Source: a virus. Taken from it: a DNA stretch of 64,000 bases. Where the stretch lies: the IMG/VR virus record IMGVR_UViG_3300038321_000157, positions 7,929 through 71,928 of that record; one strand, written 5' to 3'. Of this stretch, positions 1 to 64,000 are shown in pieces. The notes beneath the pieces were generated by a model. That model searched no databases. It was not told the DNA's origin and saw only the letters and a list, made by a program, of their open reading frames with translations. The position numbers and the translations under genes are program-made. Positions within the stretch are counted from its first letter, which is position 1. Every line of letters starts with the position of its first letter.

Positions 1-1
1 A

Positions 2-175
2 ATTAAAGAATGTAGAAGATTATTAAATCGTATTATGATTGAAGCAGTTCAAGATGAAAATTGGGATGGTGACAATTTTACTAGACCATTAAATGAAATT
101 GCAGAATTAGAAAGAGAAGAAAAGAAATTATTTTGGAATAAAATGCGTGACAATATTGATGGTTGGTGGGATTAG
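2..175 (+). CDS. 3' end of hypothetical protein (ends ...NIDGWWD), truncated by window start
   Basis: Open frame from base 2 to TAG at 173-175. Confidence 0.7.
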   Translation: MKECRRLLNRIMIEAVQDENWDGDNFTRPLNEIAELEREEKKLFWNKMRDNIDGWWD

Positions 176-220
176 AGTAAAATCTAATTTTCATTTTAAA
201 AATAATTGGAGGTGTATATA

Positions 221-589
221 ATGTGTATGGCAACAATATTATCATTTAACTTACTTGAAACAGTGACTACAATAAGAAAAACAAGTAAAGATTTAAACGA
301 ACAATTATCTACCATAGATAAAACTATTTGTGATTTAGAACACGAAATTATGCTTAATAAATTTGATGTATGCAGAGGATATAAGAAATTCAAACAGCTT
401 CAAGATGCTCTGATAGAAAGACGTCAGATCAAAGACGAATGGGAGTTAATTCAACCTTTAATTGCTTATACTGGAACTATAGAAAAGAAAGTAAATGAAT
501 TACATAATACAATTAATGAAAGAGAAAGTAAATATGAGAATAGAAAATATACACCAAGAGTTTTGAAAGGAGAATTAAATGCTAGTTGA
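221..589 (+). CDS. Hypothetical coiled-coil protein
   Basis: ORF track 206..589; start moved to ATG 221 after GGAGGT at 208-213. Confidence 0.7.
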   Translation: MCMATILSFNLLETVTTIRKTSKDLNEQLSTIDKTICDLEHEIMLNKFDVCRGYKKFKQLQDALIERRQIKDEWELIQPLIAYTGTIEKKVNELHNTINERESKYENRKYTPRVLKGELNAS

Positions 590-1185
590 TTGAAACCTGG
601 ATTTTAGTATTTTTATATAGTTGGAAGAAAAAATTAAACATTAAATTAATCTTTTATGATTGGCCTATATATTTCCCGCTGATTTGTTTAATAGGATACA
701 TAGTTTTTGAAGTAATGATATTTAATGACCAATACTGGATTACACAATATGGAACTATTATTAAACCAGTAACTTTGCTTAGTTATTTTGGATTGATGTA
801 CAAATATAATCTTTATTATTCGCAGAATAAAAGTAAAAGTGAATTAGTAAGGTTTTTAATTTCTCCTTTTATAATAGGAATTATTTTCTTGGTTTTAGGT
901 TACATTTTCAACGGAATAGCGATTTTAAGCAACAATGGCCACATGCCGGTATTTCCCTCTTATACATATTTTACAAATTATACGGATATATCTAGTTTTA
1001 CTGAAGATAGTTTTTATATCTTAGGGGATCATACAAGTAAAGCGATTTGGGCTTGCGATTGTATAGACATTTTTTATTCCAATTTAAGTTTGGGTGATGT
1101 ATTCGTAAGAATATATGTTGCAATTTTGATTTATTTTTCGATAAAAAGAGTGAACGAAAAACATAAAATAAATATAAATGTGTAG
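586..1185 (+). CDS. DUF5317-like membrane protein
   Basis: Several hydrophobic segments; 'NGIAILSNNGHMPV' and 'LSLGDVFV' match the family pattern as recalled. Confidence 0.65.
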   Translation: MIETWILVFLYSWKKKLNIKLIFYDWPIYFPLICLIGYIVFEVMIFNDQYWITQYGTIIKPVTLLSYFGLMYKYNLYYSQNKSKSELVRFLISPFIIGIIFLVLGYIFNGIAILSNNGHMPVFPSYTYFTNYTDISSFTEDSFYILGDHTSKAIWACDCIDIFYSNLSLGDVFVRIYVAILIYFSIKRVNEKHKININV

Positions 1186-1205
1186 ACAAACAGCAATAAT
1201 TCTGC

Positions 1206-1235
1206 TAATATGTAATTAGAAAATATTACATATTA
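1206..1235. promoter_or_regulatory. Perfect 11-bp inverted repeat directly before the RBS of the receptor-agrD operon (candidate operator or hairpin)
   Basis: TAATATGTAAT (1206-1216), 8-nt spacer, ATTACATATTA (1225-1235); RBS AAGGAG follows at once. Confidence 0.5.
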
Positions 1236-1250
1236 AGGAGTTGTTGGGAA

Positions 1251-2051
1251 ATGCATAGTGATATATTTAATGCAGTAATGAATACCATATTCGTAAGTAT
1301 TCCAGAAAGTGTTTTATGGATTTTATTCGTATTTTTTCTCATGAAACGGAATGATTTATTGGATGTTTATAGATGGCAATATAATTTGAAACAAATTATG
1401 ATTGCGGCAATTCCAGTATCTATAAGTATAAATGTAATGAGATATATTCTACACGTAAATAATTTAATAAATTTTATTATTATAGAAATAATGATGATTA
1501 TATTAATTGTTTACATAATTAAAAAAAATAATTTTTTAAATGAAAAGATTAGTTATTTAAAAATAGTAATTTATGTAATGCTTGCGGATTTTATTATGAT
1601 TTTTACCACAGAAGGATTATTAGGTTTAATTATAATTCAAATGTTGCATATGAGTATAGATGTAATTAATAATAATATTGGATTAAATATAACTTTATCA
1701 CTTATACCAAGGACGGTACAAATTTTATTAATTAGTTTATGTATATATAAACAAAACGTTGGTAAAATGATTAATTATGTTGAATTAATTTTAAGAAATA
1801 AGATATTGTCAATATCAATGAGTGTGTTTTTAATAACAGTGATAATATCAAATTTTATTTTGCAAAGATTTGTTATGGCAACAAATTATTTAGATCATTA
1901 TATTATGTCAATTAAAATTGCTCTAATAGTATTAATGATAATAATCCCAATAATTATGATCGGGAGTTATATTTTTTCGATCTATAATCTTTTGTGGATT
2001 AATATAAAAACACAAAAAGAGAAAGATAATATGTTGAATGACATATATTAA
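1251..2051 (+). CDS. Polytopic membrane protein (about 7 TM) resembling an AgrC-type sensor domain, with no kinase domain
   Basis: 266 aa, hydrophobic almost throughout; no H-box or N/G1/G2 boxes; stop codon abuts the agrD RBS. Confidence 0.55.
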   Translation: MHSDIFNAVMNTIFVSIPESVLWILFVFFLMKRNDLLDVYRWQYNLKQIMIAAIPVSISINVMRYILHVNNLINFIIIEIMMIILIVYIIKKNNFLNEKISYLKIVIYVMLADFIMIFTTEGLLGLIIIQMLHMSIDVINNNIGLNITLSLIPRTVQILLISLCIYKQNVGKMINYVELILRNKILSISMSVFLITVIISNFILQRFVMATNYLDHYIMSIKIALIVLMIIIPIIMIGSYIFSIYNLLWINIKTQKEKDNMLNDIY

Positions 2052-2064
2052 AGGAGGTGAAATT

Positions 2065-2184
2065 TTGAAAAAATATCGTTTAATTGCAGGTTTAATAGGC
2101 ATCATAGCTATTGTTGGTGCTGGCATGGTGGCATCTCATACCCTATTCAACGAACCCCGCATCCCCTCCATGCTTTCTAAGTAA
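2065..2184 (+). CDS. agrD: AgrD-like cyclic lactone autoinducer propeptide MKKYRLIAGLIGIIAIVGAGMVASHTLFNEPRIPSMLSK (39 aa; not in ORF track)
   Basis: RBS AAGGAGGTGA then TTG; basic/hydrophobic leader, S-x-x-L-F core, x-E-P-x-x-P-x-x-L tail as in clostridial AgrD; AgrB lies 1.4 kb downstream. Confidence 0.85.
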   Translation: MKKYRLIAGLIGIIAIVGAGMVASHTLFNEPRIPSMLSK

Positions 2185-2210
2185 TTAAAATACCCTATCA
2201 ATACTCTAAA

Positions 2211-2248
2211 TTCTGTGCAGATTAATTTTTTAACTCTTCTGCACAGAA
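2211..2248 (+). terminator. 11-bp stem-loop after agrD (likely terminator)
   Basis: TTCTGTGCAGA (2211-2221) / TCTGCACAGAA (2238-2248). Confidence 0.55.
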
Positions 2249-2278
2249 TAATAATATAAAAATATCACCAAAAAACTA

Positions 2279-2307
2279 TTGCAATATTTTCCAGTAAATG
2301 ATACAAT
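2279..2307 (+). promoter_or_regulatory. Sigma-A-type promoter for the mazF-fusion/agrB operon
   Basis: TTGCAA-17 nt-TACAAT with extended TG. Confidence 0.7.
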
Positions 2308-2345
2308 GAAAATGTAAAATAAATAATATAGAAGGAGTGATTTAA

Positions 2346-3230
2346 ATGACAATGGCAATGAATATTTTGAATGAAGTGGAATTTAAAAAGAATATGGAAA
2401 ATGCAAAAACAGAATTATCAATTGCGCTAAAAATAGCAATTGGTCATCGTTCTGTTTCTCAGTTTGCAAGAGATTGTAGAATAGTAGATGTAACATTAAT
2501 CAATGATATTTTAAAAAGAAAGATTAATGTGTTACCTGAAAGAGATTTTTTAAGAATTGTTGAAAGAACCAGTGAAGGAAGGGTAACTTATACATATCTA
2601 TGTGAGATATGTGGTTACACCAAATGTGATCCTAATGAAGATAGGAGTTGGGCAAATTATCATCCAGAGCGTGGAAGTATTTATATGGCTGATTTAGGAT
2701 TGAATAACATGGATTCTGAACAAGAAGGGGTTAGACCTTGCCTTATTATTTCAAATAACATGGGGAATAAACATAGTAGTATAATAACAATTGCACCATT
2801 AACTTCAAAAAGGAAACATAGGTTGCCTGTCCATGTTGATTTAACAGTTCAGGATGGTATGAGACAGAATTCCATTATATGTTTAGAGCAGACTAGAGTG
2901 GTTTCTAAACGTAGGTTATTTTACAATGGTACACCCATGAAGATATTGAAATTAACTGAAGAAAAAATAAATGAAGTTAATATAGCTATTGAAAAGCAAT
3001 TCGGGATTATTGATTTAATGTATAATCCAGATCATGCATTTGAATTGGTAGGACAGATCGAAACACTTGAACATAATATAAAAACGAAAAAAATTAAACC
3101 TTCCTTCTTATCTGAATTGCTTAATGGTAAACGTAAGGAATTAGTTACGTATTGTAAGAAATATAATAGGAACGAAAAGACGATTATTAATAATTACACA
3201 GGGACAAGAGATTTTGTGCCTGTAAATTAG
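2346..3230 (+). CDS. mazF: N-terminal HTH-like domain fused to a PemK/MazF endoribonuclease, with a C-terminal helical extension
   Basis: RGSIYMADL..SEQEGVRPCLIISNNMGN..IAPLTS..LPVHV..SIICLEQTRVVSKRRL aligns by eye with B. subtilis EndoA, catalytic Arg (VRP) and Thr (LTS) kept; N-terminal 'AIGHRSVSQFARDC' is XRE-like. Confidence 0.85.
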   Translation: MTMAMNILNEVEFKKNMENAKTELSIALKIAIGHRSVSQFARDCRIVDVTLINDILKRKINVLPERDFLRIVERTSEGRVTYTYLCEICGYTKCDPNEDRSWANYHPERGSIYMADLGLNNMDSEQEGVRPCLIISNNMGNKHSSIITIAPLTSKRKHRLPVHVDLTVQDGMRQNSIICLEQTRVVSKRRLFYNGTPMKILKLTEEKINEVNIAIEKQFGIIDLMYNPDHAFELVGQIETLEHNIKTKKIKPSFLSELLNGKRKELVTYCKKYNRNEKTIINNYTGTRDFVPVN

Positions 3231-3244
3231 GAGGTTGATAATAA

Positions 3245-3544
3245 ATGATTGATGAGTTAGAAATTAAAAGTTTTGATGCTAGGTTTGGAACCAGATCAAA
3301 AGTGTTTCAATGCACTAATACGATTGTTATAGAAACACCTTTAGACAGTTGGATTGTAAAAGTTACGAACAGACAAACCAGACCACTATGTTTATTGCAT
3401 AAGAACAAATTTGGAAGAATAAATAAATACCACATTCAATCTTGGAAGACAAAAATGTTTCATGTCTATGATTCTATTTACAAACATAAAGGGATGCATC
3501 TTGTAGGTGCACCCAATACATATAAAGGTAGTCAAATAAAATGA
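3245..3544 (+). CDS. Hypothetical protein translationally coupled to agrB
   Basis: GGAGG RBS; ATGA overlap with agrB. Confidence 0.7.
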   Translation: MIDELEIKSFDARFGTRSKVFQCTNTIVIETPLDSWIVKVTNRQTRPLCLLHKNKFGRINKYHIQSWKTKMFHVYDSIYKHKGMHLVGAPNTYKGSQIK

Positions 3545-4134
3545 AAAAATATTTTCGGTACTTATACACCTTAAAATACATTAAATTACTCGCATATATG
3601 TCAGCAAGATCATTACAATTATCACGTAACGAGTCTCATAAACACAAATATATGTATTATTATGGATTTAATATTTTATATGGAGCAATTAATAAAGGAA
3701 CACTCCTTATACTGGCAGGATTATTATTCCATGCGTTACCCCAAATCCTTGTTACTACACTTGCGTTTATGTCACTTAGGGGTTTTATAGGGGGATTACA
3801 TTTTGATTCATATACAAAATGTGCCTGGATTTCATTGTTATGTTTGGTTTCAATAGGGTTATTAGCAAAATATATTCCTTACAATAATATTATAAATTTA
3901 TGTGTGTTTATTTATCTGTTAGTTATTGCTTTCATTTATGCACCAGTTGAACATAAAAATAGACCACTAACAGATAAGAAAAAAATAACTTTTAAATATG
4001 TATCCATTGTAATAATTTTTGCACTATATAGTGCTCAGGCCATAGTTAATAACGATAATATTAGTAATTGCATCATGTACGGTGTTTTATTATCGGGCAT
4101 TATCGCATTGCCAATATTTAAGAAAGTCAAATAA
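3541..4134 (+). CDS. agrB: Accessory gene regulator B-type membrane peptidase/cyclase
   Basis: YGFNIL, LRGFIGGLH..S..KC (catalytic His and Cys), IYAPVEHKNRPL; multi-TM. Confidence 0.9.
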   Translation: MKKYFRYLYTLKYIKLLAYMSARSLQLSRNESHKHKYMYYYGFNILYGAINKGTLLILAGLLFHALPQILVTTLAFMSLRGFIGGLHFDSYTKCAWISLLCLVSIGLLAKYIPYNNIINLCVFIYLLVIAFIYAPVEHKNRPLTDKKKITFKYVSIVIIFALYSAQAIVNNDNISNCIMYGVLLSGIIALPIFKKVK

Positions 4135-4237
4135 TGTCGTAAATTGTCTATAAGTTTAAATTGTAAAATCGAAATAATAGTTTTAAAATAAATTTATGGT
4201 TAATTTTGTTTATAATGTTTTAATTAAAAAATTTTAG

Positions 4238-4266
4238 TTGTATTTATTTGCCACAATGGTTATAAT
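4238..4266 (+). promoter_or_regulatory. Sigma-A-type promoter
   Basis: TTGTAT-17 nt-TATAAT. Confidence 0.55.
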
Positions 4267-4338
4267 AAACAGAACAGTTGTTCTATATTAACGATGGAGT
4301 GATGTTAGAGGAATAGTGTAAAGGAGGCTTTATAATTA

Positions 4339-4566
4339 ATGTCAAATTCAAATCAAATGGTATGGGTTATTCGAAATAGGGATGGGTATTTTGTTAATGC
4401 AGACTTCAGAGCGTTATTTAATGGAAGAACAACAGGATTTGTTGGATATACAAATAAGGATAGGATGCAAAAGGATTTAGATAAGTTAGGTGAATTAGGT
4501 GAAGGGTATTATAGCGAACAGGTTTGTTTGAATGAGATTCCTAAAGGGGTAAGGATATATACATAA
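4339..4566 (+). CDS. Hypothetical protein
   Basis: ORF with AGGAGG RBS. Confidence 0.65.
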   Translation: MSNSNQMVWVIRNRDGYFVNADFRALFNGRTTGFVGYTNKDRMQKDLDKLGELGEGYYSEQVCLNEIPKGVRIYT

Positions 4567-4638
4567 AGGATATTTTAATCTGTAATATTAAATAAATAAA
4601 ATATAAAATAACAAATAGAAAGGAGAAGGAATTGTTTA

Positions 4639-5379
4639 TTGGGTAGAAAAATAATAGATTTAACGGGAATGAATTTTGAGAAATTAACAGTAATAAAAAG
4701 AGCAGAAGATTATATTTCTCCAAATGGGAAAACACAAACACAATGGTTATGTGAATGTAGTTGTAAAGATAAAAATAAAATTATTGTAACAATGGGACAT
4801 TTAACTTCTGGAAAAACTAAATCATGTGGGTGTTTAAGAAAAGAAAATATGAGTAAATTATTTAAGAAATATAACACATATGATTTAACTGGAGAATATG
4901 GAGTAGGTTATACATTAAAAAATGAACCATTTTATTTTGATTTAGAAGATTATGATTTAATTAAGGATTATTGCTGGAGTTTAGATAAAAATAAATATGT
5001 TATAACAACTTTAAACAAAGAAAAAGAAAAAACTACTTTACTTATGCATCGTTTAATCACAAATTGTTCTAATGATATGGATGTAGACCATAAATTTCAT
5101 GATCATTGGGATAATAGGAAAGAGTTTTTAAGGATAGCAACAAGAAGTCAAAATGGTATGAATAGTGGTTTACAATCTAATAATACTAGTGGTGTAACAG
5201 GAGTATATTGGAACTCGAAAAATGAAAAATGGAGAGCACAAATAACAATAAATAATAATAAAATACAATTAGGGTCTTTTGATAATTTTGAAGAAGCTGT
5301 TGAAATTCGTAAACAAGCTGAAATAGAATATTTTGGTGAATATCAATATAAAAACATTAAATCATCTGGGAAAAAATAA
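4639..5379 (+). CDS. HNH-AP2 homing endonuclease with N-terminal Cys module
   Basis: DLTG..WLCECSC..SCGC; MHRLI..VDH..DNRKEFLR; AP2 signature SGVTGVYW..KWRAQI..LGSFD..EA. Confidence 0.85.
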   Translation: MGRKIIDLTGMNFEKLTVIKRAEDYISPNGKTQTQWLCECSCKDKNKIIVTMGHLTSGKTKSCGCLRKENMSKLFKKYNTYDLTGEYGVGYTLKNEPFYFDLEDYDLIKDYCWSLDKNKYVITTLNKEKEKTTLLMHRLITNCSNDMDVDHKFHDHWDNRKEFLRIATRSQNGMNSGLQSNNTSGVTGVYWNSKNEKWRAQITINNNKIQLGSFDNFEEAVEIRKQAEIEYFGEYQYKNIKSSGKK

Positions 5380-5418
5380 ATTAAATCACTAAAATAAAAT
5401 TAACACATGTATATTTGC

Positions 5419-5448
5419 TTGACATTTTGTATATACTGGTAATATAAT
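5419..5448 (+). promoter_or_regulatory. Sigma-A-type promoter for the DGQHR/repressor operon
   Basis: TTGACA-18 nt-TATAAT. Confidence 0.55.
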
Positions 5449-5470
5449 TACATATGAAAGTATATAGGGG

Positions 5471-6799
5471 GTGTCAATAATGGTTGGAAACAAAGAAGAA
5501 CAATTAAAAAATAAACTAAAAAATGTTATCCGTGAATTTGGGTATGACAATAGTACAAAGCAGTTTGTAATGGATGAATTTAAATTACGTAATTTATCAT
5601 CCTTAAGAGCTGCTTGGGTTTTTTCTGAAAATCTTGATCTGGATACTCTAACAGAATCAGAAGATGATGCCCAATTTTTATATCTATTTTCTTTTGCTCT
5701 TAATAAAGCATTAAAAGAAAAAGATATAAATATTTTGAATGATTATCAGAGTTATTTTACCAGTGTTGAAATTAGTGAATGGGAAAATTATAAAGAAGAA
5801 AAAGAATCTGAAGATATTTTCCCTTATAATTTAAAAGATGTACAAGAAATTGTTCCTGGTCAACAATGGCAAACTAAACTTACTATACAACAATTTAATG
5901 AATTATATAATGTATTACTTTGGAATCCCAACTCACAAAGGGGATTTAAGGTAACGAAAAAAGCAATTAGAATTAATGAAAATCCTCTAAAGGTTAAAGA
6001 AATAGCAGAGAATATACTTGCAGGAACATATTATCCTGACCATATTAAAATTAATGTTGTAAAAGACGAAAATAAACCTATTTATAATCCTAAAACGAGA
6101 ATGTTAACTTTAAGGGAAGGGACAAAACTTAATATTTGGGACGGTCAACATCGAAAATCTGCAAGTGCATTAGTCTTGGTAGAAAATCCCGATATAGATT
6201 TTACATGGCCTATAGATATCACAAATCTATCAGAGATTGAAACTCACAATGCGATGGTACAAATCAACAAACAAAGTCCAATTAAACTTGATGTTATATC
6301 TACTAAAGACTATTCCAAAAATGAAAATTTAGTGCTTGATAAGATTATGGATAGTCGTGGAGATTTAGCAAGCGCAACAAAAGATACAGATGCATTTGTA
6401 AAGTCAGATCGTGCTTTAACCACAAAACCTATCCTTGCCGAAGCTATTAAAGATAATTACGATAATTTAGATTCAGCTATGCAACGTGATGAAGTTGCTA
6501 AATGGATAGTTGAGTTTACAAACTACCTCATGGGTGTCTACTCAGATGAGTTTATTGTCAATCCTTATGAAGTAAAGAAAACTTCCTATATTAATAACCT
6601 AAATATGTTCTATGGATATATTGCTCTTTCCGCAATATTGAAAGATAATAAAAATTGGAAAGAAATTCTTAAACAAAAAATTAACTCAATTGATTTTTCC
6701 GTAGACAATCCTATGTGGCGAGAAATAGGGATTATCAAAGAAAACAAAATTGGTAAACCTACAAAGAATAAACTCTATAAACTTTTTATGGAGGTGTAA
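5471..6799 (+). CDS. DGQHR (DndB-like) domain protein, SPbeta YopQ-like
   Basis: IWDGQHR motif; lies directly upstream of the MrpR-like gene as in SPbeta. Confidence 0.75.
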   Translation: MSIMVGNKEEQLKNKLKNVIREFGYDNSTKQFVMDEFKLRNLSSLRAAWVFSENLDLDTLTESEDDAQFLYLFSFALNKALKEKDINILNDYQSYFTSVEISEWENYKEEKESEDIFPYNLKDVQEIVPGQQWQTKLTIQQFNELYNVLLWNPNSQRGFKVTKKAIRINENPLKVKEIAENILAGTYYPDHIKINVVKDENKPIYNPKTRMLTLREGTKLNIWDGQHRKSASALVLVENPDIDFTWPIDITNLSEIETHNAMVQINKQSPIKLDVISTKDYSKNENLVLDKIMDSRGDLASATKDTDAFVKSDRALTTKPILAEAIKDNYDNLDSAMQRDEVAKWIVEFTNYLMGVYSDEFIVNPYEVKKTSYINNLNMFYGYIALSAILKDNKNWKEILKQKINSIDFSVDNPMWREIGIIKENKIGKPTKNKLYKLFMEV

Positions 6800-6802
6800 A
6801 TA

Positions 6803-7837
6803 TTGATGATTGAATTTCAAATTGACTCTGAAATTAAGCAAGAATATTTACAAACAAAACCAACTGCAACCGCAGAATCAGATGCTTTTATACTTCGTGA
6901 TTTTGATAATTATGAAGTACAGGTTGGTAAACAAGTTTACAATCTTAACATTTCTGAATTAAATGAAATGTTTGCTACATTGCGTAATTCTTCTAAACGC
7001 ACAGCACAAAAAAATAAATCAATATTAACCAACTACATTGATTTCTGTGTTGCAAAGAAAATTGTTCCCCATATGGAAAACAGAGCAAAATATATTGATG
7101 TTGAAAAATTTGTGTCTCGACAAGCACTATTGAACAAATTTATTTCAAAAGAAAAAGTAAGAGAATATGTAAATCTCTTATATAATTCACAAGACCAATT
7201 ACTCTTATGGTTGTTATTTATAGGAGTAAGGGGTAGAACTACTGAAGATGGCACTATGGAAGAGGTTATAAATTTAACAATAGATGATGTTAATTTTAAA
7301 GAAAATATGCTTACTCTTAGACAGAATGATGGTAAATTCCGTTTATTAGATGATGTACCTGACCACATTATAGATTTAATTAGAGAGACATACGAGCAAG
7401 AATATTATATCGAGAATAATGGTGAGATGACTAATAATCCTAGAGTGCCTAACCCTAGAAAAAGTATTATTAACAAAACTGGTGAATCAAAAACAAGAGA
7501 AACAATAGATAGATATATTTTTAGAATACCAGGAAAGAGTAAATTTGAAAAATTTAGTCCTGCTTTGCTTAACTCACGGATGATTAAAATTCAAAAGGTC
7601 GTTGACAACCGATACGTAACCTGGAGCAGTTTGTATTTTTCAGGTATGTTGCAATCGTGTATAGATATTTACAAAGAGAAGGGTGAAATCACTGATAGAG
7701 ATTTTGATAACATCTGTCTTAGATATAATTACGGAGTATCAGAAGAACCAATTGGTAAGTTAAATATTAAACAAAGTGCATATTGGTTCGTTTTAAAAGA
7801 TTTGTTTTTGCAATACAAGGAGTTACTACAATTATGA
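6803..7837 (+). CDS. MrpR/YopR-like master repressor (tyrosine-recombinase fold with degenerate catalytic motif)
   Basis: SAM-like N-terminus; 'QDQLLLWLLFIGVRG..EEVINLTIDDV' recombinase box I; box II reads 'TWSSLYFSG' with no H-x-x-R. Confidence 0.75.
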   Translation: MMIEFQIDSEIKQEYLQTKPTATAESDAFILRDFDNYEVQVGKQVYNLNISELNEMFATLRNSSKRTAQKNKSILTNYIDFCVAKKIVPHMENRAKYIDVEKFVSRQALLNKFISKEKVREYVNLLYNSQDQLLLWLLFIGVRGRTTEDGTMEEVINLTIDDVNFKENMLTLRQNDGKFRLLDDVPDHIIDLIRETYEQEYYIENNGEMTNNPRVPNPRKSIINKTGESKTRETIDRYIFRIPGKSKFEKFSPALLNSRMIKIQKVVDNRYVTWSSLYFSGMLQSCIDIYKEKGEITDRDFDNICLRYNYGVSEEPIGKLNIKQSAYWFVLKDLFLQYKELLQL

Positions 7838-8223
7838 TCTTAGAAACAATGTGGCAAAGATATAAAATACTAATATATCTAAAAAGTGAATTAGTGAAGA
7901 AAGGGTATAATTTTAAATCCCTTACTTATATCAATTCACAGATTGAATTATTAAATATATTAATCAAAGAAGAAAGTTTTAATCAATTAGAACAAATACT
8001 CCGCAAAACGAATTATAGACTTCTTAAACAAATAGAAAAAGGTGAGGAAAATTTAGTGAGTATTGTTAATCATCCTGAACAATGGAGATTATGTAAAATT
8101 GATGAACATTGTAATGAATGGTTAAATAATAACTCACTTATTTTTTCCACAGAACGAGGAGAATTTTTAGCATTTACTCAAAGTGAGTATGGACAACAAT
8201 ATATTAATAATAAATGGCAGTAA
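7834..8223 (+). CDS. Hypothetical protein
   Basis: ORF track 7783..8223; ATG 7834 overlaps the previous stop (ATGA). Confidence 0.65.
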   Translation: MILETMWQRYKILIYLKSELVKKGYNFKSLTYINSQIELLNILIKEESFNQLEQILRKTNYRLLKQIEKGEENLVSIVNHPEQWRLCKIDEHCNEWLNNNSLIFSTERGEFLAFTQSEYGQQYINNKWQ

Positions 8224-8240
8224 AGAAAGGATTGATATAA

Positions 8241-8636
8241 ATGAATATAGGTCAAAAAATCAATCAATTATTTGAACGATCTGGATATAAAAACTATGCT
8301 GATTGGGGTAAGGCAATGGGGTTGCCTGGAGATTGGTTACTTGATCTTAAAAAGAAAGATACTATAAAGACTGTAGATATTACACGTTTAATAACTATTG
8401 CTGAATATAATCAAATTACTCTTGATGAACTATTAAAAGACAATAATGATAATTATATCCTTGACATTAATAGCGGCATGGAAGATAATGACATATATAA
8501 GCTATTAGGTCAAATTCAAACGCAATTAGAAGAAAATGAAGTAAAATTTAATGGTTTTATAATGAATAAGGAAAGTAAAGAAATAACTTATGATGTAATA
8601 GACGTATTAAAAGGATTGATTGGTAATAATTTATAA
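8241..8636 (+). CDS. XRE-family HTH regulator (YopS-like position)
   Basis: MNIGQKINQL..NYADWGKAMGL..ITRLITIAEYNQITLDELL. Confidence 0.7.
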   Translation: MNIGQKINQLFERSGYKNYADWGKAMGLPGDWLLDLKKKDTIKTVDITRLITIAEYNQITLDELLKDNNDNYILDINSGMEDNDIYKLLGQIQTQLEENEVKFNGFIMNKESKEITYDVIDVLKGLIGNNL

Positions 8637-8672
8637 TATTTAAAATTTCACATAGTCATTCAGTAATTCCAC

Positions 8673-8984
8673 ATGCCTAATACATATTTAATAAGAGTGG
8701 AGAATGACAAAGTGAAATTTCAAAAAATTAAAAAAAGAAAAGTATATGAAACTTGGCAACATAAAAATAGAGAAACAGGGTTGGTAAGTTTTATTTTTCA
8801 CATACCAAATGGTAATTACCATTTTTATATTACTTGTTTTAAAAAACGTTGTGGATTAGAGCAATGTATAAAAGATAATTGTGATTTATACGTTTCTTAT
8901 AATTCATTAAAATATGGATTAATGTTTAATACTTTTGATGAATGTAGAGAAGTTGTAATCCATTGGCATAAAGATAGAGGATAA
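8673..8984 (+). CDS. Hypothetical protein
   Basis: ORF track; weak RBS. Confidence 0.45.
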   Translation: MPNTYLIRVENDKVKFQKIKKRKVYETWQHKNRETGLVSFIFHIPNGNYHFYITCFKKRCGLEQCIKDNCDLYVSYNSLKYGLMFNTFDECREVVIHWHKDRG

Positions 8985-9031
8985 GAAGAAGTTCTATCCT
9001 CATTTTTAATTAAAAATATAAAATAAATATG

Positions 9032-9059
9032 TTGACAATGATGCTGAGTGTGGTATTAT
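9032..9059 (+). promoter_or_regulatory. Sigma-A-type promoter opening the accessory-gene array
   Basis: TTGACA-16 nt-TATTAT with extended TG. Confidence 0.65.
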
Positions 9060-9146
9060 TGATATTAAGATATAGATAATTTATGTTAATATAGAATTAG
9101 CATTTGGTGCAGATTTTTGGCTTGAAAAATGGAGCATGAGTGAGTA

Positions 9147-9176
9147 TGAGGGAGATTGAGGGAGATTGAGGGAGGT
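9147..9176 (+). repeat. Three tandem 10-mers TGAGGGAG(A/G)T
   Basis: TGAGGGAGAT TGAGGGAGAT TGAGGGAGGT, followed by a 12-codon mini-ORF at 9184-9222. Confidence 0.85.
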
Positions 9177-9244
9177 AAAATTAATGTCTAAAATAATATC
9201 TGAAAAAATAATTTCAATATGAATGAAAGGAGGATGGTGATTAA

Positions 9245-9739
9245 GTGTATTTGAAAGAATGTGATACAAATATTGAAAACTTTGATGTAGCAGTCAATGT
9301 TTTATACAACGTAGTAGAACAAGAATTTAAAAAATATCCAGGGTTTAAAGGAATAATTTCATATGAAGATATTTTAAAAATATTTTACAGGTCTTCTTCT
9401 GTAGCAAATGTTTATCAAATACCAATAGAGGATTATGTTAAACTTACAATAGAATCTTACATTGCCTATGATACATTTTTGAAAAATGCTTATAATAGTG
9501 TTATACCAATAGACGGAGATAAAGCAGGTGCATATTTAAGGATATTGATTTGTAGATTATGTCGTGATGAAGATGGAAATGAAATTATTAATAATTTTAT
9601 GGAACAATTCAGAAATATTATTGTAGAATTTAATGTTAGGATTAATCCAGAAGAAAAAATCTCTTATTGTGAATCTAAGATTGGCAAAAGAAATGCTTTG
9701 ATTTTATATATTATGTTATCAGATTTTTATGAAATGTAG
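9245..9739 (+). CDS. Hypothetical protein
   Basis: ORF with GGAGG RBS. Confidence 0.65.
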   Translation: MYLKECDTNIENFDVAVNVLYNVVEQEFKKYPGFKGIISYEDILKIFYRSSSVANVYQIPIEDYVKLTIESYIAYDTFLKNAYNSVIPIDGDKAGAYLRILICRLCRDEDGNEIINNFMEQFRNIIVEFNVRINPEEKISYCESKIGKRNALILYIMLSDFYEM

Positions 9740-9780
9740 ATTCGATTCAATAAAAGTAAAGGAGATATAATAAAAATATA

Positions 9781-10557
9781 ATGATAGGATTACAAGAGTA
9801 TATAGTAAATAATAATGTCTCAGTTATAGAATTAGCAAAAGAAATGGAAATACGTCCTGCTACAATATGGAGATGGTTTAATGTTAATAAGGTTTCAGAA
9901 AAATATCATGATTTTCTTTCAAATAAATTTGGAATAGATAAAGATTATATAAATAGAAAAGTTAATGATATAAATACATATCAACCTAGAAGGAAAGGTT
10001 TTAATGAATATATAATAAATGGCGAAGAAACAACAATACTTATAAAAAGAAAAAATAAAGAAATAGTAGAAATGATAATTGATACCGAAGATTTATTATT
10101 ATTACAAAGTTATAATAGGGCAGTTCAAGTAATGTGGAATAATAATACTAAAACCTACTATGCTAGATTTTATATATATGATGGTATTGAAGATGGGAAA
10201 GTACGATATAAAGTATTATATATACATAGACTATTGGTTGATGCAAAGGAAGATGATTATGTCGATCATAAAGATTTAAATAGTCTTAATAATAGAAAGA
10301 AAAATTTACGAATAACACAAAATAGTCCAAATTTAAAACATAGATTAGATGCTAATTCAAATAATAAATCTGGATATCGAAGTGTACATTGGATAGAAAA
10401 ACTTCAAAAATATATTGTGCAATTAACTATTGATGGAGTTAATACAAAATTGGGAGAATTTGAACCAAATGAACTAGATCAAGCTGTAGAATTTGCTAAT
10501 AAAATGAGACAAAAATATTATGGCAGTTTTAAAGGTAAAGATGATATTATAAATTAA
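9781..10557 (+). CDS. HTH-HNH-AP2 endonuclease
   Basis: N-terminal HTH (ELAKEMEIRPATIWRW); IHRLL..VDHKD..NNRKKNLR; AP2 SGYRSVHW. Confidence 0.8.
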   Translation: MIGLQEYIVNNNVSVIELAKEMEIRPATIWRWFNVNKVSEKYHDFLSNKFGIDKDYINRKVNDINTYQPRRKGFNEYIINGEETTILIKRKNKEIVEMIIDTEDLLLLQSYNRAVQVMWNNNTKTYYARFYIYDGIEDGKVRYKVLYIHRLLVDAKEDDYVDHKDLNSLNNRKKNLRITQNSPNLKHRLDANSNNKSGYRSVHWIEKLQKYIVQLTIDGVNTKLGEFEPNELDQAVEFANKMRQKYYGSFKGKDDIIN

Positions 10558-10571
10558 CATGAAATGGAGGT

Positions 10572-10766
10572 TTGGATCAAATGTTAAATAGTATTCTGTA
10601 TTTTAATGTTGCAACAACTTATATTGAAGGTAATCTTGTTAATTTTAAAAATCATATTTATATGGTTAAATTTTCGGAAAGAAAAACGCATACGAATATT
10701 ATTACTGGTTATCTTCCACCTGAATACCCTATTGTAGAAAATGAATATTGGATATTGCGTGAATAA
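10572..10766 (+). CDS. Hypothetical protein
   Basis: ORF with GGAGG RBS. Confidence 0.55.
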   Translation: MDQMLNSILYFNVATTYIEGNLVNFKNHIYMVKFSERKTHTNIITGYLPPEYPIVENEYWILRE

Positions 10767-10820
10767 AGTTAAAACAAAAGAATCATTTCATAATTATTTT
10801 AGAAATAGAAAGGAAAATAT

Positions 10821-11630
10821 ATGATAGGATTGCAAGAAATTATGATAAATAATAATATAAATGTTTATCAATTTTCAGAAGAATTAGGTGTGACGCATAG
10901 TACTGTATATAGATGGTTTAATGAAAATAAAGTACCTAAAAAATATTATAGTATTATTTCGGAAAAATTAAATATTAATAAGGATTATATTAATAAAGTA
11001 GTTAATGATATTAGTACACATACTTCAAGAAAAAAAGATTTTAATTTTTATAGAATAGATGGAGATATTGTTTATATTGAATTAAAAAATAAAAAAGGAA
11101 TAGTATTAGAAACACTAATTGATTTGGAAGATTTAAACCGTATTAAGGCTTTGGGAATATGTTGGAATGCTGCGTGGGCAAAAGATATACAAGATTATTA
11201 TGCGAAATCATGTGAATATTTAGGAACCAAGAACGGAAAACCAAAATATAAAATACGTTATTTACATAGAGAAATAATGAACAATCCTAAAAATATGACG
11301 GTGGATCATAAAGAACATTATATACATAGTAGTTTAGATAATAGAAAAATAAATTTAAGAATAGCAGGAAGAAATAAAAATTCTAGTAATAGAAGTGGAG
11401 AAAATAAGAATTCAAGTACAGGTGTTAGAAATGTTCATTTAATAACAAAATATGGTGGCAAGCAAGTTTATAAAGTTCAAATTATGAAAAAAGGCATTAG
11501 TTATAGATGGGAGTTTAAATTAGATCAATTTGAAGAGGCATGTGAATTTGCTGAAAGAAAACGCAAAGAATTGTTTGGTGAATTTGCTGGAAATGGAGAA
11601 AATAAAAAGGATGATAATTATGTTTTTTAA
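10821..11630 (+). CDS. HTH-HNH-AP2 endonuclease (paralogue of 9781..10557)
   Basis: Same MIGLQE start and HTH; LHREI..VDH..DNRKINLR; TGVRNVH. Confidence 0.8.
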   Translation: MIGLQEIMINNNINVYQFSEELGVTHSTVYRWFNENKVPKKYYSIISEKLNINKDYINKVVNDISTHTSRKKDFNFYRIDGDIVYIELKNKKGIVLETLIDLEDLNRIKALGICWNAAWAKDIQDYYAKSCEYLGTKNGKPKYKIRYLHREIMNNPKNMTVDHKEHYIHSSLDNRKINLRIAGRNKNSSNRSGENKNSSTGVRNVHLITKYGGKQVYKVQIMKKGISYRWEFKLDQFEEACEFAERKRKELFGEFAGNGENKKDDNYVF

Positions 11631-11635
11631 GAGTA

Positions 11636-11664
11636 TTGACTTATTACTATTAAAACTATAAAAT
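11636..11664 (+). promoter_or_regulatory. Sigma-A-type promoter
   Basis: TTGACT-17 nt-TAAAAT. Confidence 0.6.
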
Positions 11665-11691
11665 ATAAATATATAGAAAGGAGTATACATA

Positions 11692-11940
11692 TTGAAACAA
11701 AAATCAAACATAGTAGGTTACAATCATGATGACATTTTACTTATCTGTAACAATGTTGAGCAAGCAATACAACATCTTGTTGTAGAGTTTGAAACTTTAA
11801 ACAAACAAGAAAAAGCTGAACTAATAGTTATGTTTGAGAATTCAAATACATATGTGGGGCAGATATTAAAAACGATATATGAAAATAGTAATGTAAAGAA
11901 AAGAACTAGAAAAACAAAAAATACAGATGCTACAAATTAA
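11692..11940 (+). CDS. Hypothetical protein
   Basis: TTG start after AAGGAG. Confidence 0.65.
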   Translation: MKQKSNIVGYNHDDILLICNNVEQAIQHLVVEFETLNKQEKAELIVMFENSNTYVGQILKTIYENSNVKKRTRKTKNTDATN

Positions 11941-12187
11941 GAAGGAGGAAGTATGAATTATTCAACTACTAAGAAAATTAGGAAATATAAAGATTGGTGA
12001 TAAAACATTCAAAGAAAAAGATATAAGAATAAAAAATGAAATAAAACAGTTACAAGAATCTTTACAAAGAAATATTGATATTTATCAAAATGATATGGAA
12101 GTAAATCTTACACTAATTAGTATATAAAATCGTTATAAATGTTTGATTTTACATTAAATGTATAATATAATAATAAAGGAGAATAAT

Positions 12188-12607
12188 ATGTTTCGTAAAT
12201 TAAAATCACTATGGAATAAACATCAATATAGTATTGAAGAAAATACATATATAAACACCCATAAATTTATTTGGGGAATTAAATCAGCAAGTGATCTGTC
12301 TTATGGTGAACCAGATTTATGTACAATGAATGATATTGATATTGTTTATGATAAAGAAAGTAAAATGTATTCACTTAGTATTGAAACTATATATCAATTT
12401 ACCAATAATCAAGAAGGAGAGAAATTTTATATACAACATTTATTTAATAAATTGACGGAATGGATGGACAGTAAGGGGTATGATACTAATAGGGAATTAG
12501 ATATTTATGATGTTTTTACCAGGGGAATAAATATTAATACTGAGTTTGAATCAATAGAAGAATTGTATGCTACTTTAAAGTTTTTGGTTAAAGGATTTTG
12601 TGATTAA
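12188..12607 (+). CDS. Hypothetical protein
   Basis: Start moved to ATG 12188 after AAGGAG. Confidence 0.7.
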   Translation: MFRKLKSLWNKHQYSIEENTYINTHKFIWGIKSASDLSYGEPDLCTMNDIDIVYDKESKMYSLSIETIYQFTNNQEGEKFYIQHLFNKLTEWMDSKGYDTNRELDIYDVFTRGININTEFESIEELYATLKFLVKGFCD

Positions 12608-12621
12608 AAAAGGAGGCTAAT

Positions 12622-12888
12622 ATGAAAATAGAAAGACAATTTGAAGAAAACGAATGGGTAAAAGAAATTACAGGGAAAGAATTTAGAGAATCAGGTGCAT
12701 TATGGTTTGTTAATTCTATTTTACATCTGTTTGGTATGGCAATTACTTGGAATCCAGATACGGATGAATTAAAAGCTTCTATTGTACGGTATAGGGGTTT
12801 TGACAACAAGTATAATGATAAAGGATATAAGATGCTTAGTAATTATTTAAAAGATAATATAATTGAATTAGAAAAGGATTGTGATTAA
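12622..12888 (+). CDS. Hypothetical protein
   Basis: AGGAGG RBS. Confidence 0.7.
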   Translation: MKIERQFEENEWVKEITGKEFRESGALWFVNSILHLFGMAITWNPDTDELKASIVRYRGFDNKYNDKGYKMLSNYLKDNIIELEKDCD

Positions 12889-12947
12889 ATCATTATAAAA
12901 TCCAGCTTTTATAATGTTATAAAAATAAATATAGGAGGAAGTAAAAA

Positions 12948-13994
12948 ATGTATGGATATAATGAATATTATGATGAGCAGATTTATGAGCCAACGCCTTT
13001 AGATGAATTGTTTATAGAGTATAGAGAGAAATGTAAAACTATCCTTTTAGCATCAGTTCAAAGCGAAATTGATGATATTAAAAACAACAATATTCAACTA
13101 AGAGAAGAAAATCAAAAATTACGAAATGAAGCAAGGCAATTAAAAGAGGAAGTTAAATTATCGAATGAAAAGTGTAAAAATTCTCTATTCATTGATTTAA
13201 TCTCAAACAATATTAATAAAGATAATTTCACTAAATTCCTTGCGGTTGTTTATGAAAAAGATTATGAAGAATCTTGGTCAACAGAAGAAACTCCATTATG
13301 GTTAAGGGTATTAACAGAATATTATTCACACAAAAATGAAATTATTGAAATGTTTAATATTCTTAATATAAAAAGACCAAAAGATATTAATAATTTTAGA
13401 TTGCCTATAGATTGGAATGAAGAAGAATTAGATATCTTTTTTGATACTATGAGAAATCATTATAATTGCAATGGGAATTTCTTTCAATATAATTTGCATT
13501 TTTGGAGTAGTAGTTCTTTGAAATCCGTTAAAGAGCAATGTAATAAAAATTATTCGGAAATACCTTGGCAATATGTATTGAGAAATCCATTATTAAAAAC
13601 AGAAAAGTATCTTAAATTAATGGGACAAAAAATGACTGAAACGCATGGAAATAATTTTGCAAATATTTATAAATATCAAAATTTAAATGAAAATGAAGTA
13701 AAAATTATATTAGATAATATTGATTATGCCAAATTGACAGGATTAAAAAATAATAGTATTGGTAATTTTATTCTGGAATATATACATCTTATAGATAACG
13801 ATGATTTTTTAGATAAGATTTATCCTTTTATTAAAAAGGTATGGAATGAATTTAATTATATCAAACAAATGAAATCGAAATATATTAAAAAATATCTACT
13901 AGAACATAAAGAAGATGCTTTAGGATTGTTAAAAGAAAGTGATAAGTTATCTAAAAAAGATAAAGAAGAAATAATTAAACAATTAATAGATTAA
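12948..13994 (+). CDS. Hypothetical protein with N-terminal coiled coil
   Basis: 348-aa ORF, AGGAGG RBS. Confidence 0.75.
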   Translation: MYGYNEYYDEQIYEPTPLDELFIEYREKCKTILLASVQSEIDDIKNNNIQLREENQKLRNEARQLKEEVKLSNEKCKNSLFIDLISNNINKDNFTKFLAVVYEKDYEESWSTEETPLWLRVLTEYYSHKNEIIEMFNILNIKRPKDINNFRLPIDWNEEELDIFFDTMRNHYNCNGNFFQYNLHFWSSSSLKSVKEQCNKNYSEIPWQYVLRNPLLKTEKYLKLMGQKMTETHGNNFANIYKYQNLNENEVKIILDNIDYAKLTGLKNNSIGNFILEYIHLIDNDDFLDKIYPFIKKVWNEFNYIKQMKSKYIKKYLLEHKEDALGLLKESDKLSKKDKEEIIKQLID

Positions 13995-14029
13995 AACCCC
14001 GATTTTATAACGAGTGAAGGGAGGCAGTT

Positions 14030-14239
14030 ATGAGAGTATTTGAATTAAGTGATACCCAAATAGAAAAAATTAAACAATGGGATAATGCTGAAACTGGTCA
14101 TAAATGCAATGCAAGTAAACGTGGTGACGTTACGGGTGCAAGATTGAGTTATACGTTTATTCCTACTGGATTAGATGATGTTGTCAAAGTTGAATGTGAA
14201 TGCGGTGAGGTATTAGATGTTACTGAAGGTTGGGATTAG
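14030..14239 (+). CDS. Small Cys-containing hypothetical protein
   Basis: GGAGG RBS; HKC...CECG. Confidence 0.7.
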   Translation: MRVFELSDTQIEKIKQWDNAETGHKCNASKRGDVTGARLSYTFIPTGLDDVVKVECECGEVLDVTEGWD

Positions 14240-14285
14240 AATCGTAATCAAATAACCCTTTTAACTCAATATAGAAAGGAGAATT

Positions 14286-14468
14286 ATGGATCGTTTTTTA
14301 TCTTTGTTGCCTTATATTATTGGGGTTCCTTTGTGCATTTTAGCTCCAACTGGTTTTATCATGATGTTCGTTTTTGATAAACCTACCCTTGTTATTATTA
14401 CAATAGCCTATTGTTTATTTTTATTAGGCGTTGGGTTAACACATACGATTAAACAAGTTTTAGATTAA
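14286..14468 (+). CDS. Small 2-TM membrane protein
   Basis: AAGGAG RBS; two hydrophobic stretches. Confidence 0.65.
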   Translation: MDRFLSLLPYIIGVPLCILAPTGFIMMFVFDKPTLVIITIAYCLFLLGVGLTHTIKQVLD

Positions 14469-14518
14469 TTTCAACCAAATTTCTCTTTTGTGTACTTTTT
14501 GAAAGGAAGAATAAATAT

Positions 14519-14704
14519 ATGAAAGTAAAAGACTTCATAAATAAATTAGAAGATATTGGATATAATGACGATACCGAAATAGTTTTTGATTTGAAAAATG
14601 AAGATGGTGAAACATATTCAGATTATTATTGTCAATCAGTATATACCCATATGCCTTTTGTACTTAATGCAATAGGAATTGAGATTGATAGGGTTTACAA
14701 ATAA
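14519..14704 (+). CDS. Hypothetical protein
   Basis: AAGGA RBS. Confidence 0.65.
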   Translation: MKVKDFINKLEDIGYNDDTEIVFDLKNEDGETYSDYYCQSVYTHMPFVLNAIGIEIDRVYK

Positions 14705-14803
14705 TTAAATCCCAATTTAATTTTGGACACGATTTATATTACTATTGCTATTTTTATGTTATTGTATTAAAATTATAATATAAATATACAGAAAGGAGAT
14801 AAT

Positions 14804-15112
14804 ATGGATTACCCTTTTAATTTAAGTAACTCAAAAACCAATTTAGTTGAATTAAATAAAGAATTAGGTTTATGGTTATTAGAAAATAATTTCTCAGACG
14901 ATATAAGAAACAAAATTTTATACTTTATTAATGAATCATATATGCAGGGTTTTAAAAGTGGATATTCTGAATGTAAGATTGTTAATTTTATAGATGAAGA
15001 TACAGATGTTGAAGATGACCCATGTAGATTATGTGGTACTCAAAGATGTTATCCTGAGTATTGCGCTGAATTACATCCAGAATTGAAACATAAAAAAGTT
15101 GAGTTCAAATGA
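14804..15112 (+). CDS. Hypothetical protein with C-terminal Cys cluster
   Basis: AAGGAG RBS; CRLC..RC..YC. Confidence 0.65.
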   Translation: MDYPFNLSNSKTNLVELNKELGLWLLENNFSDDIRNKILYFINESYMQGFKSGYSECKIVNFIDEDTDVEDDPCRLCGTQRCYPEYCAELHPELKHKKVEFK

Positions 15113-15150
15113 ATGTTTTGTGATGATATTAAGGAAGGAGATTATTTACT

Positions 15151-15708
15151 ATAGCAAAAGGTCAATTTAAACCATTTAATAAATATAAAATAAATGGTGA
15201 TGAAACTATAATATATATCGAAAGAAGAGATGGAAGTGTCCAAGAAACAGTTATTGATACAGAAGAATTAGAAAAAATAAAAAGTATTGGTACTCCTTGG
15301 CATAGTCATTGGGCAAGAAAAACAAAATCATATTATTGTAGATGTTGTAAATACATAAGCGAACTAAAATATAGTAAAACAATTCAAATGTCTCGATTTA
15401 TAGTAGACGCACAAGATGATGAAGTAGTTGATCATATAGATCATGACACTATGAATAATAAAAAAGAAAATTTAAGAGTAACCAAATTTATTAAAAATGT
15501 AGCAAATAGAAAAGGTGCAAACTCCAATAATAAAACTGGTGTTAGGAATGTAAATTACATAGAAAAACTAGATGAGTATTGGGTTCAAATTATGAAGAAT
15601 GGAGTAAGATATAGGTGGATATTTCCTGGCGATCAGTTTAAAGAAGCATGTGAATTTGCTGAGATTAAACGAAAAGAGATATTTGGGGAATATGCAGGTA
15701 ACGGATAA
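15151..15708 (+). CDS. HNH-AP2 endonuclease, probable ATA start
   Basis: Frame open from ATA 15151 (AKGQFKPFNKYKI...), 9 nt after AAGGAG; VDHIDH..NNKKENLR; TGVRNV. ORF track begins at 15388. Confidence 0.75.
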   Translation: MAKGQFKPFNKYKINGDETIIYIERRDGSVQETVIDTEELEKIKSIGTPWHSHWARKTKSYYCRCCKYISELKYSKTIQMSRFIVDAQDDEVVDHIDHDTMNNKKENLRVTKFIKNVANRKGANSNNKTGVRNVNYIEKLDEYWVQIMKNGVRYRWIFPGDQFKEACEFAEIKRKEIFGEYAGNG

Positions 15709-15765
15709 AACAGAAATATAAAACCAAAGAATAGTTTTATAATGAAACGAAAGAAGGAATGTTTT

Positions 15766-15939
15766 ATGAAAACTTATATTAGTGAAATAAATAAAAAACA
15801 AAAAGAACACCCATGTAATAATTGTCAAGTAGGATGGGGTAATTATTGTTATGGCAAAGATGATAAAGGTGAATATATAGAAATGACTACATGTGCTGAT
15901 AATTGTAAACATATAGAAGAATTTAATAAATCAATATAA
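15766..15939 (+). CDS. Small Cys-rich protein
   Basis: ATG after AAGGA; CNNC..C..CADNC. Confidence 0.6.
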   Translation: MKTYISEINKKQKEHPCNNCQVGWGNYCYGKDDKGEYIEMTTCADNCKHIEEFNKSI

Positions 15940-16046
15940 ATATTGTATTTTATAAAAAAGCAAAATAAAATTAGCAAAATATAAATTTGTTTAAAAAGTT
16001 TTGGCCAGTACAAAAACTGTATTCTATAATAATTTGGAGGTAAGAT

Positions 16047-16184
16047 ATGTGCGTTAAATTATGTTTATGTAATTCATGTTATAAGAAAAAGAATTGCTCT
16101 GATTGTGAATATATTGATGAACATAAAGAAGATGAATGTTGTGTTAAAGGAATTACATATTGCGTACATTATGAAATACGATAA
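16047..16184 (+). CDS. 45-aa Cys-rich protein (not in ORF track)
   Basis: GGAGGT RBS; MCVKLCLCNSCYKKKNCSDCEYIDEHKEDECCVKGITYCVHYEIR. Confidence 0.65.
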   Translation: MCVKLCLCNSCYKKKNCSDCEYIDEHKEDECCVKGITYCVHYEIR

Positions 16185-16242
16185 TATTTCGTTACCAAAT
16201 CTACGTTTCATTCAAACTTTAAAGAAAGGAAATTATTTTATT

Positions 16243-16440
16243 TTGAAAGATATTTTATTAGATATCCTTGTGACAGTATTGTTAGGTTTAATAGGATTAA
16301 TACTAATAGGTTTAATAATCAGTATAATAATAGGGGTCATAATAGGTTGTGTTACATTCCCTAAATATGTTGTTCCTATAGTTGTTATAATAATAAGTTA
16401 TATTATTGGGAGATCAATAAAAAATGGATCACTTTATTAA
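16243..16440 (+). CDS. Small membrane protein
   Basis: TTG after AAAGGA; hydrophobic; replaces the track start at 16105. Confidence 0.6.
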   Translation: MKDILLDILVTVLLGLIGLILIGLIISIIIGVIIGCVTFPKYVVPIVVIIISYIIGRSIKNGSLY

Positions 16441-16481
16441 ATAGAATATCACTTTGGTAGTGATTAAAGAAAGGAGTTAAT

Positions 16482-16685
16482 ATGAGAGAAAGTAAACCAA
16501 TGTATGTTATTGTAGACCATGAGAAAATTCTAGGATTAGTTTGGGAAACTGAATTAGGTAAAATAGTTACTTTTCAAGGAAATTTAGATATACAAGATAA
16601 TTTATCTATTAGAGAAGTTGAAACTGGAAAAGAAATAGACAATATAGATTTAAGAAATGTATTAATGTCTATATTACCAAAATAA
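16482..16685 (+). CDS. Hypothetical protein
   Basis: AAGGAG RBS. Confidence 0.65.
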   Translation: MRESKPMYVIVDHEKILGLVWETELGKIVTFQGNLDIQDNLSIREVETGKEIDNIDLRNVLMSILPK

Positions 16686-16734
16686 ATAATATAATAAATC
16701 ATCAATTTGGTGTTGATTTTAGAAAGGAGAAGTA

Positions 16735-17118
16735 ATGGGAAAACAAATAGATAGAATTGATATAGTTTTTGAAAATTGTGAAGTAATACAAGTTCCGATG
16801 AGTGATGTTAGATTTATATGGTTAGGAGATATTAAAGAAAGATTATTTATAAATAATATTTGTTATCGAAAAAATGACGGTTTTGAATTGGACAAAAGTG
16901 CAACGCAAGCAAAATTAATAATTAAGAATAAACCAGAATATGAAAGAGTTAATAAATATAGTGACATTACTCATATTGATTTTATGAGAAATAATAAGTC
17001 TGTATCATACATAGGAATAAAATGGTTGGGAGAATCAGAATATCATAATGTTGGTCAAGAAGTAGAAATAGTAAAGGATGAAATATTTATTAATATAAAT
17101 ATTGAAAATGAAGATTAA
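16735..17118 (+). CDS. Hypothetical protein
   Basis: AAGGAG RBS. Confidence 0.7.
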   Translation: MGKQIDRIDIVFENCEVIQVPMSDVRFIWLGDIKERLFINNICYRKNDGFELDKSATQAKLIIKNKPEYERVNKYSDITHIDFMRNNKSVSYIGIKWLGESEYHNVGQEVEIVKDEIFININIENED

Positions 17119-17212
17119 CATAAAATTCTAGATTTATAATGATTATGGTAAAATTGGATGCCTAAAGATTGGGATTCTTAGATTATAAATTATTTTAAAT
17201 GAGGTTTATAAT

Positions 17213-17665
17213 ATGAATATAATACAAAGTAGAATGTTTATTGATGTTAAATATCTTACTGTAAGAAAGAATTATATTTGTGATAATTGTAAGTCTATTA
17301 TTAATAAAGGAGATCGAGCTATATTAAAATATAATAGATATGCAACTACTAGTAATAAAGATAAAAGAAAATATTATTGTTTAAATTGTTCTGCTGTTGG
17401 CAATATGAGTGGTAAGATAATAAAAGATACAAATATTATGAAAACACCAAAATGCAAGACCTGTGAAAACTGCGAAGACTATGGATTAGACGAACATTTA
17501 TTTATATGTGAGTATGTTGTTCCAGATTATGATACTTATGGTAATACTTTTGATGATGATTTTTTAGATGCATTAACTATTCTAATGGATACTTATAAAA
17601 AATCTAGTCCAGATTGGTGTCCATTAAGAGAAGAAAATAAAAAATATTATAAAAAGGAGGATTAA
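17213..17665 (+). CDS. Cys-rich (zinc-finger-like) hypothetical protein
   Basis: CDNC..CLNC..CKTCENC..C..C. Confidence 0.65.
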   Translation: MNIIQSRMFIDVKYLTVRKNYICDNCKSIINKGDRAILKYNRYATTSNKDKRKYYCLNCSAVGNMSGKIIKDTNIMKTPKCKTCENCEDYGLDEHLFICEYVVPDYDTYGNTFDDDFLDALTILMDTYKKSSPDWCPLREENKKYYKKED

Positions 17666-17668
17666 ATT

Positions 17669-18076
17669 ATGAAGAATAAACGACAAAACGTTAAAAATGA
17701 TTTAAAAACATTAGGAAAAGATTTGGTTGATTTATTAAAAGAAATTATAGCTCATATAATTGTTTTACTCATTCCCAATTATATTGTGTATTTATGGTTT
17801 TTACATGACGTTAAAAAGCACATGTGGACTAAACAATATTTACGAGAATTTGAAATTAATATGAATGATTGTGTAGATGATAAATATATAAAACCTTATC
17901 AAAGAGATAAATTATTAAAAATTGCCAGACATAACTCTGAATTAGGTTATGAGAAATACAAATGGTGTTTTGAATGTAGTAAACGAAGGACTAAAGAATG
18001 TAATATGAAAGTTTGTTACTCAGAATTTAATAAAAATGGTGAGCCAAAGTTATTTAATGATATATGGATGAAGTAA
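17669..18076 (+). CDS. Hypothetical protein
   Basis: AGGAGG RBS. Confidence 0.65.
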   Translation: MKNKRQNVKNDLKTLGKDLVDLLKEIIAHIIVLLIPNYIVYLWFLHDVKKHMWTKQYLREFEINMNDCVDDKYIKPYQRDKLLKIARHNSELGYEKYKWCFECSKRRTKECNMKVCYSEFNKNGEPKLFNDIWMK

Positions 18077-18092
18077 GGGAGGAGGTAAAAAG

Positions 18093-18356
18093 ATGAATAT
18101 AGTTATTATAGTTATTGGAATATTTTCTGCTATTAATGCTATGTATAATGCTCATTTAAATGATAAGTTAAGATGTAGAGTTGAAGAATTAGAAAAGAAA
18201 AATTCAAAAAATATAGTTACAAATAAACAACAACAAACATTTCAAAAAATATGTGAAATCTATAATATTGACCCTGAGACATATACATATTATCAATTTG
18301 TTTGCGATGTGTTTTTAAAGATTAATGAGATCGAGAAGAAATTATGGGACAAATAG
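18093..18356 (+). CDS. Hypothetical protein with N-terminal TM helix
   Basis: GGAGGT RBS. Confidence 0.65.
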   Translation: MNIVIIVIGIFSAINAMYNAHLNDKLRCRVEELEKKNSKNIVTNKQQQTFQKICEIYNIDPETYTYYQFVCDVFLKINEIEKKLWDK

Positions 18357-18511
18357 AATATTGGACTTATTCAGCTAAAGATACTAACGCTTATATTTGG
18401 TTTGATGGACAGAGTAGATATATTAAAATATCTAAAAACGATTTAAGAAAAATGCTAGATTGGATAGATACTGATAAAAAGTTGAAAATATTAGATTCTA
18501 GGAATGCCTAA
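18344..18511 (+). CDS. 55-aa hypothetical protein (not in ORF track)
   Basis: MGQIEYWTYSAKDTNAYIWFDGQSRY...; overlaps the previous stop. Confidence 0.5.
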   Translation: MGQIEYWTYSAKDTNAYIWFDGQSRYIKISKNDLRKMLDWIDTDKKLKILDSRNA

Positions 18512-18584
18512 AGAATGGGATTCTTATTAACACATTTTTTAAATTGTAATTAAAATAAAAATATAAATAAGGAGGTAAAAACAA

Positions 18585-19379
18585 ATAGCAAAAATTGAAT
18601 TAGATAAGTATTATACTCCACCTGATTTAGCAAAATATATAGTGGATAAAACAAAAGAAATTATAGGTGAAGATAATATCACAGAATACATAGAACCGTC
18701 AGCAGGAGCAGGGGTATTTTTAGATTATTTAGATAAACCATATCTAGCTTATGATATTGAACCAGAAGATAATAGAATTAAGAAACAAAATTTTTTAGAA
18801 TTGAATTTAGAGTATAAGAAAGGAAGGTGTGTGATTGGTAATCCACCCTATGGAGAATTTAATCTCTTATCTGAAAAATTTTATAAAAAATCAATTCAAA
18901 TTTGTGATTATATATCTTTCATTCAACCTATTAGCCAATATAAAAATAATATAAAATTATATGAATTTGACCTAATATATAGTGAAGATTTGGGTAAACG
19001 AGTATATACAGATAGAGAAATTCATTGTTGTTTAAATATTTACCGAAGACCTATAAATGGAAAAATCAATAAAAAACAAAATTATAAATTAAAGGATGTA
19101 TCAATTACAAGATTAGATAGGGGGAGTAAAACAGTTATCAATGAATATGATATTAATATTTGTTCTTATGGTGCATCAATAGGTAAAATACCTGAATACA
19201 TAGGGCAATATAGTCAAGAACTTTATATAAAAATACATAATAATAAATATAAAGAACAAATCAAATTTTTAATTATTAATACTAATTGGAAAGAAATAAT
19301 TGAAATGACTGCAACACCAAAACTTCAAATATGGAGAGTTTATAAATACATAAAAGAAAAAATACCTGAAATAAGTTAA
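18585..19379 (+). CDS. Orphan amino-DNA methyltransferase (gamma order), probable ATA start
   Basis: ATA 8 nt after GGAGGT restores AKIELDKYYTP (motif X); IEPSAGAG (motif I); GNPPY (motif IV). Confidence 0.85.
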   Translation: MAKIELDKYYTPPDLAKYIVDKTKEIIGEDNITEYIEPSAGAGVFLDYLDKPYLAYDIEPEDNRIKKQNFLELNLEYKKGRCVIGNPPYGEFNLLSEKFYKKSIQICDYISFIQPISQYKNNIKLYEFDLIYSEDLGKRVYTDREIHCCLNIYRRPINGKINKKQNYKLKDVSITRLDRGSKTVINEYDINICSYGASIGKIPEYIGQYSQELYIKIHNNKYKEQIKFLIINTNWKEIIEMTATPKLQIWRVYKYIKEKIPEIS

Positions 19380-19476
19380 AAATCAAAAATTATAAACACC
19401 GTTAAAATGGGATTCTTAATCAGTAAAAACATAACCAAATTTGAGATTTATCACATTATTTAAGAAGGGAATAATT

Positions 19477-19824
19477 ATGGATACAATTGAAGAATACATA
19501 TTAAATTGCTTTGAGGAAAACAAAGAAAATAATTTTCACTATTCAAAAATAGGCGTATTCACTAATGACCGAAATAAAGTAGAAAAGTTATTTACCAATA
19601 TCTATCACGATAAAAGACAGGAGATAGATTATTATAGAAACTCAAGAGAAATACAAGAAATAAGATTATTAGATGGCACACAATATTTATGGATTAGACC
19701 AAATGACAAATCAAGAGGACATAAATGCGGAAAAGCGTATATAGATAAAAATTTAACATTAAATGAATTAGATTATGTAATACCTAGTTGTTATTGTTCA
19801 AGAGAAAATGTAATTGTGTTTTAA
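19477..19824 (+). CDS. Hypothetical protein
   Basis: ATG after AAGGGA; track start 19441. Confidence 0.6.
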   Translation: MDTIEEYILNCFEENKENNFHYSKIGVFTNDRNKVEKLFTNIYHDKRQEIDYYRNSREIQEIRLLDGTQYLWIRPNDKSRGHKCGKAYIDKNLTLNELDYVIPSCYCSRENVIVF

Positions 19825-19865
19825 ATCAACACAAAAACTATGTTTCATAATGATTGGAGGTAAAT

Positions 19866-20024
19866 ATGGCTAAATGGTGTAATACATACGGCAGTTGGTG
19901 TGCTGACGTAGAAGAAATCACAGATGGGCAATACTCTTGTAGTCTTAATTGTAATGATTGTGAAGACATGGAAATAATTGAATATACAAAAGGGTGTTAC
20001 GAGGCATTTAAAGAGGAGTGTTGA
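19866..20024 (+). CDS. 52-aa Cys-rich acidic protein (not in ORF track)
   Basis: GGAGGT RBS; MAKWCNTYGSWCADVEEITDGQYSCSLNCNDCED... Confidence 0.6.
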   Translation: MAKWCNTYGSWCADVEEITDGQYSCSLNCNDCEDMEIIEYTKGCYEAFKEEC

Positions 20025-20143
20025 TAAATTCTCTATTTGGTGCAGAAATGAAGTCCGAAATTTGGGCGTTTGTGAGGCATGATTTTCTGAAAAAAATCTA
20101 TTAAAAGCATAAAATAAAAATAAGGAGGATAATAATACATAAA

Positions 20144-20875
20144 TTGATTGAATTGAATACTATTTATAATGAAGATTGTATTAAAGAAAATGGTATGTGT
20201 TTAATACCAGATAAAAGTATTGATATGATCTTATGTGATTTGCCGTATGGGGTTACGGCAAGAAATAAATGGGATGAGATAATTCCATTTGAACCATTAT
20301 GGGAGCAGTATGAAAGAATTATAAAAGATAATGGGATGATGTGTTTTACTGCTACACAACCATTTGCAACTAAATTAATTAATAGTAATAATAAATTATT
20401 TAAATATGATTTAATATGGGATAAAAAATTATCAACAGGTTTTTTAAATGCCAAAAGACAACCTTTAAGAAGACATGAATTAATATTATGTTTTTATAAA
20501 AAAATGCCTACATATAATCCAATTATGAGAAAAGGAAAACAGAGAAGTAAAGGTGGAAAACTTTATTCTTTAAGTGATTGTTATGGCACTATAAATCAAC
20601 CTAAAGAAAAAGAAATATATGATGAATACTATCCAACAAGCATTATTGAAATCGGTAACGCAAATCAGAAAGAAAATGTTCATCCTACTCAAAAACCAGT
20701 AGAATTAATAGAATGGTTAATAAATACATATACAAACGAAAATGAACTCATATTAGATTTTACTTGTGGATCGGGTAGTACATTACTGGCATCAAGAAAC
20801 TTAAAAAGAAAATGTATAGGAATAGAATTAGACGAAAAGTATTGTGAAATTGCTAAAAATAGATTAATAGCATAA
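20144..20875 (+). CDS. Orphan N6-adenine/N4-cytosine DNA methyltransferase (beta order)
   Basis: DMILCDLPY; HPTQKP; LDFTCGSGST. Confidence 0.9.
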   Translation: MIELNTIYNEDCIKENGMCLIPDKSIDMILCDLPYGVTARNKWDEIIPFEPLWEQYERIIKDNGMMCFTATQPFATKLINSNNKLFKYDLIWDKKLSTGFLNAKRQPLRRHELILCFYKKMPTYNPIMRKGKQRSKGGKLYSLSDCYGTINQPKEKEIYDEYYPTSIIEIGNANQKENVHPTQKPVELIEWLINTYTNENELILDFTCGSGSTLLASRNLKRKCIGIELDEKYCEIAKNRLIA

Positions 20876-20967
20876 TTTATAAACGCCTATATAATTGGAT
20901 TTATAATTCACAAAATCATGATGAAATTTTTGTTTGATTAAAAGTTATAGAAAGGAGAGTCAAAAAC

Positions 20968-21651
20968 ATAGAAATTAATAAAATATACAATGAAGATTGC
21001 AATGAATTTATGAAACAATTGCCTAATGAATATATTGATTTAATAATCGCTGACCCACCATATAAAATAGAAGCTGGTGGAGGAGCAGGGAAAATGAGAA
21101 GTGGGATATTTTATAGAAATAAAGAAGAAAGAAAATTATTTGATTATCTTCAAGCTGATCAATATATGAGTGAATTTAAAAGAATATTAAAACCGTCTGC
21201 TCATTTATATGTTTATAGTAATGATAAAAATTTATTAGATATTTTGTATAATGCAGATAAATGTGGTTTAAAGTTGATGAATGTAATAGTTCTGAATAAA
21301 GGTAATAAAGTAATATTCGGTTGGTATATGAAACAAATAGAATTTGTATTATTATTTAGAAATTCTATTGGTAAGGCAAAACAAGTAAATAATAATTCCA
21401 TATCTAATTTAATAGATGTAAAATTCCCTAAAGGTAAAAAAAGGAAACATCCATCTGAAAAAAGTGTAGAAATTGCTGATATCCTAATAACTCAATCTTC
21501 AAATGAAAATGATTTAGTTTATATTCCTTTTGCTGGTTCAGGTAGTGAAATTGAAAGTTGTATTAAAAATAATCGTAATTGGCTGGCAACCGAAACTAAA
21601 TCAAAATACATAGATGAAATTATAACACCTAGAATCAAAAATATAATATAA
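20968..21651 (+). CDS. Orphan N6-adenine/N4-cytosine DNA methyltransferase (beta order), probable ATA start
   Basis: ATA after AAGGAG restores EINKIYNEDC; ADPPY; HPSEK; PFAGSGS. Confidence 0.85.
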   Translation: MEINKIYNEDCNEFMKQLPNEYIDLIIADPPYKIEAGGGAGKMRSGIFYRNKEERKLFDYLQADQYMSEFKRILKPSAHLYVYSNDKNLLDILYNADKCGLKLMNVIVLNKGNKVIFGWYMKQIEFVLLFRNSIGKAKQVNNNSISNLIDVKFPKGKKRKHPSEKSVEIADILITQSSNENDLVYIPFAGSGSEIESCIKNNRNWLATETKSKYIDEIITPRIKNII

Positions 21652-21869
21652 ACAAATAGGAACAAAATCATTATAAAAGTCTGATTTCATCACAATATTG
21701 TAAAAATCAGTATTTTACGGGTTTCCAACGAATGCACACAAATAAAACCCAATATATAGGGATTAAATAGGTATATCGGTTGGTTTTAACCCGTAAAAGT
21801 ATAAAAATATTTGAATCAAATGCGTCTTTGGTAATGTTATTAAAATAAAAATATAAAGAAGGTGATAAT

Positions 21870-22421
21870 ATAGCAAAGGGATATTTTAAAGGATTTAATA
21901 ATTATGAAATACGTGGTGAAGATATTGTATTATTTATTGAGCATAAGAATAAAATTCTTGAATGTTTTGTAGATTTAGAAAAATTAGATAAACTTATTAA
22001 AGCAGGATATAGATGGAATGCTCAATGGGATAAGGGATCACAAATATATTATGTTCGTACAATGGTGTATCCATCTGGAGAACATCCAAAAACAATCTCT
22101 ATACATAGATTTTTAACAGATGCTACTGAGAAACATATACGAGTAGACCATAAAGATCACAATGGATTAAATAATAGAGAATCTAATTTAAGAGTAACAT
22201 TACATCCTAATAATAATCAGAATCGTAAAAGCAAAAATTCTAATAATAAAAGTGGTTATAGAAATGTATTTTGGAATTCTCAAAGAGAAAAATGGCAAGT
22301 GTCATTGTGTCGAAATAATAAACGAATAATAATAGGTTATTTTGATGATGTTAATGAAGCTGGAAGGATTGCAGAAGAAGCAAGACAAAAATATTATGGC
22401 AAGTTTGCTGGTTTATCATAG
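21870..22421 (+). CDS. HNH-AP2 endonuclease, probable ATA start
   Basis: ATA after AAGGTGA gives AKGYFKGFNNYEI...; IHRFL..VDHKDHNGLNNRESNLR; SGYRNVFW. Confidence 0.8.
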   Translation: MAKGYFKGFNNYEIRGEDIVLFIEHKNKILECFVDLEKLDKLIKAGYRWNAQWDKGSQIYYVRTMVYPSGEHPKTISIHRFLTDATEKHIRVDHKDHNGLNNRESNLRVTLHPNNNQNRKSKNSNNKSGYRNVFWNSQREKWQVSLCRNNKRIIIGYFDDVNEAGRIAEEARQKYYGKFAGLS

Positions 22422-22459
22422 TTAAAACCAACCTAGTTTTTGGTCATGAAATTAAATGC

Positions 22460-22488
22460 TTGACAAATTTTTATTAAAAGTATAAAAT
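22460..22488 (+). promoter_or_regulatory. Sigma-A-type promoter for ligA
   Basis: TTGACA-17 nt-TAAAAT. Confidence 0.65.
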
Positions 22489-22514
22489 AAATATACAAAC
22501 GAAAGGAGGAAGTT

Positions 22515-24395
22515 ATGGATAAAATTCAAAACCTTAAACAACAATTAGATTATCATGATGATTTGTACTATAACAAAGATAATCCTGAATTATCTGATGC
22601 AGAATATGATGCTTTAAAATCACAATATTTATCTTTAACTAACCAACAAGAATACAATTATGTACCTGGAGAAGCACAATTTAAAAAATATACACATCAA
22701 TTTCCTGTTAAATCATTAGGTAAAATTAATACTATTGAACAAGCAAAAACGGAAATTAAAAGACTTTTTCCAGTAGTTATTGAACCAAAATATGATGGGT
22801 TGACTTTAGTTTTGTATCCTGATGGGAAAATAGTTACAAGAGGTAATGGGTTAATAGGGGAAGATGTTACTTATTGTGCAAGCAAATTCGTAAATAAAAA
22901 TCATCCCTTTAAATATTTACCATTTGATTTACCTATTCGTGGTGAAGCAATAATGCCTATTTCTTTATTTAAAGAAATAAATGCAAAAAGAGAATTAGAA
23001 GGTAAAGAATTATTTAAAAATCCTAGAAATGCAATAGCAGGTATTTTAAGGAATAAAGATAATTCTAATGTACCAGAGGGTTTAAGATTTATTGCTTATG
23101 AAATTGTAGGATCAGCAAATTCTCATATTCGGCAATTATTAGAACTTAGAGAATACTTTGAGATTCCTGAAGCAGATACCATATGGAATTATAGTGAAAT
23201 AGATGATGCAATTAGTTTTATTGAAAATTTTGATCGTTTAAAATTAGATTATGAGATTGATGGTCTTGTTATTAAATCTAATAAAGCGAATGCTTTAGAT
23301 GTGTTTGGTGAAGTTGAACATCACCCGAATTCTGCTGTGGCTTTCAAATTTCCAAATCAAGGTGAGTGGAGTGTTTTAAACTCTATAACTTGGCAAACAG
23401 GCAGAACGGGTAGGGTGACTCCTGTAGCTGAATTGAAGCCTGTAGATATCTTAGGAAGCACTATAGAACGTGCTACGTTGCATAATATAGGGTATATTAA
23501 TGCATTAGGGTTACAAATAGGTGATGAAATATTAGTAGTTAAAAGTAATGATGTAATTCCTGCTGTTATTCAATGTAAAGAAACTGAAAGTAGTGAACCT
23601 ATAGAGATTATAGATGAATGTCCTTCATGTGGAAGTAAATTAAAGACTATAAATGATCAATTATTTTGTACTAACGATAATTGTCAAGCAAAATTACTTT
23701 ACAAAACATCACATATGGTTAGTCGGGATGCCTTAAATATTGATGGATTAAGTGAACAAACCGTATTAAAAATGATTGAAGCAGGATATATCCAAGAACC
23801 TTGGGATATATTTGATATTACTGAAGAACAAATTTTAAGACTAGATGGTTTTGCTAAAAAGTCTGCTAAGAAAACATATGAAGCAATTCAAAACGCTAGA
23901 AATTGCGATTTTGATAGAGCAATTTATGCAAGTGGAATTGAATTAGTTGGCAGAAAAGTAAGTAAAGATATTGCTAAAAAATTTGGTTCTTATAATGAAT
24001 TGATTAATTGTTGTTTTTTAGAAGGTGTATTATCTAAAATAGATGGTATCGGTGATAGTATTATTCAAAGTTTTGTTAATAATATTGACCAACTTGAAAA
24101 GTTAGTTAAATATCTTAATATTCAAAAACCAGAAGAAAAGAAAGAATCAACCTTTAAACCACTAGATAACTTAACCTTTGTTGTCACTGGCAACGTAGAA
24201 ACATTTAAAAACCGTAAAGAGTTAGAAGAATTAATTACTTCTCTTAATGGTAAGTTGAGTGGATCAGTTTCAAGTAAAACTAATTACCTAATTAATAACG
24301 ATGTTACTTCAAGTTCTGGTAAAAATAAAAAGGCAAAGGAATTGAATGTGCCAATTATTAGTGAAGCACAATTTAATGAAATGATAGGCAGGTAA
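22515..24395 (+). CDS. ligA: NAD-dependent DNA ligase
   Basis: EPKYDG adenylation motif, TRGNG..GEDVT, RGE, NPRNA, Zn finger CPSC, HhH repeats, BRCT (VSSKTNYLI). Confidence 0.95.
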   Translation: MDKIQNLKQQLDYHDDLYYNKDNPELSDAEYDALKSQYLSLTNQQEYNYVPGEAQFKKYTHQFPVKSLGKINTIEQAKTEIKRLFPVVIEPKYDGLTLVLYPDGKIVTRGNGLIGEDVTYCASKFVNKNHPFKYLPFDLPIRGEAIMPISLFKEINAKRELEGKELFKNPRNAIAGILRNKDNSNVPEGLRFIAYEIVGSANSHIRQLLELREYFEIPEADTIWNYSEIDDAISFIENFDRLKLDYEIDGLVIKSNKANALDVFGEVEHHPNSAVAFKFPNQGEWSVLNSITWQTGRTGRVTPVAELKPVDILGSTIERATLHNIGYINALGLQIGDEILVVKSNDVIPAVIQCKETESSEPIEIIDECPSCGSKLKTINDQLFCTNDNCQAKLLYKTSHMVSRDALNIDGLSEQTVLKMIEAGYIQEPWDIFDITEEQILRLDGFAKKSAKKTYEAIQNARNCDFDRAIYASGIELVGRKVSKDIAKKFGSYNELINCCFLEGVLSKIDGIGDSIIQSFVNNIDQLEKLVKYLNIQKPEEKKESTFKPLDNLTFVVTGNVETFKNRKELEELITSLNGKLSGSVSSKTNYLINNDVTSSSGKNKKAKELNVPIISEAQFNEMIGR

Positions 24396-24456
24396 AAATT
24401 TTACTTGCCAAATCATTATAATAGTAATATAATAATATAAGGAGAGGAGGTATTTA

Positions 24457-25821
24457 TTGAAACCAATATATACATATGAATATATAAAAAACTATGTGGA
24501 AGTTGAAAGTGAATCTGGTTGTTTATTAATACAGTATAAAAATACAAGTGAAATTATATTAAAGTGTCAATGCGGAGAAGAATTTAAAGTTAGTTTCTAT
24601 AATTTTAAAAATAAAGGTAAACAACAATGTAATATTTGTAGGGGATATACAGATTGGGATATAGTTAAAATAGAAAAATTATTTAAACAATATGGTTATA
24701 AACTTGTAATTGTTAATGAATATAAAGATATGAGACAGAAATTTACTATAATAGATCAAGAGGGTTATCAATATTATGTAAATCTTTATCAATTTAATAA
24801 AAGTAAAAATCCAAGAAAATTTGATAAATCAAATCCATATACTACTGAGAATATAAAATTATGGTGCAAATTAAATAATAAACCGTTTGAATTAATAAGT
24901 GATAAATACAATGGTTCAGATAAAAAACTTAAATGGAAATGTTTAAAAGAAGGATGTGGAGAAATATTTGAGCAGAATTGGAATAATATAACTACTGGAT
25001 ATGGATGTAGTTATTGTTCAAATTATCAAGTAGGTATTTTAAATTGCCTAGCAACTAAAAATCCTCAATTAGCATTTGAATGGCATCCAACTTTAAACGG
25101 TGATTTAACTCCTTGGGATATTGTATTTGGTAGTCATAAAGAAGTTTGGTGGCAATGCGAAAAAGGGCATGAATGGCTTGCAACTATAAAAAATAGAAGC
25201 AAAGAAAAAGGTACAGGATGCCCTTATTGTGCAGGTTTATTACCTACAAAAGATAATAATTTATTAATTGTCAATCCTTTGCTATGTGAAGAATGGAATT
25301 ATAAAAAGAATAAGAAAAAACCTGAAGAATATCTTCCTAATAGTGGGGAATATGCTTATTGGAAATGCAAAGAATGTAATTGGGAATGGGAAGCAAGAAT
25401 ATATAGCAGAAACATTGGCAGGGGTTGCCCACAATGCAGTAAATCAATGGGTGAGAAAAAAATTAGAAAGTGGTTAGATAATAATAATATATTATATGAA
25501 ACACAAAAAGAGTTTGATAGTCTTATAGGTATTAATAAAGGTTTATTATCTTATGATTTTTATTTACTACAATATAATTTATTAATTGAATATCAAGGAG
25601 AACAACATGAAAAACCAGTAGATTTTAATGGTTTTGGTTTAAAGTATGCTAAAAAAATATTTAAACAACAATTAGAACATGACAAACGTAAACGAGAATA
25701 CGCACAAAATAATAATATAAATTTATTTGAAATATGGTATTATGATTATGATAATATTGAAAAAATATTAAATAATAAAATATTAAGAAAGGAGGACAAC
25801 TATGATCGAATTAATGTCTAA
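24457..25821 (+). CDS. Zinc-ribbon repeat protein with C-terminal PD-(D/E)xK/Vsr-like nuclease (putative homing endonuclease)
   Basis: Repeated W.C..CG..W....R...GCP.C; S.GE..I..WL; YDFYL..LLIEYQGEQH; HDKRK. Confidence 0.75.
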   Translation: MKPIYTYEYIKNYVEVESESGCLLIQYKNTSEIILKCQCGEEFKVSFYNFKNKGKQQCNICRGYTDWDIVKIEKLFKQYGYKLVIVNEYKDMRQKFTIIDQEGYQYYVNLYQFNKSKNPRKFDKSNPYTTENIKLWCKLNNKPFELISDKYNGSDKKLKWKCLKEGCGEIFEQNWNNITTGYGCSYCSNYQVGILNCLATKNPQLAFEWHPTLNGDLTPWDIVFGSHKEVWWQCEKGHEWLATIKNRSKEKGTGCPYCAGLLPTKDNNLLIVNPLLCEEWNYKKNKKKPEEYLPNSGEYAYWKCKECNWEWEARIYSRNIGRGCPQCSKSMGEKKIRKWLDNNNILYETQKEFDSLIGINKGLLSYDFYLLQYNLLIEYQGEQHEKPVDFNGFGLKYAKKIFKQQLEHDKRKREYAQNNNINLFEIWYYDYDNIEKILNNKILRKEDNYDRINV

Positions 25822-26059
25822 CCCATATAAATCAATTGTAGTAAAAACAGAAGAAGAAAATCCCGTTGTTATCTCAGAGGGTGATGATATTGAATTTACT
25901 TTAGAATCTGGTGAAGTTAAGAAGGGTACTGTAACTAAATTTAGCGGAAAAGATGATAAGTTAAAAATACAAATGTTAGCAGAAGATAAAACTTGTGAAG
26001 TTATTTATCCAACCGTTGTAATGGTTGATGGTAGTTTAAAGTTAGTAGAAGAAAACTAA
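25802..26059 (+). CDS. Hypothetical protein
   Basis: GGAGG RBS. Confidence 0.7.
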   Translation: MIELMSNPYKSIVVKTEEENPVVISEGDDIEFTLESGEVKKGTVTKFSGKDDKLKIQMLAEDKTCEVIYPTVVMVDGSLKLVEEN

Positions 26060-26111
26060 ATTAATTATAACTAAAAATATAAAATAAATAAATTGGAGGA
26101 AATTATTACAT

Positions 26112-27023
26112 ATGAGCGAAGCTAATACTATGTTACGTGAAGCAGAAAATAAGGTTTTTGTTGAGGGTATTGTATCCGAAATCAATTTAGAGGTTAAAGA
26201 CATTCAAGGTAAAGAAGCTATTACTGGTAATTTAGTAATTGAAACTGGTGAAAATTCTATTTGCACAGTAGATGTTTTTGCTAATAAGTATAAAAAAGAT
26301 AGTACTGATGAAAATTCAGTATTTAAAGGTTTATCTACTGTAATGAATGAATATAAATCAATTGCTAAAGTAGGGAAAGATGAAGCAGATAAAGTAAAGA
26401 TATCTGGTGCAAAAATTACAGTAAATGATTATTACAATGGAGCAGATGTACTAAAATCAGATATTAAAGTACAAACTAATTTTGTTAATAGGTTGAAAAC
26501 AGGAGAAGAATTTGATCCTAAAGCAGAATTTGAAATTGAAGTATTTATTCATAAGATTAATGATGAAGTAGATTCAAATGGAGATGTAACAGGTAATAAA
26601 ATTATTAGTGGCCTTGTACCCGTTTATAATGGTAAGATTGTTCCGATGGAATTTATCGTTAAAGACCCAGAAATTATTCAAGGAATTGATTCTTTATATG
26701 AACCTGGACAAACAGTTAAATTATATGGAAATGTAAATGTTTTTGTTACTACAACTAAAACTATTGTCCCTGTGGCTATAGGTAAACCAAAAGAAGTTAT
26801 TAAGACTTTAACTAATAGAGAATTAATAGTAACTGGTGGTAGTGAACCGTATTTAGAAGATAATCCAAATGTTTTTTCAGTTGAAACAGTTAAAAATGCT
26901 ATGGCTGCTAGAGAAGAAATGTTAGCAGAACTAAAAACTAAGAAAGAAAAGAAAGGTAATTCTAGTTCTGGTGGAAAAACTGCATCTTCTACCCCTAAGA
27001 GTGGTAAGCAATTACCATTTTAA
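26112..27023 (+). CDS. Putative ssDNA-binding protein (SPbeta YorF-like position)
   Basis: OB-like beta-rich body, flexible C-terminal tail ending LPF; synteny. Confidence 0.65.
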   Translation: MSEANTMLREAENKVFVEGIVSEINLEVKDIQGKEAITGNLVIETGENSICTVDVFANKYKKDSTDENSVFKGLSTVMNEYKSIAKVGKDEADKVKISGAKITVNDYYNGADVLKSDIKVQTNFVNRLKTGEEFDPKAEFEIEVFIHKINDEVDSNGDVTGNKIISGLVPVYNGKIVPMEFIVKDPEIIQGIDSLYEPGQTVKLYGNVNVFVTTTKTIVPVAIGKPKEVIKTLTNRELIVTGGSEPYLEDNPNVFSVETVKNAMAAREEMLAELKTKKEKKGNSSSGGKTASSTPKSGKQLPF

Positions 27024-27048
27024 ATAATCAATTAAATTACTAAAATAA

Positions 27049-27079
27049 ATAGGGTAGATAATATTATTATTTACCCTAT
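27049..27079 (+). terminator. Stem-loop after the SSB-like gene
   Basis: ATAGGGTA / TACCCTAT. Confidence 0.45.
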
Positions 27080-27099
27080 ATACTTTGAAAGGAGATTAT

Positions 27100-28083
27100 A
27101 TGATAGATATATTTAATCCACAAGTTTCAGTTGTTGCTAAAGGACTTGAAGGTAAAAGGATAATGGTTTATGGAGGCAATAACTTAGGGAAAACAAAACA
27201 ATCGACAAGAATGAAAAAACCTTTCTATTTACCATTTGAAAAAGGTGTAAATGCTATATCTGGTGTCCCTTTTGTTCCTATTAATAGTTGGGCAGACTTT
27301 AAAAAAGTTAATAAACAATTAACAAGCCTTGCGACAGTAGAGAAGGCAAAGGAATTATATAATACAATAATTTTTGATGAAGTTGAAGCATCAGCTAAGT
27401 ATTGCCAAAGGTACATAAATAGTCTATATGGTGTATCTCGTTTAAAAGATGGTAATGATGGTTTTGGATTATGGAAAGAATATGAAACTGAATATTGGGA
27501 AGAGATTAATAAATTAACTGGTGCAGGTTATACAATAATTTTTATAGCTCATCAAACCGAAAATAAAGATGGTTTTATTCTTCCAAAAGGTGACAAACGA
27601 GCATTAGAACCTATTATTGATAACTGTGATATTGTTGTTCATCTTGAATCAAATGGTGTGGATGAAGAAGGGAAAGTAATTAATTCATCTGGTTATTTAG
27701 CACAAACAGATAAATTCTTTGCTCGTAGTAGATTTGATTATATTGATACGCATATTGATAATTTCACAGCAGAGAATCTTGAGTCAGTAATTATTGAAGC
27801 AATTAAACGGCAGGAAGAAGCAGAAGGGATACAGGCAGTAACTTTCCAAGAGCAAAAGACTATCTTTGAATCTAAACCTATTAATTATGATGCATTAATG
27901 GAAAAGATAGGCGAAGCTGGAGAGAAATTAATAGATGCTAATAAATCAGATATTCTTGTTGAAATTATAGAAAAACATCTTGGCAAAGGTAAAAAGGTTA
28001 GTGAATGTACTAAAATGCAGATTGAAGTTATGTCTGTAATCTATGATGATTTATGCGATAAGGTAGAAGAATTAGGATTATAA
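27100..28083 (+). CDS. AAA_24/Sak4-like ATPase (YorG-like)
   Basis: YGGNNLGKT Walker A; IIFDEV; IAH. Confidence 0.75.
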   Translation: MIDIFNPQVSVVAKGLEGKRIMVYGGNNLGKTKQSTRMKKPFYLPFEKGVNAISGVPFVPINSWADFKKVNKQLTSLATVEKAKELYNTIIFDEVEASAKYCQRYINSLYGVSRLKDGNDGFGLWKEYETEYWEEINKLTGAGYTIIFIAHQTENKDGFILPKGDKRALEPIIDNCDIVVHLESNGVDEEGKVINSSGYLAQTDKFFARSRFDYIDTHIDNFTAENLESVIIEAIKRQEEAEGIQAVTFQEQKTIFESKPINYDALMEKIGEAGEKLIDANKSDILVEIIEKHLGKGKKVSECTKMQIEVMSVIYDDLCDKVEELGL

Positions 28084-28100
28084 TAGATTAAGTTATTAAA

Positions 28101-28126
28101 TAGGGCAGATATTTTCATCTGCCTTA
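28101..28126 (+). terminator. Stem-loop after the ATPase gene
   Basis: TAGGGCAGAT / ATCTGCCTTA. Confidence 0.5.
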
Positions 28127-28149
28127 TTATTTATAATGGAGTTGATCTT

Positions 28150-28740
28150 ATGGCAGGTAGACCAAGAATCTGTCCTTTATGCAAAGAACCAGTTTCTAAA
28201 GAAGAAAGTTTTGAGTATAAGAAAAAGTATTATCATGAAAAATGCTTTAATAGTTTTACTAAAGGGACTTCTAAAAAAGTAAAAGAGAAAAAACAACAAC
28301 AAATAATTGAGCAAGCGAAAAAAGAGATTATAAAAGATACTCATATTACTCTTGAGCAAAATATCTCTGATACCGATATTCTTGCAAAAGAGAAAGTAAT
28401 TACATATTTAAAAGAATTATTAAATATTAAACAATTAAATGTTAAGGTGTATAAATTACTTAAAGATTATTACACAAATTATAAATTTAGTTATGAAGGT
28501 ATGTTAATTGCTTTAAAATATTTTTATGGAACACAAGATAACCCTATAACATCTGATTGTGTTGGTATTATACCTTATATATATGAAGAAGCACAAGAAT
28601 ATGAAAGGATGAAAAAATCAATAGATAGACAAATGAGCAATATAAATGTAAATGATATTGTAATAGAAAAAACGGTAAAAATTAAAAAACCAGTATATGA
28701 TATAAAAAATAAACTAATTGATATAGATGAATTGAGGTGA
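28150..28740 (+). CDS. Replication protein with N-terminal zinc finger (YorH-like position)
   Basis: CPLC..YYHEKC; directly upstream of the helicase. Confidence 0.65.
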   Translation: MAGRPRICPLCKEPVSKEESFEYKKKYYHEKCFNSFTKGTSKKVKEKKQQQIIEQAKKEIIKDTHITLEQNISDTDILAKEKVITYLKELLNIKQLNVKVYKLLKDYYTNYKFSYEGMLIALKYFYGTQDNPITSDCVGIIPYIYEEAQEYERMKKSIDRQMSNINVNDIVIEKTVKIKKPVYDIKNKLIDIDELR

Positions 28741-28747
28741 TAAACAT

Positions 28748-31474
28748 TTGAGTTTATCCTGTAAAAGAAGTTATCTACAAGTATTAGGATGTTTATTACA
28801 AAAACCAGAATTACTAAGTGATAGTAGCTATAACTTAGATCGTGATGACTTTGATGAAATATTCCATAAAATGATTTTTGCTTCAATACATAATTTATAT
28901 TTGCAAGGTATTAAAAATATTGATTATATAGCAATTGATAATTATTTAGCACCATATGAATTACAATATAAAATATTTAATGAAAATAATGGGATGGATT
29001 ATATTATTGAATGTCAGAATAATAGCGACTTAGAAAACTTTGATTATTATTATCAAAGAATGAAGAAGTTTAGTTTACTTAGAGATTTATCAGATAAAGG
29101 TATTGATATTAGACTAATATATGATGAAACATTAGTTGAACCAAAAGAACAAGAAAAGATGCAATCATACTTTGATACACTTTCTGTCCAAGATATATTT
29201 AATATAGTTGAGAAAAAAGTTATTGATATTAAAAATAAACATTTAACAAATATAGATAATCAAGGACAAAAGGCAGGAAAGGGATTACGAGAATTAAAAG
29301 AAAGATGTAAAGAAACTCCTGATATTGGTATACCGATGGCAAGTAATATAATGAATACTATTGTGAGAGGTGCAAGATTAAAAAAATTCTATTTAAGGTC
29401 TGCTCCAACTGGAATAGGTAAACTATCAGCGTAAATATTAAGTTATTTTTCTATCTATAAACAATATAAAAGGAGGTGATGTATATGGGTAAAATTAACT
29501 ACGAAGAGTACAATCAAAAATTAGAAACAGCGAAATATAAATATGCTATGGGGAATAGTATTACTAAAATAGCAAAAGAATTGGATATGGATAGAGGGAC
29601 TTTAAGTAAGAATTTTAAATTATCTGGATTTAATATAGTAAATAATCAAAATGATAATCGTTGTTTAAGTAATTTGTTCCATATTATTAATACTGAAGAA
29701 AAAGCATATTGGTTGGGATTTTTATATGCTGACGGATATATTTCTTCTGCGACAAATATAATTGAATTATGTCTAAAAGCAGAAGATAAAGAGCATATAC
29801 AAAAATTCAAATCTTTTTTGAATCATGTTAATAAAATTGGAGAAAAAAATATAAAATTAAATGAAGAAAATTATAAAGCTTATAGAATTAGTTTTAATGA
29901 CAAGATAATGAAACAAGATTTAATAAATAAAGGATGTACTCCAAATAAAAGTTTAACTTTAACTTTCCCTAAAGAAAATCAAGTTCCTAATTATTTAATA
30001 AGACATTTTGTACGTGGTTATATTGATGGAGATGGTTCATTAATATACACAAATAAAACATTTAAAATAGAAGTATTAGGAACTAAATCATTTTTAGAAA
30101 CAATGTGTTTAGTTATGGGATGGAAACTTAATACTTTGTCTTCTAAAGAAAATATTTATACATGGGAATGTAATGATAAACAAACAATTCCATATATATT
30201 AGATCAATTATATAAAGAAAGTAAAATATATTTAGATAGAAAATATGACTTATATTTACGAATGATAAATGCCGTGTTAGGAAGAAATTCTTAATATTAT
30301 AAGTGCGAAATTAAGCGGGAAAGTCCTCCCTCTTTGATAGGATAACCCGAACCGAAGGCTAAAATTAAAAATTTAGTCAGGGGCAGAGCATAGGAATTGA
30401 AACTACTATTTAAAAGTAGAATATAATATTCCCAAGAGTTCGCACCACCTTAACGTAAAGCCGAAGGTGAAAAGATATGCCGAGCTAATCTGTAATGGAT
30501 TAGAAGTAAGGATAAAAAGCCTTACGATAACATAACTGAAATCCAGACTTGCCGCTGCTGATGCTTGTAGTTATGCTGTACCTTATATATGGGATTTAAA
30601 AGAAAAGAAATGGATGTATAGAGGTATATCTGAACCCACACTTTATATTACAACGGAGCTTGAAATAGAAGAAATCCAAACAATGTTTTTAGCTTATGTG
30701 AGTGGAGTTAATGAAGAAAAAATATTAGATGGTAAATATATTGGTAATGAAGAAGATGAAGAAGGTAGAGTAGATCAAGCAATTGAGTTTATTGAACAAT
30801 CTCCTTTATGGATTGAGTATTTATCAGATTTTAATATTGAAGATATTGAGACAGTAATAAGACGGTACCAAATTGATCATAAAGTACAATATGTTTTATT
30901 TGATTATCTACATACTTCTTTAAAACTTATAACTGAAATTGCTACTGCATCAAGAGGTATGAAATTAAGAGAAGACCAAGTATTATTAATGTTTTCTGAT
31001 AGATTGAAAGCAATGTGTAATACACTAAATGTGCATATTGATAGTTCTACTCAAACCAACGGAGATTATAAAAATATTAAAGATGCAGATCAAAATGTTC
31101 TACGTGGTGCAAAAGCTGTAGCTGATAAAATTGATGTTGGTGTAGTTGCTCTTGAACCCACTAATTCAGATATAGAAGCATTACAACCTATATTATCAAA
31201 AGGTATTTATCCTGTCCCTAATATGGTTTATCACATTTATAAAGTTAGGAGAGGAAAACTTACTAGGGTTAAATTATGGCAGTATATTAATCTTGGTAAT
31301 ATGAGAGGTCAAGATTTATTTCTTACAAACAATAAATATCAAATAATACCCGTAGAATCTACAAAAATTGAAATGATTGATGCAATGATTAATGAACATT
31401 CAGTTGACCAAAAAGAAATAGAATCTGATAAAGAAGATAATAAAAATTCAACTAAAGCACTATTCAATTTTTAA
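28748..31474 (+). CDS. dnaB: Replicative DnaB-like helicase, spliced (exons 28748-29419 and 30539-31474; 535 aa)
   Basis: Joining restores Walker A APTGIG|KSRLAAADAC; exon 2 has YITTEL, FDYLH, QTNG. Confidence 0.9.
29420..30538 (+). mobile_element. Group I intron in the helicase gene
   Basis: 5' exon ends in U (GGT), intron ends in G (ATAACTG); P7 GCATA 30388-30392 pairs with TATGC 30476-30480 within AAGATATGCCGA; contains a LAGLIDADG ORF. Confidence 0.88.
29485..30294 (+). CDS. Intron-encoded double-motif LAGLIDADG homing endonuclease
   Basis: AYWLGFLYADG and HFVRGYIDGDG; N-terminal HTH-like segment. Confidence 0.9.
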   Translation: MGKINYEEYNQKLETAKYKYAMGNSITKIAKELDMDRGTLSKNFKLSGFNIVNNQNDNRCLSNLFHIINTEEKAYWLGFLYADGYISSATNIIELCLKAEDKEHIQKFKSFLNHVNKIGEKNIKLNEENYKAYRISFNDKIMKQDLINKGCTPNKSLTLTFPKENQVPNYLIRHFVRGYIDGDGSLIYTNKTFKIEVLGTKSFLETMCLVMGWKLNTLSSKENIYTWECNDKQTIPYILDQLYKESKIYLDRKYDLYLRMINAVLGRNS

Positions 31475-31487
31475 GGGGTGTGAATAG

Positions 31488-32618
31488 ATGCTAGATAAAG
31501 AAAAAATAAAGGAATCTTTAGATGATAGTGATATTAAATTTATACTTAAAGATTTAGGAAGTGATGAACCTCGTACTGATAAAGACGGTAATTTAATCTT
31601 CCAAACCGTTTGTCATAATATTAACGGTGGTTCTTATAAGTTATATTACTATAGAGATACAAAAACTTTCAGGTGCTATACTGAATGTTCTGATACTTTT
31701 GATATTTATGAATTAGTAAGACGTTCAAAATTACGTAAGAATATTAAACTAACTTTTTATGAATGTATTAAACATGTTGCTGCACTTACAAATAAAATTA
31801 TTCATTGTTCTTCTATATTGTCAAATGCTAGTAAAGAGTATTTAATAGATGATTGGGAATGGATTAATCGGTATAAAAGGGTAGAAAAACCTAAAGCTAA
31901 TATACCTATTATTAATGATAAAGTTTTAGAAGTATTTAAAGAATTCTATCACGAATCATGGATAAATGAAGGTATCTCTATGGAGACAATGAGTAAATAT
32001 GGTATTAAGTATTATATAAAAGATGATAAGATAATTATCCCCCATTATGATATTGATAATAATTTAATAGGTATTAGGGGCAGAGCATTACGGGAAGAAG
32101 ATGTATTATCAGGTAAAAAATATATGCCTTTAATGGTAGAAAAACAATTATATAATCATCCTTTAGCATTAAACCTATATGGTTTAAATCATACTCAACA
32201 AGCTATCAAAAGAATAAAAAAAGTAATATTTTTTGAAGCTGAAAAAAGTGTTATGCAATGTGATACTTTTTTTGGAGAAGATTGTTTTGCAGTTGCTACA
32301 TGTGGTATGTCTATATCTAAATGGCATAGAGATATGGTACTTTCCTTAAATCCAGAGGAAGTTTTTATCGCTTATGATAAAGGGTTTACTGATCCTAATA
32401 GTAAAGAAGCATATGATTGTGCTAAGAATGTATTAAAACAAACCTATCCTTTCACACCTTTTGTACGGACATATATATTATGGGATGATTTAGGTTTATT
32501 ACCTTATAAAGCATCTCCTTCTGATATGGGAAAGGATATATTATTAGAATTAATGAAACATAAGTATGAAATTAAAACAAAGAATGGAGAAGATTTAGAA
32601 ATATGCAGTATAAATTAA
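31488..32618 (+). CDS. dnaG: DnaG-like DNA primase
   Basis: CHN..C..C zinc domain; RGR; Toprim FEAEKSV..AYD. Confidence 0.85.
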   Translation: MLDKEKIKESLDDSDIKFILKDLGSDEPRTDKDGNLIFQTVCHNINGGSYKLYYYRDTKTFRCYTECSDTFDIYELVRRSKLRKNIKLTFYECIKHVAALTNKIIHCSSILSNASKEYLIDDWEWINRYKRVEKPKANIPIINDKVLEVFKEFYHESWINEGISMETMSKYGIKYYIKDDKIIIPHYDIDNNLIGIRGRALREEDVLSGKKYMPLMVEKQLYNHPLALNLYGLNHTQQAIKRIKKVIFFEAEKSVMQCDTFFGEDCFAVATCGMSISKWHRDMVLSLNPEEVFIAYDKGFTDPNSKEAYDCAKNVLKQTYPFTPFVRTYILWDDLGLLPYKASPSDMGKDILLELMKHKYEIKTKNGEDLEICSIN

Positions 32619-34315
32619 TAGGAAAGAATGATTATTTAATTAATCCGATAGAAACTATTTTATATAATAGAGGAATTACTAATATTGAAGATTTTCTTAA
32701 TGTAAATTTAAAACATACATATCATTACTCACAATTAAAAAATATTGACATAGCAGTAAAATGTTTATTGAATCATTTACAAAATAATAATATAATATTT
32801 ATACAAATAGACTCAGACTTCGATGGTTTTTCTTCGGCTTCACTTTTATATAATTACATAAAATTAATTTGCCCTAATAGTAATATAATTTGGGAAGTAC
32901 CTGAAGGAAAGGAACATGGTATAGATATAGATAAAATTAGTGATGATGTATCTCTTGTGATTATTCCAGATGCAGGTTCTAATGATTTAGAACAACATAA
33001 GATATTAAAAGAAAGAGGAATTGATTGTTTAGTTCTTGATCATCATAAAATAGATAAAAAAGAAAGTACTGATGCAATTATAGTAAATAATCAAATAGGT
33101 GATTATCCGAATAAAAATTTATCTGGTGTGGGAGTTGTTTATAAATTTTGTCAAGCGTTAGATGATGAATTAAATATGCAGTATGCTGATAATTTCTTAG
33201 ATCTAGTCGCATGTGGGAATATTGCAGATGTAATGGATTTAAGAAGTTTAGAAACACGTTATTATGTTTTAAAAGGGTTAAAGAATATTAATAATCCATT
33301 TCTAAAAGAATTATTTGTAAAACAATCTTATTCAACTAAGGGAATAATCAATATTATTAATTGTGCTTTTTATATTGCTCCTTTGGTTAATGCTTGTGTT
33401 CGTTTTGGGACTCAAGAAGAAAAGGAAAATATGTTTAAAGCGTTTATCGGTAGTAATGAAACACTTCCTTATAAAAAACGTGGTACAAAGGAAGAAATTC
33501 AACAACCTATAACTGAAGCAATGGCAAGAATTTGTACTAATATTAAAGCAAGGCAAAATAGGGAGAGAGATAAAAATTTAATTGTATTAGAAGAAAGAAT
33601 TCAAGAAAAGAAATTGTTAGAAAATAAAATTCTTATTATAGATGTTACTAATATTCTCGAAAAGACTCTTACTGGATTAGTTGCTGGTCAATTGGCTGAA
33701 AAATATAAAAGACCAGTTATATTATTAAGGTATAATGAAAAAAAGAATCATTATGGCGGTAGTGCTAGGGGGTATGAAAAAGGTGTAATTAAAAATATAC
33801 AACAATTTTTGTTAGATTCTCATAAATTCTTATATGCTCTTGGTCATCCTAATGCTTGTGGGATTGGGATTACTTTTGATAATATTATCAAGGCAAATGA
33901 TATTTTTAATGAAAAACTAAAAGATGTAGTGTTTGAAGATATATATGATGTTGATTTTATAATTCCTAGTAATAATATTAATAAAGAATTTATATTAAAT
34001 ATGAATAAATATAGTAATATCTGGGGTGGAGGAATTGATGAACCATTAATTTGTTTTTCAGGAATAATAATAATTGCAAATGATGTTGCTATATTAGGAA
34101 AAGAACAAAATACTATTAAGTTCACATATAGAGATATTGAATTTATAAAATTTAATTGTAATGAAGAACAGATTAATAATATAAAAAATACTGCAAAAAC
34201 AGTTGAAGTTGATATAGTTGGTAGATGCGGAGTAAATGAGTATAAAGGTAATATATCAGCACAAGTAATCATAAGTGATTTTAATGTTAAGAAGACTAAA
34301 AAATTTGTGTTTTAA
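32603..34315 (+). CDS. recJ: RecJ-like ssDNA exonuclease (DHH)
   Basis: DSDFDG, IPDAG, LDHH, GSAR, GHPNACG. Confidence 0.9.
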   Translation: MQYKLIGKNDYLINPIETILYNRGITNIEDFLNVNLKHTYHYSQLKNIDIAVKCLLNHLQNNNIIFIQIDSDFDGFSSASLLYNYIKLICPNSNIIWEVPEGKEHGIDIDKISDDVSLVIIPDAGSNDLEQHKILKERGIDCLVLDHHKIDKKESTDAIIVNNQIGDYPNKNLSGVGVVYKFCQALDDELNMQYADNFLDLVACGNIADVMDLRSLETRYYVLKGLKNINNPFLKELFVKQSYSTKGIINIINCAFYIAPLVNACVRFGTQEEKENMFKAFIGSNETLPYKKRGTKEEIQQPITEAMARICTNIKARQNRERDKNLIVLEERIQEKKLLENKILIIDVTNILEKTLTGLVAGQLAEKYKRPVILLRYNEKKNHYGGSARGYEKGVIKNIQQFLLDSHKFLYALGHPNACGIGITFDNIIKANDIFNEKLKDVVFEDIYDVDFIIPSNNINKEFILNMNKYSNIWGGGIDEPLICFSGIIIIANDVAILGKEQNTIKFTYRDIEFIKFNCNEEQINNIKNTAKTVEVDIVGRCGVNEYKGNISAQVIISDFNVKKTKKFVF

Positions 34316-34328
34316 AGGGTGAAATATA

Positions 34329-37300
34329 TTGGAGCAAAAATATTTTAATCTACATAATCATACAAATTACTCAAATCTAAGGCTTGTAGACTGTATTACT
34401 AAAGTCGATAAATTAATAGATAGAGCAATTGAATTAGATTATAGTGGTTTAGCAATAACTGAACATGAATGTATATCATCACATATAGAAGCAATTAAAC
34501 ATATTAAAATATTACGTGAAGAAAATAAAATTGACGATAATTGGAAGTTGATTCTTGGTAATGAAATTTATCTAGTTGATGATAAATATTGTTTAAAAGA
34601 GAATTATATTTCAGGAGAAACAAAGTTTTATCATTTTATTTTATTAGCAAAAGATAAAGAAGGCCATAAACAAATTAGAGAATTATCATCAATTGCTTGG
34701 GATAATCTTTATTCTACTGGACAGATGGAAAGAGTACCTACTGGCAAAAGTGACTTAGAAAGAGTTATCAAAGGGAATCATGTAATTGGGAGTACTGCCT
34801 GTTTAGGAGGTGAGTTCTCTCAATTAATATTGAAATTAATAGAATTAGAGCAGAGTAATAATATAAAGCTAGTAGAAGAAATTAAATGGCGAATAGATAA
34901 TTTTATTCAGTGGTGCATCTCAGTATTTGGTAAAGAGTGTTTTTTTATCGAAATCCAACCTTCAAATATGATTGGACAAATTGAATTTAATAAAAAAGCT
35001 ATAGAAATTGCTAAAGCATATGGTTTAAAGTGGATTGTAACAACAGATACACATTATCTTAATAAAGAGGATAGAATGATTCATAAAGCCTATTTAAATT
35101 CTAAAGATGGAGATAGAGAAGTAGATGATTTTTATTCTTCTACATATTTACAATCCATCGAAGAAATTAAAGATTACTTATCATATTTAAATAAAGAAGA
35201 CATTGAACAAGCAATAAATAATACTTTATTAATTGGGAATATGGTAGAAAATTATGATTTAAAAAGTAATGTTATAGTTCCTAGAATTACTTTACCTAAG
35301 TTTGAAGTAGAACATATTTTTAAGCAAGTATATGAAAAATATCCTTATTTAGAAAAGTTTGCTTACAGTAATGATGATCAGGATAGATATTTATTTAAAC
35401 TTATAGAAGAAGGTTTTAAAAATAAAATATGGACAGATACACTTACTAAAGAATATTTTTATCAAGTTCTTGAAAGAATTAATACTGAATTAAAGGAATT
35501 ATGGGAAATTACAAATGTAATAAACACTAAATTATCCTCTTATTATATTACTACTAGGCAAATCATTAATATAATGTGGAATGAAGGAGATAGTTTAGTC
35601 GGAGTAGCAAGAGGAAGTGTAACTGGTTTTCTAATATGCTATCTCATAGATATTACTCAAATTAATCCTTTGCAATGGGGGTTGCCTCATTGGAGACATC
35701 TTACTGCATCAAGACCAGAGTTACCAGATATTGATTTGGATTCCGCAGCTAATAGAAGAAAACAGATACTTAAAGCATTACAAAATTATTTCGGAGAAGA
35801 TAGAGTACTTAATATATGTACTTTTGGTACAGAAGGTAGTAGAAGTGCAGTTTTAACAGCATGTAGAGGACTTTTCATTGATAATGATACTGCTCAATAT
35901 ATTGCTGATATGATACCTTTTGAAAGAGGTTCTAATTGGCCTATTAAAGATTGTATTAATGGGAATGAAGAAAAAAGTAGAAAACCCGTAAAAGAATTTA
36001 TTAATGAAATTAAATCTTATGAGAATTTACTTGATGTGGCATTAGGTATTGAAGGTTTGATTAATAAACGCTCAATTCATGCTTCAGGTGTATTCATTTA
36101 TAATGATAATTTTGTTAATTTTAATGCACGAATGAAAGCACCAAATGGTCAATTTATAAGTCAATGGAATATGAATGATAGTGAATATTGTGGGAATTTA
36201 AAAGTTGATCTTCTTACTATTGAAGCATTAGATAAAATAAGAGCAACTTTAGATATGTTAGTTGAAGATGGATATATGGAATGGCAAGGAAGTTTAAGAG
36301 AAACTTATAATAAATATATTCATCCAGACGTATTAGATTATGATACACCTGAAATGTGGAAAATGATTGCTGATAATACAATTGTAGATTTATTTCAATT
36401 TGATACTGAAGTAGGATTACAAGCAGCACAAAAAGTAAAACCAACTAACATGTTTGAAATGGCAGTTGTTAATTCATTAATGAGATTAATGGGAGATGGG
36501 AATAAACAACCAGTAGATCAGTATATAGAATATAAAAAGAATATTAATAAATGGTATGAAGAAATGAGAAGTTATAATTTAACTTCCGAAGAGATTAAAG
36601 TGTTAGAAAAATATTTAAAAAAAATATATGGAGTAGCAGATACACAAGAAGTTGTGATGGAATTGTCTATGGATGATAAAATTGCTGGATTCGATTTAAA
36701 GCAAAGTAACACACTCAGAAAAGGTATTGCTAAGAAAAAAGGTAAAATTATTGATGAAGCAAAAGCAGAATTTTTTAAACAAGGTGAAAAGATTGGTACA
36801 AGTAATAATTTATTAAAATATGTTTGGGATGTTCAAATTAAACGGCAGTTAGGATATTCTTTTTCGATTAATCATACGACCCCTTATTCCTGTATTGGTT
36901 TGCAAGAAATGAATTTAGCATTCCATTATCCTAAACTTTATTGGGAAACTGCTTGTTTATCAGTAAATGCAGGAGCAGATGAAGAATCAGAAGATAATAA
37001 ATCTACTAACTATGGTAAAATTGCAAGTTCAATAGGTAATATGCAACATAGAGATGTTAAAATAGCTTTACCTGATATAAATAAGGCTAGTTTTGGTTTT
37101 AAAGCAGATTTAAAAAATAATCAAATAATATTTGGATTAAAAGGTATTAATGGAATTGGTGATGATGTTGTTAAAAATATTATTTCTAATAGACCATATA
37201 TATCATTTGAAGATTTTTTAAATAGAATGGTTTTATGTGAAAATTCATTAATTAAAAATAGCCATATGATACAGTTAATAAAAGCAGGGTGCTTTGACGA

Positions 37301-38267
37301 ATTAGTCAACAAATCAAGAATAGATATTATGAAAGATTATCTTAACCAAATATATGAACCTAAAAAAGACTTAGGATTAAGAAATATTAACAATGTAATT
37401 GAAGCAAATTTAGTACCAGAAGATAAACAAATTTATTTCAGATATTATAATTTTAAAAATTACATTACCAGTAAAGAGTTTATTCATGAATTAATACCTT
37501 CTAAAAGACCGACTAAAAAAGGGTATAGTGATAGATTAATCAAACTTGATGATATAGCATATCCATTCTATCAAGAACATTTTTCAGAAGATAATATTAC
37601 TGAATACTATGATAATACTATAATAATATCCGAAAATAAGTTTATGAAAGAATATAATAAAAAGATGGAAGATTTTAAAATATGGATAAGTAATGAAGAA
37701 TTATTAAAAAAGTATAATGATTACTTATATCAAGAAATTTGGAATAAACATGCCAAAGGCAGTATCCCAAAATGGGAAATGGACGCACTTTGTTTTTATT
37801 ACACAGAACATGAATTGTGTAATGTTAATATGAATAAATTTAACATTGTTAATTTCTTTGAAATGCCTATAAAACCAAAAGTAGTTGATACATATACTAG
37901 AAAAGGAATTAAAAGAAATAAATTTGAAATAGTTAGAATTGCTGGAACTGTGTTAGATAAAAATAAACATAAACATTCAATATCACTATTAACTGTAGAT
38001 GGGGTAGTAAATGTAAAATATTATGACGGTGCATTTTATCATTATGACCGTCAAATATCACAGAAAAATAAAGATGGTAGTAAAACTGTGTTAGAAAAGT
38101 CATGGTTTTCAAGGGGTTCGCTCTTAATCATAGCAGGTTACAGGAGAGGTAATACATTTCGCCCGTATAGATATAAAGATACTATTTATCAACATACAAC
38201 CACAAAGATTGTCGGTATAAGTGATAATGGAGATTTAATATTAGAATCAGAAAGGACACAAGAATAA
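34329..38267 (+). CDS. dnaE: DNA polymerase III alpha subunit
   Basis: PHP domain (LHNHTNYS, ITEH, TDTHY); RGS; PDIDLD; HASG; YSFSINH. Confidence 0.95.
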   Translation: MEQKYFNLHNHTNYSNLRLVDCITKVDKLIDRAIELDYSGLAITEHECISSHIEAIKHIKILREENKIDDNWKLILGNEIYLVDDKYCLKENYISGETKFYHFILLAKDKEGHKQIRELSSIAWDNLYSTGQMERVPTGKSDLERVIKGNHVIGSTACLGGEFSQLILKLIELEQSNNIKLVEEIKWRIDNFIQWCISVFGKECFFIEIQPSNMIGQIEFNKKAIEIAKAYGLKWIVTTDTHYLNKEDRMIHKAYLNSKDGDREVDDFYSSTYLQSIEEIKDYLSYLNKEDIEQAINNTLLIGNMVENYDLKSNVIVPRITLPKFEVEHIFKQVYEKYPYLEKFAYSNDDQDRYLFKLIEEGFKNKIWTDTLTKEYFYQVLERINTELKELWEITNVINTKLSSYYITTRQIINIMWNEGDSLVGVARGSVTGFLICYLIDITQINPLQWGLPHWRHLTASRPELPDIDLDSAANRRKQILKALQNYFGEDRVLNICTFGTEGSRSAVLTACRGLFIDNDTAQYIADMIPFERGSNWPIKDCINGNEEKSRKPVKEFINEIKSYENLLDVALGIEGLINKRSIHASGVFIYNDNFVNFNARMKAPNGQFISQWNMNDSEYCGNLKVDLLTIEALDKIRATLDMLVEDGYMEWQGSLRETYNKYIHPDVLDYDTPEMWKMIADNTIVDLFQFDTEVGLQAAQKVKPTNMFEMAVVNSLMRLMGDGNKQPVDQYIEYKKNINKWYEEMRSYNLTSEEIKVLEKYLKKIYGVADTQEVVMELSMDDKIAGFDLKQSNTLRKGIAKKKGKIIDEAKAEFFKQGEKIGTSNNLLKYVWDVQIKRQLGYSFSINHTTPYSCIGLQEMNLAFHYPKLYWETACLSVNAGADEESEDNKSTNYGKIASSIGNMQHRDVKIALPDINKASFGFKADLKNNQIIFGLKGINGIGDDVVKNIISNRPYISFEDFLNRMVLCENSLIKNSHMIQLIKAGCFDELVNKSRIDIMKDYLNQIYEPKKDLGLRNINNVIEANLVPEDKQIYFRYYNFKNYITSKEFIHELIPSKRPTKKGYSDRLIKLDDIAYPFYQEHFSEDNITEYYDNTIIISENKFMKEYNKKMEDFKIWISNEELLKKYNDYLYQEIWNKHAKGSIPKWEMDALCFYYTEHELCNVNMNKFNIVNFFEMPIKPKVVDTYTRKGIKRNKFEIVRIAGTVLDKNKHKHSISLLTVDGVVNVKYYDGAFYHYDRQISQKNKDGSKTVLEKSWFSRGSLLIIAGYRRGNTFRPYRYKDTIYQHTTTKIVGISDNGDLILESERTQE

Positions 38268-39206
38268 ATGTCTAGATTTAAGAATTTAACAGGAGAAATT
38301 TATGGGAATTTTAAAGTTTTATATTTAGACAAAGAAAGGAGTAGTAAAACCAATAGAACCTATTGGATGTGTGAATGTCAATGTAGGTATAAAACTTTAG
38401 TAAGTAAAAGACAAGATGTGTTAAAGAAAAATAAAAATAATAAATGTCCAAAATGTGATTGTTGTTATTGTGATTTATCTGGTGAATATGGAATTGGTTA
38501 TACTTCACAAGAAATAGTATTTTATTTTGATTTAGAAGACTATGATGTAGTTTGTGATTATAATTGGATAAAAAGTGAAGGAAATTATATATATAGAAAT
38601 GTTAATTCTCAACAAGTATATTTACATAGAAGTATTATGAGTAAATATGAAAATATAGAAAGTAAAACAATAGACCACATTAATCATAATACTTTAGATA
38701 ATAGGAAAGAAAATTTAAGAGTTTGTGAACTTTATGAAAATCTTAGAAATAATAAAGTTAGTAGAGCAAGTTCAGGATATAAAGGAGTATATTATAATGA
38801 AAGAGATGATAATTGGCGTGTTAGAATATCATTAATTGATAATAAAATAAACATAGGAACATTTGATAATCTTGAAGATGCAGTTATTGCAAGGATTCAA
38901 GCAGAAAAAGAGTATTATAATGATTTTAGATATAAAGACAGAGATGAAGAAATTGAATCAAATTTAAATATAAACATTGATGAAATTAGCAATATAAAAA
39001 TAAATAAAAATTCCAAACAGTCTAAACCTGTAATACAATATAGCTTGAATAATGAATATATTAAATCATTTAATAATTTATTAGAAGCAGAAAAACTTAC
39101 AAATTGTAATTATCAACATATAAGAGAGTGCTGTGAGAATATAAGAAAAACCCATAAAGGTTATAAATGGAGTTATGGCACAGAAAGGATACAAGTTAAT
39201 GAGTGA
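38268..39206 (+). CDS. HNH-AP2 homing endonuclease with C-terminal NUMOD1-like domain
   Basis: LHRSI..IDHINHNTLDNRKENLR; SGYKGVY; KPVIQY..CC...RKTHKGYKW. Confidence 0.85.
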   Translation: MSRFKNLTGEIYGNFKVLYLDKERSSKTNRTYWMCECQCRYKTLVSKRQDVLKKNKNNKCPKCDCCYCDLSGEYGIGYTSQEIVFYFDLEDYDVVCDYNWIKSEGNYIYRNVNSQQVYLHRSIMSKYENIESKTIDHINHNTLDNRKENLRVCELYENLRNNKVSRASSGYKGVYYNERDDNWRVRISLIDNKINIGTFDNLEDAVIARIQAEKEYYNDFRYKDRDEEIESNLNINIDEISNIKINKNSKQSKPVIQYSLNNEYIKSFNNLLEAEKLTNCNYQHIRECCENIRKTHKGYKWSYGTERIQVNE

Positions 39207-41496
39207 AGAGAATCAAATTAAATGTACAGCGAAAATAAATCAAATTAGATATTATAAAGATAATTGGGGTATTCTTTCTGTTTCCTTAATTGATTCTATA
39301 TATGGAGTAATAAATACAGATAAATATAATTCTTTTATAGTTAAAGGGAATATGGGTGAACCTAATTATCAGGATACTTTTACAATAGTTGCTAATGAGA
39401 CTGATGATCCAAAATGGGGGAAACAATATGAATTAATTTATATGGGAGTATCTGCTGATATATCTACTGAAGATAAACAAAAAATATTTTTATCTAAAAT
39501 ACTTACTCAAAGGCAAATAGAAAATTTATATAATACTATAGAAAATCCTATCGAAGTATTAGAAAATGAAGATATTAAACAATTAACTAAAGTAAAGGGG
39601 ATAGGGGTAACAACTGCTGTCGCATTAATTGAAAGATATAAAGAGCATATAGATTATTCCATTGCTTATGTAGAATTAGATAAATATGGTTTAACTCCTA
39701 ATGCGATAAGAAAAATAGTTGATATGTATCAATCACCAGAGTTGGCAATACAAAAAATAAAAGAAAACCCTTATATATTAGCAGATGAAGTAGAAGGAAT
39801 AGGATGGAAGAAAGCAGATAGTATTGCTTTAAGTGTAGGTATTCATCCTCATGCACCCGAAAGAATAAAAGCATTTATTACATATTTTTTAGAATGTAAT
39901 GCAAATGATGGAGATTCATTTATTTCACCTTCTTTATTAATGGATGGGATAGTTGCAAACATTGGAGATGAATTAGATGATGAACATTTAAGAAATGTTT
40001 TATACGATATGCAAGATGTTCTTTGGTGGGATGAAGATAAAACAAAAATTGGGTTAAAAAGGTATTATGATTTAGAATTTAAAATTACTGAAGAGTTAAT
40101 AAGAATATTAAATGGTCAAAATAATTTTGAATATAAAAATTGGGAAAATGATATTAAAGAAGTTGAAAAAAAGCAAGGATGGGAATATACTTCTCAACAA
40201 ATTGAAGGTATAAAAACTGTTTTAGAAAATCAAGTTGTTATGATTACAGGTCTTGCCGGGACGGGGAAATCGAGTGTTGTTGCCGGAATGTTAAAAGTCC
40301 TTGAAAATTATTCATTTGCTCAATGTGCTTTAAGTGGTAGAGCAGCAGCAAGAATGACAGAAATTACAAATGTAACAGGATATACGATACATAGATTATT
40401 AGGATTTATACCAAGGCAAGGATTTGAATTTAATAAAAACAATCCTTTAAATGAAGATATTATTATTGTTGATGAAGTATCAATGATTGGTGGTTATTTA
40501 TTCTATAGTTTAATTCAAGCTATTAAAAATGGAGCAAAATTAATTATGCTTGCAGATATTGGGCAACTTGAAAGTATTGGAGTATTAAATGTAGCAAGTG
40601 ATATAATAAATTCTAATAAAATTCCAGTAGTAAGGTTAGATAAAATCCATAGACAGGCTCAAAAGTCTGCTATTATTACGGAAAGTATAAAAGTAAGAAA
40701 TGGAGTCCAATTATGTGATAATTCATTCAATGATAAAGAAATTAGAGGAGAACTTCAAGATTTAGAATTAGACATTTACTTAAATAAAGATAAAACAGCA
40801 CAAAAAGTTATAGAAAAGTTTAAAGAAAACCTACCTAAAGTAAATAATATTATGGACATTCAGGTGATTTTACCTATGAAAACTAATGGTAAATCATCAA
40901 CATTTAATATTAACCAAGAATTACAAAACATATATAATCCATATAATCCTTCTATTAAGGAAATCGAAATTAGGCATTCAAAGAATTTAAGTTATAAATT
41001 ACGTATTAATGATAAAGTTATGAATACAAGAAATAATTATAAAACTATAAAATATAATCCTTATTCAGAAGATGAAGAAGAATTATATAATAATGATTCT
41101 GATCTCCAAGTATTTACTCCTATTTTTAATGGTAATTTGGGTGTTATAAAAGAAATCCATTCAAGTTATATGATTATTGACTTTTATACTATTGGTGAAA
41201 TTATTGTACCTCAAAAACATTGGAAATATATCGAACTTGGATACGCAGCAACTTGTCATAAGTTTCAAGGCTCACAAAGTCCTATAGTTATTATTGGTTT
41301 GGATTTTAATGCTTATATGTTGTTGACTAAAGAATGGATTTATACTGCTTTAACCAGAGCACAAGAATATTGTGTACTCTGTGCAGAGAATAAAGCATTA
41401 AGATATGCAATATCTCATAATGGAGTATCTAATAAGAAAACACATTTAAAAGATATGTTAGAAAACTATGGTGCAATTAAAATGAAGGATTATTAA
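39199..41496 (+). CDS. recD2: RecD2-like SF1B helicase
   Basis: HhH region; GLAGTGKS; TIHRLL; VDEVSM; QLESI; HRQA; YAATCHKFQGSQ; YTALTRA. Confidence 0.9.
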   Translation: MSEENQIKCTAKINQIRYYKDNWGILSVSLIDSIYGVINTDKYNSFIVKGNMGEPNYQDTFTIVANETDDPKWGKQYELIYMGVSADISTEDKQKIFLSKILTQRQIENLYNTIENPIEVLENEDIKQLTKVKGIGVTTAVALIERYKEHIDYSIAYVELDKYGLTPNAIRKIVDMYQSPELAIQKIKENPYILADEVEGIGWKKADSIALSVGIHPHAPERIKAFITYFLECNANDGDSFISPSLLMDGIVANIGDELDDEHLRNVLYDMQDVLWWDEDKTKIGLKRYYDLEFKITEELIRILNGQNNFEYKNWENDIKEVEKKQGWEYTSQQIEGIKTVLENQVVMITGLAGTGKSSVVAGMLKVLENYSFAQCALSGRAAARMTEITNVTGYTIHRLLGFIPRQGFEFNKNNPLNEDIIIVDEVSMIGGYLFYSLIQAIKNGAKLIMLADIGQLESIGVLNVASDIINSNKIPVVRLDKIHRQAQKSAIITESIKVRNGVQLCDNSFNDKEIRGELQDLELDIYLNKDKTAQKVIEKFKENLPKVNNIMDIQVILPMKTNGKSSTFNINQELQNIYNPYNPSIKEIEIRHSKNLSYKLRINDKVMNTRNNYKTIKYNPYSEDEEELYNNDSDLQVFTPIFNGNLGVIKEIHSSYMIIDFYTIGEIIVPQKHWKYIELGYAATCHKFQGSQSPIVIIGLDFNAYMLLTKEWIYTALTRAQEYCVLCAENKALRYAISHNGVSNKKTHLKDMLENYGAIKMKDY

Positions 41497-41514
41497 AATA
41501 ATAATATAAATATA

Positions 41515-41543
41515 TTGACAAATACCACAACTGAATATATACT
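41515..41543 (+). promoter_or_regulatory. Sigma-A-type promoter upstream of the candidate ncRNA
   Basis: TTGACA-17 nt-TATACT. Confidence 0.75.
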
Positions 41544-41549
41544 ATTACT

Positions 41550-41640
41550 AGAGAGCGAAGGGATTGAATAAATCAGTTCCATGCCCAATAAAAACGGAAT
41601 CCCTAACCGTGGGATAAACATGGGAGTTTGCTCTCTTTTA
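41550..41640 (+). ncRNA. Candidate structured small RNA with a pseudoknot, family unassigned
   Basis: Closing stem 41551-59/41627-35; inner stems 41577-83/41619-25, 41584-86/41611-13, 41594-97/41607-10; loop AAUCCC pairs with GGGAUU 41560-65; U-run follows. Confidence 0.65.
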
Positions 41641-41690
41641 TAATTAATAAAAGGCAGGTTTTATCCAAACTGTAGAAAGGAATTATTTTT

Positions 41691-41873
41691 ATGAGAGATA
41701 TAAATAGAATCGAACCACTATTAAATGATCTTAAAGAGTTATGGTTAAAATATCCAGATTTAAGATTATGTCAATTACTTGCTTGGATCGCAAATGATAG
41801 TGGTTGGACTAATAATGATTTATTTTATTTAGAAGATGATGTAATTGCAGAGCAAATTAAAAAGATATTATAA
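41691..41873 (+). CDS. Hypothetical protein
   Basis: MRDINRIEPLL..W..YPDLRLCQL; AAGGA RBS. Confidence 0.7.
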   Translation: MRDINRIEPLLNDLKELWLKYPDLRLCQLLAWIANDSGWTNNDLFYLEDDVIAEQIKKIL

Positions 41874-41904
41874 ATTTGGGATTTGGTAACGAAAGGAGTT
41901 AAAT

Positions 41905-42150
41905 ATGTTAAATAAACAAGAAATGATAAATATCTATAAACAATATGGTTTTGATATGCCATTAAAAGCTAAATATAAAAGAGACTCCAATAGAATTTAT
42001 ACTTCAATAGATTTTCAAGACGGAGAAGAAATAGAATTTTTATGGAATTGTGAACATCCAAGTGCGTGTTCTATTGGGAATGCTTTTTATAGAGGAAAAG
42101 ATGGGTTATCTCATCTTATAAATATAAAAGAATTAGAATTAATATCATAA
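41905..42150 (+). CDS. Hypothetical protein
   Basis: AAGGAG RBS. Confidence 0.65.
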   Translation: MLNKQEMINIYKQYGFDMPLKAKYKRDSNRIYTSIDFQDGEEIEFLWNCEHPSACSIGNAFYRGKDGLSHLINIKELELIS

Positions 42151-42194
42151 CTGAATCTTGGTTTTATTAAAACTTAAAAATAAAAGGAGGTATT

Positions 42195-42704
42195 ATGTTA
42201 CCAACAATAAAACAATACAAATTAAAACCAGATATAACCAAGGAAGATTTACTCAACGCAGGATTTAAGGAAGGTGGTTGGCAAAAAGAATTTAATGATC
42301 CTAAAGTAAATTATTATATACCACTCATTGATGAAATAAGTTTACATATAGAAATAGAAACAAACACAATGCAATTTGACTCCATTGATAACGTTTTAAT
42401 ATTAGATGAAGATTTTGGTCAACCTTATGGAGCATTTTATAGAGATATAGAATTTGAATATTTAAACAAAGCTATAGATAAGTATAATATAATTATGGAT
42501 GGATTAATAGAAAAGGGTATATTGCAATATACGATCGAAGAAGCAACCAAACAATATTATAATAATGAAATATCTCTTGAAGAACTTATGAAGTATATCA
42601 ATGAAAGTGATGAAGGAGATAAGGAAAGACGTAGGATTGAAAAAGAATTTTATGAGATATTTAAAGATGATTTTCCAGAACATTTGAATATAGTTATTGG
42701 TTAA
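42195..42704 (+). CDS. Hypothetical protein
   Basis: AGGAGG RBS. Confidence 0.7.
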   Translation: MLPTIKQYKLKPDITKEDLLNAGFKEGGWQKEFNDPKVNYYIPLIDEISLHIEIETNTMQFDSIDNVLILDEDFGQPYGAFYRDIEFEYLNKAIDKYNIIMDGLIEKGILQYTIEEATKQYYNNEISLEELMKYINESDEGDKERRRIEKEFYEIFKDDFPEHLNIVIG

Positions 42705-42742
42705 AATATCTGTTTTGTTCAAATATTGAATGGAGGTTAAAA

Positions 42743-42916
42743 ATGAATTTAATAAGTGATTTCTGTAGAAATAGTTGCCCTTTTGCATATAAAAATAATC
42801 ATCCTGATTGTCCTTGTCTTGATGATAAATATAAATGTCCAGTAGATTATTATCAAAAATGGTTAAATAAAAAATTAACTAGAGATAATGAATTATGTGT
42901 GCCAGATTATGATTAA
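42743..42916 (+). CDS. 57-aa Cys-rich protein (not in ORF track)
   Basis: GGAGGT RBS; MNLISDFCRNSCPFAYKNNHPDCPCLDDKYKCP... Confidence 0.6.
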   Translation: MNLISDFCRNSCPFAYKNNHPDCPCLDDKYKCPVDYYQKWLNKKLTRDNELCVPDYD

Positions 42917-43036
42917 AATAAAATTTTTACTTTATATAGAGTGAAATAAACCTAATTATTAATTTGTTTATTTACAACATAATATGTTAATACTTATAAT
43001 AAAATTAAACTAAACAAATTGAAATGAGGTATTAGC

Positions 43037-43522
43037 ATGTACGAATCCTATACTTACGAACAAGTTAAATCTCTACCAGATGACCAAAAGATCATTGCAT
43101 TAAAAGAACTAAAATCAATCTACCCTGAAAACAAAATGTTAGCAGAACATTGGAATGTAGCTTATATTGCAGTAAGTAATATGGTAGGTAAATATCTTGA
43201 AGGTAAGCAAATTGGTAGAAAGAAAATGACTAATGAAGAAAAAGCACAAAAGAAATTAGAAAGAGAGCAACAAAAGCAATTAGAACTTCAAAAGCAACAG
43301 ACTCAGGAAAATAATGAAGCAAAGAAAGAAACTGAATTAGAAGATACTACAACAAATATTCCACCAATTACTGAAACATCTAAACCTAAATCAAATGCTT
43401 TTGGCATTACTCTAAGTAAAACCTTGTCGGGTGAAGAAGCAATTAAAAGATTTAATGGAATTGCTAATTCGTTGTTAGGTGAATGTGAGTATAAAATTGA
43501 GATTAGTATTGAGGAAGTTTAG
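43037..43522 (+). CDS. Hypothetical protein (possible HTH plus coiled coil)
   Basis: GAGGT RBS; GAGGAAGT/ACTTCCTC hairpin (43511-43531) spans the stop. Confidence 0.7.
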   Translation: MYESYTYEQVKSLPDDQKIIALKELKSIYPENKMLAEHWNVAYIAVSNMVGKYLEGKQIGRKKMTNEEKAQKKLEREQQKQLELQKQQTQENNEAKKETELEDTTTNIPPITETSKPKSNAFGITLSKTLSGEEAIKRFNGIANSLLGECEYKIEISIEEV

Positions 43523-43584
43523 TACTTCCTCCTCCCTTGCATTAAAAATAAAATATAAATATATATATAAAAAGGAGGAATTTA

Positions 43585-43743
43585 ATTACGGAATTAGAAC
43601 CAGAGACACAACAATGTAAAACATTTGGTAATCCAGATGTAAAGATAAAATACTGTATTAATTGTCTTCACAAGAATAAAGATTTGTGGATGAAATGTAT
43701 GAAATATAAAACAGAAATAATAAGAGGTAAAAAAATAATATGA
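43585..43743 (+). CDS. 52-aa Cys-containing protein, probable ATT start (not in ORF track)
   Basis: ATT 6 nt after GGAGG; stop overlaps the next ATG (ATGA). Confidence 0.5.
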   Translation: MTELEPETQQCKTFGNPDVKIKYCINCLHKNKDLWMKCMKYKTEIIRGKKII

Positions 43744-43952
43744 TTAGATATGGAATAAAAGACTGTAATCACAAATGGCGATATAGAAAAGATGGTTGGG
43801 AAGAACAATGTATTCCAACAATATGTATTGAGTGTGGTGCTTTTGGTTGTAGATGCGATATGAAAGAAGAATTTCCGAAAGATATTTTCTTCGATGAAGG
43901 TCAAGAAAGTAATGCTAATATAAATGGTAAATGGGTAAATTCATATATTTAA
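43740..43952 (+). CDS. Small Cys-containing protein
   Basis: CNHKW..CIECGAFGCRC. Confidence 0.6.
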   Translation: MIRYGIKDCNHKWRYRKDGWEEQCIPTICIECGAFGCRCDMKEEFPKDIFFDEGQESNANINGKWVNSYI

Positions 43953-43992
43953 TACATACCAAAAATGAAATATAAAAGTGTGGTGATATAAT

Positions 43993-44472
43993 ATATTAAC
44001 ATTATTTACTCTAAAACTAATAGACAACATTCTTACTACTTGTAAAACGATATTTATAATAAAAAATAAATACATATTATCAGCAATTACAAACGCATTA
44101 GCTTCATTCTTCTATTTCTTACTCATTGTAAAACTTAGTAAGACCAATGATATGATATCCATCATTGTAGTAAGTTTTGCTGTATTCTTAGGGACATTAT
44201 TACCTCAATATGTAATGAAAAGATTTCAAAAAGATGCTGTTTGGATTTATGAGATAACTCCTACTAGTTCTACTATTGCAAGGGAATTAGCAGATACTTT
44301 GAGAGAAAATAACGTACCCGTTACCACTGTAGTAGTTTATACAAAAGAGAAAGAGAAGACATTACATTTAAAAGTTTATAGTCAATCAAAGGAATATAGT
44401 AGGTTAATTGAAGATTTGATTCCAAAAAGTTGTTTGTTTAGTGTTAGTGAAGTGAAGAATTGTAATTTTTAG
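43993..44472 (+). CDS. UPF0316-like (DUF5698 plus DUF2179) membrane protein, probable ATA start
   Basis: Frame open from ATA 43993 after GTGGTGA, adding two TM segments (LKLIDNILTTCKTIFIIK..SAITNAL); C-terminal ACT-like beta-alpha domain. Confidence 0.6.
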   Translation: MLTLFTLKLIDNILTTCKTIFIIKNKYILSAITNALASFFYFLLIVKLSKTNDMISIIVVSFAVFLGTLLPQYVMKRFQKDAVWIYEITPTSSTIARELADTLRENNVPVTTVVVYTKEKEKTLHLKVYSQSKEYSRLIEDLIPKSCLFSVSEVKNCNF

Positions 44473-44500
44473 TTAAATAAAATAAAATAAGGAGTTGTTT

Positions 44501-44794
44501 ATGAAAAGGAATTATCGTGGATTTGAATTAGAAGTATATAGAGAGAAATGTTTAGCAGGATATCCTTTATTATATTATTCAATATATCAAGGTGGTCATG
44601 AATTAGTATGCAGTTTTGAAGATTCAGATGAAAAAATATCAACTAAAATAAAATATCTTAAAAACTGGGTAGATGATTTTTACATACAAGTTAAAAAAGG
44701 TATATGTCCTTTATGTGAAGATGTATTAAGTAAAACAATGAATGGAAATTGGTATTGTGAAGATTGTGATGAATATTACGAAATCAAATCATAA
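44501..44794 (+). CDS. Hypothetical protein with C-terminal zinc ribbon
   Basis: CPLC..WYCEDC. Confidence 0.65.
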   Translation: MKRNYRGFELEVYREKCLAGYPLLYYSIYQGGHELVCSFEDSDEKISTKIKYLKNWVDDFYIQVKKGICPLCEDVLSKTMNGNWYCEDCDEYYEIKS

Positions 44795-44828
44795 TTTTAT
44801 TTTTATTTAGTAAAGAAAGGATAATTAA

Positions 44829-45409
44829 ATGAGTTTAGAAATAAGGGAATTTGTTAAATATTTAATAAATGAAATTAAAAAAGAAGGAATAATGAGTTGT
44901 AACTATTATTCTGATGAAGAAGTAGAAAATGATGTTATAGATCAAATATAGAATCAAAAATTAAAGAAAAAGGTGTAGTTTTATATACTGAAAATATAGA
45001 TAACATCTTCGGTACTCATTATATTAAATATTTGTATTCAGATAATAAAACAAAAGAAATTCACATTGATACAATGTTATTTTATACCTATTATAATGAT
45101 AATGATAAGGAAAAATTAATTATTATTCCTAAAGAAGAAGTAGGTAATTTTGAATACTTAATGCTAACCATTCAATTATATTTATCATCTCAGAAATATA
45201 AAAATATTGCATATAATATGAGTCATTATGATGGTGATGGAACTTCAAGAATAGGTTGGGAATTAGGTTGTTATGATATGTATCACGATTATTTAATGGA
45301 ACAGTTTAATAAAATGGAAGATACTAAAGATAAATATAGTTATTATCCAGATTATGATCATTATGCTTGTCTGTATTTAAAACCGTATTGGACTTTTTAT
45401 CATAAATAA
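44829..45409 (+). pseudogene. Apparently frameshifted hypothetical gene (extra AT dinucleotide near 44947)
   Basis: ATG 44829 has an RBS and stops at 44951; removing 2 nt from CAAATATAGAA fuses it to the frame running to 45409. Confidence 0.5.
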
Positions 45410-45457
45410 AACATAATAAATTTGTATTTTTCATGTAGATTTAAGAAAGGAGATAAT

Positions 45458-45865
45458 ATGTTTACAAAACCTAAAAATGGATGGGTTAATCTAGAACTTA
45501 GTAATCTTTCATTAAGAGCAAGTTACCTAACTAACGTGCCCAATAATTGTTTAGATGCTTTTATTTATGGGTTAAAAAATAATAGACCAGTTACAATTTT
45601 CTTTGATGCTGAAGGTTGGGATTTTCATCTAGTATCTTCGCATTATTGTAGTTATATTATAGTTCATAAAGATAAATTAACCGTACATTTGATTAGTAAA
45701 GATTTTAGAGAACTTGCACAAGAATTAATTGATGATATTGAACTTTATCTATATGATTGGGCAAATTGGGAATGTTACGATGATAAAAGTGAATCCGAAA
45801 TTGAAGATATAAGTGATATGTTATATGGCAAAGTATTGATATTAAAGTCACTATTAAATAAGTAA
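45458..45865 (+). CDS. Hypothetical protein
   Basis: ATG after AAGGAG; track start 45422. Confidence 0.7.
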   Translation: MFTKPKNGWVNLELSNLSLRASYLTNVPNNCLDAFIYGLKNNRPVTIFFDAEGWDFHLVSSHYCSYIIVHKDKLTVHLISKDFRELAQELIDDIELYLYDWANWECYDDKSESEIEDISDMLYGKVLILKSLLNK

Positions 45866-45888
45866 TATATTAAGAAAGGAGAAAATAA

Positions 45889-46161
45889 TTGAAATATTAT
45901 AAAATCATATCTTTGCAAAATACCAAAAAGGTTGAATTAGAAAGATATGGAGAATTCAATGAAGAATATCATCAAAAATATTTAGGCAAAACAGGTTATA
46001 TGATTGGACATTTTATTTCAGACGATAATATGTTCTGTGATTTTAGATGTATAATAACCGATACTGATAAACAGGGTAGACCGTTAGATGGAGATTGGTT
46101 TCATAAAGATGATCTTGAAGAAGTAAATGAAATAGATATTGAAATTAAATTAAAAATATAA
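45889..46161 (+). CDS. Hypothetical protein
   Basis: TTG after AAGGAG. Confidence 0.65.
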   Translation: MKYYKIISLQNTKKVELERYGEFNEEYHQKYLGKTGYMIGHFISDDNMFCDFRCIITDTDKQGRPLDGDWFHKDDLEEVNEIDIEIKLKI

Positions 46162-46259
46162 TATAATAATATTGGAAAACAAATAAACAAAAAGGAGGTA
46201 ATTCACAAGTCATGCGATTAATCACAATACACCTATGACTAAAGAGAAAGGAGTAAATT

Positions 46260-46382
46260 ATGGCAGAATGGACGAAATGTGAAAATTGTGGTGAGTATAT
46301 TAACCTGGAAGTTGATGTGTATAGAGATGAAAACGGCAATATTTATTGTAAGAAGTGTAATACCCAAATACTTATTAAGTAA
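46260..46382 (+). CDS. 40-aa zinc-ribbon-like protein (not in ORF track)
   Basis: AAGGAG RBS; CENC...YCKKC. Confidence 0.6.
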   Translation: MAEWTKCENCGEYINLEVDVYRDENGNIYCKKCNTQILIK

Positions 46383-46429
46383 TCAATTAAAACTATAAAA
46401 TAAAAACAGGAGAAAGTAATAATATACAT

Positions 46430-46669
46430 ATGGATGATTTAATACAAATATTAGAAGAAAAATACTTACCAGTAGAAATTATTGAAATCTTAAATACCAT
46501 TGATAGACAAGATATTGAGGATTATGCCATTGAACATAATATATGCCCCAGATGTTTAAGTCAACTGAATTTCAAAACTTTTAAAGATTATAGAAATGAG
46601 TATATGGGGTTTCCTGCATATGAAGATGTAACGGAAGTTTATTGTCAATGTTGTGGTGCTGTTTATTAA
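46430..46669 (+). CDS. Hypothetical zinc-ribbon protein
   Basis: CPRC...CQCC. Confidence 0.65.
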   Translation: MDDLIQILEEKYLPVEIIEILNTIDRQDIEDYAIEHNICPRCLSQLNFKTFKDYRNEYMGFPAYEDVTEVYCQCCGAVY

Positions 46670-46687
46670 TTGTAAAGGAGGTAGTAG

Positions 46688-46906
46688 ATGATATTAGTAA
46701 TTGGAATACCAAATTGTTCACGCTGTAATATGACAAAATCTATACTAGATAATAAAGGTATAGAATATACATATAAACTCAGTGATGAAATACCAGAGTT
46801 TAATTTAACTAGATATATAAAACAGGCAAGAATTGCAGGATTAATGAACTTCCCGATGATAATAAAAGATGATGAAATAATTACGTTACAGGAGATAGTG
46901 AAATAA
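46688..46906 (+). CDS. nrdH: NrdH/glutaredoxin-like redoxin
   Basis: CSRC active site; FPMI; adjacent to nrdD. Confidence 0.8.
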   Translation: MILVIGIPNCSRCNMTKSILDNKGIEYTYKLSDEIPEFNLTRYIKQARIAGLMNFPMIIKDDEIITLQEIVK

Positions 46907-48811
46907 ATGTATATAAAAGTTAGTTACGATCAAGAGTTCGATGATTTAATGATGTATCTACGGTCAAAATATCCGTCAAAAATATTTGATTTAGATGGAA
47001 TTGGTGAGCAAACGGATATGAGTAAATTCAGTAAGAAGTTTTTCTCAGTATCAACTACGGCAGATGCTAGTATTGATGCAAATGCTAATGTTGACGATAT
47101 AAGTGTTATTGCCTATAGTACTGAATTACCAAAACCTTTCCTTCGGTTAAATAGTTATTATATGGTTTGGAAAGAATTAAGAAGATTATTTAATTTAGAG
47201 ATTGCTAATGAAACTGTAGAAAGAAACCTCATTGGTGATATTTATATAAATGATTTTCATGGTATTGGTGCAGGACTCCCATACTGCTATAATTATTCTA
47301 CATACGATATTATGACTAAAGGTTTACCGATGGTCAAAAAAATTAAATCTTTTCCACCAAAATATCTTTATTCCTTTAAATCACAACTTGAACAATTTAC
47401 TATTATTGCAGCAAACTCAACTTTAGGAGCAACTGGATTAGCTGATTTATTAATTGTAATGAGTTATTATGTTAAGAATATTCTTAGTACATTGTCAGAT
47501 GCTAAATTTAAGTTTTCAACTAAAGAAGATGCATGGAAGTATATAAAGGAAAATTTAATTAGTTTTATTTACACTATTAATCAACCAATGAGAGGAAACC
47601 AAAGTTGTTTTACTAATATATCCATTTATGATGATATATTTTTAGAAGCAATGAAAGATGATTATATTTTCCCAGATGGTAGTGGATTAGATATAAATAT
47701 AATCAAACAATTACAAGATATGTTCTTAACTATTATGAATACTGAAATGCAAAGAACTCCTATTACATTCCCAATTACTACTGCTTGTTTTTCTATAGAT
47801 GAAAACAATAATATAAAAGACAGGGAATTCATTAAATTTATAGCAAAACATAATCAGAAGTATGGATTTATTAATATTTATTGTGGTGATAGTTCTACGT
47901 TAAGTTCATGTTGTCGGTTAAGATCAGACAAAAATAATGAATATTTTAATAGTTTTGGTTCAGGTTCAAGTAAAATTGGTAGTCTTGGGGTAGTTACAAT
48001 CAATCTCCCTAGATTGGCAATAAAGCATAAAAATAATAAAAAAACATTTTATATGGAATTAGCGCATTTAGTCCAGTTGTGTTCTAAAATAAATCATGCC
48101 AAAAGAAAATTAATTCAAAAGAGGATTGATAATGGCAATCATCCTTTATATACATTAGGTTTTATTAATATCAATACTCAATATAGTACCGTTGGTATTA
48201 ATGGATTTAATGAGTGTATAGAAATTTTAGGAGAAAATATTTTAGAGCAAAATGGAATTGACTTAGGATTAAGTATTATTGAAACTATAAATATTGAAAA
48301 CGATAAATGTGCAAAACAGTATAAAACACCACATAATTGTGAGCAAATTCCAGCAGAAAATGTATCAATTAAACTTGCCAATAAAGATAAAGTTTTAAAA
48401 TATCAAGATACATATAATATTTATAGTAATCAATTTATACCACTTACTACTAAAGCAAATGTATTAGATAGAATTAAATTACAAGGTGTTTTTGATAAGC
48501 ACTTTAGTGGAGGGGCAATTGCCCATATAAATATTGATACTCCTATAGAAGATTTAACTCAAATTGAAAACTTAATTGAGACTTGTGCAAAAATGGGAGT
48601 AGTTTATTTTGCAATAAATTATGTTATTGCTGAATGTGAAAAAGGTCATATATGTGTTACAACTAGTGATAAATGTACAATTTGTGGTGGCAATATTATT
48701 AATAAGTTTACTAGAGTAGTTGGGTTTTTAACATCAATTAAAAATTGGCATGAAGTAAGAAGGGAAAAGGATTTCCCTAATAGACAATGGTATAAGGGGT
48801 CAGATATATAA
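46907..48811 (+). CDS. nrdD: Anaerobic (class III) ribonucleotide reductase, no ATP-cone
   Basis: PYC; SSCCRLR; LGVVTINLPR; PAE; SGG; CxxC; RVVGFL glycyl-radical loop. Confidence 0.95.
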   Translation: MYIKVSYDQEFDDLMMYLRSKYPSKIFDLDGIGEQTDMSKFSKKFFSVSTTADASIDANANVDDISVIAYSTELPKPFLRLNSYYMVWKELRRLFNLEIANETVERNLIGDIYINDFHGIGAGLPYCYNYSTYDIMTKGLPMVKKIKSFPPKYLYSFKSQLEQFTIIAANSTLGATGLADLLIVMSYYVKNILSTLSDAKFKFSTKEDAWKYIKENLISFIYTINQPMRGNQSCFTNISIYDDIFLEAMKDDYIFPDGSGLDINIIKQLQDMFLTIMNTEMQRTPITFPITTACFSIDENNNIKDREFIKFIAKHNQKYGFINIYCGDSSTLSSCCRLRSDKNNEYFNSFGSGSSKIGSLGVVTINLPRLAIKHKNNKKTFYMELAHLVQLCSKINHAKRKLIQKRIDNGNHPLYTLGFININTQYSTVGINGFNECIEILGENILEQNGIDLGLSIIETINIENDKCAKQYKTPHNCEQIPAENVSIKLANKDKVLKYQDTYNIYSNQFIPLTTKANVLDRIKLQGVFDKHFSGGAIAHINIDTPIEDLTQIENLIETCAKMGVVYFAINYVIAECEKGHICVTTSDKCTICGGNIINKFTRVVGFLTSIKNWHEVRREKDFPNRQWYKGSDI

Positions 48812-48813
48812 TA

Positions 48814-49269
48814 ATGAATATACTATATATTGATTTTACTTTAAAAAATAAATCATTAGATATTTATGTAGCAGGATGTAATGGTAATCCACACTGTAAG
48901 GATTGCCATAATCCTGAATCTTGGGATTTTGATCAAGGAGCAGAATATAATAATAAATATATATCTTATATTAAACGTAGAATAGAAGAATTTGATTTAT
49001 TAATTGACAATATTATGATTATGGGAGGAGAACCATTAGACCAGGATTATGATGAGTTAATTAAATTATTATCAGATTTAAAGAAATTTAATAAAAATAT
49101 TTGGTTGTTCACTAGATATGAAATTGAAGAAATACCAGATGAAATAATTGGATATTGTAACTATATTAAAACAGGTAAATATATTCCTGAATTAGAGGTA
49201 AATGATAATATTCAAAATGGAATTAAATTAGCAACAAGTAATCAAAAGATATATAAAATAGAAATATAA
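48814..49269 (+). CDS. nrdG: Class III RNR activating enzyme (radical SAM)
   Basis: GCNGNPHCKDCHN; GGEPL. Confidence 0.92.
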   Translation: MNILYIDFTLKNKSLDIYVAGCNGNPHCKDCHNPESWDFDQGAEYNNKYISYIKRRIEEFDLLIDNIMIMGGEPLDQDYDELIKLLSDLKKFNKNIWLFTRYEIEEIPDEIIGYCNYIKTGKYIPELEVNDNIQNGIKLATSNQKIYKIEI

Positions 49270-49284
49270 AAGGAGAACTAAATC

Positions 49285-49503
49285 TTGACCAATATAGTAA
49301 TGTGTAAAAAATTTACTTGTCCAAAAGCAAATGAATGTTATAGGTTGCGTACATTCCCCGATGAAGATCAATTATATGATGAGTTCTTAATATGTAATGA
49401 ATCTGAAAATTATAAAATGTTAATTAAAGTTAGAGATGGAGATAATTTAAGAAAATTAGAAGAAATTATTGGAGGTACTAATGGAAATACCGAACCTTCC
49501 TAA
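49285..49503 (+). CDS. Small Cys-containing protein
   Basis: MC....CP....CYR. Confidence 0.6.
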   Translation: MTNIVMCKKFTCPKANECYRLRTFPDEDQLYDEFLICNESENYKMLIKVRDGDNLRKLEEIIGGTNGNTEPS

Positions 49504-49657
49504 AAATGAATTAGGTTTTTATCCTTCATGGTTAACCTGCTACAGACCCGACCTCTTCTATAAAAACCAATGTAATAAATGTAATTTTCGTGATTATGTC
49601 TATTGTAAGAATAGTGAAAATTATAAAAATATGTTAAAAGAGATGAAAAACACCTAA
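49469..49657 (+). CDS. Small Cys-containing protein
   Basis: ORF; a GGAGG RBS favours ATG 49481. Confidence 0.5.
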   Translation: MEVLMEIPNLPKNELGFYPSWLTCYRPDLFYKNQCNKCNFRDYVYCKNSENYKNMLKEMKNT

Positions 49658-49772
49658 ATGCGGTATATAGGCATTATCAAATGCTTACAAAGCCCAATAT
49701 ATAGGCATTTATGGCAAGTTGTGATAAAAGAGACATTTTGTGTTGAAATTAAATATTTGAAAGGAAAAATGT

Positions 49773-50285
49773 ATGGATATAAAAGAAATATTTATGGATA
49801 AAATTAGAGGTTTTGAAAAAATTTCATTTAAACAATATCAAAAAGATATAGGTGGGGATGTTGACCTTAGTCAAGAATATGACATAATAAAACTTCCCCA
49901 AAGGGCAACAGAAAAATCATCTGGATATGATTTTTTTAGTGTATGTGATTTTCAATTAAATCCTGGTGAAGAAATTAAACTTCCAACAGGAATAAAAATC
50001 TATATGCAAGATGATGAAGAATTACTAATATTCCCTAGAAGTTCAGTTGGGTTTAAATATAATGTTAAAATTAATAATACAATAGGAAAAATAGATGCTG
50101 ATTATTATAATAATGAAGATAATGAAGGTCATGTATGGATTAAGTTTACTAACACAGGAAATAAAATATGGGAAGTAAAACACGGTGAAGCTATTGCACA
50201 AGGAAGTTTTTATAAATATCTAAAAGCAGATAATGATATTCCTAAAAATAAGGAACGTAAAGGTGGATTGGGTAGTACTAATTAA
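49773..50285 (+). CDS. dut: Trimeric dUTPase
   Basis: SSGYDF; PRSS; GKIDADY; IAQG; RKGGLGST. Confidence 0.93.
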   Translation: MDIKEIFMDKIRGFEKISFKQYQKDIGGDVDLSQEYDIIKLPQRATEKSSGYDFFSVCDFQLNPGEEIKLPTGIKIYMQDDEELLIFPRSSVGFKYNVKINNTIGKIDADYYNNEDNEGHVWIKFTNTGNKIWEVKHGEAIAQGSFYKYLKADNDIPKNKERKGGLGSTN

Positions 50286-50290
50286 ATCAT

Positions 50291-50318
50291 AGCAGGGGTT
50301 AATTCTCCTGCTTTATTT
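50291..50318 (+). terminator. Intrinsic terminator after dut
   Basis: AGCAGGGG / CTCCTGCT followed by TTATTT. Confidence 0.6.
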
Positions 50319-50338
50319 AAATATTAAATTAAAAGGGG

Positions 50339-50527
50339 TTGATTATTATCAAATGTACTTTTCCAACTATATGCATCTGGTATTCTGAATCAGACCTTCA
50401 TAAAAAACCTTATTGTACATTACATGAATTTTATATTAATTATTTCAACATAGAAAAAATAGAAAACTGTCAAGACCATAAAACATTAGAAGAAATCAGA
50501 GATAATTGGAAAAATAGCAGTTGTTAA
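50339..50527 (+). CDS. Hypothetical protein
   Basis: ORF track. Confidence 0.45.
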   Translation: MIIIKCTFPTICIWYSESDLHKKPYCTLHEFYINYFNIEKIENCQDHKTLEEIRDNWKNSSC

Positions 50528-50577
50528 ATACCTATTAAAATGATAAAATAAATATATAAATAATAGGAGGTAATATT

Positions 50578-50805
50578 TTGGAGTATCAAATCACAAATAA
50601 TATCACCGAAGCAACTCACTGGCTTGCACATACTGATAATAAAAGCAAAGTAAAAGATTATATCGAACCTAATAAAGTCTACGAATTAATTAAACATGAA
50701 GATGGTTTTGGTGAAGAGGAATGTTTTATCAAAGGAAGTGATGGTAGTTTAAATATGTATTGGATGTGTTACAATGGTAGTTTTTTAAAGGCAAAGGAGA
50801 ATTAA
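50578..50805 (+). CDS. Hypothetical protein
   Basis: GGAGGT RBS, TTG start. Confidence 0.65.
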   Translation: MEYQITNNITEATHWLAHTDNKSKVKDYIEPNKVYELIKHEDGFGEEECFIKGSDGSLNMYWMCYNGSFLKAKEN

Positions 50806-50807
50806 AT

Positions 50808-51005
50808 ATGAGTAGAAGTGAAAACTACATAATCCAACTTGAACTTGAAATTCAAAGACTACAATTAGAAAATGATATTCTTGATACTGCATTACTTAAT
50901 GCTTGCCAGAGTATATGTAGAGATTTAAATTATAATCAAAATCAAATTATAAAAATGAAACAAATGTTTATTAATAGAGTAGAAGAAAATTATAAGGAGA
51001 ATTAA
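50808..51005 (+). CDS. Hypothetical coiled-coil protein
   Basis: AAGGAG RBS. Confidence 0.65.
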   Translation: MSRSENYIIQLELEIQRLQLENDILDTALLNACQSICRDLNYNQNQIIKMKQMFINRVEENYKEN

Positions 51006-51006
51006 T

Positions 51007-51318
51007 ATGCAAATGAATTTTATTAAGGGTATGCCTAATATTAAAATCTTAAAAGATAATAAATATATGTTTGATATTACAACTGTTCAAAAATTTGATG
51101 AAAAAGAAGATAAGATAATTTTACAATGTGCAGAAGATATACCTGAATTTATGCGAGGTTTTGTATGTGATATGGATTGCCGTTTTCAAATAGTAAATGA
51201 AAATTGTGAAAACAAATATGAAAGAAATAGTATTAATAAAGATTTAGTATTAGTTTATATCAATAAAGATTTGCAATATAATTATATGCCAAGTTTTGAA
51301 TATATATTTTTTAAGTAA
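51007..51318 (+). CDS. Hypothetical protein
   Basis: AAGGAG RBS. Confidence 0.6.
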   Translation: MQMNFIKGMPNIKILKDNKYMFDITTVQKFDEKEDKIILQCAEDIPEFMRGFVCDMDCRFQIVNENCENKYERNSINKDLVLVYINKDLQYNYMPSFEYIFFK

Positions 51319-51471
51319 ACGAGGTGATAATGTATTGTCAAATAAACTAGCAAATCTAATACTTGCCTTTGGGATAGGATTATGTGTTTATGTATGGTAT
51401 TTAATTGTATTTAGATTGTTTTCAAATTAAAGAAAGGAAATATATAATTATATAATAGAAAGGATTAATTA

Positions 51472-52056
51472 ATGGACGTTAAATTAATAAAAGTAAAAGG
51501 CACCTGGAGAGATGTAGCAGATGCAGCTAGGACTACAATTGGGATGGAGGCAGGAACAAACGAACCTTCTTCTAATTGGAAAAGGAAAATGCTTTTATGT
51601 GAACATTCTCCAATAAGAAAAATACATATTAATTGGAAATGGATTAATTTAAAGTCATGGATAAGTGTACATTTTGTACGTCATAAATTTGGAATTGAAC
51701 ATTGGGTTAAAAGTCAAAGACCTGACAGAACGGGAAATAGAGATAATAGAGATAATGCACCACAAGGAACATTAATTGATCATGAATGTGAAGCAAATCC
51801 ACAAGCAGTTATTAATATTAGTAGAAAAAGATTATGTAATCAAGCAATGCCTGAAACTAGAGAAGCATGGAAACTATTTTTAAAAAGTTTAAGATATAAA
51901 GAACCTGAATTATATAGTGTTTGCGTACCTGATTGTATATACAGGGGTTGGTGTTATGAATATAAATCATGTGGTTTTCACAAAACAAATCAATTTAAAG
52001 AACAATTAAATAAATATCGCATAAATATAAATGATTGGGAGGTAAAAGATAACTAA
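51472..52056 (+). CDS. thyX: FAD-dependent thymidylate synthase
   Basis: EHSPIR; VHFVRHKFG....SQR; SRKRLC..A..ETR; C..RGWC.E...CG. Confidence 0.85.
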   Translation: MDVKLIKVKGTWRDVADAARTTIGMEAGTNEPSSNWKRKMLLCEHSPIRKIHINWKWINLKSWISVHFVRHKFGIEHWVKSQRPDRTGNRDNRDNAPQGTLIDHECEANPQAVINISRKRLCNQAMPETREAWKLFLKSLRYKEPELYSVCVPDCIYRGWCYEYKSCGFHKTNQFKEQLNKYRININDWEVKDN

Positions 52057-52058
52057 AT

Positions 52059-52589
52059 ATGAAAATAATTAATATATCAGGTAAAGCACAACATGGTAAA
52101 GATACAACGGCATTAATTTTAAAAGAAAAATTAGAATCAAAAAATAAAAAAGTATTACTTACACATTATGCAGACTTATTAAAATATGAAGCAAAACATT
52201 TTTTTAATTGGAATGGATTAAAAGACAAGCAAGGTAGGCACATTCTTCAATACATAGGTACAGACGTAATTAGAGCAAAAAATCCTAACTATTGGGTTAA
52301 TTTTGTTAAAGAATTTTTGACAATGTTTCAAAATGAATGGGATTATGTGATAATTCCAGATTGCAGATTTAAAAATGAGTGTGAAGCATGGAAGATTGAT
52401 GGTTGGTCTAATGTTACTGTAAGAGTTATGAGGGACAATTTTATAAGTAATTTAACTACCGAACAATTAAATCATCCTTCTGAAACTGCTTTAGATGATT
52501 ATAAGTTTGATTATTATATACATAATGATGGAGATTTAAAACAATTGGAGAATGAAGTTGATAAATTTATTGATTATTTAGGAGGTTAA
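52059..52589 (+). CDS. Deoxynucleoside monophosphate kinase
   Basis: ISGKAQHGKDT; LQYIGTD..R; IPDCRF.NE; HPSE. Confidence 0.85.
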   Translation: MKIINISGKAQHGKDTTALILKEKLESKNKKVLLTHYADLLKYEAKHFFNWNGLKDKQGRHILQYIGTDVIRAKNPNYWVNFVKEFLTMFQNEWDYVIIPDCRFKNECEAWKIDGWSNVTVRVMRDNFISNLTTEQLNHPSETALDDYKFDYYIHNDGDLKQLENEVDKFIDYLGG

Positions 52590-53147
52590 ATGAAACAAAA
52601 ACTTTTTATAGACTGTGATGGAACAATTACAAATACAATTGATGCTTTCTGCTCAGTCTACAATAATTTATACATAAATCACCCACAATTTAAAACAGCA
52701 GAACCAGATTTAGTTAATGTTTATAATTTTTCAGATCAATGCCCATTAGTTGAAAATGTATTAACTATATTTGAGCATCCGTTATTCTTTCAATTTGCCA
52801 ATTTTATAAATGATAATACATATGAAGTTTTAGAACAATTAAATCAAAAGTATAAAATAATTATATGCTCTATTGGAACACCTAAAAATATTGCATATAA
52901 GGCACGTTGGTTGGAAGATAAATTACCTTTTATTAAAGATTATATTCTTATTGCAAATCCAAATTGCAAGATGGATAAATCTATTGTAAACGCAGAAGAT
53001 TCAATTTTCATTGATGATATCCCGTCTAATCTTTTATCAAATAAGTCTAGTAGGAAAATACTCTTCGGTAAAATTTACCCTTGGAATGATGAATGGAATG
53101 GAGAAAGATGTGAAACATGGAGTGAGGTAGGAGAGAGGTTGTTATAA
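52590..53147 (+). CDS. 5'(3')-deoxyribonucleotidase (HAD family)
   Basis: FIDCDGTI; KARWL; IFIDD...NL. Confidence 0.85.
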   Translation: MKQKLFIDCDGTITNTIDAFCSVYNNLYINHPQFKTAEPDLVNVYNFSDQCPLVENVLTIFEHPLFFQFANFINDNTYEVLEQLNQKYKIIICSIGTPKNIAYKARWLEDKLPFIKDYILIANPNCKMDKSIVNAEDSIFIDDIPSNLLSNKSSRKILFGKIYPWNDEWNGERCETWSEVGERLL

Positions 53148-53189
53148 GGGGTTATTAAAATAGAAAAATAAATATAAGAAAGGAATTTA

Positions 53190-53885
53190 ATGAAAGATAA
53201 ATATTTAGAAAGTTTCACAAATGAGCATGGTGAAACTTGGTGGTTTAATTATAATAATAAAAACAATATGGGAATGTTATGGGGTAATGATAATTTAATA
53301 GAAGGAAAGATTTTTTATATATTTAATGGTATATGTCCCGAACTTATTTTAGATACAAATGAAAAAGATTGGATTAGAAATATTTGGAATAAATATTCCA
53401 AATATAAAAATACATATTTAAATTTTCCAACAGAAATTAAATATAAAAATAATACTTATCTTACAAATAATTATTGTCCTATATGTTTAAAACAACATAA
53501 AGAATTTGAAGGACATCATTGTATTCCTGCTTCTCTTGGTGGAAGTGATGACTATGTAAATATGTTAATAATCTGTAATAGTTGTCATAGTTTAATTACA
53601 AATGGATGTGAAGAAGATAGAAATGCAAGATTTTTATGTGCTATAAATCATCAAATTAGTATTTACGGGATAGACTTTTATAAAATGAATCCACTTAATA
53701 ATAAAAGATTTAAAAATAAAGATATAGGATTATATAAAAATTATCCATATATAAAGAATATTTTAAATTACTATGATCAATTAGATGACAATGGCAAAAT
53801 TATTTACAACAATAATATAAAAACATATGCATTATATTATTATAAATATTATAGAAGTATTATAAATAATACAATATACACATAA
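53190..53885 (+). CDS. HNH endonuclease domain protein
   Basis: CPIC..EGHHCIPASLGGSDDYVNMLIICNSCH. Confidence 0.75.
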   Translation: MKDKYLESFTNEHGETWWFNYNNKNNMGMLWGNDNLIEGKIFYIFNGICPELILDTNEKDWIRNIWNKYSKYKNTYLNFPTEIKYKNNTYLTNNYCPICLKQHKEFEGHHCIPASLGGSDDYVNMLIICNSCHSLITNGCEEDRNARFLCAINHQISIYGIDFYKMNPLNNKRFKNKDIGLYKNYPYIKNILNYYDQLDDNGKIIYNNNIKTYALYYYKYYRSIINNTIYT

Positions 53886-53946
53886 AAATTATCTATTTTG
53901 TAATAGTACAAGTTCAAAATTTCATATTATACATAGAGGTGAGGAT

Positions 53947-54165
53947 TTGGAAGTAGAAGAAATTAAGGGAGAAATAATTATAAATAATAATATAATACCA
54001 GAAGTTTATACTGTTGCCGAAATACAAAAATTATTAAAGATATCTAAAAATGTTGCGTATGATCTTATTAAAGAAAATTTATTTCCTGTGATAAAAATTA
54101 AAAGTGTTTTTAGGATACCGAAGAAAAGTTTTCATGAATGGCTTGATAATTTAAAAACTGAATAA
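53947..54165 (+). CDS. xis: Excisionase-like HTH_17 protein
   Basis: YTVAEIQKLLKISKNVAYDLI..FP..KI...FRIPKKSFHEWL; adjacent to attP. Confidence 0.85.
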   Translation: MEVEEIKGEIIINNNIIPEVYTVAEIQKLLKISKNVAYDLIKENLFPVIKIKSVFRIPKKSFHEWLDNLKTE

Positions 54166-54221
54166 TATAATATGGGAAAGTAAAAGAAAATAACTGTAAG
54201 GGGTAAGTTAAACCTAATTTC

Positions 54222-54535
54222 AGGTAGACATTAGGTAGACATACTCCTTATTTTATTGTAAAATACCATATAATTTTATATAAGAAAGTAAAAGATTATA
54301 AGGGAAATAAAAGTTTAATTAATACTGATATATTAGGGATTACAAAAGATTATATAAGAAAGTAATTGAGTATAAAAGAAACACAAGGCAACAGTTCGAC
54401 TCCCCCCGCCTCCACCAATGAAAATACCGAAACACAGGACTTCGTTAAAATAAATCAACTTCTAGGTAGACAAATAGGTAGACATTTAGAAAATTAACTG
54501 ATAAAATATTGCCATAAAATCTTTCTAGGTAGACA
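54222..54535. repeat. Five direct AGGTAGACA repeats flanking the attP core (integrase arm-type sites)
   Basis: Copies at 54222, 54233, 54464, 54476, 54527. Confidence 0.85.
54394..54417 (+). other. attP core: 3' end of tmRNA (ssrA)-type RNA, GTTCGACTCCCCCCGCCTCCACCA
   Basis: T-loop TTCGA, 3' T-stem, acceptor strand CGCCTCC (implies G3.U70) and ACCA; no 5' half upstream; lies between xis and int. Confidence 0.85.
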
Positions 54536-54566
54536 TTTTAAAATTACTAATGAAAGAAGGATTAAA

Positions 54567-55715
54567 TTGGCAAGAAAAAAAGTCGAAAAGAATATTGCAT
54601 ATGATGATGAGAAAAATTTATATTATGTAAATCTTGATTATGGTAAAAATGACTCAGGTAAAAGGATTAAATCAACAAAAACATTCACAAAAATTCAAGA
54701 CGCAAGACAAGCATTAAAAGAATTTGAAGCTAATAAAACTAAAAACACTATTGTTTTCCCATCTTCTATTAAATTTAAAGATTATGCTACTTATTGGTTA
54801 AATGATATTAAATCATTAAAATGTGAAGAAACTACACTCTATGGGTATAGAAATATAATTAATAATCATCTTATCCCATCATTAGGTAATCACAAACTTC
54901 AAGATTTAAAACCAACAACTATTAATAAATATTTTAAAAGAAAATATGAAGATGGATTAAGTAAAAATACAGTAAGAAAGCATTATGATTTATTAAAAGA
55001 TATATTAAAAAATGCTGTGAATGAAGATATATTAGTAAAAAATCCTTTAAATAAAATAGAACCTATTAAACCTAATAAAAAAGAAGCGAAATATTATACT
55101 AAAGAAAATTTAGCAAAATTATTTGATATTATTAAAAATGATCGTATGGAAATAGTTGTTAAATTGGCAGGTTTATTAGGATTAAGAAGAGAAGAAATTG
55201 CAGGACTCAAATGGAAGAATATAGATTTAACTAATGATGAAATTACTATAGCAGAAGTGAGAATACAAGCAGGTAAAACAGTTAAAACTTTTCAACGCAC
55301 TAAAACAGAATCTTCTTATAGAACACTTCATATACCGGAAGATATTAAAAACATACTTTTAAAAATTAAATCTGAGCAAGAAGAAAGAAAAAAGATTCTA
55401 AAAGATTCTTATTATAAAGAAGGTTATGTTATCGCATGGGAAGATGGAAGTCCATATAGACCAAATTATTTAGGTGATTTATTTACAAAAATAATCAGAG
55501 ATAATAATTTACCATCTATAGGATTACATGGATTAAGACATACGTTTGCGAGTATAGCAAATGATATGGGTGTTAATTTATATGATATTAGTAAAGCATT
55601 AGGGCATAGTCAAGTTGGGACTACTAGTGAAATCTATACACATTTATTTGATAAAGCACATAAAAAAGCTGTTAATAAAGTTGCTGATGTTTTTAAAACA
55701 GAAGAAAACAAATAA
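54567..55715 (+). CDS. int: Phage tyrosine integrase
   Basis: SAM-like domain; GLRREE; HGLRHTFA; LGHS....T..IYTH. Confidence 0.95.
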   Translation: MARKKVEKNIAYDDEKNLYYVNLDYGKNDSGKRIKSTKTFTKIQDARQALKEFEANKTKNTIVFPSSIKFKDYATYWLNDIKSLKCEETTLYGYRNIINNHLIPSLGNHKLQDLKPTTINKYFKRKYEDGLSKNTVRKHYDLLKDILKNAVNEDILVKNPLNKIEPIKPNKKEAKYYTKENLAKLFDIIKNDRMEIVVKLAGLLGLRREEIAGLKWKNIDLTNDEITIAEVRIQAGKTVKTFQRTKTESSYRTLHIPEDIKNILLKIKSEQEERKKILKDSYYKEGYVIAWEDGSPYRPNYLGDLFTKIIRDNNLPSIGLHGLRHTFASIANDMGVNLYDISKALGHSQVGTTSEIYTHLFDKAHKKAVNKVADVFKTEENK

Positions 55716-55749
55716 AATAAGGAGTGAAATTAATCACTCCTTATTTTAT
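55712..55749. terminator. Bidirectional terminator between convergent int and holin
   Basis: Perfect 16-bp inverted repeat ATAAAATAAGGAGTGA / TCACTCCTTATTTTAT, 6-nt loop. Confidence 0.8.
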
Positions 55750-55877
55750 GCCAAAAGCCAAAAATTGACAAATGTTAAAATTCACTTTTACAAACTCCGT
55801 TTTTCTTTGATTTACTTCCATTTACTCCGTTTTTCAAAGCAAAAATCATGATAAAATACTTGTTTTATGTTGACTTC

Positions 55878-56231
55878 TTATTTAGCAACCCAATTCTCAC
55901 CGTAAGCATCTTTAATACCTCTCAAAGCACTCTCAACTAATCCTTCAATCTCATCTTCATTTATTTCAATACCTTTTTCATATAATCTATCACAAACCCA
56001 ATTTACAGCTTGTTCTAATTTATCTTTCCCATGTAAATCAACATATGCCTGTTCAACAAATTTTACAGCATCATATGCTAAACCTTGTTTTAATTTTAAT
56101 TCTTGCTCAATCTTAGTTATTTTTTCAGTCCCAATCTTTTTCTTAATTAAAGCAATCCCATAACTAATAAAAACTAACGCAAGAACATAAACAATATCAC
56201 TAATAATTTTTATAATTAAATCTTGATACAT
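55878..56231 (-). CDS. Holin (LL-H-like)
   Basis: N-terminal TM; AVKFVEQ..GKDKLEQA..IEGLVESA; follows the endolysin. Confidence 0.8.
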   Translation of the reverse strand: MYQDLIIKIISDIVYVLALVFISYGIALIKKKIGTEKITKIEQELKLKQGLAYDAVKFVEQAYVDLHGKDKLEQAVNWVCDRLYEKGIEINEDEIEGLVESALRGIKDAYGENWVAK

Positions 56232-56348
56232 ATAGTACCTCCTTTTTATATTATATTTATAATCTGTTACTCAAACAAAATATAATTATTCCTAACAACC
56301 ATATTACTAACCCGAAAACCACTTCCATCGTTCCAACATAATAATCAC

Positions 56349-57266
56349 CTACTTTACAATTGCTGTTTTAGTATCATTTACCCACTCAACTTTTTTACCT
56401 AATGCTTCCGCAATTTCTCTTAAACTACCAAATGTTTTATCTTCAATAAGAATTCCATTTATTTTTTTATTTTGGACTTCAATATTTACTTTAGGAAAAT
56501 TTTCTTTACTTACTGTTGCTGTTGAAGTATTATTATCCCATTCAATTGATCTATTAATAGAATCACAAAAACTACGAAGTTCAACAAAAGTTTTATTATT
56601 TATTAAATAAGCATTTAATTGTCTATCATCAATTTTAACTTTAGTTTCTAACAAATCTTCTTCATCTCCTCCATGTTCTTTATATTGAACACCAAAATAT
56701 TTACATATAGCTTTACAAATTGCTTTTGCTAAAACTAATTGATGTGCATCATCATAAACCCATATTTCTTCATCAGGATTAGATATAAAAGCACATTCAA
56801 TTAAAGATACAGGTTTCTTAATTGCTCTAACTACTCCAATAGATTTACCAACATTTTTACTACCCCTATTAGTTAATCCTGTAGCATTTACTACTTCATT
56901 TACTAATAATTCTGCTAATTTTATATTATTATTTAGCAATCCATTATATTGCGAATATAAACTTTCAACTCCATGAGCAGTTTTATTTACAGCGGAATTA
57001 AAATGAATTGATATAGCAATATCCGCATTAGAATTATTGCTAAATGCAATTTGGTTATTAACATCTTGCTTGGTATTTTTTGCCCCACCACAAGCAATAT
57101 TTGTATTTCTACTTAAATTTGATTTTATTCCATTTATATTTAATAAATATGCTAATTTTAAAGCAACCGCTAGAGCACCATCACATTCTCTAGTACCTTT
57201 ACTTCCACAAGCACCAGGATCACCGCCGCCATGCCCAGGAATTATATCAACTTTATATTTATACAT
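56349..57266 (-). CDS. Endolysin: Amidase_3 N-acetylmuramoyl-L-alanine amidase with two C-terminal copper-amine-oxidase-stalk-like repeats
   Basis: IIPGHGGGDPGA..E; SIHFNS; LIECAFISN; repeats TFVELRSF..IEWD and TFGSLREIAE..VEWV. Confidence 0.9.
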   Translation of the reverse strand: MYKYKVDIIPGHGGGDPGACGSKGTRECDGALAVALKLAYLLNINGIKSNLSRNTNIACGGAKNTKQDVNNQIAFSNNSNADIAISIHFNSAVNKTAHGVESLYSQYNGLLNNNIKLAELLVNEVVNATGLTNRGSKNVGKSIGVVRAIKKPVSLIECAFISNPDEEIWVYDDAHQLVLAKAICKAICKYFGVQYKEHGGDEEDLLETKVKIDDRQLNAYLINNKTFVELRSFCDSINRSIEWDNNTSTATVSKENFPKVNIEVQNKKINGILIEDKTFGSLREIAEALGKKVEWVNDTKTAIVK

Positions 57267-57588
57267 TATCTAATTCACCTTCTTTATTATTATCTTCTTT
57301 ATTAATTACATTTTTACTTAAATTTATTTTTTTACTTTTATTAAAAATACAATTAATAATATTTTCAGCAGAACTTCCTCCAAAATAAAAACACAAGATT
57401 ATTATTACTTGTGCACTAAGTATTTTATAAAATTCTATATCAAAATAATCCAAACTTTTTATCATCATTTTTTTACAAGCAATAAAAACTGAATAACCAA
57501 AAATTAAAATAAGAATCATTGCAATTGTCTCTTTAAATGACACTCCATCGTTCCACCAATTTGAAACCTTTTGTTTTATTTTACCCAA
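57259..57588 (-). CDS. 2-TM membrane protein of the lysis cassette (holin-like)
   Basis: Two hydrophobic helices; position. Confidence 0.6.
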   Translation of the reverse strand: MGKIKQKVSNWWNDGVSFKETIAMILILIFGYSVFIACKKMMIKSLDYFDIEFYKILSAQVIIILCFYFGGSSAENIINCIFNKSKKINLSKNVINKEDNNKEGELDNV

Positions 57589-57598
57589 ATAAATCACC

Positions 57599-58051
57599 TT
57601 ACTTTAATATGGAACTAATCCACACTCCAAAACCCATAGATAACCCCATCATAATTAAATTTTTTATAATATCTGGTATTTTAATAGTATTATCTTTATT
57701 TATATTTTTAACATCATTCTTAACTTCTTTTATCTCTCCTTTTAAATCAGAAACACTTTTTTCTGACTCTTCAAATTTATGATTCATATTAATTAAAGAA
57801 GTGTTCATTTGAGTCAATGTATCACTATGTTGTTTTAATAATTCATCACGATCCTTATTACTTTCTAATTGTTGTTTAGATATAGTTTTTAATTCTGCTA
57901 AAGTTACATTTATAGAACTTAAATTATCTACTTTCCCTTCAAGATCATTTAGCCTGTGGTTCGCGACCTTGATTTTTTCATCTAACATATCAAATTCTTT
58001 TTCACATATTTTTATTTGCTCACAATCATTAGATTTTACCAACAACAACAC
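57599..58051 (-). CDS. Coiled-coil protein with C-terminal TM (XhlA-like)
   Basis: ANHRLNDLE coiled coil; hydrophobic C-terminus; position. Confidence 0.6.
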   Translation of the reverse strand: MLLLVKSNDCEQIKICEKEFDMLDEKIKVANHRLNDLEGKVDNLSSINVTLAELKTISKQQLESNKDRDELLKQHSDTLTQMNTSLINMNHKFEESEKSVSDLKGEIKEVKNDVKNINKDNTIKIPDIIKNLIMMGLSMGFGVWISSILK

Positions 58052-58162
58052 TTCCTTTGCAAATCATCTCCTTGCATGATATAATCTAATAAGGATAGTC
58101 TAAATTGTTCCTTTAGATTATCTACACAATAGGGTAGGGGGAAGGAGTGTTCTCTACCCTAT

Positions 58163-58306
58163 TTATTTTAATGTTTTAATAAACTTTAAAATATCATTTA
58201 AACATTTTTTATATCCTCTTAACCATTCATAAGTAAATTCATTATAACTATCGATAAGTTCCAACAATTTTTGTTCAATCCATTCTGTTAATTTTTGAAA
58301 TGGCAT
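58163..58306 (-). CDS. 47-aa hypothetical protein (not in ORF track)
   Basis: AAGGGA RBS; MPFQKLTEWIEQKLLEL...; hairpin 58128-58163 follows. Confidence 0.45.
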   Translation of the reverse strand: MPFQKLTEWIEQKLLELIDSYNEFTYEWLRGYKKCLNDILKFIKTLK

Positions 58307-58479
58307 TTATCATCCCTTTCTTTCTAATTTTATAAATTTCCAAATTATTGTATATTTTTGCAAAAATATAAACGCCTAGATTTCGGCGTTTCTAAGGGGT
58401 AAAATCAACGCCAAATTAAAGTTTTATCACGATATTATAAATCAAAATTAATATATATATTTATATTAATATTTTAATG

Positions 58480-59469
58480 CTATGAAGCATATCGCCTATA
58501 TCCATCATATTTACTTTGCTCAGATAATTGACAATATACCTGAGTGGTATCAGGAGAACTATGTCCTAACATTGCTTGAACTAATGCTAAGTCTGCACCT
58601 GAATTTAATAAATTAGAAGCAAATGTGTGGCGGCACTTGTGAACGTGCAATTTTATATTTGCCTTATCTCCAAGATTATTAAAAATTCTTTGTATCCCTC
58701 TATTGGATAATCTTCTATATTCTTTTCTTTCAGTGACAAATAAAGCTTCACAATTATCATTCCTATTATTTAGGTATTTTTTTAAATAATGAGTTGCTTT
58801 AAAATTAAAATAAACTATTCTTTCAGAATTACCTTTTCCTATTACTTTTATTGATTGATATTTCCAATTTATATCATTAATATTTAATTGAGACAACTCA
58901 TTTAAACGGCAACCCGTTGCAATAAAAAGCTCGAATATGGCTTTTTCACGTAACGTTGTACAATTCTCTCTAAGTGTTTCTACTTGTTCTTCAGATAATG
59001 CTTTTGGTAATCTTTTTTCTTTTTTGGGAGCGTTAATTTTGTTCATAGGATTTTTTATTATTACCTCTTCTCTAACCATAATTTTAAAGAATGATTTAAG
59101 AACATATATTTTCTTTCCAATAGAACTTTGTTTCAATTTTGGAAATTTAGATAAATACAATCTAATATCATTACTTGTAATTGCAGGTAATGATTTGTTT
59201 ATATTTTTGTTAAATATATTAAGTTCTAGTTTATAAGTATCTAAAGTAATATCACTTAATCCTTCCAATTTTTTAATTGATAAAAACATATTTATGTAAT
59301 AGGATATGTCGGCATCTTCAATATTATCAGTTTTATAATTTATATTATATTTATATAATATTGAAGAAAAATGTGATTTAAGTTCTATTAAATTGATAGG
59401 AGTATCTAAAGAATTAATTGAATTTACTTCTGAAACTTTTTGTAACAATTCGTTTAATAAAGATTCCAT
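58480..59469 (-). CDS. Second tyrosine recombinase (XerD-like), catalytic residues intact
   Basis: TGCRLNEL; GKG; HKCRHTFA; LGHSS..TT.VY. Confidence 0.9.
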   Translation of the reverse strand: MESLLNELLQKVSEVNSINSLDTPINLIELKSHFSSILYKYNINYKTDNIEDADISYYINMFLSIKKLEGLSDITLDTYKLELNIFNKNINKSLPAITSNDIRLYLSKFPKLKQSSIGKKIYVLKSFFKIMVREEVIIKNPMNKINAPKKEKRLPKALSEEQVETLRENCTTLREKAIFELFIATGCRLNELSQLNINDINWKYQSIKVIGKGNSERIVYFNFKATHYLKKYLNNRNDNCEALFVTERKEYRRLSNRGIQRIFNNLGDKANIKLHVHKCRHTFASNLLNSGADLALVQAMLGHSSPDTTQVYCQLSEQSKYDGYRRYAS

Positions 59470-59662
59470 TATTAATATCCCTTCTTTATGTATTTTATTT
59501 ATTAATTAATTGTAACATAAAGAAGGGGATTAAACAATAAAATAATAAATAAATTTATATTATTGTTTTAATAATACTATAAATACAAAAGTAAATTATT
59601 GTTAATACATTTTCGACAAATTATGTAAGTTATATTTAAGTAAACTGCTTCGTCTCTATAGT

Positions 59663-59917
59663 CTACTGCGTAACAAACTCCACTTCTTCTGTATCGGGAT
59701 TTATTCGATATCCTCTACAAATTGCGAAGCTATCGCTTAATTCTCCGAAGGTGAGTTGTTTAACCCCTAAATGTTCCGGTGCAATTAATGTCAATACTGG
59801 CATTACTTCCATATCCTGCTCCAGCGTGGTTTCTACCACATCGCCTTCCATTTGGCCTTTATCCCAAATCACAACGCCATTCGTTTTCTTATAATATATT
59901 TTTCGTCCTATTTGCAT
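59663..59917 (-). CDS. Small tail-fibre-associated protein (putative chaperone)
   Basis: MQIGRKIYY..G..VETTLEQD..GYRINPDT pattern; directly after the fibre gene. Confidence 0.6.
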   Translation of the reverse strand: MQIGRKIYYKKTNGVVIWDKGQMEGDVVETTLEQDMEVMPVLTLIAPEHLGVKQLTFGELSDSFAICRGYRINPDTEEVEFVTQ

Positions 59918-59928
59918 TTCATTACCTC

Positions 59929-61860
59929 CTATTCAAAAGCATACCAATAATATGTATTTGTATAACCAACTGGTAAACAAAAACCAGTACTATTAACATA
60001 CATAGGTGCATCAGCAATTATATAAGAATAATATTCATCACAAATATAATGTAAATTATTGTTAGCTGTCTTAATTACTCCAGCAGCTTGATAAATTACA
60101 GGTTTTGTATATGATGATGTTCGGTCAACTACTAGAATTGTTGAAGGAGTAAATGTTAGTCCTGAAACAGTAACAACATATTTATCATAAGTACTTGAAG
60201 AGGTGTTATTATATCCCTGAATACTATAGGTAGTACTGCCTCGCGAAATAGTCCCACTTGCAAACTTTTTCATCCCCGAACCATCGACCGCATTACCGGC
60301 TACCCCAAAAATACTCTTCCCAGATAGGATATTAGTTGCTAATAGGTTAGCATCCCCTTTGATAGTCTGTATCCCAGCTAAATACTGCCCCGCTGCAATA
60401 GTTTGGTTAGCCGTTCCGGGTGTATAAGTCTGAGCAGCTTTGCTCGTAATAGTACCTGTAATCTCTCCTGCATCCGTTGTTGCCGTTTTGCCAGAGAGAA
60501 GGTCAGATGCAGTAGCAGTACCCGAAGCACCTTCACCCTGTAATATAAAATTTGTGCCATCATACCTCAATGTATAAATGCCATTAGCTTTTAGGTTTGT
60601 AACATCGGTACCATTAGCTTTTTTAATGGCTTTTGCACCTAACCCATTTATGTTAATAGTAGATGCGCCGGTACTGTCCACATTAATCTTTACAGCAATT
60701 GCCATACCAGCAACCAAAGACGTTGGTGCGGGGTTGAGAGTAACAGCATAGGTATTAGTACTACCACTTGATATTGTATATGGTACATGCTGCGTTTCAT
60801 CGGCCAAATGTTCACTAACTTTTTTCCCAACACCACTAACCAAAGGTCTTTTATCAACAATCGTATTTACAGTTTTATCTGATTTTGTACTAACCGTACC
60901 TATTGTTATACTACCTATTGAAGTAGTTCCATCTGTACTACTTGCAAAATTACCATCATTTTTTAAATAAATAGTATAAGTAGTACTTGCGGTTACTGGT
61001 GTAATATTTAAAGTAGTATCAGATGTTTTTGTTATAGTATTGATTGTTGTGGAATTAAATGTTTCACCTGAACCTGAAGATATTGTTATAGATAATGTAT
61101 CTGTTCCAGATGTGTAAGTTGCAGATTTTATTTTGAATGGAGTTTCTCCACTATCCAAAACTTCATTAATAGCACCAACTAAAGAAGTTTTATTATTTGT
61201 ATTTAAATTAGATAATGTTTCACCATTACCAGCTAAAAATAATTCAAAATAATTTTCATTAGTTGGATAATTACCTGTACTGTCTACAATACAACGATAT
61301 AAATTAGCATTGTAATAAACCAAATCATTTACATGATACTGTGTACTTGCAGAAAAATTGCCTTGTGGTGTTACCCCCACACCGTAACCTGTGTCACCCT
61401 TAATACTAAGAGTTCTCCAATATGTAGAACTAGAAGATGGGGTTTGATTTAAAGAATCTTGTAGTGCAATATAAACATTATCATCTGAATAATGTACGAA
61501 ATTCATTGTTTCATATGTTATAGCAGGATCATAAGTACCTTTATCAGTAAATTGTGCTATTAACGCATCAAATTCTGTTTGTTTGGTTGTAATGTAACCT
61601 TCTACCGAATTTTTGAAAAAGTTTTCAACCGCATAAACGCAACTCGCAAATTTATTCCATACTTCAGGAGTTAAAATATAATCTTGAAGCAAAGTTGTTA
61701 AGGATTGAAATTCAGTTTCTTCTTCAGAAGTTCTAGTCTTCTGTCTTAATACCATATATCTCTCTGCATTTGTTACTTGAGAAACTGGAAGATCGAGAAG
61801 TTGAACAAAACTATCAAGATTTGTTGGAAAACTCGATAATGAACCATCTAAATAACTCAA
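59929..61860 (-). CDS. Tail fibre / receptor-binding protein
   Basis: Thr/Ser/Gly-rich; carbohydrate-binding-like Y..ND.V.Y repeats; LVGAINEV; HLAD..H module; A.KIL.GKSIFGVAG. Confidence 0.75.
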   Translation of the reverse strand: MSYLDGSLSSFPTNLDSFVQLLDLPVSQVTNAERYMVLRQKTRTSEEETEFQSLTTLLQDYILTPEVWNKFASCVYAVENFFKNSVEGYITTKQTEFDALIAQFTDKGTYDPAITYETMNFVHYSDDNVYIALQDSLNQTPSSSSTYWRTLSIKGDTGYGVGVTPQGNFSASTQYHVNDLVYYNANLYRCIVDSTGNYPTNENYFELFLAGNGETLSNLNTNNKTSLVGAINEVLDSGETPFKIKSATYTSGTDTLSITISSGSGETFNSTTINTITKTSDTTLNITPVTASTTYTIYLKNDGNFASSTDGTTSIGSITIGTVSTKSDKTVNTIVDKRPLVSGVGKKVSEHLADETQHVPYTISSGSTNTYAVTLNPAPTSLVAGMAIAVKINVDSTGASTININGLGAKAIKKANGTDVTNLKANGIYTLRYDGTNFILQGEGASGTATASDLLSGKTATTDAGEITGTITSKAAQTYTPGTANQTIAAGQYLAGIQTIKGDANLLATNILSGKSIFGVAGNAVDGSGMKKFASGTISRGSTTYSIQGYNNTSSSTYDKYVVTVSGLTFTPSTILVVDRTSSYTKPVIYQAAGVIKTANNNLHYICDEYYSYIIADAPMYVNSTGFCLPVGYTNTYYWYAFE

Positions 61861-61882
61861 AAATAAAATCCTCCTTTCAAAT

Positions 61883-62914
61883 TCATACCACTAAAAAAGA
61901 AGGGTTAAAAACTCTTCCTGTTTTTGTTTTATAAAATTCATAAAAATCTTGTGGAGTAAAATTAGAAGTGCTATAAATTTTATGAAATTCGTCATGTAAT
62001 TCTCTTGTTAAACAAACGCCTAATGGATATTTATAATGTAATTCTAAACAAGTTTTTTCTGCTAAACTTAACTCATCTATAGTATATTTATTTATTTCAT
62101 CATATAAAGGTAATTTTGTGATTTGTATAATTTCATCGATAATCTTATAAAGAGGATATAAATGATGAATTACATCAAATCTTTGATTACTTATAATACA
62201 TTTATAATTACAATTTTTCATAGAATCATCTTTCCATTTTTGTATTCTATCTCTTAAATATCTAGTTAAACTACGTGTCCCTTTCCAATTAGGATGATTT
62301 TCTCCAACCCAAGATTTTAATCTTTCTAATTTCTTACATCCGCAACTCGTAGTATTATCACACATTAAAGCATTTTCACTAACAATATAATTTTTTGTTC
62401 CACAATCACAATTACAATACCATGCAAATCTTCCTTTAATATTTGGTGCTTGTTTTATCACTATTAATCTACCAAACTTTTGCCCTGTAATATCTTTAAA
62501 ATATAAATCATGTATTTTTTCTTTACGAAAACAACCACAAGAAAGAGTTGTATTGTTTACTAAAGCAGGAGTTGTAACATTAGCAGTATTACCACAATCA
62601 CATAAACATTCCCAAAGAGGTTTTTTATAATTAACGGTTCCTATTCTTTTAATAACTAATAGTTTCCCAAATCTCTGCCCAGTTAAATCATGTAATGAAG
62701 TAGAAGGTTTTCCTGTATTAATTTTTTTACTTAATTGTTCTTTATGTAAACAACCACAACTTTGTGATCTACCTTGAACTAAACTAGTTGAACTAATTAA
62801 TTTTTTAGTATGTTGTTCACAAGAACACTCACATAACCATTGAGCATCACCTTTATATTCTAATGCTTTCCATCTTCCAAAATGTTGACCAGTTAAATTT
62901 CTAAATTTACTCAA
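61883..62914 (-). CDS. HNH-type homing endonuclease with three N-terminal Cys modules
   Basis: Three copies of (D/N)(L/I)TGQ.FG...W.C.C.C...SCGC; NHPNWKG; IHHL..VCL..LH..FH; TTG start after GGGGTG. Confidence 0.75.
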   Translation of the reverse strand: MSKFRNLTGQHFGRWKALEYKGDAQWLCECSCEQHTKKLISSTSLVQGRSQSCGCLHKEQLSKKINTGKPSTSLHDLTGQRFGKLLVIKRIGTVNYKKPLWECLCDCGNTANVTTPALVNNTTLSCGCFRKEKIHDLYFKDITGQKFGRLIVIKQAPNIKGRFAWYCNCDCGTKNYIVSENALMCDNTTSCGCKKLERLKSWVGENHPNWKGTRSLTRYLRDRIQKWKDDSMKNCNYKCIISNQRFDVIHHLYPLYKIIDEIIQITKLPLYDEINKYTIDELSLAEKTCLELHYKYPLGVCLTRELHDEFHKIYSTSNFTPQDFYEFYKTKTGRVFNPSFLVV

Positions 62915-62984
62915 ATAATAAATCACCCCAAATAAAAAGAGAGGTAAAACCTCTCTAAAATAATTATTTATTATTAAATTTAAC

Positions 62985-63998
62985 TTAATATATTCGATAA
63001 GCTTGTAATCCCATATTCCCATCTGGCCTTAAAGAAACACTTATGTTTGTAATACAATATTTCCCAACTAAATTATTTTCAATATTATTAAAATATACGT
63101 TCTGATTTACATCAAGAATATAAATTGGAACTGAATTTATATTAATACTTTCTTGAAAATTTGTATGTTGCTCAATCTCCCAATCTCTCCAATCATCTGC
63201 TTGTTGTTGCGTACATAATTTATCATTTTCTTTAAAATAATTTCTCTGTCCAATCTTTTCAACAGTAAAATTACTATTAGGAGAATTTGCATTAGTTAAT
63301 GTTTTACTTGATTTTATCTGTGTCCCGTTATCTAATAATTTCCCATAGATAGTGAAATTATTTCTTATATTTTTAAAATCAATATTCTGACTACCATTCA
63401 ACGTATAATCTTTTTCTTCAAAATTCCAAATTATAGGACTATTTAATTTATTTTTCTTTTCTCTAAATACAAAGAATCCGTTTAAATCATAAAACGATTC
63501 CCAACTCATATAGAGATTTGTTAATTCTTCTACTATATCCCAAACTGTATTCCCAGCATCTTGTTCAATTTCATATGGTGTAGTATAAGGAGATGTATCA
63601 ATTAATACTCTAGTTTCTAATCCTTGAGTCATTACTGTAGATTTAATTGCATTACTTATAGGTGTATTCGCTTCAATAATTACCTTGTTCATCAATTGTC
63701 CACCAATATCATCATTCAATAAACAAGCTTTGTCATATCCTTTGATAGATATAGTTTTACTGACAACTTGTATATCAATTGAAGGATCAGAAATCACATA
63801 TATACCATAATCAAACCAAACTATTTCGCCAGTTACTACACTTCTAATTCCTACCCATAATCTAAATCTTTTATTTAACCATATTGGACTAGAAGGGGAG
63901 GGGATTAATTTAGATTTTAATGCCATTTTTAAATCACAAGTTCTTCTAACCGCACTTTCAGAAGTTATATCTATACTCCCATCAATAGCAATTCCTTC
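62985..63998 (-). CDS. Tail/baseplate-associated protein (DUF5048-like), 5'-truncated by window end
   Basis: Frame stays open upstream of the track ATG (EGIAIDGSIDITSESAVRRTCDLK); KRFRLWVGI..GIY..ISIKGYDK. Confidence 0.65.
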   Translation of the reverse strand, partial: EGIAIDGSIDITSESAVRRTCDLKMALKSKLIPSPSSPIWLNKRFRLWVGIRSVVTGEIVWFDYGIYVISDPSIDIQVVSKTISIKGYDKACLLNDDIGGQLMNKVIIEANTPISNAIKSTVMTQGLETRVLIDTSPYTTPYEIEQDAGNTVWDIVEELTNLYMSWESFYDLNGFFVFREKKNKLNSPIIWNFEEKDYTLNGSQNIDFKNIRNNFTIYGKLLDNGTQIKSSKTLTNANSPNSNFTVEKIGQRNYFKENDKLCTQQQADDWRDWEIEQHTNFQESININSVPIYILDVNQNVYFNNIENNLVGKYCITNISVSLRPDGNMGLQAYRIY

Positions 63999-64000
63999 AA

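Follow-up and report, generated by a model that had tools for sequence, protein, structure and literature searches.

The DNA analyzed here is a stretch of 64,000 nucleotides (the window) within the 139-kb record of an SPbeta-like phage of a clostridial lineage, which has a GC content of 26% and encodes a protein of the MrpR/SroF family. The plus-strand accessory arrays of this phage consist of small unannotated genes, and their spacers carry copies of a short A/T-rich dyad (Table 1). A first-pass annotation made from the sequence alone had described this element as about 30 palindromes with the core ATAAAA-N6-TTTTAT and a 13-6-13 geometry. The gene of a Xer-type tyrosine recombinase, which appears to be active, is located between the lysis genes and the tail-fibre-like genes. 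A copy of the element was indeed found past the 3' end of this gene, 50 to 70 nt beyond it.

Table 1. Genes, element copies and other features of the window
Feature	Position	Strand	Remarks
Weak copy	177..194	+	2 mismatches; 2 nt past stop at 175
MrpR/SroF-family repressor gene	6803..7837	+	Recombinase fold; Pfam MrpR_N_CB match
Copy	10774..10791	+	ACAAAA-N6-TTTCAT; 8 nt past stop at 10766
Copy	12135..12152	+	Left arm extended
One-gene module	12603..12897	+	ORF 12622-12888; missing from relatives L004 and L007
Best copy	12888..12919	+	Near-perfect 12-nt arms, spacer TCCAGC; starts at stop of gene 12622-12888; mosaic junction 12897/12898 within left arm
Copy	13991..14008	+	Overlaps stop at 13994; identical in L004 and L007
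Copy	14247..14264	+	8 nt past stop at 14239
Copy	14474..14492	+	CCAAA-N6-TTTTG form; junction at 14489 directly after T-run, seen against relatives and metagenome contigs
Copy	14704..14721	+	Overlaps stop at 14704
Copy	17120..17137	+	2 nt past stop at 17118; followed by GCC-N8-GGG type palindrome at 17157-17176
Copy	19831..19848	+	Right arm extended
Copy	20921..20938	+	Left arm extended
Copy	21673..21690	+	Left arm extended; junction at 21687 directly after TTT; replaced segment ends at 21817, immediately before another AAA-N6-TTT
Different repeat, perfect copy	22471..22495	+	Oriented, ~24 nt; overlaps TTGACA-17-TAAAAT promoter at head of replication operon
Exact core copy	41647..41664	+	27 nt upstream of start codon at 41691; module 41640 to 41887 replaced in three metagenome runs
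Copy	42701..42718	+	Overlaps stop at 42704
Copy	49724..49741	+	Mosaic junction at 49727 inside left arm
Exact core copy	55851..55868	.	Convergent spacer, integrase side versus holin gene
Copy	58410..58427	-	Downstream of Xer-like recombinase gene
Xer-type tyrosine recombinase gene	58480..59469	-	R, HxxR and Y motifs, from alignment with XerA/XerD

Over the whole window, the core was not significantly enriched when up to two mismatches were allowed (97 copies versus 85.6 expected), and its exact form occurred 3 times (0.33 expected). In the intergenic DNA of the window, 9 copies with at most one mismatch and 28 with at most two were found, versus 1.5 and 12.7 expected. The corresponding numbers for the intergenic DNA of the whole genome were 17 versus 3.3 and 61 versus 30. 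The expected enrichment over background was thus present in intergenic DNA but not in the window as a whole. The count of 30 was too high, since 28 copies versus 12.7 expected means that about half of them are due to chance and only about 15 stand above it. The 6-bp spacer differed from copy to copy, as had been claimed, and the example quoted at 12888..12919 was real, with one mismatch between its arms. The 13-6-13 geometry applied to only about 6 copies, and the arms are not conserved. At least 11 of 13 positions were symmetric at 6 intergenic places of the window, unrelated palindromes included (0.7 expected), and the 13-nt arm taken as a half-site was not enriched (126 versus 110 at up to two mismatches).

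The robust signal is AAA-N6/7-TTT rather than the full core. In intergenic DNA, the spacing between AAA and TTT showed a sharp peak at N6 (76 versus 51.7 expected) and N7 (86 versus 51.7), with depleted spacings on either side (N3-5 and N9-10). No peak was seen for the reversed order, TTT..AAA, in the same scan. The element spans about 12 to 26 bp, and its information content beyond AAA and TTT is very low, at 0.1 to 0.5 bit per flank position.

The copies start between -3 and +11 nt from a stop codon, and the T-run ends 15 to 17 nt before the Shine-Dalgarno (SD) sequence of the next gene, in agreement with the placement first described. The restriction to accessory genes was also confirmed. 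Enrichment was found only in the plus-strand accessory arrays (z of 4.2 to 4.7), with 59 N6 and 63 N7 copies in their spacers versus 33.9 and 34.0 expected, and these spacers have a narrow length range. It was absent, as reported, from the replication operon, where spacers are few, and both the N6/N7 peak and the enrichment were absent from the spacers of the late minus-strand genes of the same genome. Between 8.9 and 22.6 kb, only a few strong sigma-A-type promoters were present, promoter-like matches were not enriched and no terminator-like site was found. The few promoters and the lack of a terminator-like site in this region indicate that the copies lie inside polycistronic units.

The fixed position with respect to stop codon and SD sequence within such units, the enrichment of AAA followed by TTT but not of the reverse, and the occurrence in a single temporal gene class would fit an RNA-level intercistronic signal. 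It could mark where an endoribonuclease of host or phage processes the transcript, or act as an A-rich/U-rich platform by which reinitiation at the following SD sequence is tuned. However, no base-pair covariation was detected in the element beyond the three A-T pairs, with neither Watson-Crick nor wobble preference, and the pair counts at stem position 5 (TA, 14; CA, 11; CG, 10; TG, 10) indicate independence. The post-stop regions did not fold more stably than shuffled sequences (mean z of -0.27), and no Rfam family matched. An RNA signal is considered unlikely.

The element may also be a functionless by-product of composition that is no substrate of recombination, generated by A-rich sequence after the stop, U-rich sequence before the SD and uniform spacer lengths. 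The very low information content, the whole-window count at chance level and the narrow length range of the array spacers are consistent with this. A composition gradient, however, would not yield a sharp N6/N7 peak with depleted flanks, and the peak is missing from the late-gene spacers of the same genome. Identical copies, spacer included, moreover recur between unrelated genes (see below). We regard an origin from composition as quite improbable.

The N6/N7 peak was replicated in three relatives whose MrpR proteins are 69 to 72% identical (53 versus 25.7 and 55 versus 25.8 expected). In relative L019, in which an MrpR homologue is present, the element was not enriched (7 versus 7.9). Mosaic junctions were collected by hand (n = 25) by comparison with relatives L004 and L007 and with contigs from four other metagenome runs. 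Junctions at 12898, 14489, 21687, 21817, 41887, 49727, 54308 and 55786 fell in or at the element. Eight of the 25 intergenic junctions were no more than 3 nt from it, versus 3.4 expected (2.4-fold; binomial p = 0.014). The proposed coincidence of gene gain and loss breakpoints with the element was thus seen as a modest enrichment, but many junctions lay elsewhere, at start or stop codons, SD sequences or the other palindrome. The comparison with the metagenome runs covered assembled contigs of DNA runs, and no excised circles or intermediates of recombination were seen. The crossover points were scattered over about 20 nt, occurring before AAA, after AAA, within the spacer and after TTT. Homology was one-sided in places, being restricted to the downstream side at 12897 and to the upstream side at 14476. 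The one-gene module stands between the two copies of an 11-nt direct repeat, of which the stop codon forms part, and this insertion ends inside an element copy. Identical 12-mers comprising AAA, spacer and TTT were found in different phages where neither the preceding nor the following genes are homologous, with identity reaching 15 to 19 nt. There were 8 pairs of such copies versus about 0.75 expected by our own estimate.

The first-pass annotation had offered gene-cassette boundaries as one reading of the copies. They would then be dif/Xer or integron attC-type sites, at which a phage tyrosine recombinase (the Xer-type enzyme, the integrase encoded at 54567 or the MrpR-like protein) captures and excises cassettes. 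The dyad geometry around a 6-bp center, the copies at the 3' ends of single genes, the enrichment of junctions, the one-gene insertion ending within a copy and the presence in the window of an apparently active Xer-type recombinase agree with this reading. The boundary part is borne out by the modest junction enrichment, but a site-specific reaction is not. Differing spacers block Xer/Cre-type exchange, and no fixed bond was used at the junctions. Neither an attC-like long folded palindrome nor an IntI-type integrase was found, and the Xer-like enzyme showed weak, partial similarity to IntI4. A separate site, which has five AGGTAGACA repeats and a tRNA-like 3' end, belongs to the integrase encoded at 54567, and according to published work the MrpR family has no catalytic tyrosine. 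The scattered crossovers, the unconserved arms and the differing spacers together point to short-homology exchange and not to a dif/Xer- or integron-type reaction, which is very improbable here.

The reading favored in the annotation was an operator array for the MrpR-like repressor. The gene at 6803 does encode a true MrpR/SroF-family member, as had been proposed; the best solved relative of its product is 9rd5, followed by MrpR 8a0a. Published work shows that repressors of this family act as monomers on boxes that are long, asymmetric and highly conserved. SroF is reported to bind as a monomer and to read 24 of 26 bp, the central 6 bp included (2025 preprint, bioRxiv 10.1101/2025.11.27.690993). 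The operator element of SPbeta, SPBRE, was re-derived from seven SPbeta promoters and is an oriented, near-invariant box, about 20 nt long and directly adjoining the SD sequence. The element is no such box (15 to 26 bp): its dyad is degenerate, its 6-bp spacer is free, and it follows stop codons within operons rather than occupying lytic-operon promoters just upstream of the SD sequence. The operator-array reading is therefore not supported. The oriented repeat of about 24 nt in Table 1, which is distinct from the element, fits the MrpR/SroF box better and is a candidate SPBRE analogue. It occupies an SPBRE-like position where promoter-like sequence resides, and at operon heads this promoter-associated repeat is often preceded by a GCC-N8-GGC palindrome.

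A broader variant is a stoperator-like array, in which a phage protein bound to the inter-cistron dyads silences the accessory arrays in the lysogen. The candidates would be the MrpR/SroF-like protein or a dimeric Cro/CI-type regulator, e.g., the weak helix-turn-helix protein encoded at 8241-8636. The copies are confined to early/accessory arrays, which must be off in the lysogen, and their half-sites vary independently without RNA covariation, which gives them the look of a protein site on duplex DNA. ACAAAA and TTTTGT half-sites with a 6-bp center also recall the operators of dimeric helix-turn-helix repressors. The short spacers at stop codons resemble those of L5-type stoperators (PMC9283540). 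On the other hand, the flanks carry little information, the 13-nt arm is not enriched and about 50 AAA-N6-TTT are expected by chance in intergenic DNA alone. For the MrpR version, the reading of a long asymmetric box by the SroF monomer, the near-identical, promoter-located SPBRE copies and the lack of enrichment in L019 despite its MrpR homologue are unfavorable, and the oriented promoter repeat is the better operator candidate. A stoperator-like role is thus improbable.

We propose that the element is a PeSL (promoter-early stem-loop)-like intercistronic linker whose core supplies short stretches of homology for the shuffling of modules, and place the probability of this reading somewhat below even. 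The linker would run from the stop codon through a short A-run, 6 to 7 variable bases, a short T-run and about 15 nt to the SD sequence, and would be the standard inter-cistron unit of the early, ORFan-rich accessory arrays in this phage lineage. Because the same A/T-rich dyad is present at many cassette ends and starts, it would provide 10 to 20 bp of in-register homology for general recombination by phage or host functions. Single-gene modules could then be inserted, lost or replaced with the neighboring genes left intact. The varied crossover positions are as expected for homology-driven exchange, and the sequence comparisons suggest that recombination uses the element in this way and that neither a dedicated recombinase nor a repressor would be needed. 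The conserved core is very short, and microhomology alone may therefore not explain the sharply kept spacing of 6 to 7 nt. Selection may also act on a direct molecular function, for example protein binding or DNA shape.

The element shares features with several known systems. Like dif/Xer core sites, it has inverted arms around a center of about 6 bp. Tyrosine-recombinase core sites of the dif/Xer and lox type, however, have conserved inverted arms of 11 to 13 bp, to which monomers of the recombinase bind, and a center of 6 to 8 bp that must be identical in both partners, with cleavage by the cognate enzyme and exchange at fixed bonds on either side of the center, whereas only about 6 copies in the window are symmetric at 11 or more of 13 positions, the spacers differ and the junctions are scattered. 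An integron attC site is likewise an imperfect palindrome at the 3' end of a single-gene cassette, near or overlapping the stop codon, and marks the cassette boundary. It differs in being a palindrome of 57 to 141 bp whose folded form is single-stranded DNA; its 7-bp cores (RYYYAAC/GTTRRRY) are conserved, it has extrahelical bases, and it is recombined by IntI at one fixed bond. No attC-specific feature was seen in the much shorter element, which has no pairing constraint.

SPBRE/SroF boxes (PMC10516654; bioRxiv 10.1101/2025.11.27.690993) are, as here, repeats dispersed over the genome of an SPbeta-like phage with an MrpR-family repressor gene. They number about 10 and are near-invariant, oriented, promoter-associated and SD-abutting, with 24 bp read by a monomer, whereas the element is symmetric, degenerate and post-stop and has several times more copies. 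Stoperators of cluster A mycobacteriophages (L5 gp71 type) also occur in dozens per genome in short intra-operon spacers at gene boundaries, but they are asymmetric, highly conserved 13-mers with an orientation tied to transcription and proven binding (PMC9283540, PMC6550527), at which the bound repressor blocks elongation, in contrast to a symmetric, degenerate dyad with a free center.

The same shuffling behavior has been described for the PeSL cassettes of T4-like phages (PMC2839356, PMC4122927), a lineage unrelated to the SPbeta-like clostridial phage. PeSLs contain a strong sigma-70 early promoter and a working terminator hairpin, and mini-circles, excised through recombination of adjacent modules, have been demonstrated for them (PMC2839356, PMC4122927). 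The element differs in being intra-operon and having no promoter, stable hairpin or working terminator; the operon heads of this genome carry the promoter and a GC-containing palindrome as repeats of their own. In both systems, short repeated intergenic modules flank ORFans in hyperplastic regions, which for the element also holds in relatives, and indel or replacement junctions between close relatives fall within the modules at variable points, with a modest effect for the element. Exchange by homology that needs no dedicated recombinase, as in the PeSL system, is also the mode proposed for the element.

The exact core ATAAAA-N6-TTTTAT was found three times in the window, versus 0.33 expected. 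With up to two mismatches over the whole window, 97 copies were counted versus 85.6 expected, which is no excess. In intergenic DNA, where each spacer was shuffled with dinucleotides preserved, 9 copies versus 1.5 expected (at most one mismatch) and 28 versus 12.7 (at most two) were detected in the window, and 17 versus 3.3 and 61 versus 30, respectively, in the genome. The enrichment over background presumed by the first-pass annotation therefore holds in intergenic DNA but not over the window as a whole, and this intergenic excess reduces its estimate of about 30 copies to about 15 above chance. The proposed 13-6-13 geometry was seen in a handful of copies but not in the remainder: symmetry at 11 or more of 13 positions was detected in 6 window spacers versus 0.7 expected, unrelated palindromes being counted in. 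The 13-nt arm consensus was not enriched as a genome-wide half-site.

The minimal signal is AAA-N6/7-TTT, with 76 (N6) and 86 (N7) intergenic occurrences versus 51.7 expected for each. Spacings N3 to N5 and N9 were depleted in intergenic DNA, and the reverse order, TTT followed by AAA, showed no spacing peak there. The information content beyond AAA and TTT is 0.1 to 0.5 bit per position. An unbiased motif search of intergenic DNA by expectation maximization returned the SD sequence first and a GCC-N8-GGC palindrome second and never recovered the element. It is rather improbable that the element is a by-product of base composition.

The enrichment was limited to the plus-strand accessory arrays (59 versus 33.9 and 63 versus 34.0). 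It was absent from the minus-strand late-gene spacers (17 versus 18.7 and 23 versus 18.5) and from the replication operon, so that the proposed distribution, among accessory genes and outside the replication operon, was borne out. The A-run starts between -3 and +11 nt relative to the end of the stop codon, and the T-run ends 15 to 17 nt ahead of the next SD. The region from 8.9 to 22.6 kb has few strong sigma-A-type promoters and zero terminator-like sites, indicating that the copies lie between cistrons, within operons. The same spacing peak was found independently in L009, L011, and L012, three related phage contigs carrying MrpR homologues (pooled, 53 versus 25.7 and 55 versus 25.8). In more distant MrpR-bearing contigs the peak was weaker or absent (7 versus 7.9 in L019).

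The regions after stop codons folded no better than shuffled sequences (mean z, -0.27). Copies for the pairing test were chosen solely by AAA-N6-TTT and post-stop position, and the next stem positions were then inspected. Stem position 5 had TA in 14, CA in 11, CG in 10, and TG in 10 copies, which corresponds to independence, with C-A mismatches tolerated, and no base-pair covariation was detected among these copies. The two halves have independent, roughly mirror-image preferences, Y-M-AAA and TTT-K-R. Selection for a hairpin, whether in RNA or in a single strand of DNA, is unlikely because the pairing constraint is absent and the folds match shuffles; an RNA hairpin or terminator was rejected on these grounds and for the lack of a terminator-like site and of any Rfam match to the element. 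An RNA-level signal is unlikely. No RNA run containing the phage was found. A sigma-A promoter, with the T-run and the TATAAT-like right arm serving as -10, was unsupported, as the -35 positions are unconserved, G is frequent at the second -10 position, and transcription would start within the SD. Promoter-like matches were not enriched. A strong bidirectional terminator-like palindrome (55712-55749; arms paired at 16 of 17 positions around a 4-nt loop) is located directly after the integrase stop codon, and its outer arms, ATAAAA...TTTTAT, have the same letters as the core.

The whole virus record is 139,278 bp with about 26% GC, of which the window covers bases 7929 to 71928. On several marker genes, the phage is SPbeta-like with a clostridial host. 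Genes are on the plus strand to about 55.8 kb, followed by a minus-strand block whose first genes encode holin and amidase. Other encoded proteins include an NAD-dependent ligase, RecJ-like and RecD2-like proteins, the Pol III alpha subunit, and NrdD. About 100 metagenomic homologues of the MrpR-like protein were found, some on contigs of 100 to 150 kb and one in an assembly labelled Clostridium sp. A PemK/MazF-like gene and AgrB (586-4134) are located upstream of the DndB-like/MrpR pair, an arrangement kept in many relatives (among them L009, L011, L015, and L019); they occupy the position of arbitrium in Bacillus SPbeta phages. Two GC-richer, structured-looking noncoding stretches (30294-30614 and 41515-41640) had no Rfam match at the gathering score.

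Features of the phage genome, in window coordinates
Feature	Position	Strand	Remarks
DndB-like protein	5471-6799		Directly before the MrpR/SroF-family gene
MrpR/SroF-family protein	6803-7837		Pfam MrpR_N_CB match; best solved relatives 9rd5 and SPbeta MrpR structure 8a0a
One-gene insertion relative to L004/L007	12603-12897		Flanked by 11-nt direct repeat TTGTGATTAAA, which includes the stop codon
AATGCC-N8-GGCATT palindrome	17157-17176, 18503-18522, 19395-19414, 20051-20070, 20882-20901, 21745-21764, 49657-49709, 58371-58390		Some 10 others in the rest of the genome
~24-nt repeat, further cores	Starts 9017, 11657, 14774, 20108, 26078, 43549, 50542		In the window
~24-nt repeat, further cores	96725(-), 108255(-), 108463(-), 115346		Past the window end
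Holin (lysis cassette)	55878-56231
Amidase (lysis cassette)	56349-57266
Xer-type tyrosine recombinase	58480-59469	(-)	Between lysis cassette and large tail-fibre-like genes

MrpR binds the repeated element SPBRE at about 10 SPbeta promoters (PMC10516654). Re-derivation of SPBRE from seven of these promoters, taken from the SPbeta record, gave an oriented box that hardly varies over its roughly 20 nt, contains an ATACA-N7-TGTAT dyad, and can lie directly against the SD. In a 2025 preprint, SroF, of the same repressor family, is reported to bind DNA as a monomer and to read 24 of 26 bp, including a central 6-bp part, with different SroFs recognizing different boxes (10.1101/2025.11.27.690993). 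The first-pass annotation had favored an operator array for the MrpR-like repressor, but a degenerate, symmetric, post-stop element with a free 6-bp centre does not match such boxes, and an oriented promoter repeat of about 24 nt is a better operator candidate. It is unlikely that the element is an operator array. In a further reading, the dyads would be true protein-binding sites, equivalent in a Firmicute phage to the stoperators of mycobacteriophages. The feature recognized by the phage regulator would be DNA shape, namely two narrow minor grooves separated by one helical turn. Binding at almost all cistron boundaries in the accessory arrays would keep the arrays silent in the lysogen, and cassette exchange would use the sites as in-register homology as well. 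This combination is quite improbable. A possible likeness between the arms and the Fur box or the IHF consensus was considered and dropped.

The promoter repeat consists of ATTAAAA, one base, and a 15-nt AT-rich core. With at most one mismatch, the sense strand has eight copies of the core versus 0.43 expected, and the antisense strand has none. The repeat is located directly upstream of the SD at operon heads on both strands and overlaps TTGACA/TTGACT-17-TAAAAT promoter matches, for example at the head of the replication operon (22460-22495). The perfect copy at 22471-22495 has a 5-7-5 dyad resembling that of SPBRE. Position, copy number, and geometry suggest that this repeat is likely the SPBRE counterpart and a candidate MrpR/SroF box. 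The GCC-N8-GGC palindrome (AATGCC-N8-GGCATT type; about 20 copies) was the strongest non-SD motif in the unbiased intergenic search. Its centre is often TATATATA, and it often lies ahead of the promoter repeat. Changes in its left half are not compensated, so that it probably acts as either a protein site or a weak terminator.

Alignment of the window with the loci in L004 and L007, on contigs with MrpR proteins 93% and 72% identical, showed a mosaic of 98 to 99% identical blocks broken by replaced or inserted single genes, and several block ends fall within the element. At junction 12897/12898, what follows AAA is shared, and only the window has the left arm and, upstream of it, gene 12622-12888. 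The downstream gene keeps the spacer and right arm at junctions 9210 and 16012-16016. The gene inserted at 12603-12897 and the gene upstream of it each end in Cys-Asp-stop. Contigs from other metagenome runs, compared over two window stretches, added junctions directly after the T-run (14489 and 21687), at the A-run (21817 and 49727), and at 41887, 54308, and 55786. In this hand-collected list, 8 of 25 intergenic junctions were within 3 nt of the element versus 3.4 expected (binomial P = 0.014); others coincided with a stop codon, an SD, or a start codon, or with the end of a different palindrome. The proposed coincidence of gain and loss breakpoints with the elements thus applies to part of the junctions. 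Different phages have identical 12-mers of AAA, spacer, and TTT, with identity reaching 15 to 19 nt, whose flanking genes are nonhomologous on both sides; eight such pairs were counted versus about 0.75 by chance, as estimated from spacer composition. A megablast search of phage records and two protein-seeded scans of viral contigs gave no relatives, and an exact-pattern scan of viral contigs gave three unrelated matches. In relatives (L007, 6488-7649; L012, 2622-4150; L019, 11259-13313), the same accessory arrays also contain IS605/IS200-type TnpB insertions, one of them accompanied by a resolvase, as well as free-standing HNH genes, and these add to the sources of rearrangement.

The 58480 protein can be aligned with XerA and XerD, and its catalytic R, HxxR, and Y motifs are intact. 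It may belong to an inversion or resolution system, and several palindromes are located around its gene (58094-58473). Upstream of the 54567 integrase, the region 54165-54567 has a tRNA/tmRNA-like 3' end (...GTTCGACTCC...CCACCA), at which ARAGORN called no gene, along with five repeats of AGGTAGACA; they probably represent the attachment site and arm-type sites of this integrase. A dif-type or integron-type reaction at the element, as also proposed earlier, is unlikely because the arms are unconserved, the centres differ, and no crossover bond is fixed. The crossover point inside the element varies, and site-specific recombination is very improbable.

The best reading, about as likely as not, is that the element forms the core of a standard intercistronic linker in the accessory arrays of this phage lineage, used as short homology. 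The A-run/T-run dyad would be a within-operon joint, and the linker would give short, in-register homology by which single-gene modules are inserted, lost, or replaced. A direct role, by protein binding to duplex DNA or as an RNA-level signal, may account for the sharp spacing of 6 to 7 nt. To our knowledge, clostridial SPbeta-like phages have barely been studied. Small orphan genes with fast turnover form long arrays in their genomes, and a shared, exchange-keeping linker would explain the remodelling of these arrays without a dedicated recombinase. Three intergenic repeat families are told apart in this genome, and a repeat other than the one first noticed is proposed as the likely operator of the MrpR/SroF-type repressor.

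The closest described analogue of the element is the promoter-early stem-loop (PeSL) cassette of T4-like phages (PMC2839356, PMC4122927). Unlike in PeSL, the promoter (the oriented repeat) and the GCC-N8-GGC palindrome are here separate elements at operon heads. If the linker reading is correct, the PeSL principle known from T4-like phages of Gram-negative hosts would also apply to a temperate phage lineage of Firmicutes unrelated to them.

Follow-up and report, generated by a model that had tools for sequence, protein, structure and literature searches.

A conserved agr-type gene cassette without a kinase occupies the arbitrium slot of a large SPbeta-like Clostridium phage and its relatives

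Introduction

Peptide signalling of the agr type, as in the agrBDCA locus of S. aureus and at clostridial loci, is built around the peptidase AgrB, whose catalytic residues in S. aureus are H77 and C84, and the AgrD propeptide. Kinase-less pairs of a membrane protein and a regulator are known from the streptococcal LytTR regulatory systems HdrRM and BrsRM. Peptide signalling genes described in phages include the agr3 genes (agrB, agrD and agrC) of the clostridial temperate phage phiCDHM1 (PMC3901668) and the arbitrium genes (aimR-aimP-aimX) of SPbeta and phi3T, which in phi3T work through host MazF (PMC10769878). Herein we describe an agr-type cassette from the IMG/VR virus record IMGVR_UViG_3300038321_000157, of which a stretch of 64,000 nucleotides (the window) was analysed together with the remainder of the record and related phage contigs.

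Results

The complete record comprises 139,278 bp (CheckV 100%) and encodes a phage DNA polymerase, a tail fibre and an integrase, which bears out the phage origin put forward in an earlier reading of the window (the sequence-only reading). Its YopQ homologue (26% identity to SPbeta yopQ at 79% coverage, E 7e-15, tblastn) and the N-domain of its MrpR-like repressor mark this large temperate Clostridium phage as SPbeta-like. The cassette lies directly upstream of the yopQ and yopR (mrpR) homologues, in the relatives as well, and since SPbeta keeps its arbitrium genes upstream of yopQ-yopR (in the order aimR-aimP-...-yopQ-yopR), it occupies the arbitrium slot. No AimR was found in the phage genome. 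The small ORF between agrB and the yopQ homologue has no family match, and L003, L004, L008, L009 and L013 have homologues of 82-107 aa in the corresponding place.

The six genes named by the sequence-only reading were all recovered on the plus strand at the same positions (Table 1), and the lack of a histidine kinase and of AgrA, which it had noted for the window, extends to the whole 139,278-bp record, across which no HATPase_c_5, HATPase_c, Response_reg or LytTR domain was detected; an AgrC/AgrA pair that could act as an alternative sensor was looked for and is likewise absent from the record. The arrangement is not a chance one: at least 10 contigs of related uncultured phages show the linkage too, with protein identities of 25-92% (25-32% in L017). 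Its conservation in related phages at the arbitrium slot is a new finding; a tblastn search of deposited complete phages found none with this AgrB or this 7-TM protein. The DUF5317 gene, with the conserved motifs N-G-G-x-M-P, D-x-x-D and S-x-G-D, opens the cassette; each of the 10 phage relatives with a DUF5317 gene has it immediately 5' of the 7-TM gene, and the gene preceding DUF5317 varies between phages. Gene order departs from the usual in L017, where AgrB-DUF5317-7TM-AgrD form a single block followed by MazF and a 109-aa protein, and in L009. L014 holds the MazF fusion beside yopQ/mrpR and lacks DUF5317, 7-TM, AgrD, the 99-aa ORF and AgrB. A further PemK gene, standing alone, is present in some relatives.

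Table 1 Features of the cassette and its surroundings, numbered from the first nucleotide of the window.
Feature	Position	Strand	Remark
DUF5317-family polytopic membrane protein, 199 aa	586..1185	+	Pfam PF17248, E 4e-11
7-TM protein, 266 aa, 'SIPEE' motif	1251..2051	+	Undescribed family
AgrD-type propeptide, 39 aa	2065..2184	+	Strong SD (AAAGGAGGTG), TTG start
12-bp perfect hairpin, no U-run, after agrD	2210..2249	+	Divides two gene groups
Sigma-70-type promoter-like site, TTGCAA-17-TACAAT, extended TG	2279..2307	+	Ahead of MazF-fusion gene
XRE-HTH/MazF/three-helix fusion, 294 aa	2346..3230	+	Pfam PemK, E 1.6e-21
99-aa protein, translationally coupled to agrB	3245..3544	+	Stop overlaps AgrB start
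AgrB-family membrane cysteine peptidase/cyclase, 197 aa	3541..4134	+	Pfam PF04647, E 1.2e-36
Small ORF, 75 aa, between agrB and yopQ homologue	4339..4566	+	Conserved position
SPbeta-type lysogeny block (yopQ + mrpR homologues)	5471..7837	+	Fixes cassette position
YopQ homologue (DndB/DGQHR-like)	5471-6799	+	tblastn to SPbeta yopQ
MrpR/YopR-like repressor	6803-7837	+	MrpR_N_CB, E 8e-14

The AgrD propeptide ends in ...A-S-H-T-L-F-N-E-P-R-I-P-S-M-L-S-K, for which we predict a five-residue serine-lactone ring (S-H-T-L-F) followed by an AgrB-recognition tail (N-E-P-R-I-P-S-M-L). Across the homologues from 10 relatives the Ser and the tail are retained and the ring residues vary. The phage peptide of L003 and those from chromosomes score 21-35 bits against NCBIfam TIGR04223, above its cut-off of 19 bits, whereas the AgrD of the window falls short of E 0.1; AgrB, PemK and DUF5317 were recognised by their profiles. 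Every phage AgrB copy conserves the motif G-G-L-H-x6-C, in which the His-to-Cys spacing of seven residues equals that of S. aureus H77/C84, and the AgrB/AgrD pair is credible, as the sequence-only reading had held. The AgrB gene of L007 contains an in-frame stop and that of L013 lacks a canonical start, which argues that the agr system is dispensable in some relatives.

The hairpin behind agrD folds at -17.6 kcal/mol (z -8.0), a stability reached by none of 200 shuffles, and 7 of 8 relatives have a hairpin of 12-18 bp at this place, with stems that differ in sequence. Pairs of -35/-10 elements are readable at the intergenic position of the promoter-like site in L003, L004, L005, L011 and L017, with promoter-like sites over the whole region being no commoner than in shuffles. 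Both elements at this boundary agree with the earlier proposal of a separately promoted second gene group.

That group begins with the MazF fusion (AF2 pLDDT 84.4), which consists of an XRE-type HTH (residues ~12-92), a MazF/PemK domain (~105-223, with the Pfam match covering 108-219) and a three-helix bundle (~223-294). Its N-domain superposes on the XRE structure 2ofy_B (Z 9.8, rmsd 2.6, 76/80 residues), and its fold is also matched by XRE-type antitoxins such as HigA (Z 6.6-6.8). The MazF domain shows 34-36% identity to the MazF proteins of Bacillus and S. aureus (fold Z 16.7), and in the alignment it retains residues equivalent to Arg25 and Thr48 of B. subtilis MazF, to which Simanshu et al. 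(2013) reportedly assign catalytic roles. No MazE gene was found in the phage genome. Among 46 homologues of the fusion the full-length ones all measure 273-300 aa, and it follows agrD directly in 10/10 agr-carrying relatives, in most of them in an operon with agrB; it belongs to the conserved backbone of these phages and has its promoter in common with agrB. MazF-like 'growth inhibitor' genes are also common in unrelated phages, virulent ones included. The 99-aa protein (invariant residues W36, L50, H52, N54, H63, Q65 and H81) gave no family match and has homologues in 9 phage relatives and at 0 chromosomal loci; these follow MazF in most relatives and AgrB in L009.

The 7-TM protein found no match in Pfam, NCBIfam or PHROG, its AF2 model (pLDDT 70.7, seven TM helices) no informative structural match, and hhalign no significant similarity to AgrC sensor domains or to AgrB. 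A profile search gathered 172 family representatives of 240-326 aa, none of which is fused to a kinase or long enough for one. At 25 chromosomal loci in Clostridia, an AgrD-like ORF comes directly after the 7-TM gene in 22, AgrB precedes it in 11, a convergent XRE gene lies downstream in 14 and none has an adjacent kinase; canonical agrB-kinase loci sit elsewhere in these genomes, and DUF5317 is missing from the loci and, in a set of 5 of these genomes, from 4. The sequence-only reading had overlooked this chromosomal family with its ties to AgrD and, in more than half of the loci, to an XRE regulator. Judged by these searches and gene neighbourhoods, the family was undescribed before and its coupling to AgrD is new here. 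The chromosomal XRE partner has no homologue in the phage, and its comparison with the N-domain of the MazF fusion was not significant (hhalign probability 2.4%). The chromosomal 7-TM proteins have a cytoplasmic tail of ~45 aa that the phage ones lack. The two 7-TM classes differ along the whole protein, with no enrichment in outward-facing loops, and the most conserved part common to both is cytoplasmic loop 1.

The tree of phage 7-TM proteins follows the peptide ring class, grouping L003 with L011 (both S-F-M-x-L) at a support of 100/99. In AU tests of this clade, which was chosen after the identity matrix had been seen, it was rejected by MazF (p-AU 1.8e-5) and by AgrB (p-AU 9e-5), and closely related phage backbones bear different ring classes, each with the matching 7-TM gene. 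Because the family is coupled to AgrD genes and tracks the ring sequence, comparative evidence identifies the 7-TM protein as a partner dedicated to this peptide. This co-variation is no proof of a receptor, since a peptide-specific leader peptidase (MroQ-like, PMC9388083) would co-vary too; of the former 'receptor candidate', the tie to AgrD stands, and an exporter or maturation role is roughly as likely as that of a receptor.

Discussion

We interpret the cassette, with a confidence that is about evenly balanced, as a kinase-less variant of phage-borne agr-type signalling in the lysis-lysogeny control region of an arbitrium-free SPbeta-like phage. By homology, AgrB would cleave the N-E-P-R-I-P-S-M-L tail from AgrD and close the S-H-T-L-F serine lactone. 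The 7-TM protein encoded just before agrD, the peptide's partner that switches with the ring sequence, would act either as a kinase-less membrane receptor or, with similar probability, as a peptide-specific leader peptidase/exporter. In the phages, DUF5317 may take whichever role, receptor or maturation/export, the 7-TM protein does not. The arbitrium slot beside yopQ/mrpR and the pherotype-like diversification among relatives suggest that the signal would report phage or lysogen density and bias lysogeny or prophage maintenance. The HTH of the fusion may regulate the MazF-agrB operon, and its RNase may serve lysogeny control or exclusion.

The peptide could instead be read by host receptors only (an AgrC-type kinase or another sensor), altering for example lysogen sporulation or metabolism, with a phage that is itself non-sensing and uses the 7-TM and DUF5317 proteins for maturation, leader removal and export. 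Such host manipulation, which we regard as doubtful, accords with the lack of a recognisable signal-transduction domain in the phage and with the AgrC-type kinases held elsewhere by genomes with the chromosomal cassette. Orphan agrBD genes without a cognate kinase are moreover normal in clostridia, as in C. difficile agr1 (PMC8534292) and in C. perfringens, where agrBD are co-transcribed with two hypothetical genes (PMC2706048); the agr genes of phiCDHM1 are host-derived (PMC3901668), and maturation of the S. aureus AIP requires a second membrane protease, MroQ (PMC9388083). However, a host-aimed peptide should be host-constrained, whereas related backbones differ in ring and matching 7-TM gene, as expected for private signal-partner pairs, and the cassette sits in the lysogeny-control region and not among typical moron sites.

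The sequence-only reading had the 7-TM protein sense the peptide and the phage HTH-MazF RNase steer lysis-lysogeny as a cyclic-peptide analogue of arbitrium, which we now consider unlikely. The evidence for MazF as its output is adjacency and the operon shared with agrB; the position of the fusion after agrD, its XRE-type N-domain beside the XRE-HTH genes adjoining chromosomal 7-TM/AgrD, the intact catalytic residues, the absence of MazE, the MazF-dependence of phi3T arbitrium (PMC10769878) and a conserved cytoplasmic loop 1 that could be a common docking site all fit it. Against it, agr-less L014 still holds the fusion, the 7-TM/AgrD pair has been swapped between phage backbones independently of MazF, the chromosomal XRE partner has no homologue in the phage and no significant profile similarity to the fusion's N-domain, a 7-TM protein without its tail offers little signalling surface, and MazF-like genes are widespread in phages; MazF as the output of the peptide signal is possible but unsupported. 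In a further reading, which we think very improbable, the MazF fusion (alone or together with the 99-aa ORF) would be unrelated to the agr genes: a self-contained module for toxin-antitoxin function or exclusion, inhibited in cis by the fusion's HTH or C-terminal bundle, that came to be interleaved with an agr moron, and the cassette would play no part in phage decisions. The gene orders of L017 and L009, MazF alone in L014, the extra PemK genes and the HigA-like fold of the N-domain would suit such a module, but in most relatives translation of agrB is coupled to that of the 99-aa ORF and the gene is placed downstream of the MazF promoter, and the linkage persists even at the divergence of L017.

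Compared with canonical agr, the locus shares an AgrB-family peptidase with a His/Cys pair and a short AgrD with a hydrophobic leader, a five-residue ring position and a conserved [NH]-[QE]-P-x-x-P tail, the ring Ser replacing Cys as in lactone AIPs (PMC8251862), but it lies on a phage replicon without AgrC kinase or AgrA regulator, its agrD and agrB are two genes apart, and 7-TM and DUF5317 genes precede agrD. Like phiCDHM1 it places agr on a clostridial temperate phage without agrA; that phage is a 54-kb myovirus with a true AgrC kinase, whereas the present one is kinase-less, 139-kb and SPbeta-like, with the cassette beside the yopQ/mrpR lysogeny block. As in HdrRM and BrsRM, there is no kinase in the chromosomal 7-TM relatives, where a stand-alone polytopic membrane protein is paired with a small, bare DNA-binding protein, although this putative pair, drawn from gene neighbourhood, has an XRE and not a LytTR regulator and is tied to AgrD, and the phage cassette is without a stand-alone regulator. 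With MazF/PemK type II toxins (B. subtilis EndoA, S. aureus MazF) the phage copy has in common its sequence identity, full fold and catalytic Arg and Thr equivalents, and it differs in its N-terminal XRE HTH, C-terminal three-helix bundle and MazE-less genome. Arbitrium shares with the cassette its slot upstream of yopQ-yopR, a secreted peptide (here predicted) with lineage-specific variants, a hairpin directly 3' of the peptide gene and, in phi3T, a MazF connection, for which peptide control is here a possible, unsupported extension; in place of the cytoplasmic TPR receptor AimR and a linear hexapeptide, the present locus has a membrane protein as candidate sensor, a predicted cyclic AgrB-processed peptide and a phage-encoded, HTH-fused MazF.

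A phage-borne agr-type gene cassette

The virus is represented by a single IMG/VR record of 139,278 bp (complete by CheckV; the window spans its bases 7929-71928), with a G+C content of ~26% and almost all genes on one strand. Among its gene products are an SPbeta-type DNA polymerase, a ligase, a helicase/exonuclease, a tail fibre and a tyrosine integrase, and we therefore regard the virus as a large temperate phage. Fermentation and sludge metagenomes are the source of the related contigs, one of which is binned with a Clostridium sp. MAG; the cassette locus was seen as DNA in such metagenomes, and no RNA runs containing it were found. The six ORFs that a sequence-only reading had proposed as agr-type peptide signalling wired to a phage MazF are all present as called, and three of its family assignments were borne out in Pfam, namely DUF5317 (E 4e-11), PemK/MazF (PF02452, E 1.6e-21) and AgrB (PF04647, E 1.2e-36). 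The 266-aa seven-helix (7-TM) protein, the small peptide and the 99-aa ORF had no match in Pfam, NCBIfam or PHROG.

Table. Coordinates of the cassette and of neighbouring or related features (L003-L017, related phage contigs; L018-L042, chromosomal loci with the 7-TM family).
Source	Position	Strand	Feature	Remark
Window	206-589		127-aa coiled-coil-like ORF	Overlaps DUF5317 start
Window	586-1185	+	DUF5317
Window	1251-2051	+	7-TM protein, 266 aa
Window	2065-2184	+	agrD, 39 aa	Start TTG 2065, seven bases 3' of AAAGGAGGTG
Window	2346-3230	+	MazF fusion
Window	3245-3544	+	99-aa ORF
Window	3541-4134	+	AgrB
Window	4339-4566		Conserved small ORF, 75 aa	82-107 aa in relatives
Window	4639-5379		HNH/AP2 homing-endonuclease-like ORF
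Window	5471-6799	+	YopQ homologue (DndB-like)
Window	6803-7837	+	MrpR-like
L005	4006-4455		Stand-alone PemK
L008	2871-3302		Stand-alone PemK
L011	3123-3545		Stand-alone PemK
L012	3465-3926		Stand-alone PemK
L013	1751-2197		Stand-alone PemK
L007	8380-9400		AgrB frame	In-frame stop; near-identical L008 copy intact
L013	6780-7570		AgrB frame	No canonical start codon; one residue fewer between His and Cys
L005	1-851		IS200/IS605 (TnpA/TnpB)	Adjoins cassette region
L014	617-5071		IS200/IS605 (TnpA/TnpB)	Adjoins cassette region
L027	3264-5545		Chromosomal cassette
L042	3260-5538		Chromosomal cassette

The motif G-G-L-H-x6-C is kept in all phage copies of AgrB, and the His-to-Cys spacing in the window's protein equals that of the catalytic pair of S. 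aureus AgrB; the catalytic His and Cys of an AgrB-family membrane peptidase are both in place. Going by the AgrB frames of L007 and L013, certain lineages may have a cassette in decay. The agrD product ends in ...A-S-H-T-L-F-N-E-P-R-I-P-S-M-L-S-K, and the motif A-S-x-x-x-x-[NH]-[QE]-P-x-x-P-S-M-L is kept in 10 phages. The consensus of all phage peptides is A-S-x-x-x-[LF]-[NH]-[QE]-P-[KRE]-x-P-[SD]-[MC]-[LF], in which an invariant Ser is followed by four variable ring residues (HTLF, HLLF, HAFL, HSML, HWFL, HYML, FMWL, FMGL, WVGF). The peptide has the hydrophobic leader, the Cys/Ser ring position and the C-terminal recognition tail of an AgrD propeptide, and a variable core next to a constant tail, the putative AgrB-recognition element, is the AgrD pattern. 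Profile comparison upheld this assignment for relatives but not for the window itself: with the NCBIfam AgrD model TIGR04223 (cut-off 19 bits) the peptide of the related phage L003 scored 21.2 and chromosomal peptides 22-35, whereas the window's own AgrD did not reach E 0.1. Together, AgrB and AgrD would produce a serine-lactone peptide.

Between agrD and the MazF gene lie a perfect 12-bp hairpin (z -8.0) and a promoter-like site (TTGCAA-17-TACAAT, extended TG). At the corresponding site 7 of 8 relatives also have a hairpin, with differing stem sequences, and the intergenic sequences of relatives contain readable, comparable -35/-10 pairs; the two-operon layout that had been suggested for the cassette is therefore reasonable. 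The gene 5' of DUF5317 varies between the phages; in the window it is the 127-aa ORF, which the relatives do not keep at that place and which, as it overlaps the DUF5317 start, is possibly translationally coupled to DUF5317.

Conservation and rearrangement in related phages

Searches retrieved 22 homologues with the 266-aa protein as query and 46 with the MazF fusion. The gene linkage of the window recurs in related phages as a block comprising DUF5317, the 7-TM protein, the small peptide, the MazF fusion, the 99-aa family, AgrB, the small ORF and the DndB-like and MrpR-like genes, at protein identities down to 25-40%. The DndB-like gene product is homologous to YopQ of SPbeta (26% identity over 79%, E 7e-15), and the gene that follows encodes an MrpR N-terminal domain (E 8e-14); MrpR/YopR is the SPbeta master repressor (PMC10516654). 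Gene order varies within the block: the 99-aa homologue sits after AgrB in L009, and in L017 a single block AgrB-DUF5317-7TM-AgrD precedes the MazF fusion, behind which comes a 109-aa member of the 99-aa family. In L014 the MazF fusion directly adjoins the DndB-like and MrpR-like genes and the other five cassette genes are absent; IS200/IS605 elements flank the spot of the missing DUF5317-7TM-AgrD genes.

The agrB gene and the yopQ homologue invariably have the conserved small ORF between them, and this ORF has no family match; small antirepressors have a role in arbitrium phages (bioRxiv 10.1101/2025.11.23.689978), and given these the 75-aa ORF is worth attention. The homing-endonuclease-like ORF, placed between this small ORF and the yopQ homologue, occurs in this phage only and is absent at that position in L003, L004, L008 and L013. 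A pattern scan of viral contigs gave no match with AgrB and did give matches with MazF, and atlas look-ups for the 99-aa ORF and DUF5317 returned nothing usable. No mention of DUF5317, and no paper describing the 7-TM family or the cassette, was found in the literature.

A seven-helix protein family tied to AgrD

The AF2 model of the 266-aa protein (pLDDT 70.7) has seven TM helices, and the positive-inside rule reads as a topology with the N-terminus probably outside and the C-terminus inside. An exhaustive profile search delimited the family to 172 cluster representatives, and because full-length members measure only 240-326 aa, none of them includes a kinase or other output domain. Against PDB, AFDB clusters, Swiss-Prot and the ESM Atlas the model found only uncharacterised proteins or weak partial fold matches (HisKA_7TM, ECF-S, MreD and the membrane part of SpoIIGA), which allowed no assignment, and hhalign of the family against AgrC-type sensor regions and against AgrB was not significant. 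The nearest language-model neighbour, a 'putative sensory transduction protein kinase' (0.92), is a lead only. A CPBP/MroQ-type protease was considered and ruled out, the protein having neither a Pfam match nor the CPBP His motifs.

Distant members of the family are chromosomal, and we compared 25 such loci from GTDB genomes, including Ruminiclostridium cellobioparum, R. hungatei and many Bacillota MAGs. An AgrD-like ORF of Cys or Ser type lies ~10-70 nt downstream of the 7-TM gene in 22 of the 25, AgrB lies upstream in 11, and a convergent XRE-type regulator (117-141 aa; HTH_3, E 1e-9 to 1e-12) lies downstream in 14. None of the 25 has a kinase adjacent to the 7-TM gene; canonical agrB-kinase loci are present elsewhere in the same genomes. 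The chromosomal arrangement (L018-L042) can be written as [AgrB]-7TM('SIPEE')-AgrD plus convergent XRE, the XRE protein carrying a conserved C-terminal motif S-H-L-P-E-E...D-P-x-N. DUF5317 is not part of this version, and a ~45-aa cytoplasmic helical tail present in the chromosomal 7-TM proteins is absent in those of the phages. Few genomes have the family: it occurs in 7 of the 399 Clostridia genomes sampled and is absent from deposited phage genomes. This cassette of Ruminiclostridium and other Clostridia is undescribed, and a new membrane-protein family tied to AgrD without a kinase bears on the way in which the signals of orphan agrBD pairs in clostridia mature or are sensed.

Co-variation of the seven-helix gene with the peptide ring

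Identity matrices and ML trees gave one common history for the MazF fusion, AgrB and the 99-aa protein, grouping the window with L003 and L004 against L005, L008, L011, L012 and L013. The 7-TM tree is different: it places L003 and L011, whose ring peptides are S-F-M-x-L, together (support 100/99) and apart from all S-H-x-x-x phages. This L003+L011 clade, which was chosen for the AU tests after sight of the identity matrix, is rejected by the MazF data (delta lnL 192, p-AU 1.8e-5) and the AgrB data (delta lnL 51, p-AU 9e-5). DUF5317 in part shares the history of the 7-TM gene, and DUF5317-7TM-AgrD has therefore been swapped between backbones as a unit, in a pherotype-like manner.

Such co-variation would be expected of a receptor, and a leader peptidase specific to the peptide would look the same, for which MroQ of S. 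aureus is a precedent (PMC9388083). The class-specific differences run along the whole 7-TM protein without clustering in outward-facing loops, and the best-kept part between the two classes is cytoplasmic loop 1.

The MazF fusion and its proposed relation to the peptide signal

The MazF fusion is, by its AF2 model (pLDDT 84.4), a natural three-domain predicted toxin consisting of an HTH, MazF and a helical bundle. Structure comparison bore out the HTH noticed in the sequence and assigned it to the XRE family (residues 12-92; 2ofy_B Z 9.8, rmsd 2.6, 76/80 residues); residues 105-223 resemble S. aureus MazF (Z 16.7) and residues 223-294 form a three-helix bundle. Sequence identity of the MazF core with Bacillus and S. 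aureus MazF is 34-36%. When aligned with Bacillus MazF, the core retains the R and T corresponding to the catalytic Arg25 and Thr48 of B. subtilis MazF, on a MazF/PemK fold. PHROG 35650 ('MazF-like growth inhibitor') spans residues 125-290, that is, the MazF core and the C-terminal bundle, and other phages therefore have the MazF-bundle architecture independently of the HTH. The fusion is the single PemK copy in the phage genome; several relatives have, 2-3 kb ahead of the cassette, a second, stand-alone PemK gene of 140-153 aa. No MazE/AbrB-type antitoxin gene occurs in the phage genome; candidates for that role are the fused XRE domain, the C-terminal bundle and the 99-aa ORF. Complex prediction for the MazF-fusion dimer with the 99-aa protein scored 0.00, which we count neither for nor against binding.

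The sequence-only reading had made this HTH-MazF protein the output of the peptide signal. It is true that MazF adjoins the cassette constantly and in most relatives shares an operon with agrB, that an XRE-fold protein accompanies the chromosomal cassette and the fusion starts with an XRE fold, and that phi3T arbitrium works through host MazF (PMC10769878). However, L014 retains the MazF fusion alone, and the history of MazF is decoupled from that of the 7-TM/AgrD unit. Moreover, the HTH of the fusion has no detectable specific homology to the chromosomal XRE partner (hhalign and hmmsearch not significant), no homologue of that partner exists in the phage, the phage 7-TM proteins have lost their cytoplasmic tail, and MazF-like genes are common in unrelated phages. 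The proposal was thus not borne out, and we consider it quite unlikely that the signal acts through MazF.

Comparison with arbitrium and canonical agr

Our best reading is that the cassette is a phage-borne, kinase-less agr variant, in which the 7-TM protein would be the dedicated partner of the peptide, either as its receptor or as a maturation/export factor. Its position and pherotype-like diversification point to a part in lysogen or phage-phage signalling close to the lysogeny switch. The chief alternative is host manipulation, in which the membrane proteins would serve maturation. Clostridia commonly have orphan agrBD pairs (PMC8534292, PMC2706048), and for agr genes in a phage there is the precedent of phiCDHM1 (PMC3901668). 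A fuller version of the signalling reading would have arbitrium replaced, in SPbeta-like Clostridium phages, by a self-contained AgrB/AgrD serine-lactone language, with a kinase-less 7-TM reader and an XRE-type output (a free-standing regulator in bacteria, the HTH-MazF fusion in phages) setting lysis-lysogeny by phage density; taken as a whole we hold this doubtful, and if true it would give phages a second communication system, distinct in its chemistry, and also be a new mode of sensing peptides across the membrane.

To our knowledge, arbitrium has so far been described in Bacillus phages, and for agr genes carried by a phage the known case is one C. difficile phage. The cassette differs from canonical agr in that the phage has neither AgrC (HPK10; PF14501 and PF02518) nor AgrA (PF04397 and PF00072): these profiles are unmatched in the 139-kb genome, which is throughout without GHKL kinase, receiver and LytTR domains. 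The absence of a histidine kinase and of AgrA that had been noted for the window is therefore true of the whole phage, with no AgrC/AgrA pair found elsewhere in it. From arbitrium it differs in the absence of an AimR TPR receptor (NF038310, whole genome) and in its peptide, which is AgrD-like in place of the linear AimP. In SPbeta the map upstream of yopQ reads aimR-aimP, then yopM-N-O-P; thus, given the YopQ and MrpR homology, the agr cassette of this AimR-less phage occupies the arbitrium slot, a place on the upstream side of yopQ-yopR in the lysogeny control region of SPbeta type. With this location and the pherotype-like swap of peptide and partner gene, the cassette is a testable candidate for a second phage peptide language.

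Follow-up and report, generated by a model that had tools for sequence, protein, structure and literature searches.

Which protein perceives the cyclic peptide of an agr locus when the AgrC kinase is missing? Many Clostridia raise this question by carrying agrBD without cognate agrCA genes, among them the Clostridium botulinum/sporogenes group, Clostridium thermocellum and most Clostridium difficile. The receptor of such orphan agr systems has been called "elusive" (PMC10602386), and the receptor for the C. thermocellum agr peptide "not identified" (PMC5322536). The same question arises in the 64,000-nucleotide stretch analyzed here (the window; positions 7,929 to 71,928 of IMGVR_UViG_3300038321_000157, an IMG/VR virus record of 139 kb that is rated as complete and comes from a large phage of the Clostridium type), where a gene for a hydrophobic protein of 266 amino acids, designated X, stands directly ahead of an agrD-type gene.

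Gene organization of the agr-type locus

The features of the locus are listed in Table 1. The DUF5317-X-agrD unit opens with the DUF5317 gene, whose TTG start overlaps the stop of the preceding ORF. The X gene starts with ATG, has the sequence AAGGAG 5' of its start and ends with TAA (2049-2051), after which come AGGAGG (2052-2057) and the TTG start of agrD (2065). The first-pass annotation had described X as a hydrophobic protein that ends at the agrD ribosome binding site and has neither a HisKA nor a HATPase domain; Pfam searches, Kyte-Doolittle profiles and the ORF coordinates confirmed this description. The 39-aa ORF after X found no match in NCBIfam. By inspection, it has the three parts of an AgrD precursor, namely a hydrophobic/amphipathic leader, a predicted ring that begins with Ser (S-H-T-L-F; Ser or Cys is expected at this position) and a proline-containing tail (N-E-P-R-I-P-S); its relatives are laid out alike.

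Table 1. Features at the agr-type locus (positions in the window)
Feature	Position	Strand	Evidence
Coiled-coil ORF, 127 aa	206-589	+	
DUF5317-family membrane protein, 199 aa	586..1185	+	Pfam PF17248, E 4.1e-11
X, seven-helix protein, 266 aa, stand-alone AgrC-type sensor-domain homologue	1251..2051	+	Hydropathy, model, profiles
AgrD-type propeptide, 39 aa	2065..2184	+	Inspection of sequence
Inverted repeat, perfect 10 bp (TCTGTGCAGA / TCTGCACAGA), 16-nt loop	2212..2247	.	Sequence inspection
Fusion of HTH-like region, PemK/MazF domain and helical tail, 294 aa	2346..3230	+	Pfam PemK_toxin, E 1.6e-21
ORF between MazF fusion and agrB, 99 aa	3245..3544	+	No family match
AgrB, AgrD-processing membrane protease, 197 aa	3541..4134	+	Pfam AgrB, E 1.2e-36

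In the fusion protein encoded further downstream, the PemK_toxin match covers residues 108-219, and PHROG also identified the protein as MazF-like. The AgrB ORF matches NCBIfam PRK01100 as well (E 3.2e-16), while the 99-aa ORF has no family match in Pfam, PHROG or NCBIfam. The inverted repeat between agrD and the MazF-fusion gene is a possible transcript end or operator; it is absent from the output of the terminator scan because its loop is long and it has no T-run. Promoter-like sites were not more frequent than in shuffled sequence. Searches of the entire phage record (139 kb) for HATPase_c, HATPase_c_5, LytTR and Response_reg domains found none. Megablast of window positions 1-6000 against GenBank phages gave no match, and an IMG/VR pattern scan had zero matches.

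Structure and family of X

X is hydrophobic along its full length. The transmembrane analysis proposed in the first-pass annotation gave Kyte-Doolittle peaks and, in an AlphaFold model built on a 53-sequence alignment (pLDDT 93.8), seven helices. In the model the helices are long, the last one (residues 219-265) extends beyond the membrane, and the C-terminus (residue 266) lies about 16 residues past helix 7. Approximately 14 Lys/Arg residues are located in or adjoining the loops 31-40, 91-104 and 167-184 and in the C-terminal tail; the N-terminus and the loops 67-71, 133-150 and 211-220 have none inside, with R64, R206 and K222 flanking them. According to the positive-inside rule, this distribution predicts that the N-terminus is outside the cell and the C-terminus in the cytoplasm.

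Standard searches assigned X to no known family. The single sequence had no Pfam, NCBIfam, useful PHROG or PDB-chain match, and the 53-sequence profile likewise gave nothing usable. Foldseek comparison of the model with the PDB produced no match with E <3.5, VIA-align wide returned just generic helical hairpins (Z <8), and the ESM Atlas gave TM values of at most 0.33 by shape and "hypothetical" clusters alone by features. With no relative in the PDB or the ESM Atlas, the assignment of X discussed below has no structural backing. The transporter or protease resemblance that had been named in advance as the outcome that would speak against a sensing role was not encountered in the PDB by Foldseek or by VIA-align wide.

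An exhaustive phmmer search of 1.8 billion proteins identified 71 cluster representatives of 250-326 aa related to X, and these relatives together with conserved synteny show that the gene is real. None of the 71 is fused to a kinase, and a word-index search, confined to the range 572-2000 aa, found no longer fused forms; fused X-type forms of 430-470 aa were found by later genome searches. Only Pro18-Glu19 is conserved at 90% or more across the family. The close relatives (n = 19, 52-82% identity) have the conserved buried polar residues Glu19, Glu121 and Arg154. The family alignments contain no Cys, His or Ser conserved family-wide, which argues against a protease or cyclase role for X. The short forms (258-277 aa) constitute the phage subfamily. 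A loop-1 motif, K-R-x-D-L-L-D, is present in 34 of 58 short forms vs 0 of 12 long ones, and an acidic tail around N-M-L/F-x-D (in full Q-x-x-H/K-x-N-M-L/F-x-D) in 27 of 58 vs 1 of 12. The long bacterial forms have a helical extension of about 50-60 residues in place of these cytoplasmic motifs.

Relationship of X to histidine kinase sensor domains

Three independent lines of profile evidence indicate that X is a homologue of histidine kinase sensor domains. First, positions 4-261 of the X-family profile A2 align with residues 1-259 of a 463-aa kinase (88.6 bits, E 8e-29), in which HisKA_3 and HATPase_c domains come after the X-type region. This kinase is encoded directly downstream of agrD in a genome of the same family as the metagenome-assembled genome (MAG) G509, and is followed by another kinase of this kind and a LuxR-type regulator. 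Second, A2 aligned with the N-termini of AgrC proteins over 160 columns (hhalign probability 91%, E 1e-6). The AgrC used in this comparison carries SPOB_a and HATPase_c_5 domains and is from an agrC-agrB-agrD locus, and the controls were at 0.2% (reversed sequences), 0.3% (AgrB) and 0.5% (DUF5317). Two more kinases of the SPOB_a+HATPase_c_5 type (HPK10) are collinear with A2, and one of them has in common with X the V-S-V-P-E-S motif of helix 1. Third, two genomes encode split AgrCs, in which a protein of 172-178 aa (mini-X) is followed by a 300-aa two-helix kinase with SPOB_a and HATPase_c_5 domains and then by AgrB or a LytTR regulator. The region of X that mini-X matches is helices 1-5 (hhalign 97.6%, E 3.8e-12). 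On the basis of these three lines, X corresponds to a complete seven-helix sensor of an AgrC-type kinase, cut about half-way along the linker to the H-box.

The first-pass annotation had suggested comparing X with AgrC sensor domains by HHpred and Foldseek. The profile part of this comparison succeeded, as described, and the structural part did not, as Foldseek found nothing in the PDB at E <3.5. X has the polytopic N-terminal sensor of 6-7 helices that is characteristic of AgrC and other HPK10 kinases. The remaining parts of the pathway were not found: Pfam detected neither SPOB_a nor HisKA in X, the tails of its close relatives contain no histidine by alignment, there is no GHKL catalytic domain (HATPase_c or HATPase_c_5) in X or in the phage genome, and no LytTR response regulator is encoded within the 139-kb record. 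A response-regulator partner for X could conceivably be encoded by the host. The proposal that X is an AgrC-like receptor candidate without an output domain is thus backed by sensor-domain homology and by the order of the X and agrD genes, both read from sequence.

Two other identities were considered and rejected. X is not AgrB (PF04647), with no Pfam match, an hhalign probability of 0.3% and no conserved His or Cys. It is not a CPBP/Abi (MroQ-like) protease either; inspection of the alignment showed that the EExxxR, FxxxH and HxxxN motifs are absent and no histidine is conserved, and Pfam gave no match. One could also suppose that X is an unrelated small-molecule transporter or a structural membrane protein that is next to agrD by chance. 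The lack of a family or structure match by standard tools would suit this idea, as would the buried conserved Glu19, Glu121 and Arg154 in close relatives. However, a profile match of such strength to kinase sensor domains and adjacency to AgrD across very distant loci are unlikely to arise by chance, and we regard this explanation as highly improbable.

Association of X with AgrD and variation of the peptide

Genes for X are present in approximately 13 of 399 sampled Clostridia genomes, often in 2-3 copies, and in 1 of 301 Bacilli genomes. The databases name these proteins "hypothetical", apart from one automatic label, "signal transduction histidine kinase". An AgrD-like ORF directly follows X on the same strand at 22 of 26 loci, sometimes overlapping it, while AgrB is encoded no more than 6 kb from X at about 11 of the 26. 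The association of AgrD with X is therefore tighter than that of AgrB. The AgrD-like ORFs have Ser or Cys, four residues and then a Q/E-P-x-x-P tail. One of them, from a MAG related to C. thermocellum and not from C. thermocellum itself, fits the published numbering of the C. thermocellum peptide (A24|S25...F29, Y30, P35). AgrB is encoded elsewhere in 9 of 10 genomes that have an X-AgrD pair; it was not detected in MAG G509, which has two such pairs.

These arrangements invite the question of whether X takes part in making the peptide instead of sensing it, for example by binding AgrD or the nascent ring and assisting AgrB, removing the leader or exporting the product. In agrBDCA operons the gene directly upstream of agrD is agrB, a place that X takes here, and the gene order in locus L117 (a stand-alone X-like protein, AgrD, two kinases with X-type sensors and a regulator) parallels agrB-D-C-A. 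The hypervariable region of Staphylococcus aureus agr also takes in AgrB. Moreover, G509 combines its two X-AgrD pairs with no detectable AgrB, and C. thermocellum produces a verified mature lactone peptide from an orphan AgrD for which the authors found no AgrB, AgrC or AgrA candidates (PMC5322536). Against such a role, X is homologous to sensor domains and not to AgrB, has no family-conserved Cys, His or Ser that could act as a nucleophile and showed no detectable transporter fold. In addition, nearly all X-AgrD genomes encode AgrB at another site, and an agrB gene is a constant part of the phage cassette. A function in peptide production is consequently rather unlikely in our judgement.

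The variation within the X family points instead to recognition of the peptide. Entropy reaches 1.2-1.67 in the most variable parts, which are outer loop 3 and helices 6, 7 and 4 at their outer ends, and is 0.46-0.60 in the most conserved parts, cytoplasmic loops 1 and 2. Among phage relatives, the predicted rings are SHTLF, SHLLF, SRHLL, SHSML, SHAFL, SHWFL and SRWVL. A protein that is variable outside and conserved inside, encoded in the order receptor then peptide, has what appears to be the signature of a private signal-receptor pair. From the adjacency of X and AgrD and from an outer face that varies where the rings vary, we infer that X binds the peptide.

A receptor-like protein without a kinase might also serve as a decoy, soaking up peptide or pairing in the membrane with a host kinase of the AgrC type and thereby damping or rewiring host quorum sensing. 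AgrC functions as a dimer, and the split forms indicate that an X module and a two-helix kinase can act together in trans. The phage encodes no kinase, and in L117 the stand-alone X-like protein is found alongside kinases with X-type sensors; a second receptor would seem superfluous there, a hint of a function in modulation or biogenesis. Yet no kinase is encoded near many of the bacterial X-AgrD pairs, and the phage subfamily has conserved cytoplasmic motifs, which imply a partner in the cytoplasm. Since the phage encodes its own AgrD and AgrB and its rings diversify along with the outer face of X, a private signal-receptor pair fits better than the interception of a host signal, and we consider the decoy function quite unlikely. 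XRE-type genes are neighbors of bacterial X at 5 of 21 loci; hhalign (5.6%) did not support homology between their products and the N-terminal region of the MazF fusion in the phage.

The phage cassette and the DUF5317 protein

The genes around X form a conserved cassette. In 10 of 10 contigs with a member of the short X subfamily, and with X down to 31% identity, the order is DUF5317-X-AgrD-PemK fusion-AgrB-DndB-like gene, with an unannotated ORF in the DUF5317 position of one contig. AgrB is encoded in every cassette examined (10/10), and the PemK fusion after agrD (266-298 aa) is likewise present in all ten. An ORF of 100-114 aa takes the place of the 99-aa ORF in L002 and L113-L115 and is missing in L005 and L118-L120. 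In the two loci read further, a gene labeled by Pfam as MrpR-type was found beyond the DndB-like gene. The cassette thus seems to adjoin a lysogeny module of the SPbeta type (DndB/MrpR-type).

The protein encoded ahead of X belongs to the DUF5317 family, scoring 43.5 bits against a Pfam gathering cut-off of 25, and has the two family hallmarks, NxGxMPV (also written NGGxMPV; here NNGHMPV) and SxGD. In an alignment of 31 sequences, N116, G118, M120, P121, S168, G170 and D171 are invariant; the N-x-G-x-M-P and S-x-G-D motifs that they form are in a predicted extracellular segment. Structure searches with the AlphaFold model (pLDDT 90.1) found no solved relative, and a non-exhaustive literature search located no paper on the family. 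A complex prediction for X and DUF5317 scored 0.00, a value that counts neither for nor against binding.

The pairing of X with DUF5317 noted in the first-pass annotation proved to be conserved, with a Pfam match in the DUF5317 slot of 9 of 10 phage contigs and an unannotated ORF at the same position in the tenth. It recurs with mini-X in agr operons of the C. sporogenes/botulinum group, where the order is DUF5317, mini-X, AgrB, AgrD and a membrane GGDEF/HD-GYP enzyme. The mini-X of these genomes has 150 aa and five helices. All 9 species representatives of the genus carry 2-4 tandem mini-X genes, and further copies in this group are followed by a HisKA kinase and another AgrB-AgrD pair. The suggestion that the pairing could give DUF5317 a function may apply to one branch, for which it provides a first functional context, and not to the whole family. 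DUF5317 is common, with 77 of 399 Clostridia genomes encoding it, in general once per genome; in some cases it forms the N-terminal part of a 450-630-aa protein that has no second Pfam domain. The 30 best-scoring DUF5317 loci in the Clostridia sample have no agr genes beside them, so the pairing with X cannot explain DUF5317 in general. Only a sub-branch of the family is linked to agr.

Proposed mechanism and significance

We hypothesize that X, without a kinase, is the receptor for the cyclic peptide that the phage itself encodes and that it signals by protein contact, a reading to which we assign a probability of roughly 0.55. X would be the membrane receptor half of an agr-type cassette whose kinase half was lost or was never present. 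AgrB would cyclize the AgrD peptide to a serine-lactone pentapeptide, which would leave the cell. As infections accumulate, its binding to the variable outer face of X, made up of outer loop 3 together with helices 4, 6 and 7 at their outer ends, would induce a conformational change that is passed to the conserved cytoplasmic surface and from there to a partner protein with no phosphotransfer. Candidates for this relay surface are loop 1 with its K-R-x-D-L-L-D motif, loops 2 and 3 and the acidic C-terminal tail. Because there is no kinase, the output of X would have to be protein contact, and the cassette-specific nature of its cytoplasmic motifs points to a cytoplasmic partner that is also cassette-specific.

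Gene neighborhood suggests the HTH-MazF fusion of the cassette as the most likely phage-encoded partner. Such a connection could couple the level of the peptide to the neighboring SPbeta-type lysogeny switch, and arbitrium of phage phi3T acts through MazF (PMC10769878). Both the identity of the partner and an effect on lysogeny are speculative.

In a wider and more tentative form of this hypothesis, which is possible but on the doubtful side, X and mini-X would be detachable receptors for cyclic agr peptides that work in trans by contact, in the membrane or at its surface, with interchangeable outputs, such as two-helix kinases, HisKA kinases, membrane GGDEF/HD-GYP enzymes and the phage MazF fusion. 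They would then be the receptors of "orphan" agrBD genes in Clostridia and, in phages, a kinase-free, agr-based equivalent of arbitrium. At a minimum, the relatives of X across Clostridia are candidates for the missing receptors of these systems. Unannotated homologues of the AgrC sensor encoded beside agrD offer a concrete and testable starting point. Quorum sensing through a sensor domain that has no enzymatic output would be unusual, and a non-exhaustive literature search found no prior description of kinase-less AgrC sensors. The locus would represent a variant of agr signaling and not a new kind of system; homology and genomic association uphold the central idea of an AgrC-like receptor without an output domain.

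Comparison with known systems

S. aureus AgrC and the other HPK10 kinases (AgrC, VirS, FsrC) resemble X in their polytopic N-terminal sensor, in the same predicted topology and in profile homology. X is also AgrC-like in adjoining agrD and agrB and in an outer-face variability that tracks the peptide ring. Unlike AgrC, it lacks both the DHp histidine and the GHKL domain and cannot phosphorylate, and the phage has no LytTR partner.

In bacteria, the agr loci of the C. sporogenes group are similar to the phage locus in having a DUF5317 and (mini-)X pair ahead of the agr genes. They differ in that mini-X comprises helices 1-5 alone and is followed by AgrB-AgrD and then by a membrane GGDEF/HD-GYP enzyme or a HisKA kinase. 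The Clostridium perfringens operon CPE1563-CPE1562-agrB-agrD, in which two "hypothetical" genes are co-transcribed ahead of agrBD (PMC2706048), resembles the DUF5317-mini-X-agrBD layout in gene order, the feature on which the two were compared.

Among phages, the agr3 locus of C. difficile phage phiCDHM1 similarly combines phage-borne agrD and agrB with a putative receptor gene and lacks a response regulator (PMC3901668). Its "AgrC" of 445-453 aa contains a HATPase_c kinase domain and, according to the authors, no identified receptor domain (PMC3901668). The phage described here is the opposite case, with a receptor domain and no kinase, and it has the DUF5317 protein and the MazF fusion in addition.

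The arbitrium system AimR-AimP-AimX of SPbeta and phi3T (PMC10769878) has the same succession of receptor gene and peptide gene next to an SPbeta-type repressor module, and MazF, the output of arbitrium in phi3T, is found in this cassette too. Arbitrium uses a linear peptide, Opp import and a cytoplasmic DNA-binding TPR receptor, whereas a cyclic lactone and sensing at the membrane are predicted here. These likenesses and differences suggest that SPbeta-like clostridial phages may have exchanged arbitrium for a cyclic peptide that is sensed at the membrane and coupled to a MazF nuclease and not to a two-component system; this MazF, unlike that of arbitrium, is encoded by the phage and fused to an HTH-like domain.

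Organization of the phage agr cassette

The phage cassette (DUF5317, the 266-aa seven-helix protein X, AgrD, HTH/MazF fusion, AgrB) is divided by a perfect inverted repeat into a DUF5317-X-agrD unit and a MazF-orf99-agrB unit, orf99 being a 99-aa ORF. The repeat may mark the end of a transcript or act as an operator. Between the cassette and a 442-aa ORF there is a homing-endonuclease-like gene, which was not present at the matching position in the sister phages L002 and L005. The sister-phage genes syntenic with the 442-aa ORF are DndB-like. Several related phages have, besides the HTH-MazF fusion, an extra stand-alone PemK/MazF gene encoding 124-149 aa.

Coordinates of the features and loci compared
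Feature	Location	Remarks
Perfect 10-bp inverted repeat, 16-nt loop	window 2212-2247	between agrD and MazF-fusion gene
HNH/AP2 homing-endonuclease-like gene	window 4639-5379	PHROG 99, E 1.6e-40
442-aa ORF	window 5471-6799	
Stand-alone PemK/MazF genes	L114:2006-2455, L115:871-1302, L120:785-1159	few kb upstream of cassette
Locus with DUF5317 as an N-terminal domain	L111:798-3439	
Split AgrC	L036:513-1936 (-), L107:1826-4673 (+)	
Tandem agr array	L105:6439-16003	G623
X-like protein, agrD and two kinases	L117:3567-11269	

Related arrangements in other loci

Soluble XRE-type proteins flank 5 of the 21 bacterial X-AgrD pairs (L063, L064, L071, L072 and L006). They have about 200 aa and a second, degenerate HTH, except in L006, where the neighbor has 114 aa and a single HTH; a role as cytoplasmic partner or local regulator is possible.

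In L111, L108 and L110, DUF5317 makes up the N-terminal part of proteins of 450-600 aa, the rest of which had no Pfam match; one of them adjoins a membrane HD-GYP protein. The tandem agr array of G623, a C. sporogenes-group genome, was also seen in L112. The array in G623 starts with DUF5317, mini-X (a five-helix protein matching helices 1-5 of X), AgrB, AgrD and a GGDEF+HD-GYP membrane enzyme about 570 aa long. Two more mini-X genes come later: the second stands ahead of a PAS/HisKA kinase of 617 aa, and the third is followed by a second AgrB-AgrD pair and a further membrane protein of the GGDEF+HD-GYP kind. The array suggests that a cyclic peptide feeds into c-di-GMP signalling.

AgrC is naturally split into two genes in two genomes unrelated to each other. 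The first gene encodes a five-helix protein of 171-172 aa and the next one a kinase of 300-302 aa, which has two helices as well as SPOB_a and HATPase_c_5 domains; the pair adjoins AgrB or a LytTR regulator.

In L117, agrD is flanked by a 286-aa X-like protein and two kinases, in both of which an X-type sensor is fused to a NarL-class HisKA_3 core. The kinases are followed by genes for a LuxR-type regulator and a C39-peptidase ABC exporter. This locus is a non-LytTR two-component system wired to an agr-like peptide.

Follow-up and report, generated by a model that had tools for sequence, protein, structure and literature searches.

Genomic context and layout of the locus

The DNA examined here (the window, 64,000 nt, 26.7% G+C) comes from a source record of 139,278 bp that is complete by CheckV. 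Its gene content is SPbeta-like, with DndB-like and MrpR-like genes beside the agrD locus, and the phage that carries the peptide gene is a large one of the Clostridium type. At the locus, a gene for a membrane protein is followed by a Shine-Dalgarno (SD) sequence, a short open reading frame (ORF) of agrD type, and an inverted repeat, with an AgrB-family gene farther downstream (Table 1). The agrB gene is not adjacent to agrD but 1.36 kb farther downstream, as part of another operon, which it shares with an HTH-MazF fusion and which appears to have its own promoter (2279-2307).

About 20 relatives of the upstream membrane protein (52 to 82% identity) were available, and we compared the contigs of 11 of them with the window. 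All 11 share a gene order: DUF5317, the membrane protein, a gap of about 170 to 290 nt, an HTH-PemK/MazF fusion, an ORF of about 100 aa (in most loci), AgrB, and then DndB and MrpR where the contig reaches that far. All known relatives are phages with a G+C content of 24 to 31%. BLAST searches of the phage collection with the locus and the peptide returned no match, and a locus search for relatives of the membrane protein in viral contigs found none. Across the complete 139-kb genome, HATPase_c_5, HATPase_c, and LytTR were sought and gave no match, so that neither a histidine kinase nor a LytTR regulator is encoded; the canonical agrBDCA set, in which an AgrC-type kinase and an AgrA LytTR regulator accompany agrBD, is absent from this genome.

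The arms of the inverted repeat change jointly in relatives (GTGCAG/CTGCAC, GTACAG/CTGTAC, and GTAGAG/CTCTAC), and the repeat represents a 3′ hairpin lacking a U-run or, alternatively, an operator. A promoter and terminator scan of this AT-rich DNA found 32 promoter-like sites versus 34.7 expected. Scans of the region for tRNA, tmRNA, and Rfam families were empty, which rules out a known RNA gene or an attachment core derived from a tRNA as the origin of the G+C-rich patch in the peptide gene (described below). A template repeat of the diversity-generating retroelement (DGR) type or a duplication was likewise rejected, because the genome holds no second copy of the peptide segment.

Table 1. 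Features of the locus, in window coordinates
Feature	Coordinates	Strand	Basis or remark
Membrane protein, 266 aa, seven long helices, candidate receptor	1251..2051	+	AlphaFold2; divergence tracks ring
Shine-Dalgarno sequence GGAGG	2053..2057	+	7 nt ahead of TTG start, 2 nt past upstream membrane-protein stop
agrD-type propeptide gene, 39 codons plus stop	2065..2184	+	ORF in the same place in 11 related loci; family-profile homology
Leader M1-A23, basic N terminus, then hydrophobic helix	2065..2133	+	Leader-only hhalign to AgrD leaders
Predicted core/ring S24-H-T-L-F28	2134..2148	+	Ser24 invariant, aligned on AgrD ring Cys
Follower tail N29-E-P-R-I-P-S-M-L-S-K39 with P-x-x-P motif, predicted AgrB recognition	2149..2181	+	Conserved prolines; dN/dS
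C-rich core of rare codons, GAA CCC CGC ATC CCC TCC	2152..2169	+	Near-identical in seven related loci
Inverted repeat, 11-bp perfect arms (TTCTGTGCAGA ... TCTGCACAGAA), 16-nt spacer	2211..2248		27 nt past agrD stop
Recombination breakpoint versus L004, in 5′ part of agrB	3493..3646		Step in DNA identity
AgrB-family peptidase/cyclase	3541..4134	+	PF04647, E value = 1.2 × 10−36

The short ORF is a conserved gene

The ORF runs from a TTG start to a TAA stop at 2182-2184 and encodes a 39-aa peptide (MKKYRLIAGLIGIIAIVGAGMVASHTLFNEPRIPSMLSK) with zero Cys residues; its description in the initial annotation as a Cys-free ORF with a full SD sequence was borne out. Being short, starting with TTG, and having been missed by gene callers in most relatives (called in just 2 of 11 and skipped in 9), it could be taken for a chance ORF in an intergenic gap. 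Against this, an ORF of 37 to 39 aa occupies the same gap after the membrane-protein gene in all 11 relatives, and GGAGGTG (GGATGTG in L005) precedes a TTG or ATG start at matching spacing in 12 of 12 loci, so that frame, SD sequence, and length are kept in loci whose neighboring genes are only 52 to 82% identical. Furthermore, the indels between copies of the gene are multiples of three (L005 and L011), and the C-terminal part of the peptide, the tail, has a dN/dS of 0.11 to 0.22. Conservation, indel pattern, and dN/dS together effectively refute a chance ORF, to which we assign a next to negligible probability. The peptide gene is real and conserved.

With seven further members from a profile search, the family comprises 18 sequences. 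Ser24, Pro31, and Ser35 do not vary among them, and 17 have Pro34. The leader is variable (pN 0.42), and the four residues after Ser24 vary widely: HTLF, HLLF, RHLF, RHLL, HSML, HAFL, HFLL, and HWFL, and further HTLL, RYFL, HYLF, ASWY, FSVF, FMAL, and others. There are 11 different rings among the 12 loci and at least 15 ring variants in the clade. The selection analysis indicated that ring and leader vary freely while the tail is constrained; a dN/dS above 1 was not demonstrable for the ring, where synonymous sites are saturated.

Homology of the peptide to AgrD

AgrD propeptides have a three-part layout of about 40 to 50 aa, with a hydrophobic or amphipathic leader, a short core, and a charged follower tail (PMC12312760). 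The same layout is found here, with a leader at residues 1 to 23, a core at 24 to 28, and a tail at 29 to 39, the total of 39 aa being just under the quoted range. At 11 aa, the tail is shorter and less acidic than staphylococcal ones and is typical of the clostridial AgrDs described below. The P-x-x-P motif of the follower tail, where AgrB binds (PMC3901668), is present as P31-R-I-P34, and Ser24 provides a conserved putative ring nucleophile at a fixed distance before the predicted AgrB cleavage site, a position that is Cys in most AgrDs and rarely Ser.

Neither the Pfam AgrD model (PF05931, E value ≤ 1) nor TIGR04223 (E value ≤ 10) matched the window copy, which therefore lies under the curated cut-offs, and TIGR04223 weakly matched 3 of the 18 family members (best E value = 0.028). 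These curated models are short (38 positions) and Cys centered. We used as a reference panel 37 TIGR04223-positive clostridial AgrDs, 35 from clostridial genomes plus the peptides of L015 and L016. Alignment of the 18-member family with this panel (hhalign) gave a probability of 96.5% (E value = 9 × 10−10, 40 of 41 columns) and placed the Ser on the ring Cys, while the reversed decoy reached 1.0% and none of 20 column-shuffled decoys exceeded 1.5%. When the parts were aligned separately, the leader matched AgrD leaders at 79% (E value = 1.6 × 10−5) and core plus tail matched at 92%, with the phage tail N-[EQ]-P-x-x-P-S falling on the panel tail [YH]-Q-P-x-x-P-K (-x-L); homology to model-positive AgrDs is thus detectable over leader, core, and tail. 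With an HMM made from the panel, ten family members scored 15 to 24 bits. The window copy, among the most diverged members, scored 8.6 bits and ranked second of the 575 small ORFs in the window. Since this score is low, it is the family profile, together with intermediate members, that ties the window copy to AgrD. The peptide ORF is the sole AgrD-like ORF in the 139-kb genome. Two bacterial loci, L016 and L015, have Cys-containing AgrDs (38.1 and 20.2 bits with TIGR04223) in the order AgrB, membrane protein, peptide. These profile comparisons indicate that the ORF is homologous to AgrD, with Ser in the place of the ring Cys.

Predicted ring, processing, and product

The alignment places the AgrB cut at Phe28|Asn29, the clostridial AgrB cleavage position known from work on the AgrD of Clostridium (Acetivibrio) thermocellum (PMC5322536); this cut matches clostridial AgrDs of known product and lies five residues before the second proline. 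For C. thermocellum Clo1313_2818, the closest precedent, SignalP predicted a leader cut at A24|S25, and LC-MS/MS alongside a synthetic standard verified the resulting S25-F29 pentapeptide lactone (PMC5322536). In the window peptide, A23-S24...F28 stand in matching register. Because the alignment and the C. thermocellum register agree, a ring of SHTLF is the best prediction, with Ser24 as the predicted nucleophile and Phe28 as the predicted acyl donor; the initial annotation, which had proposed an AgrD with a Ser-type ring SHTLF ahead of NEPRIP, is supported in both respects. The predicted product is cyclo-SHTLF, which would be made by the phage AgrB encoded alongside. In this enzyme, R80, G85, H87, and C94 are invariant among ten phage AgrBs, with the spacing of R70, G75, H77, and C84 of Staphylococcus aureus AgrB, which are needed for proteolysis (PMC10196373). 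Clostridial autoinducing peptides (AIPs) without an exocyclic tail rearrange from the thiolactone to the lactam, with the fate of serine versions left open in that work (PMC8251862). Since such tail-less AIPs rearrange, the final molecule may, by analogy, be a head-to-tail cyclic peptide instead of a lactone.

Serine at the ring position is not very unusual. Ser or Thr stands there in 8 of the 37 model-positive clostridial AgrDs, and Cys and Ser interchange in close bacterial homologues (...TACSSTFYQPK in L062 versus ...SASSSTFYQPK in L078). Serine lactones are established for Staphylococcus pseudintermedius and for the gelatinase biosynthesis-activating pheromone (GBAP) of Enterococcus faecalis (PMC12312760), as well as for C. 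thermocellum (PMC5322536).

We also considered that the ring Cys was lost and that the peptide is left uncyclized, as a linear peptide secreted by a Sec-type route (Phr- or AimP-like) or as a single-pass subunit of the seven-helix protein. The absence of Cys, the signal-peptide-like N terminus, the failure of the curated AgrD models to find the peptide, and the placement of its gene in an operon with the membrane protein and not with AgrB all favor such a reading. However, Ser occupies the exact ring position in 18 of 18 members, unlike what a decayed site would look like, and in every locus whose sequence extends to that region, AgrB is kept with its catalytic residues intact. In Phr- and AimP-type signals, the specific mature peptide lies at the C terminus, but the most conserved part of this family is the follower tail, which AgrB is predicted to recognize. 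In addition, AIPs cyclized through Ser are experimentally established, as noted above. An uncyclized peptide is therefore quite improbable, and a Ser-cyclized product is the reading that we carry forward.

Recombination at the locus and co-variation of the ring

Comparison with L004, the closest relative in backbone, revealed a mosaic. At the DNA level, the two are 98.6% identical between 3646 and the end of the L004 contig beyond 6924 but 78.7% identical over 1230-3493, and the block that differs is at least 3.3 kb long (window 172-3493). Because the breakpoint falls in agrB, the exchanged block comprises DUF5317, the membrane protein, agrD, HTH-MazF, and the 99-aa ORF, and not agrD alone. 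L004 has a close backbone (DndB 100%, MazF 85%, AgrB 83%, and leader 70% identical), a membrane protein that is 71% identical, and a different ring, SRHLF. L002, in contrast, has a distant backbone (DUF5317 40%, MazF 57%, and leader 39%), a membrane protein that is 81% identical, and the identical ring, SHTLF.

We then used Mantel tests to relate the similarity of the rings to that of the neighboring genes across the 12 related loci, in which these genes are physically adjacent. Ring similarity correlated with membrane-protein similarity (Mantel r = 0.38, P value = 0.01), also when controlling for MazF (partial Mantel r = 0.41, P value = 0.0016) or AgrB (r = 0.42, P value = 0.003). It followed none of AgrB, MazF, DUF5317, and DndB in the same 12 loci; the raw correlation with the 99-aa ORF was r = 0.35 (P value = 0.025). 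Leader similarity, on the other hand, followed AgrB (partial Mantel r = 0.39, P value = 0.02). Plain linkage is a poor explanation, because the leader codons, which lie between the membrane-protein gene and the ring codons, follow neither. These results are suggestive of agr logic, with the ring fitted to the receptor and the leader and tail to the processing enzyme. The locus does undergo recombination and pherotype diversification, and the expectation in the initial annotation of allelic peptides that co-vary with the receptor found support in the 11 rings of the 12 loci and in the way in which the ring tracks the candidate receptor.

The seven-helix membrane protein

The membrane protein had no match in Pfam or NCBIfam and no informative one in PHROG. 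Its AlphaFold2 model (pLDDT 92.9) consists of seven long helices, and fold searches with it (afdb_swissprot, pdb, afdb_clusters, atlas, and pdb_via_wide) returned no convincing family, with AgrC absent from the matches; among named matches, the N-terminal membrane domain of SpoIIGA ranked best (probability 0.97, TM 0.38, E value = 0.7). In a library of 1.8 billion proteins we found 133 stand-alone relatives of 240 to 326 aa, none of them fused to a kinase. As a lead only, a cluster automatically named "putative sensory transduction protein kinase" was matched at 0.92 in an atlas feature search. Two hypothetical genes that lie upstream of agrBD in C. perfringens (PMC2706048) may be relatives of the membrane protein or of DUF5317. 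A complex prediction of the membrane protein with the propeptide, run without controls, scored 0.00 and speaks neither for nor against binding.

The pairing with agrD extends beyond phages. In 17 of 23 clostridial loci, a member of the membrane-protein family is directly followed by an AgrD-like gene, and at least 12 of these 17 downstream peptides are TIGR04223 positive. AgrB is adjacent in only some of the clostridial membrane-protein loci, and one clostridial genome has seven membrane-protein matches and at least six AgrDs but only two AgrBs. Since the membrane protein is present about one to one with the peptide and co-varies with the ring, it is most simply a specific receptor, and a peptide-specific partner and candidate receptor is its most likely role; a possible alternative role is that of a ring-specific exporter or leader peptidase.

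G+C content and codon usage of the peptide gene

The G+C counts of the initial annotation, 30 of 60 at 2101-2160 against 13 of 60 at 1981-2040, were exact, and only 0.36% of the 60-nt windows in the 64 kb reach 30 G+C. Its remark on many C-ending codons also held: 11 of the 38 sense codons end in C versus 1.8 expected under phage codon usage (P value < 5 × 10−5), and a 38-codon stretch with 11 C-ending codons occurs in none of the long ORFs of the window. The window has a G+C content of 0.267, the amino acids of the peptide predict 0.331 under the codon usage of the phage, and 0.430 was observed. A full explanation by Gly, Ala, and Pro content, which would have undone the claim, thus failed, since the rise exceeds what composition predicts. 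The C-rich codon anomaly is real and only partly compositional. Additional T-to-C changes at third positions in the peptide gene are specific to the window.

The initial annotation had read this signature as a recent swap of the peptide gene, that is, as the import of this gene alone from a G+C-richer source. Such an import would account for a C-ending excess that goes beyond amino-acid content and is absent from most relatives, which have normal codon usage, and the mosaic nature of the locus is compatible with it, as the membrane protein is closest to that of L002 while leader, AgrB, and MazF are closest to those of L004. However, no donor was found: the viral collection does not contain the C-rich allele, the known relatives are all G+C-poor phages, and the same ring and tail occur elsewhere only in L002 and its duplicate L084, with ordinary codons (4 C-ending codons versus 3.0 expected in L002). 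In L012, 8 codons end in C versus 2.5 expected. Nor is the gene unusually diverged, since its 70 to 72% identity to L004 is within one standard deviation of the block mean (79 ± 9%), and the sole clear exchange block, of at least 3.3 kb, is far from being the peptide gene alone. Moreover, 4 of the 11 C-ending codons (AAC, CCC, ATC, and TCC) recur in most of the seven loci of the EPRIP subgroup and are therefore old. In these seven loci, the core GAA CCC CGT ATC CCT TCC is almost identical while its flanks are 70 to 80% identical, and the tail has diverged less at synonymous sites (pS 0.34) than other parts (0.53 to 0.77), so that the signal is partly old and maintained. The codon bias does not show a recent import of the peptide gene, and this part of the initial annotation, in the form given there, lacks support and is improbable.

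A maintained signal could reflect a constraint on the mRNA, whereby base pairing of CC(U/C)UCC in the Pro-Ser codons of the tail with the SD sequence of the same gene would lower propeptide translation. In the minimum-free-energy fold of the window sequence, GGAGG pairs with CCUCC, and the paired probability of the SD sequence is 1.00 versus 0.65 ± 0.24 for synonymous recodings (P value = 0.013); SD-to-tail pairing is at least 0.8 in 7 of 12 loci, and the low pS of the tail would fit as well. Yet only 2 of the 12 loci exceed their recoded controls and four have little or no such pairing, RNAalifold found no consensus pairs, the fold z-score is only −2.0, and Pro-Ser codons resemble an anti-SD sequence under any codon choice. 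We consider this constraint unlikely, if somewhat less so than a recent import.

A phage-borne agr-type signal as the preferred reading

Taken as a whole, the observations are best explained by the ORF being the agrD of a phage-borne, agr-type peptide signal with a serine ring, a reading in which we have high confidence. We infer the steps from cleavage at both sites through cyclization and export to the receptor and the downstream output as follows. The agrD gene would be cotranscribed with the upstream seven-helix gene and translated just after it, and the 39-aa product would enter the membrane via its hydrophobic leader. The phage AgrB would recognize the conserved N-E-P-R-I-P-S tail and cleave between Phe28 and Asn29, giving an acyl-enzyme on its catalytic Cys that Ser24 would attack to close a lactone ring of five residues, S-H-T-L-F. 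Once the leader is removed, probably at Ala23|Ser24, a pentapeptide without an exocyclic tail would be left, and this lactone, with its free amine, may undergo an O-to-N acyl shift to the head-to-tail cyclic form. The four variable ring residues would define the pherotype, with the adjacent membrane protein as the likeliest specific reader or handler.

The nearest relative of the phage gene is a subfamily of bacterial AgrDs that have the same upstream membrane protein. Like the TIGR04223 clostridial AgrDs (L016, L026, and L031), the peptide has their length, a basic and hydrophobic leader, profile homology over its full length, and a ring residue five positions ahead of [YHN]-[QE]-P-x-x-P; unlike them, the window copy falls below the curated cut-off, Ser is fixed across the phage clade, and the tail reads N-E-P-R-I-P-S versus Y/H-Q-P-K/E-x-P-K in the panel. 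C. thermocellum Clo1313_2818 (Verbeke et al. 2017, PMC5322536) resembles the phage peptide in having Ser at the ring position, an Ala directly ahead of it (the leader is cut at A24|S25 there, and A23-S24 corresponds here), a ring of five residues of which Phe is the last (S25-F29 there, predicted as S24-F28 here), and an aromatic or polar residue and a P-x-x-P tail after the ring, with agrB adjacent to neither gene. It differs in that the phage-borne gene has another ring sequence and always a seven-helix membrane-protein gene upstream, and in that the C. thermocellum peptide has been detected by LC-MS/MS whereas the phage product is predicted. The agr3 locus of the Clostridioides difficile phage phiCDHM1 (Hargreaves et al. 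2014, PMC3901668) likewise combines a phage agrD, with P-x-x-P in AgrD, and agrB, and has no AgrA-type regulator; there, however, an AgrC-like histidine kinase is present and the three agr genes are contiguous, whereas here there is no kinase, agrD is paired with a kinase-less seven-helix protein, and agrB is in the HTH-MazF operon. The AIP of S. pseudintermedius and the GBAP (FsrD) of E. faecalis (PMC12312760) are also agr-type peptides cyclized through Ser by AgrB/FsrB-type enzymes. In contrast to the five-residue, tail-less ring predicted here, the GBAP ring has 9 residues and the S. pseudintermedius AIP has an exocyclic tail, and both are bacterial and signal via canonical two-component systems of the AgrC/AgrA type.

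Serine-ring AIPs and phage-borne agr genes were thus both already known. New here is that ring similarity tracks the adjacent membrane protein, the family of which precedes AgrD in most of the clostridial loci, and this kinase-less partner is a more interesting lead than the peptide itself. A broader reading is that the seven-helix protein is a ring-specific receptor or handler and that it forms with AgrD a portable two-gene pherotype module, widespread in Clostridia, which SPbeta-like phages use for phage-to-phage communication without phosphotransfer and which recombination shuffles between backbones; we put this forward tentatively, as a possibility that is rather doubtful in its entirety. 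If the seven-helix protein is the receptor, a histidine kinase is dispensable for agr-type signaling, and the temperate phages of Clostridia would have a second, arbitrium-like communication channel with pherotypes. Within the clade, the ring variants, at least 15 in number, form a natural series, each with its own seven-helix variant, with AgrB shared less strictly. For annotation, the value of the locus lies in a peptide gene that is skipped in most relatives and missed by curated models. The conserved rare-codon core of the tail is a small oddity that could hint at translational control of propeptide synthesis.

Pairing of the membrane-protein gene with agrD and the agrB breakpoint

We found that the family of the seven-helix membrane protein encoded directly upstream of agrD forms a two-gene module with AgrD-type peptides, and that this module was conserved in 17/23 loci (Clostridia; bacterial loci L055-L083). 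AgrB was frequently non-adjacent to the module in the clostridial loci. Within a single genome (G001:C2:62527-65969), the membrane-protein gene was present in three tandem copies, two of which were followed by a model-positive AgrD. The membrane-protein family, of about 240-330 aa, is without a Pfam family.

Comparison with the closest backbone relative, L004, placed a sharp recombination breakpoint within agrB (window 3493-3646 versus L004:7246-7529). In several relatives (L002, L004, L005, and L007), about 15-40 aa are inserted into the N-terminal cytoplasmic region of AgrB; the AgrB of the window lacked this insertion.

Genes and sites flanking agrD

The DUF5317 gene heading the cassette was kept in 10/11 related phages, with the ORF at the same position in L008 having had no Pfam look-up, and in L004 an extra 484-aa gene displaced it. 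Its divergence did not track the predicted ring of the peptide (Mantel r = -0.02). In C. perfringens, two hypothetical genes, possibly related to this one, lie upstream of agrBD (PMC2706048). Downstream of agrD, the PemK/MazF fusion gene was the first in the operon that includes agrB; a second, stand-alone PemK gene was located a few kb upstream in several relatives (L006, L007, and L010).

No U-run followed the inverted repeat that separates agrD from this operon. Its two arms change in concert among the related phages, a pattern compatible either with a hairpin in the RNA or with the co-evolution of an operator and a dimeric regulator.

Features of the window. G+C-rich patches are sites at which a 60-nt window has at least 50% G+C, against 26.7% for the phage.
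Feature	Window position	Remark
DUF5317 membrane protein	586-1185	Head of cassette
Seven-helix membrane protein	1251-2051	
Perfect inverted repeat, 11 bp	2211-2248	Between peptide gene and promoter-like site
Promoter-like site	2279-2307	HTH-MazF operon
PemK/MazF fusion, 294 aa	2346-3230	N-terminal region plus PemK/MazF domain (PF02452, E 1.6e-21)
Other G+C-rich patches	23381-23400, 40231-40247, 51492-51507, 54376-54389, 57166-57193	
G+C-rich patch cluster	59790-61360	Five patches

Codon usage in agrD of a related phage

The agrD of the related phage locus L012 (L012:3664-3783) contained 8 C-ending codons against 2.5 expected (P = 0.002). This excess is independent of that in the window, so the bias may be recurrent in agrD rather than particular to the window.
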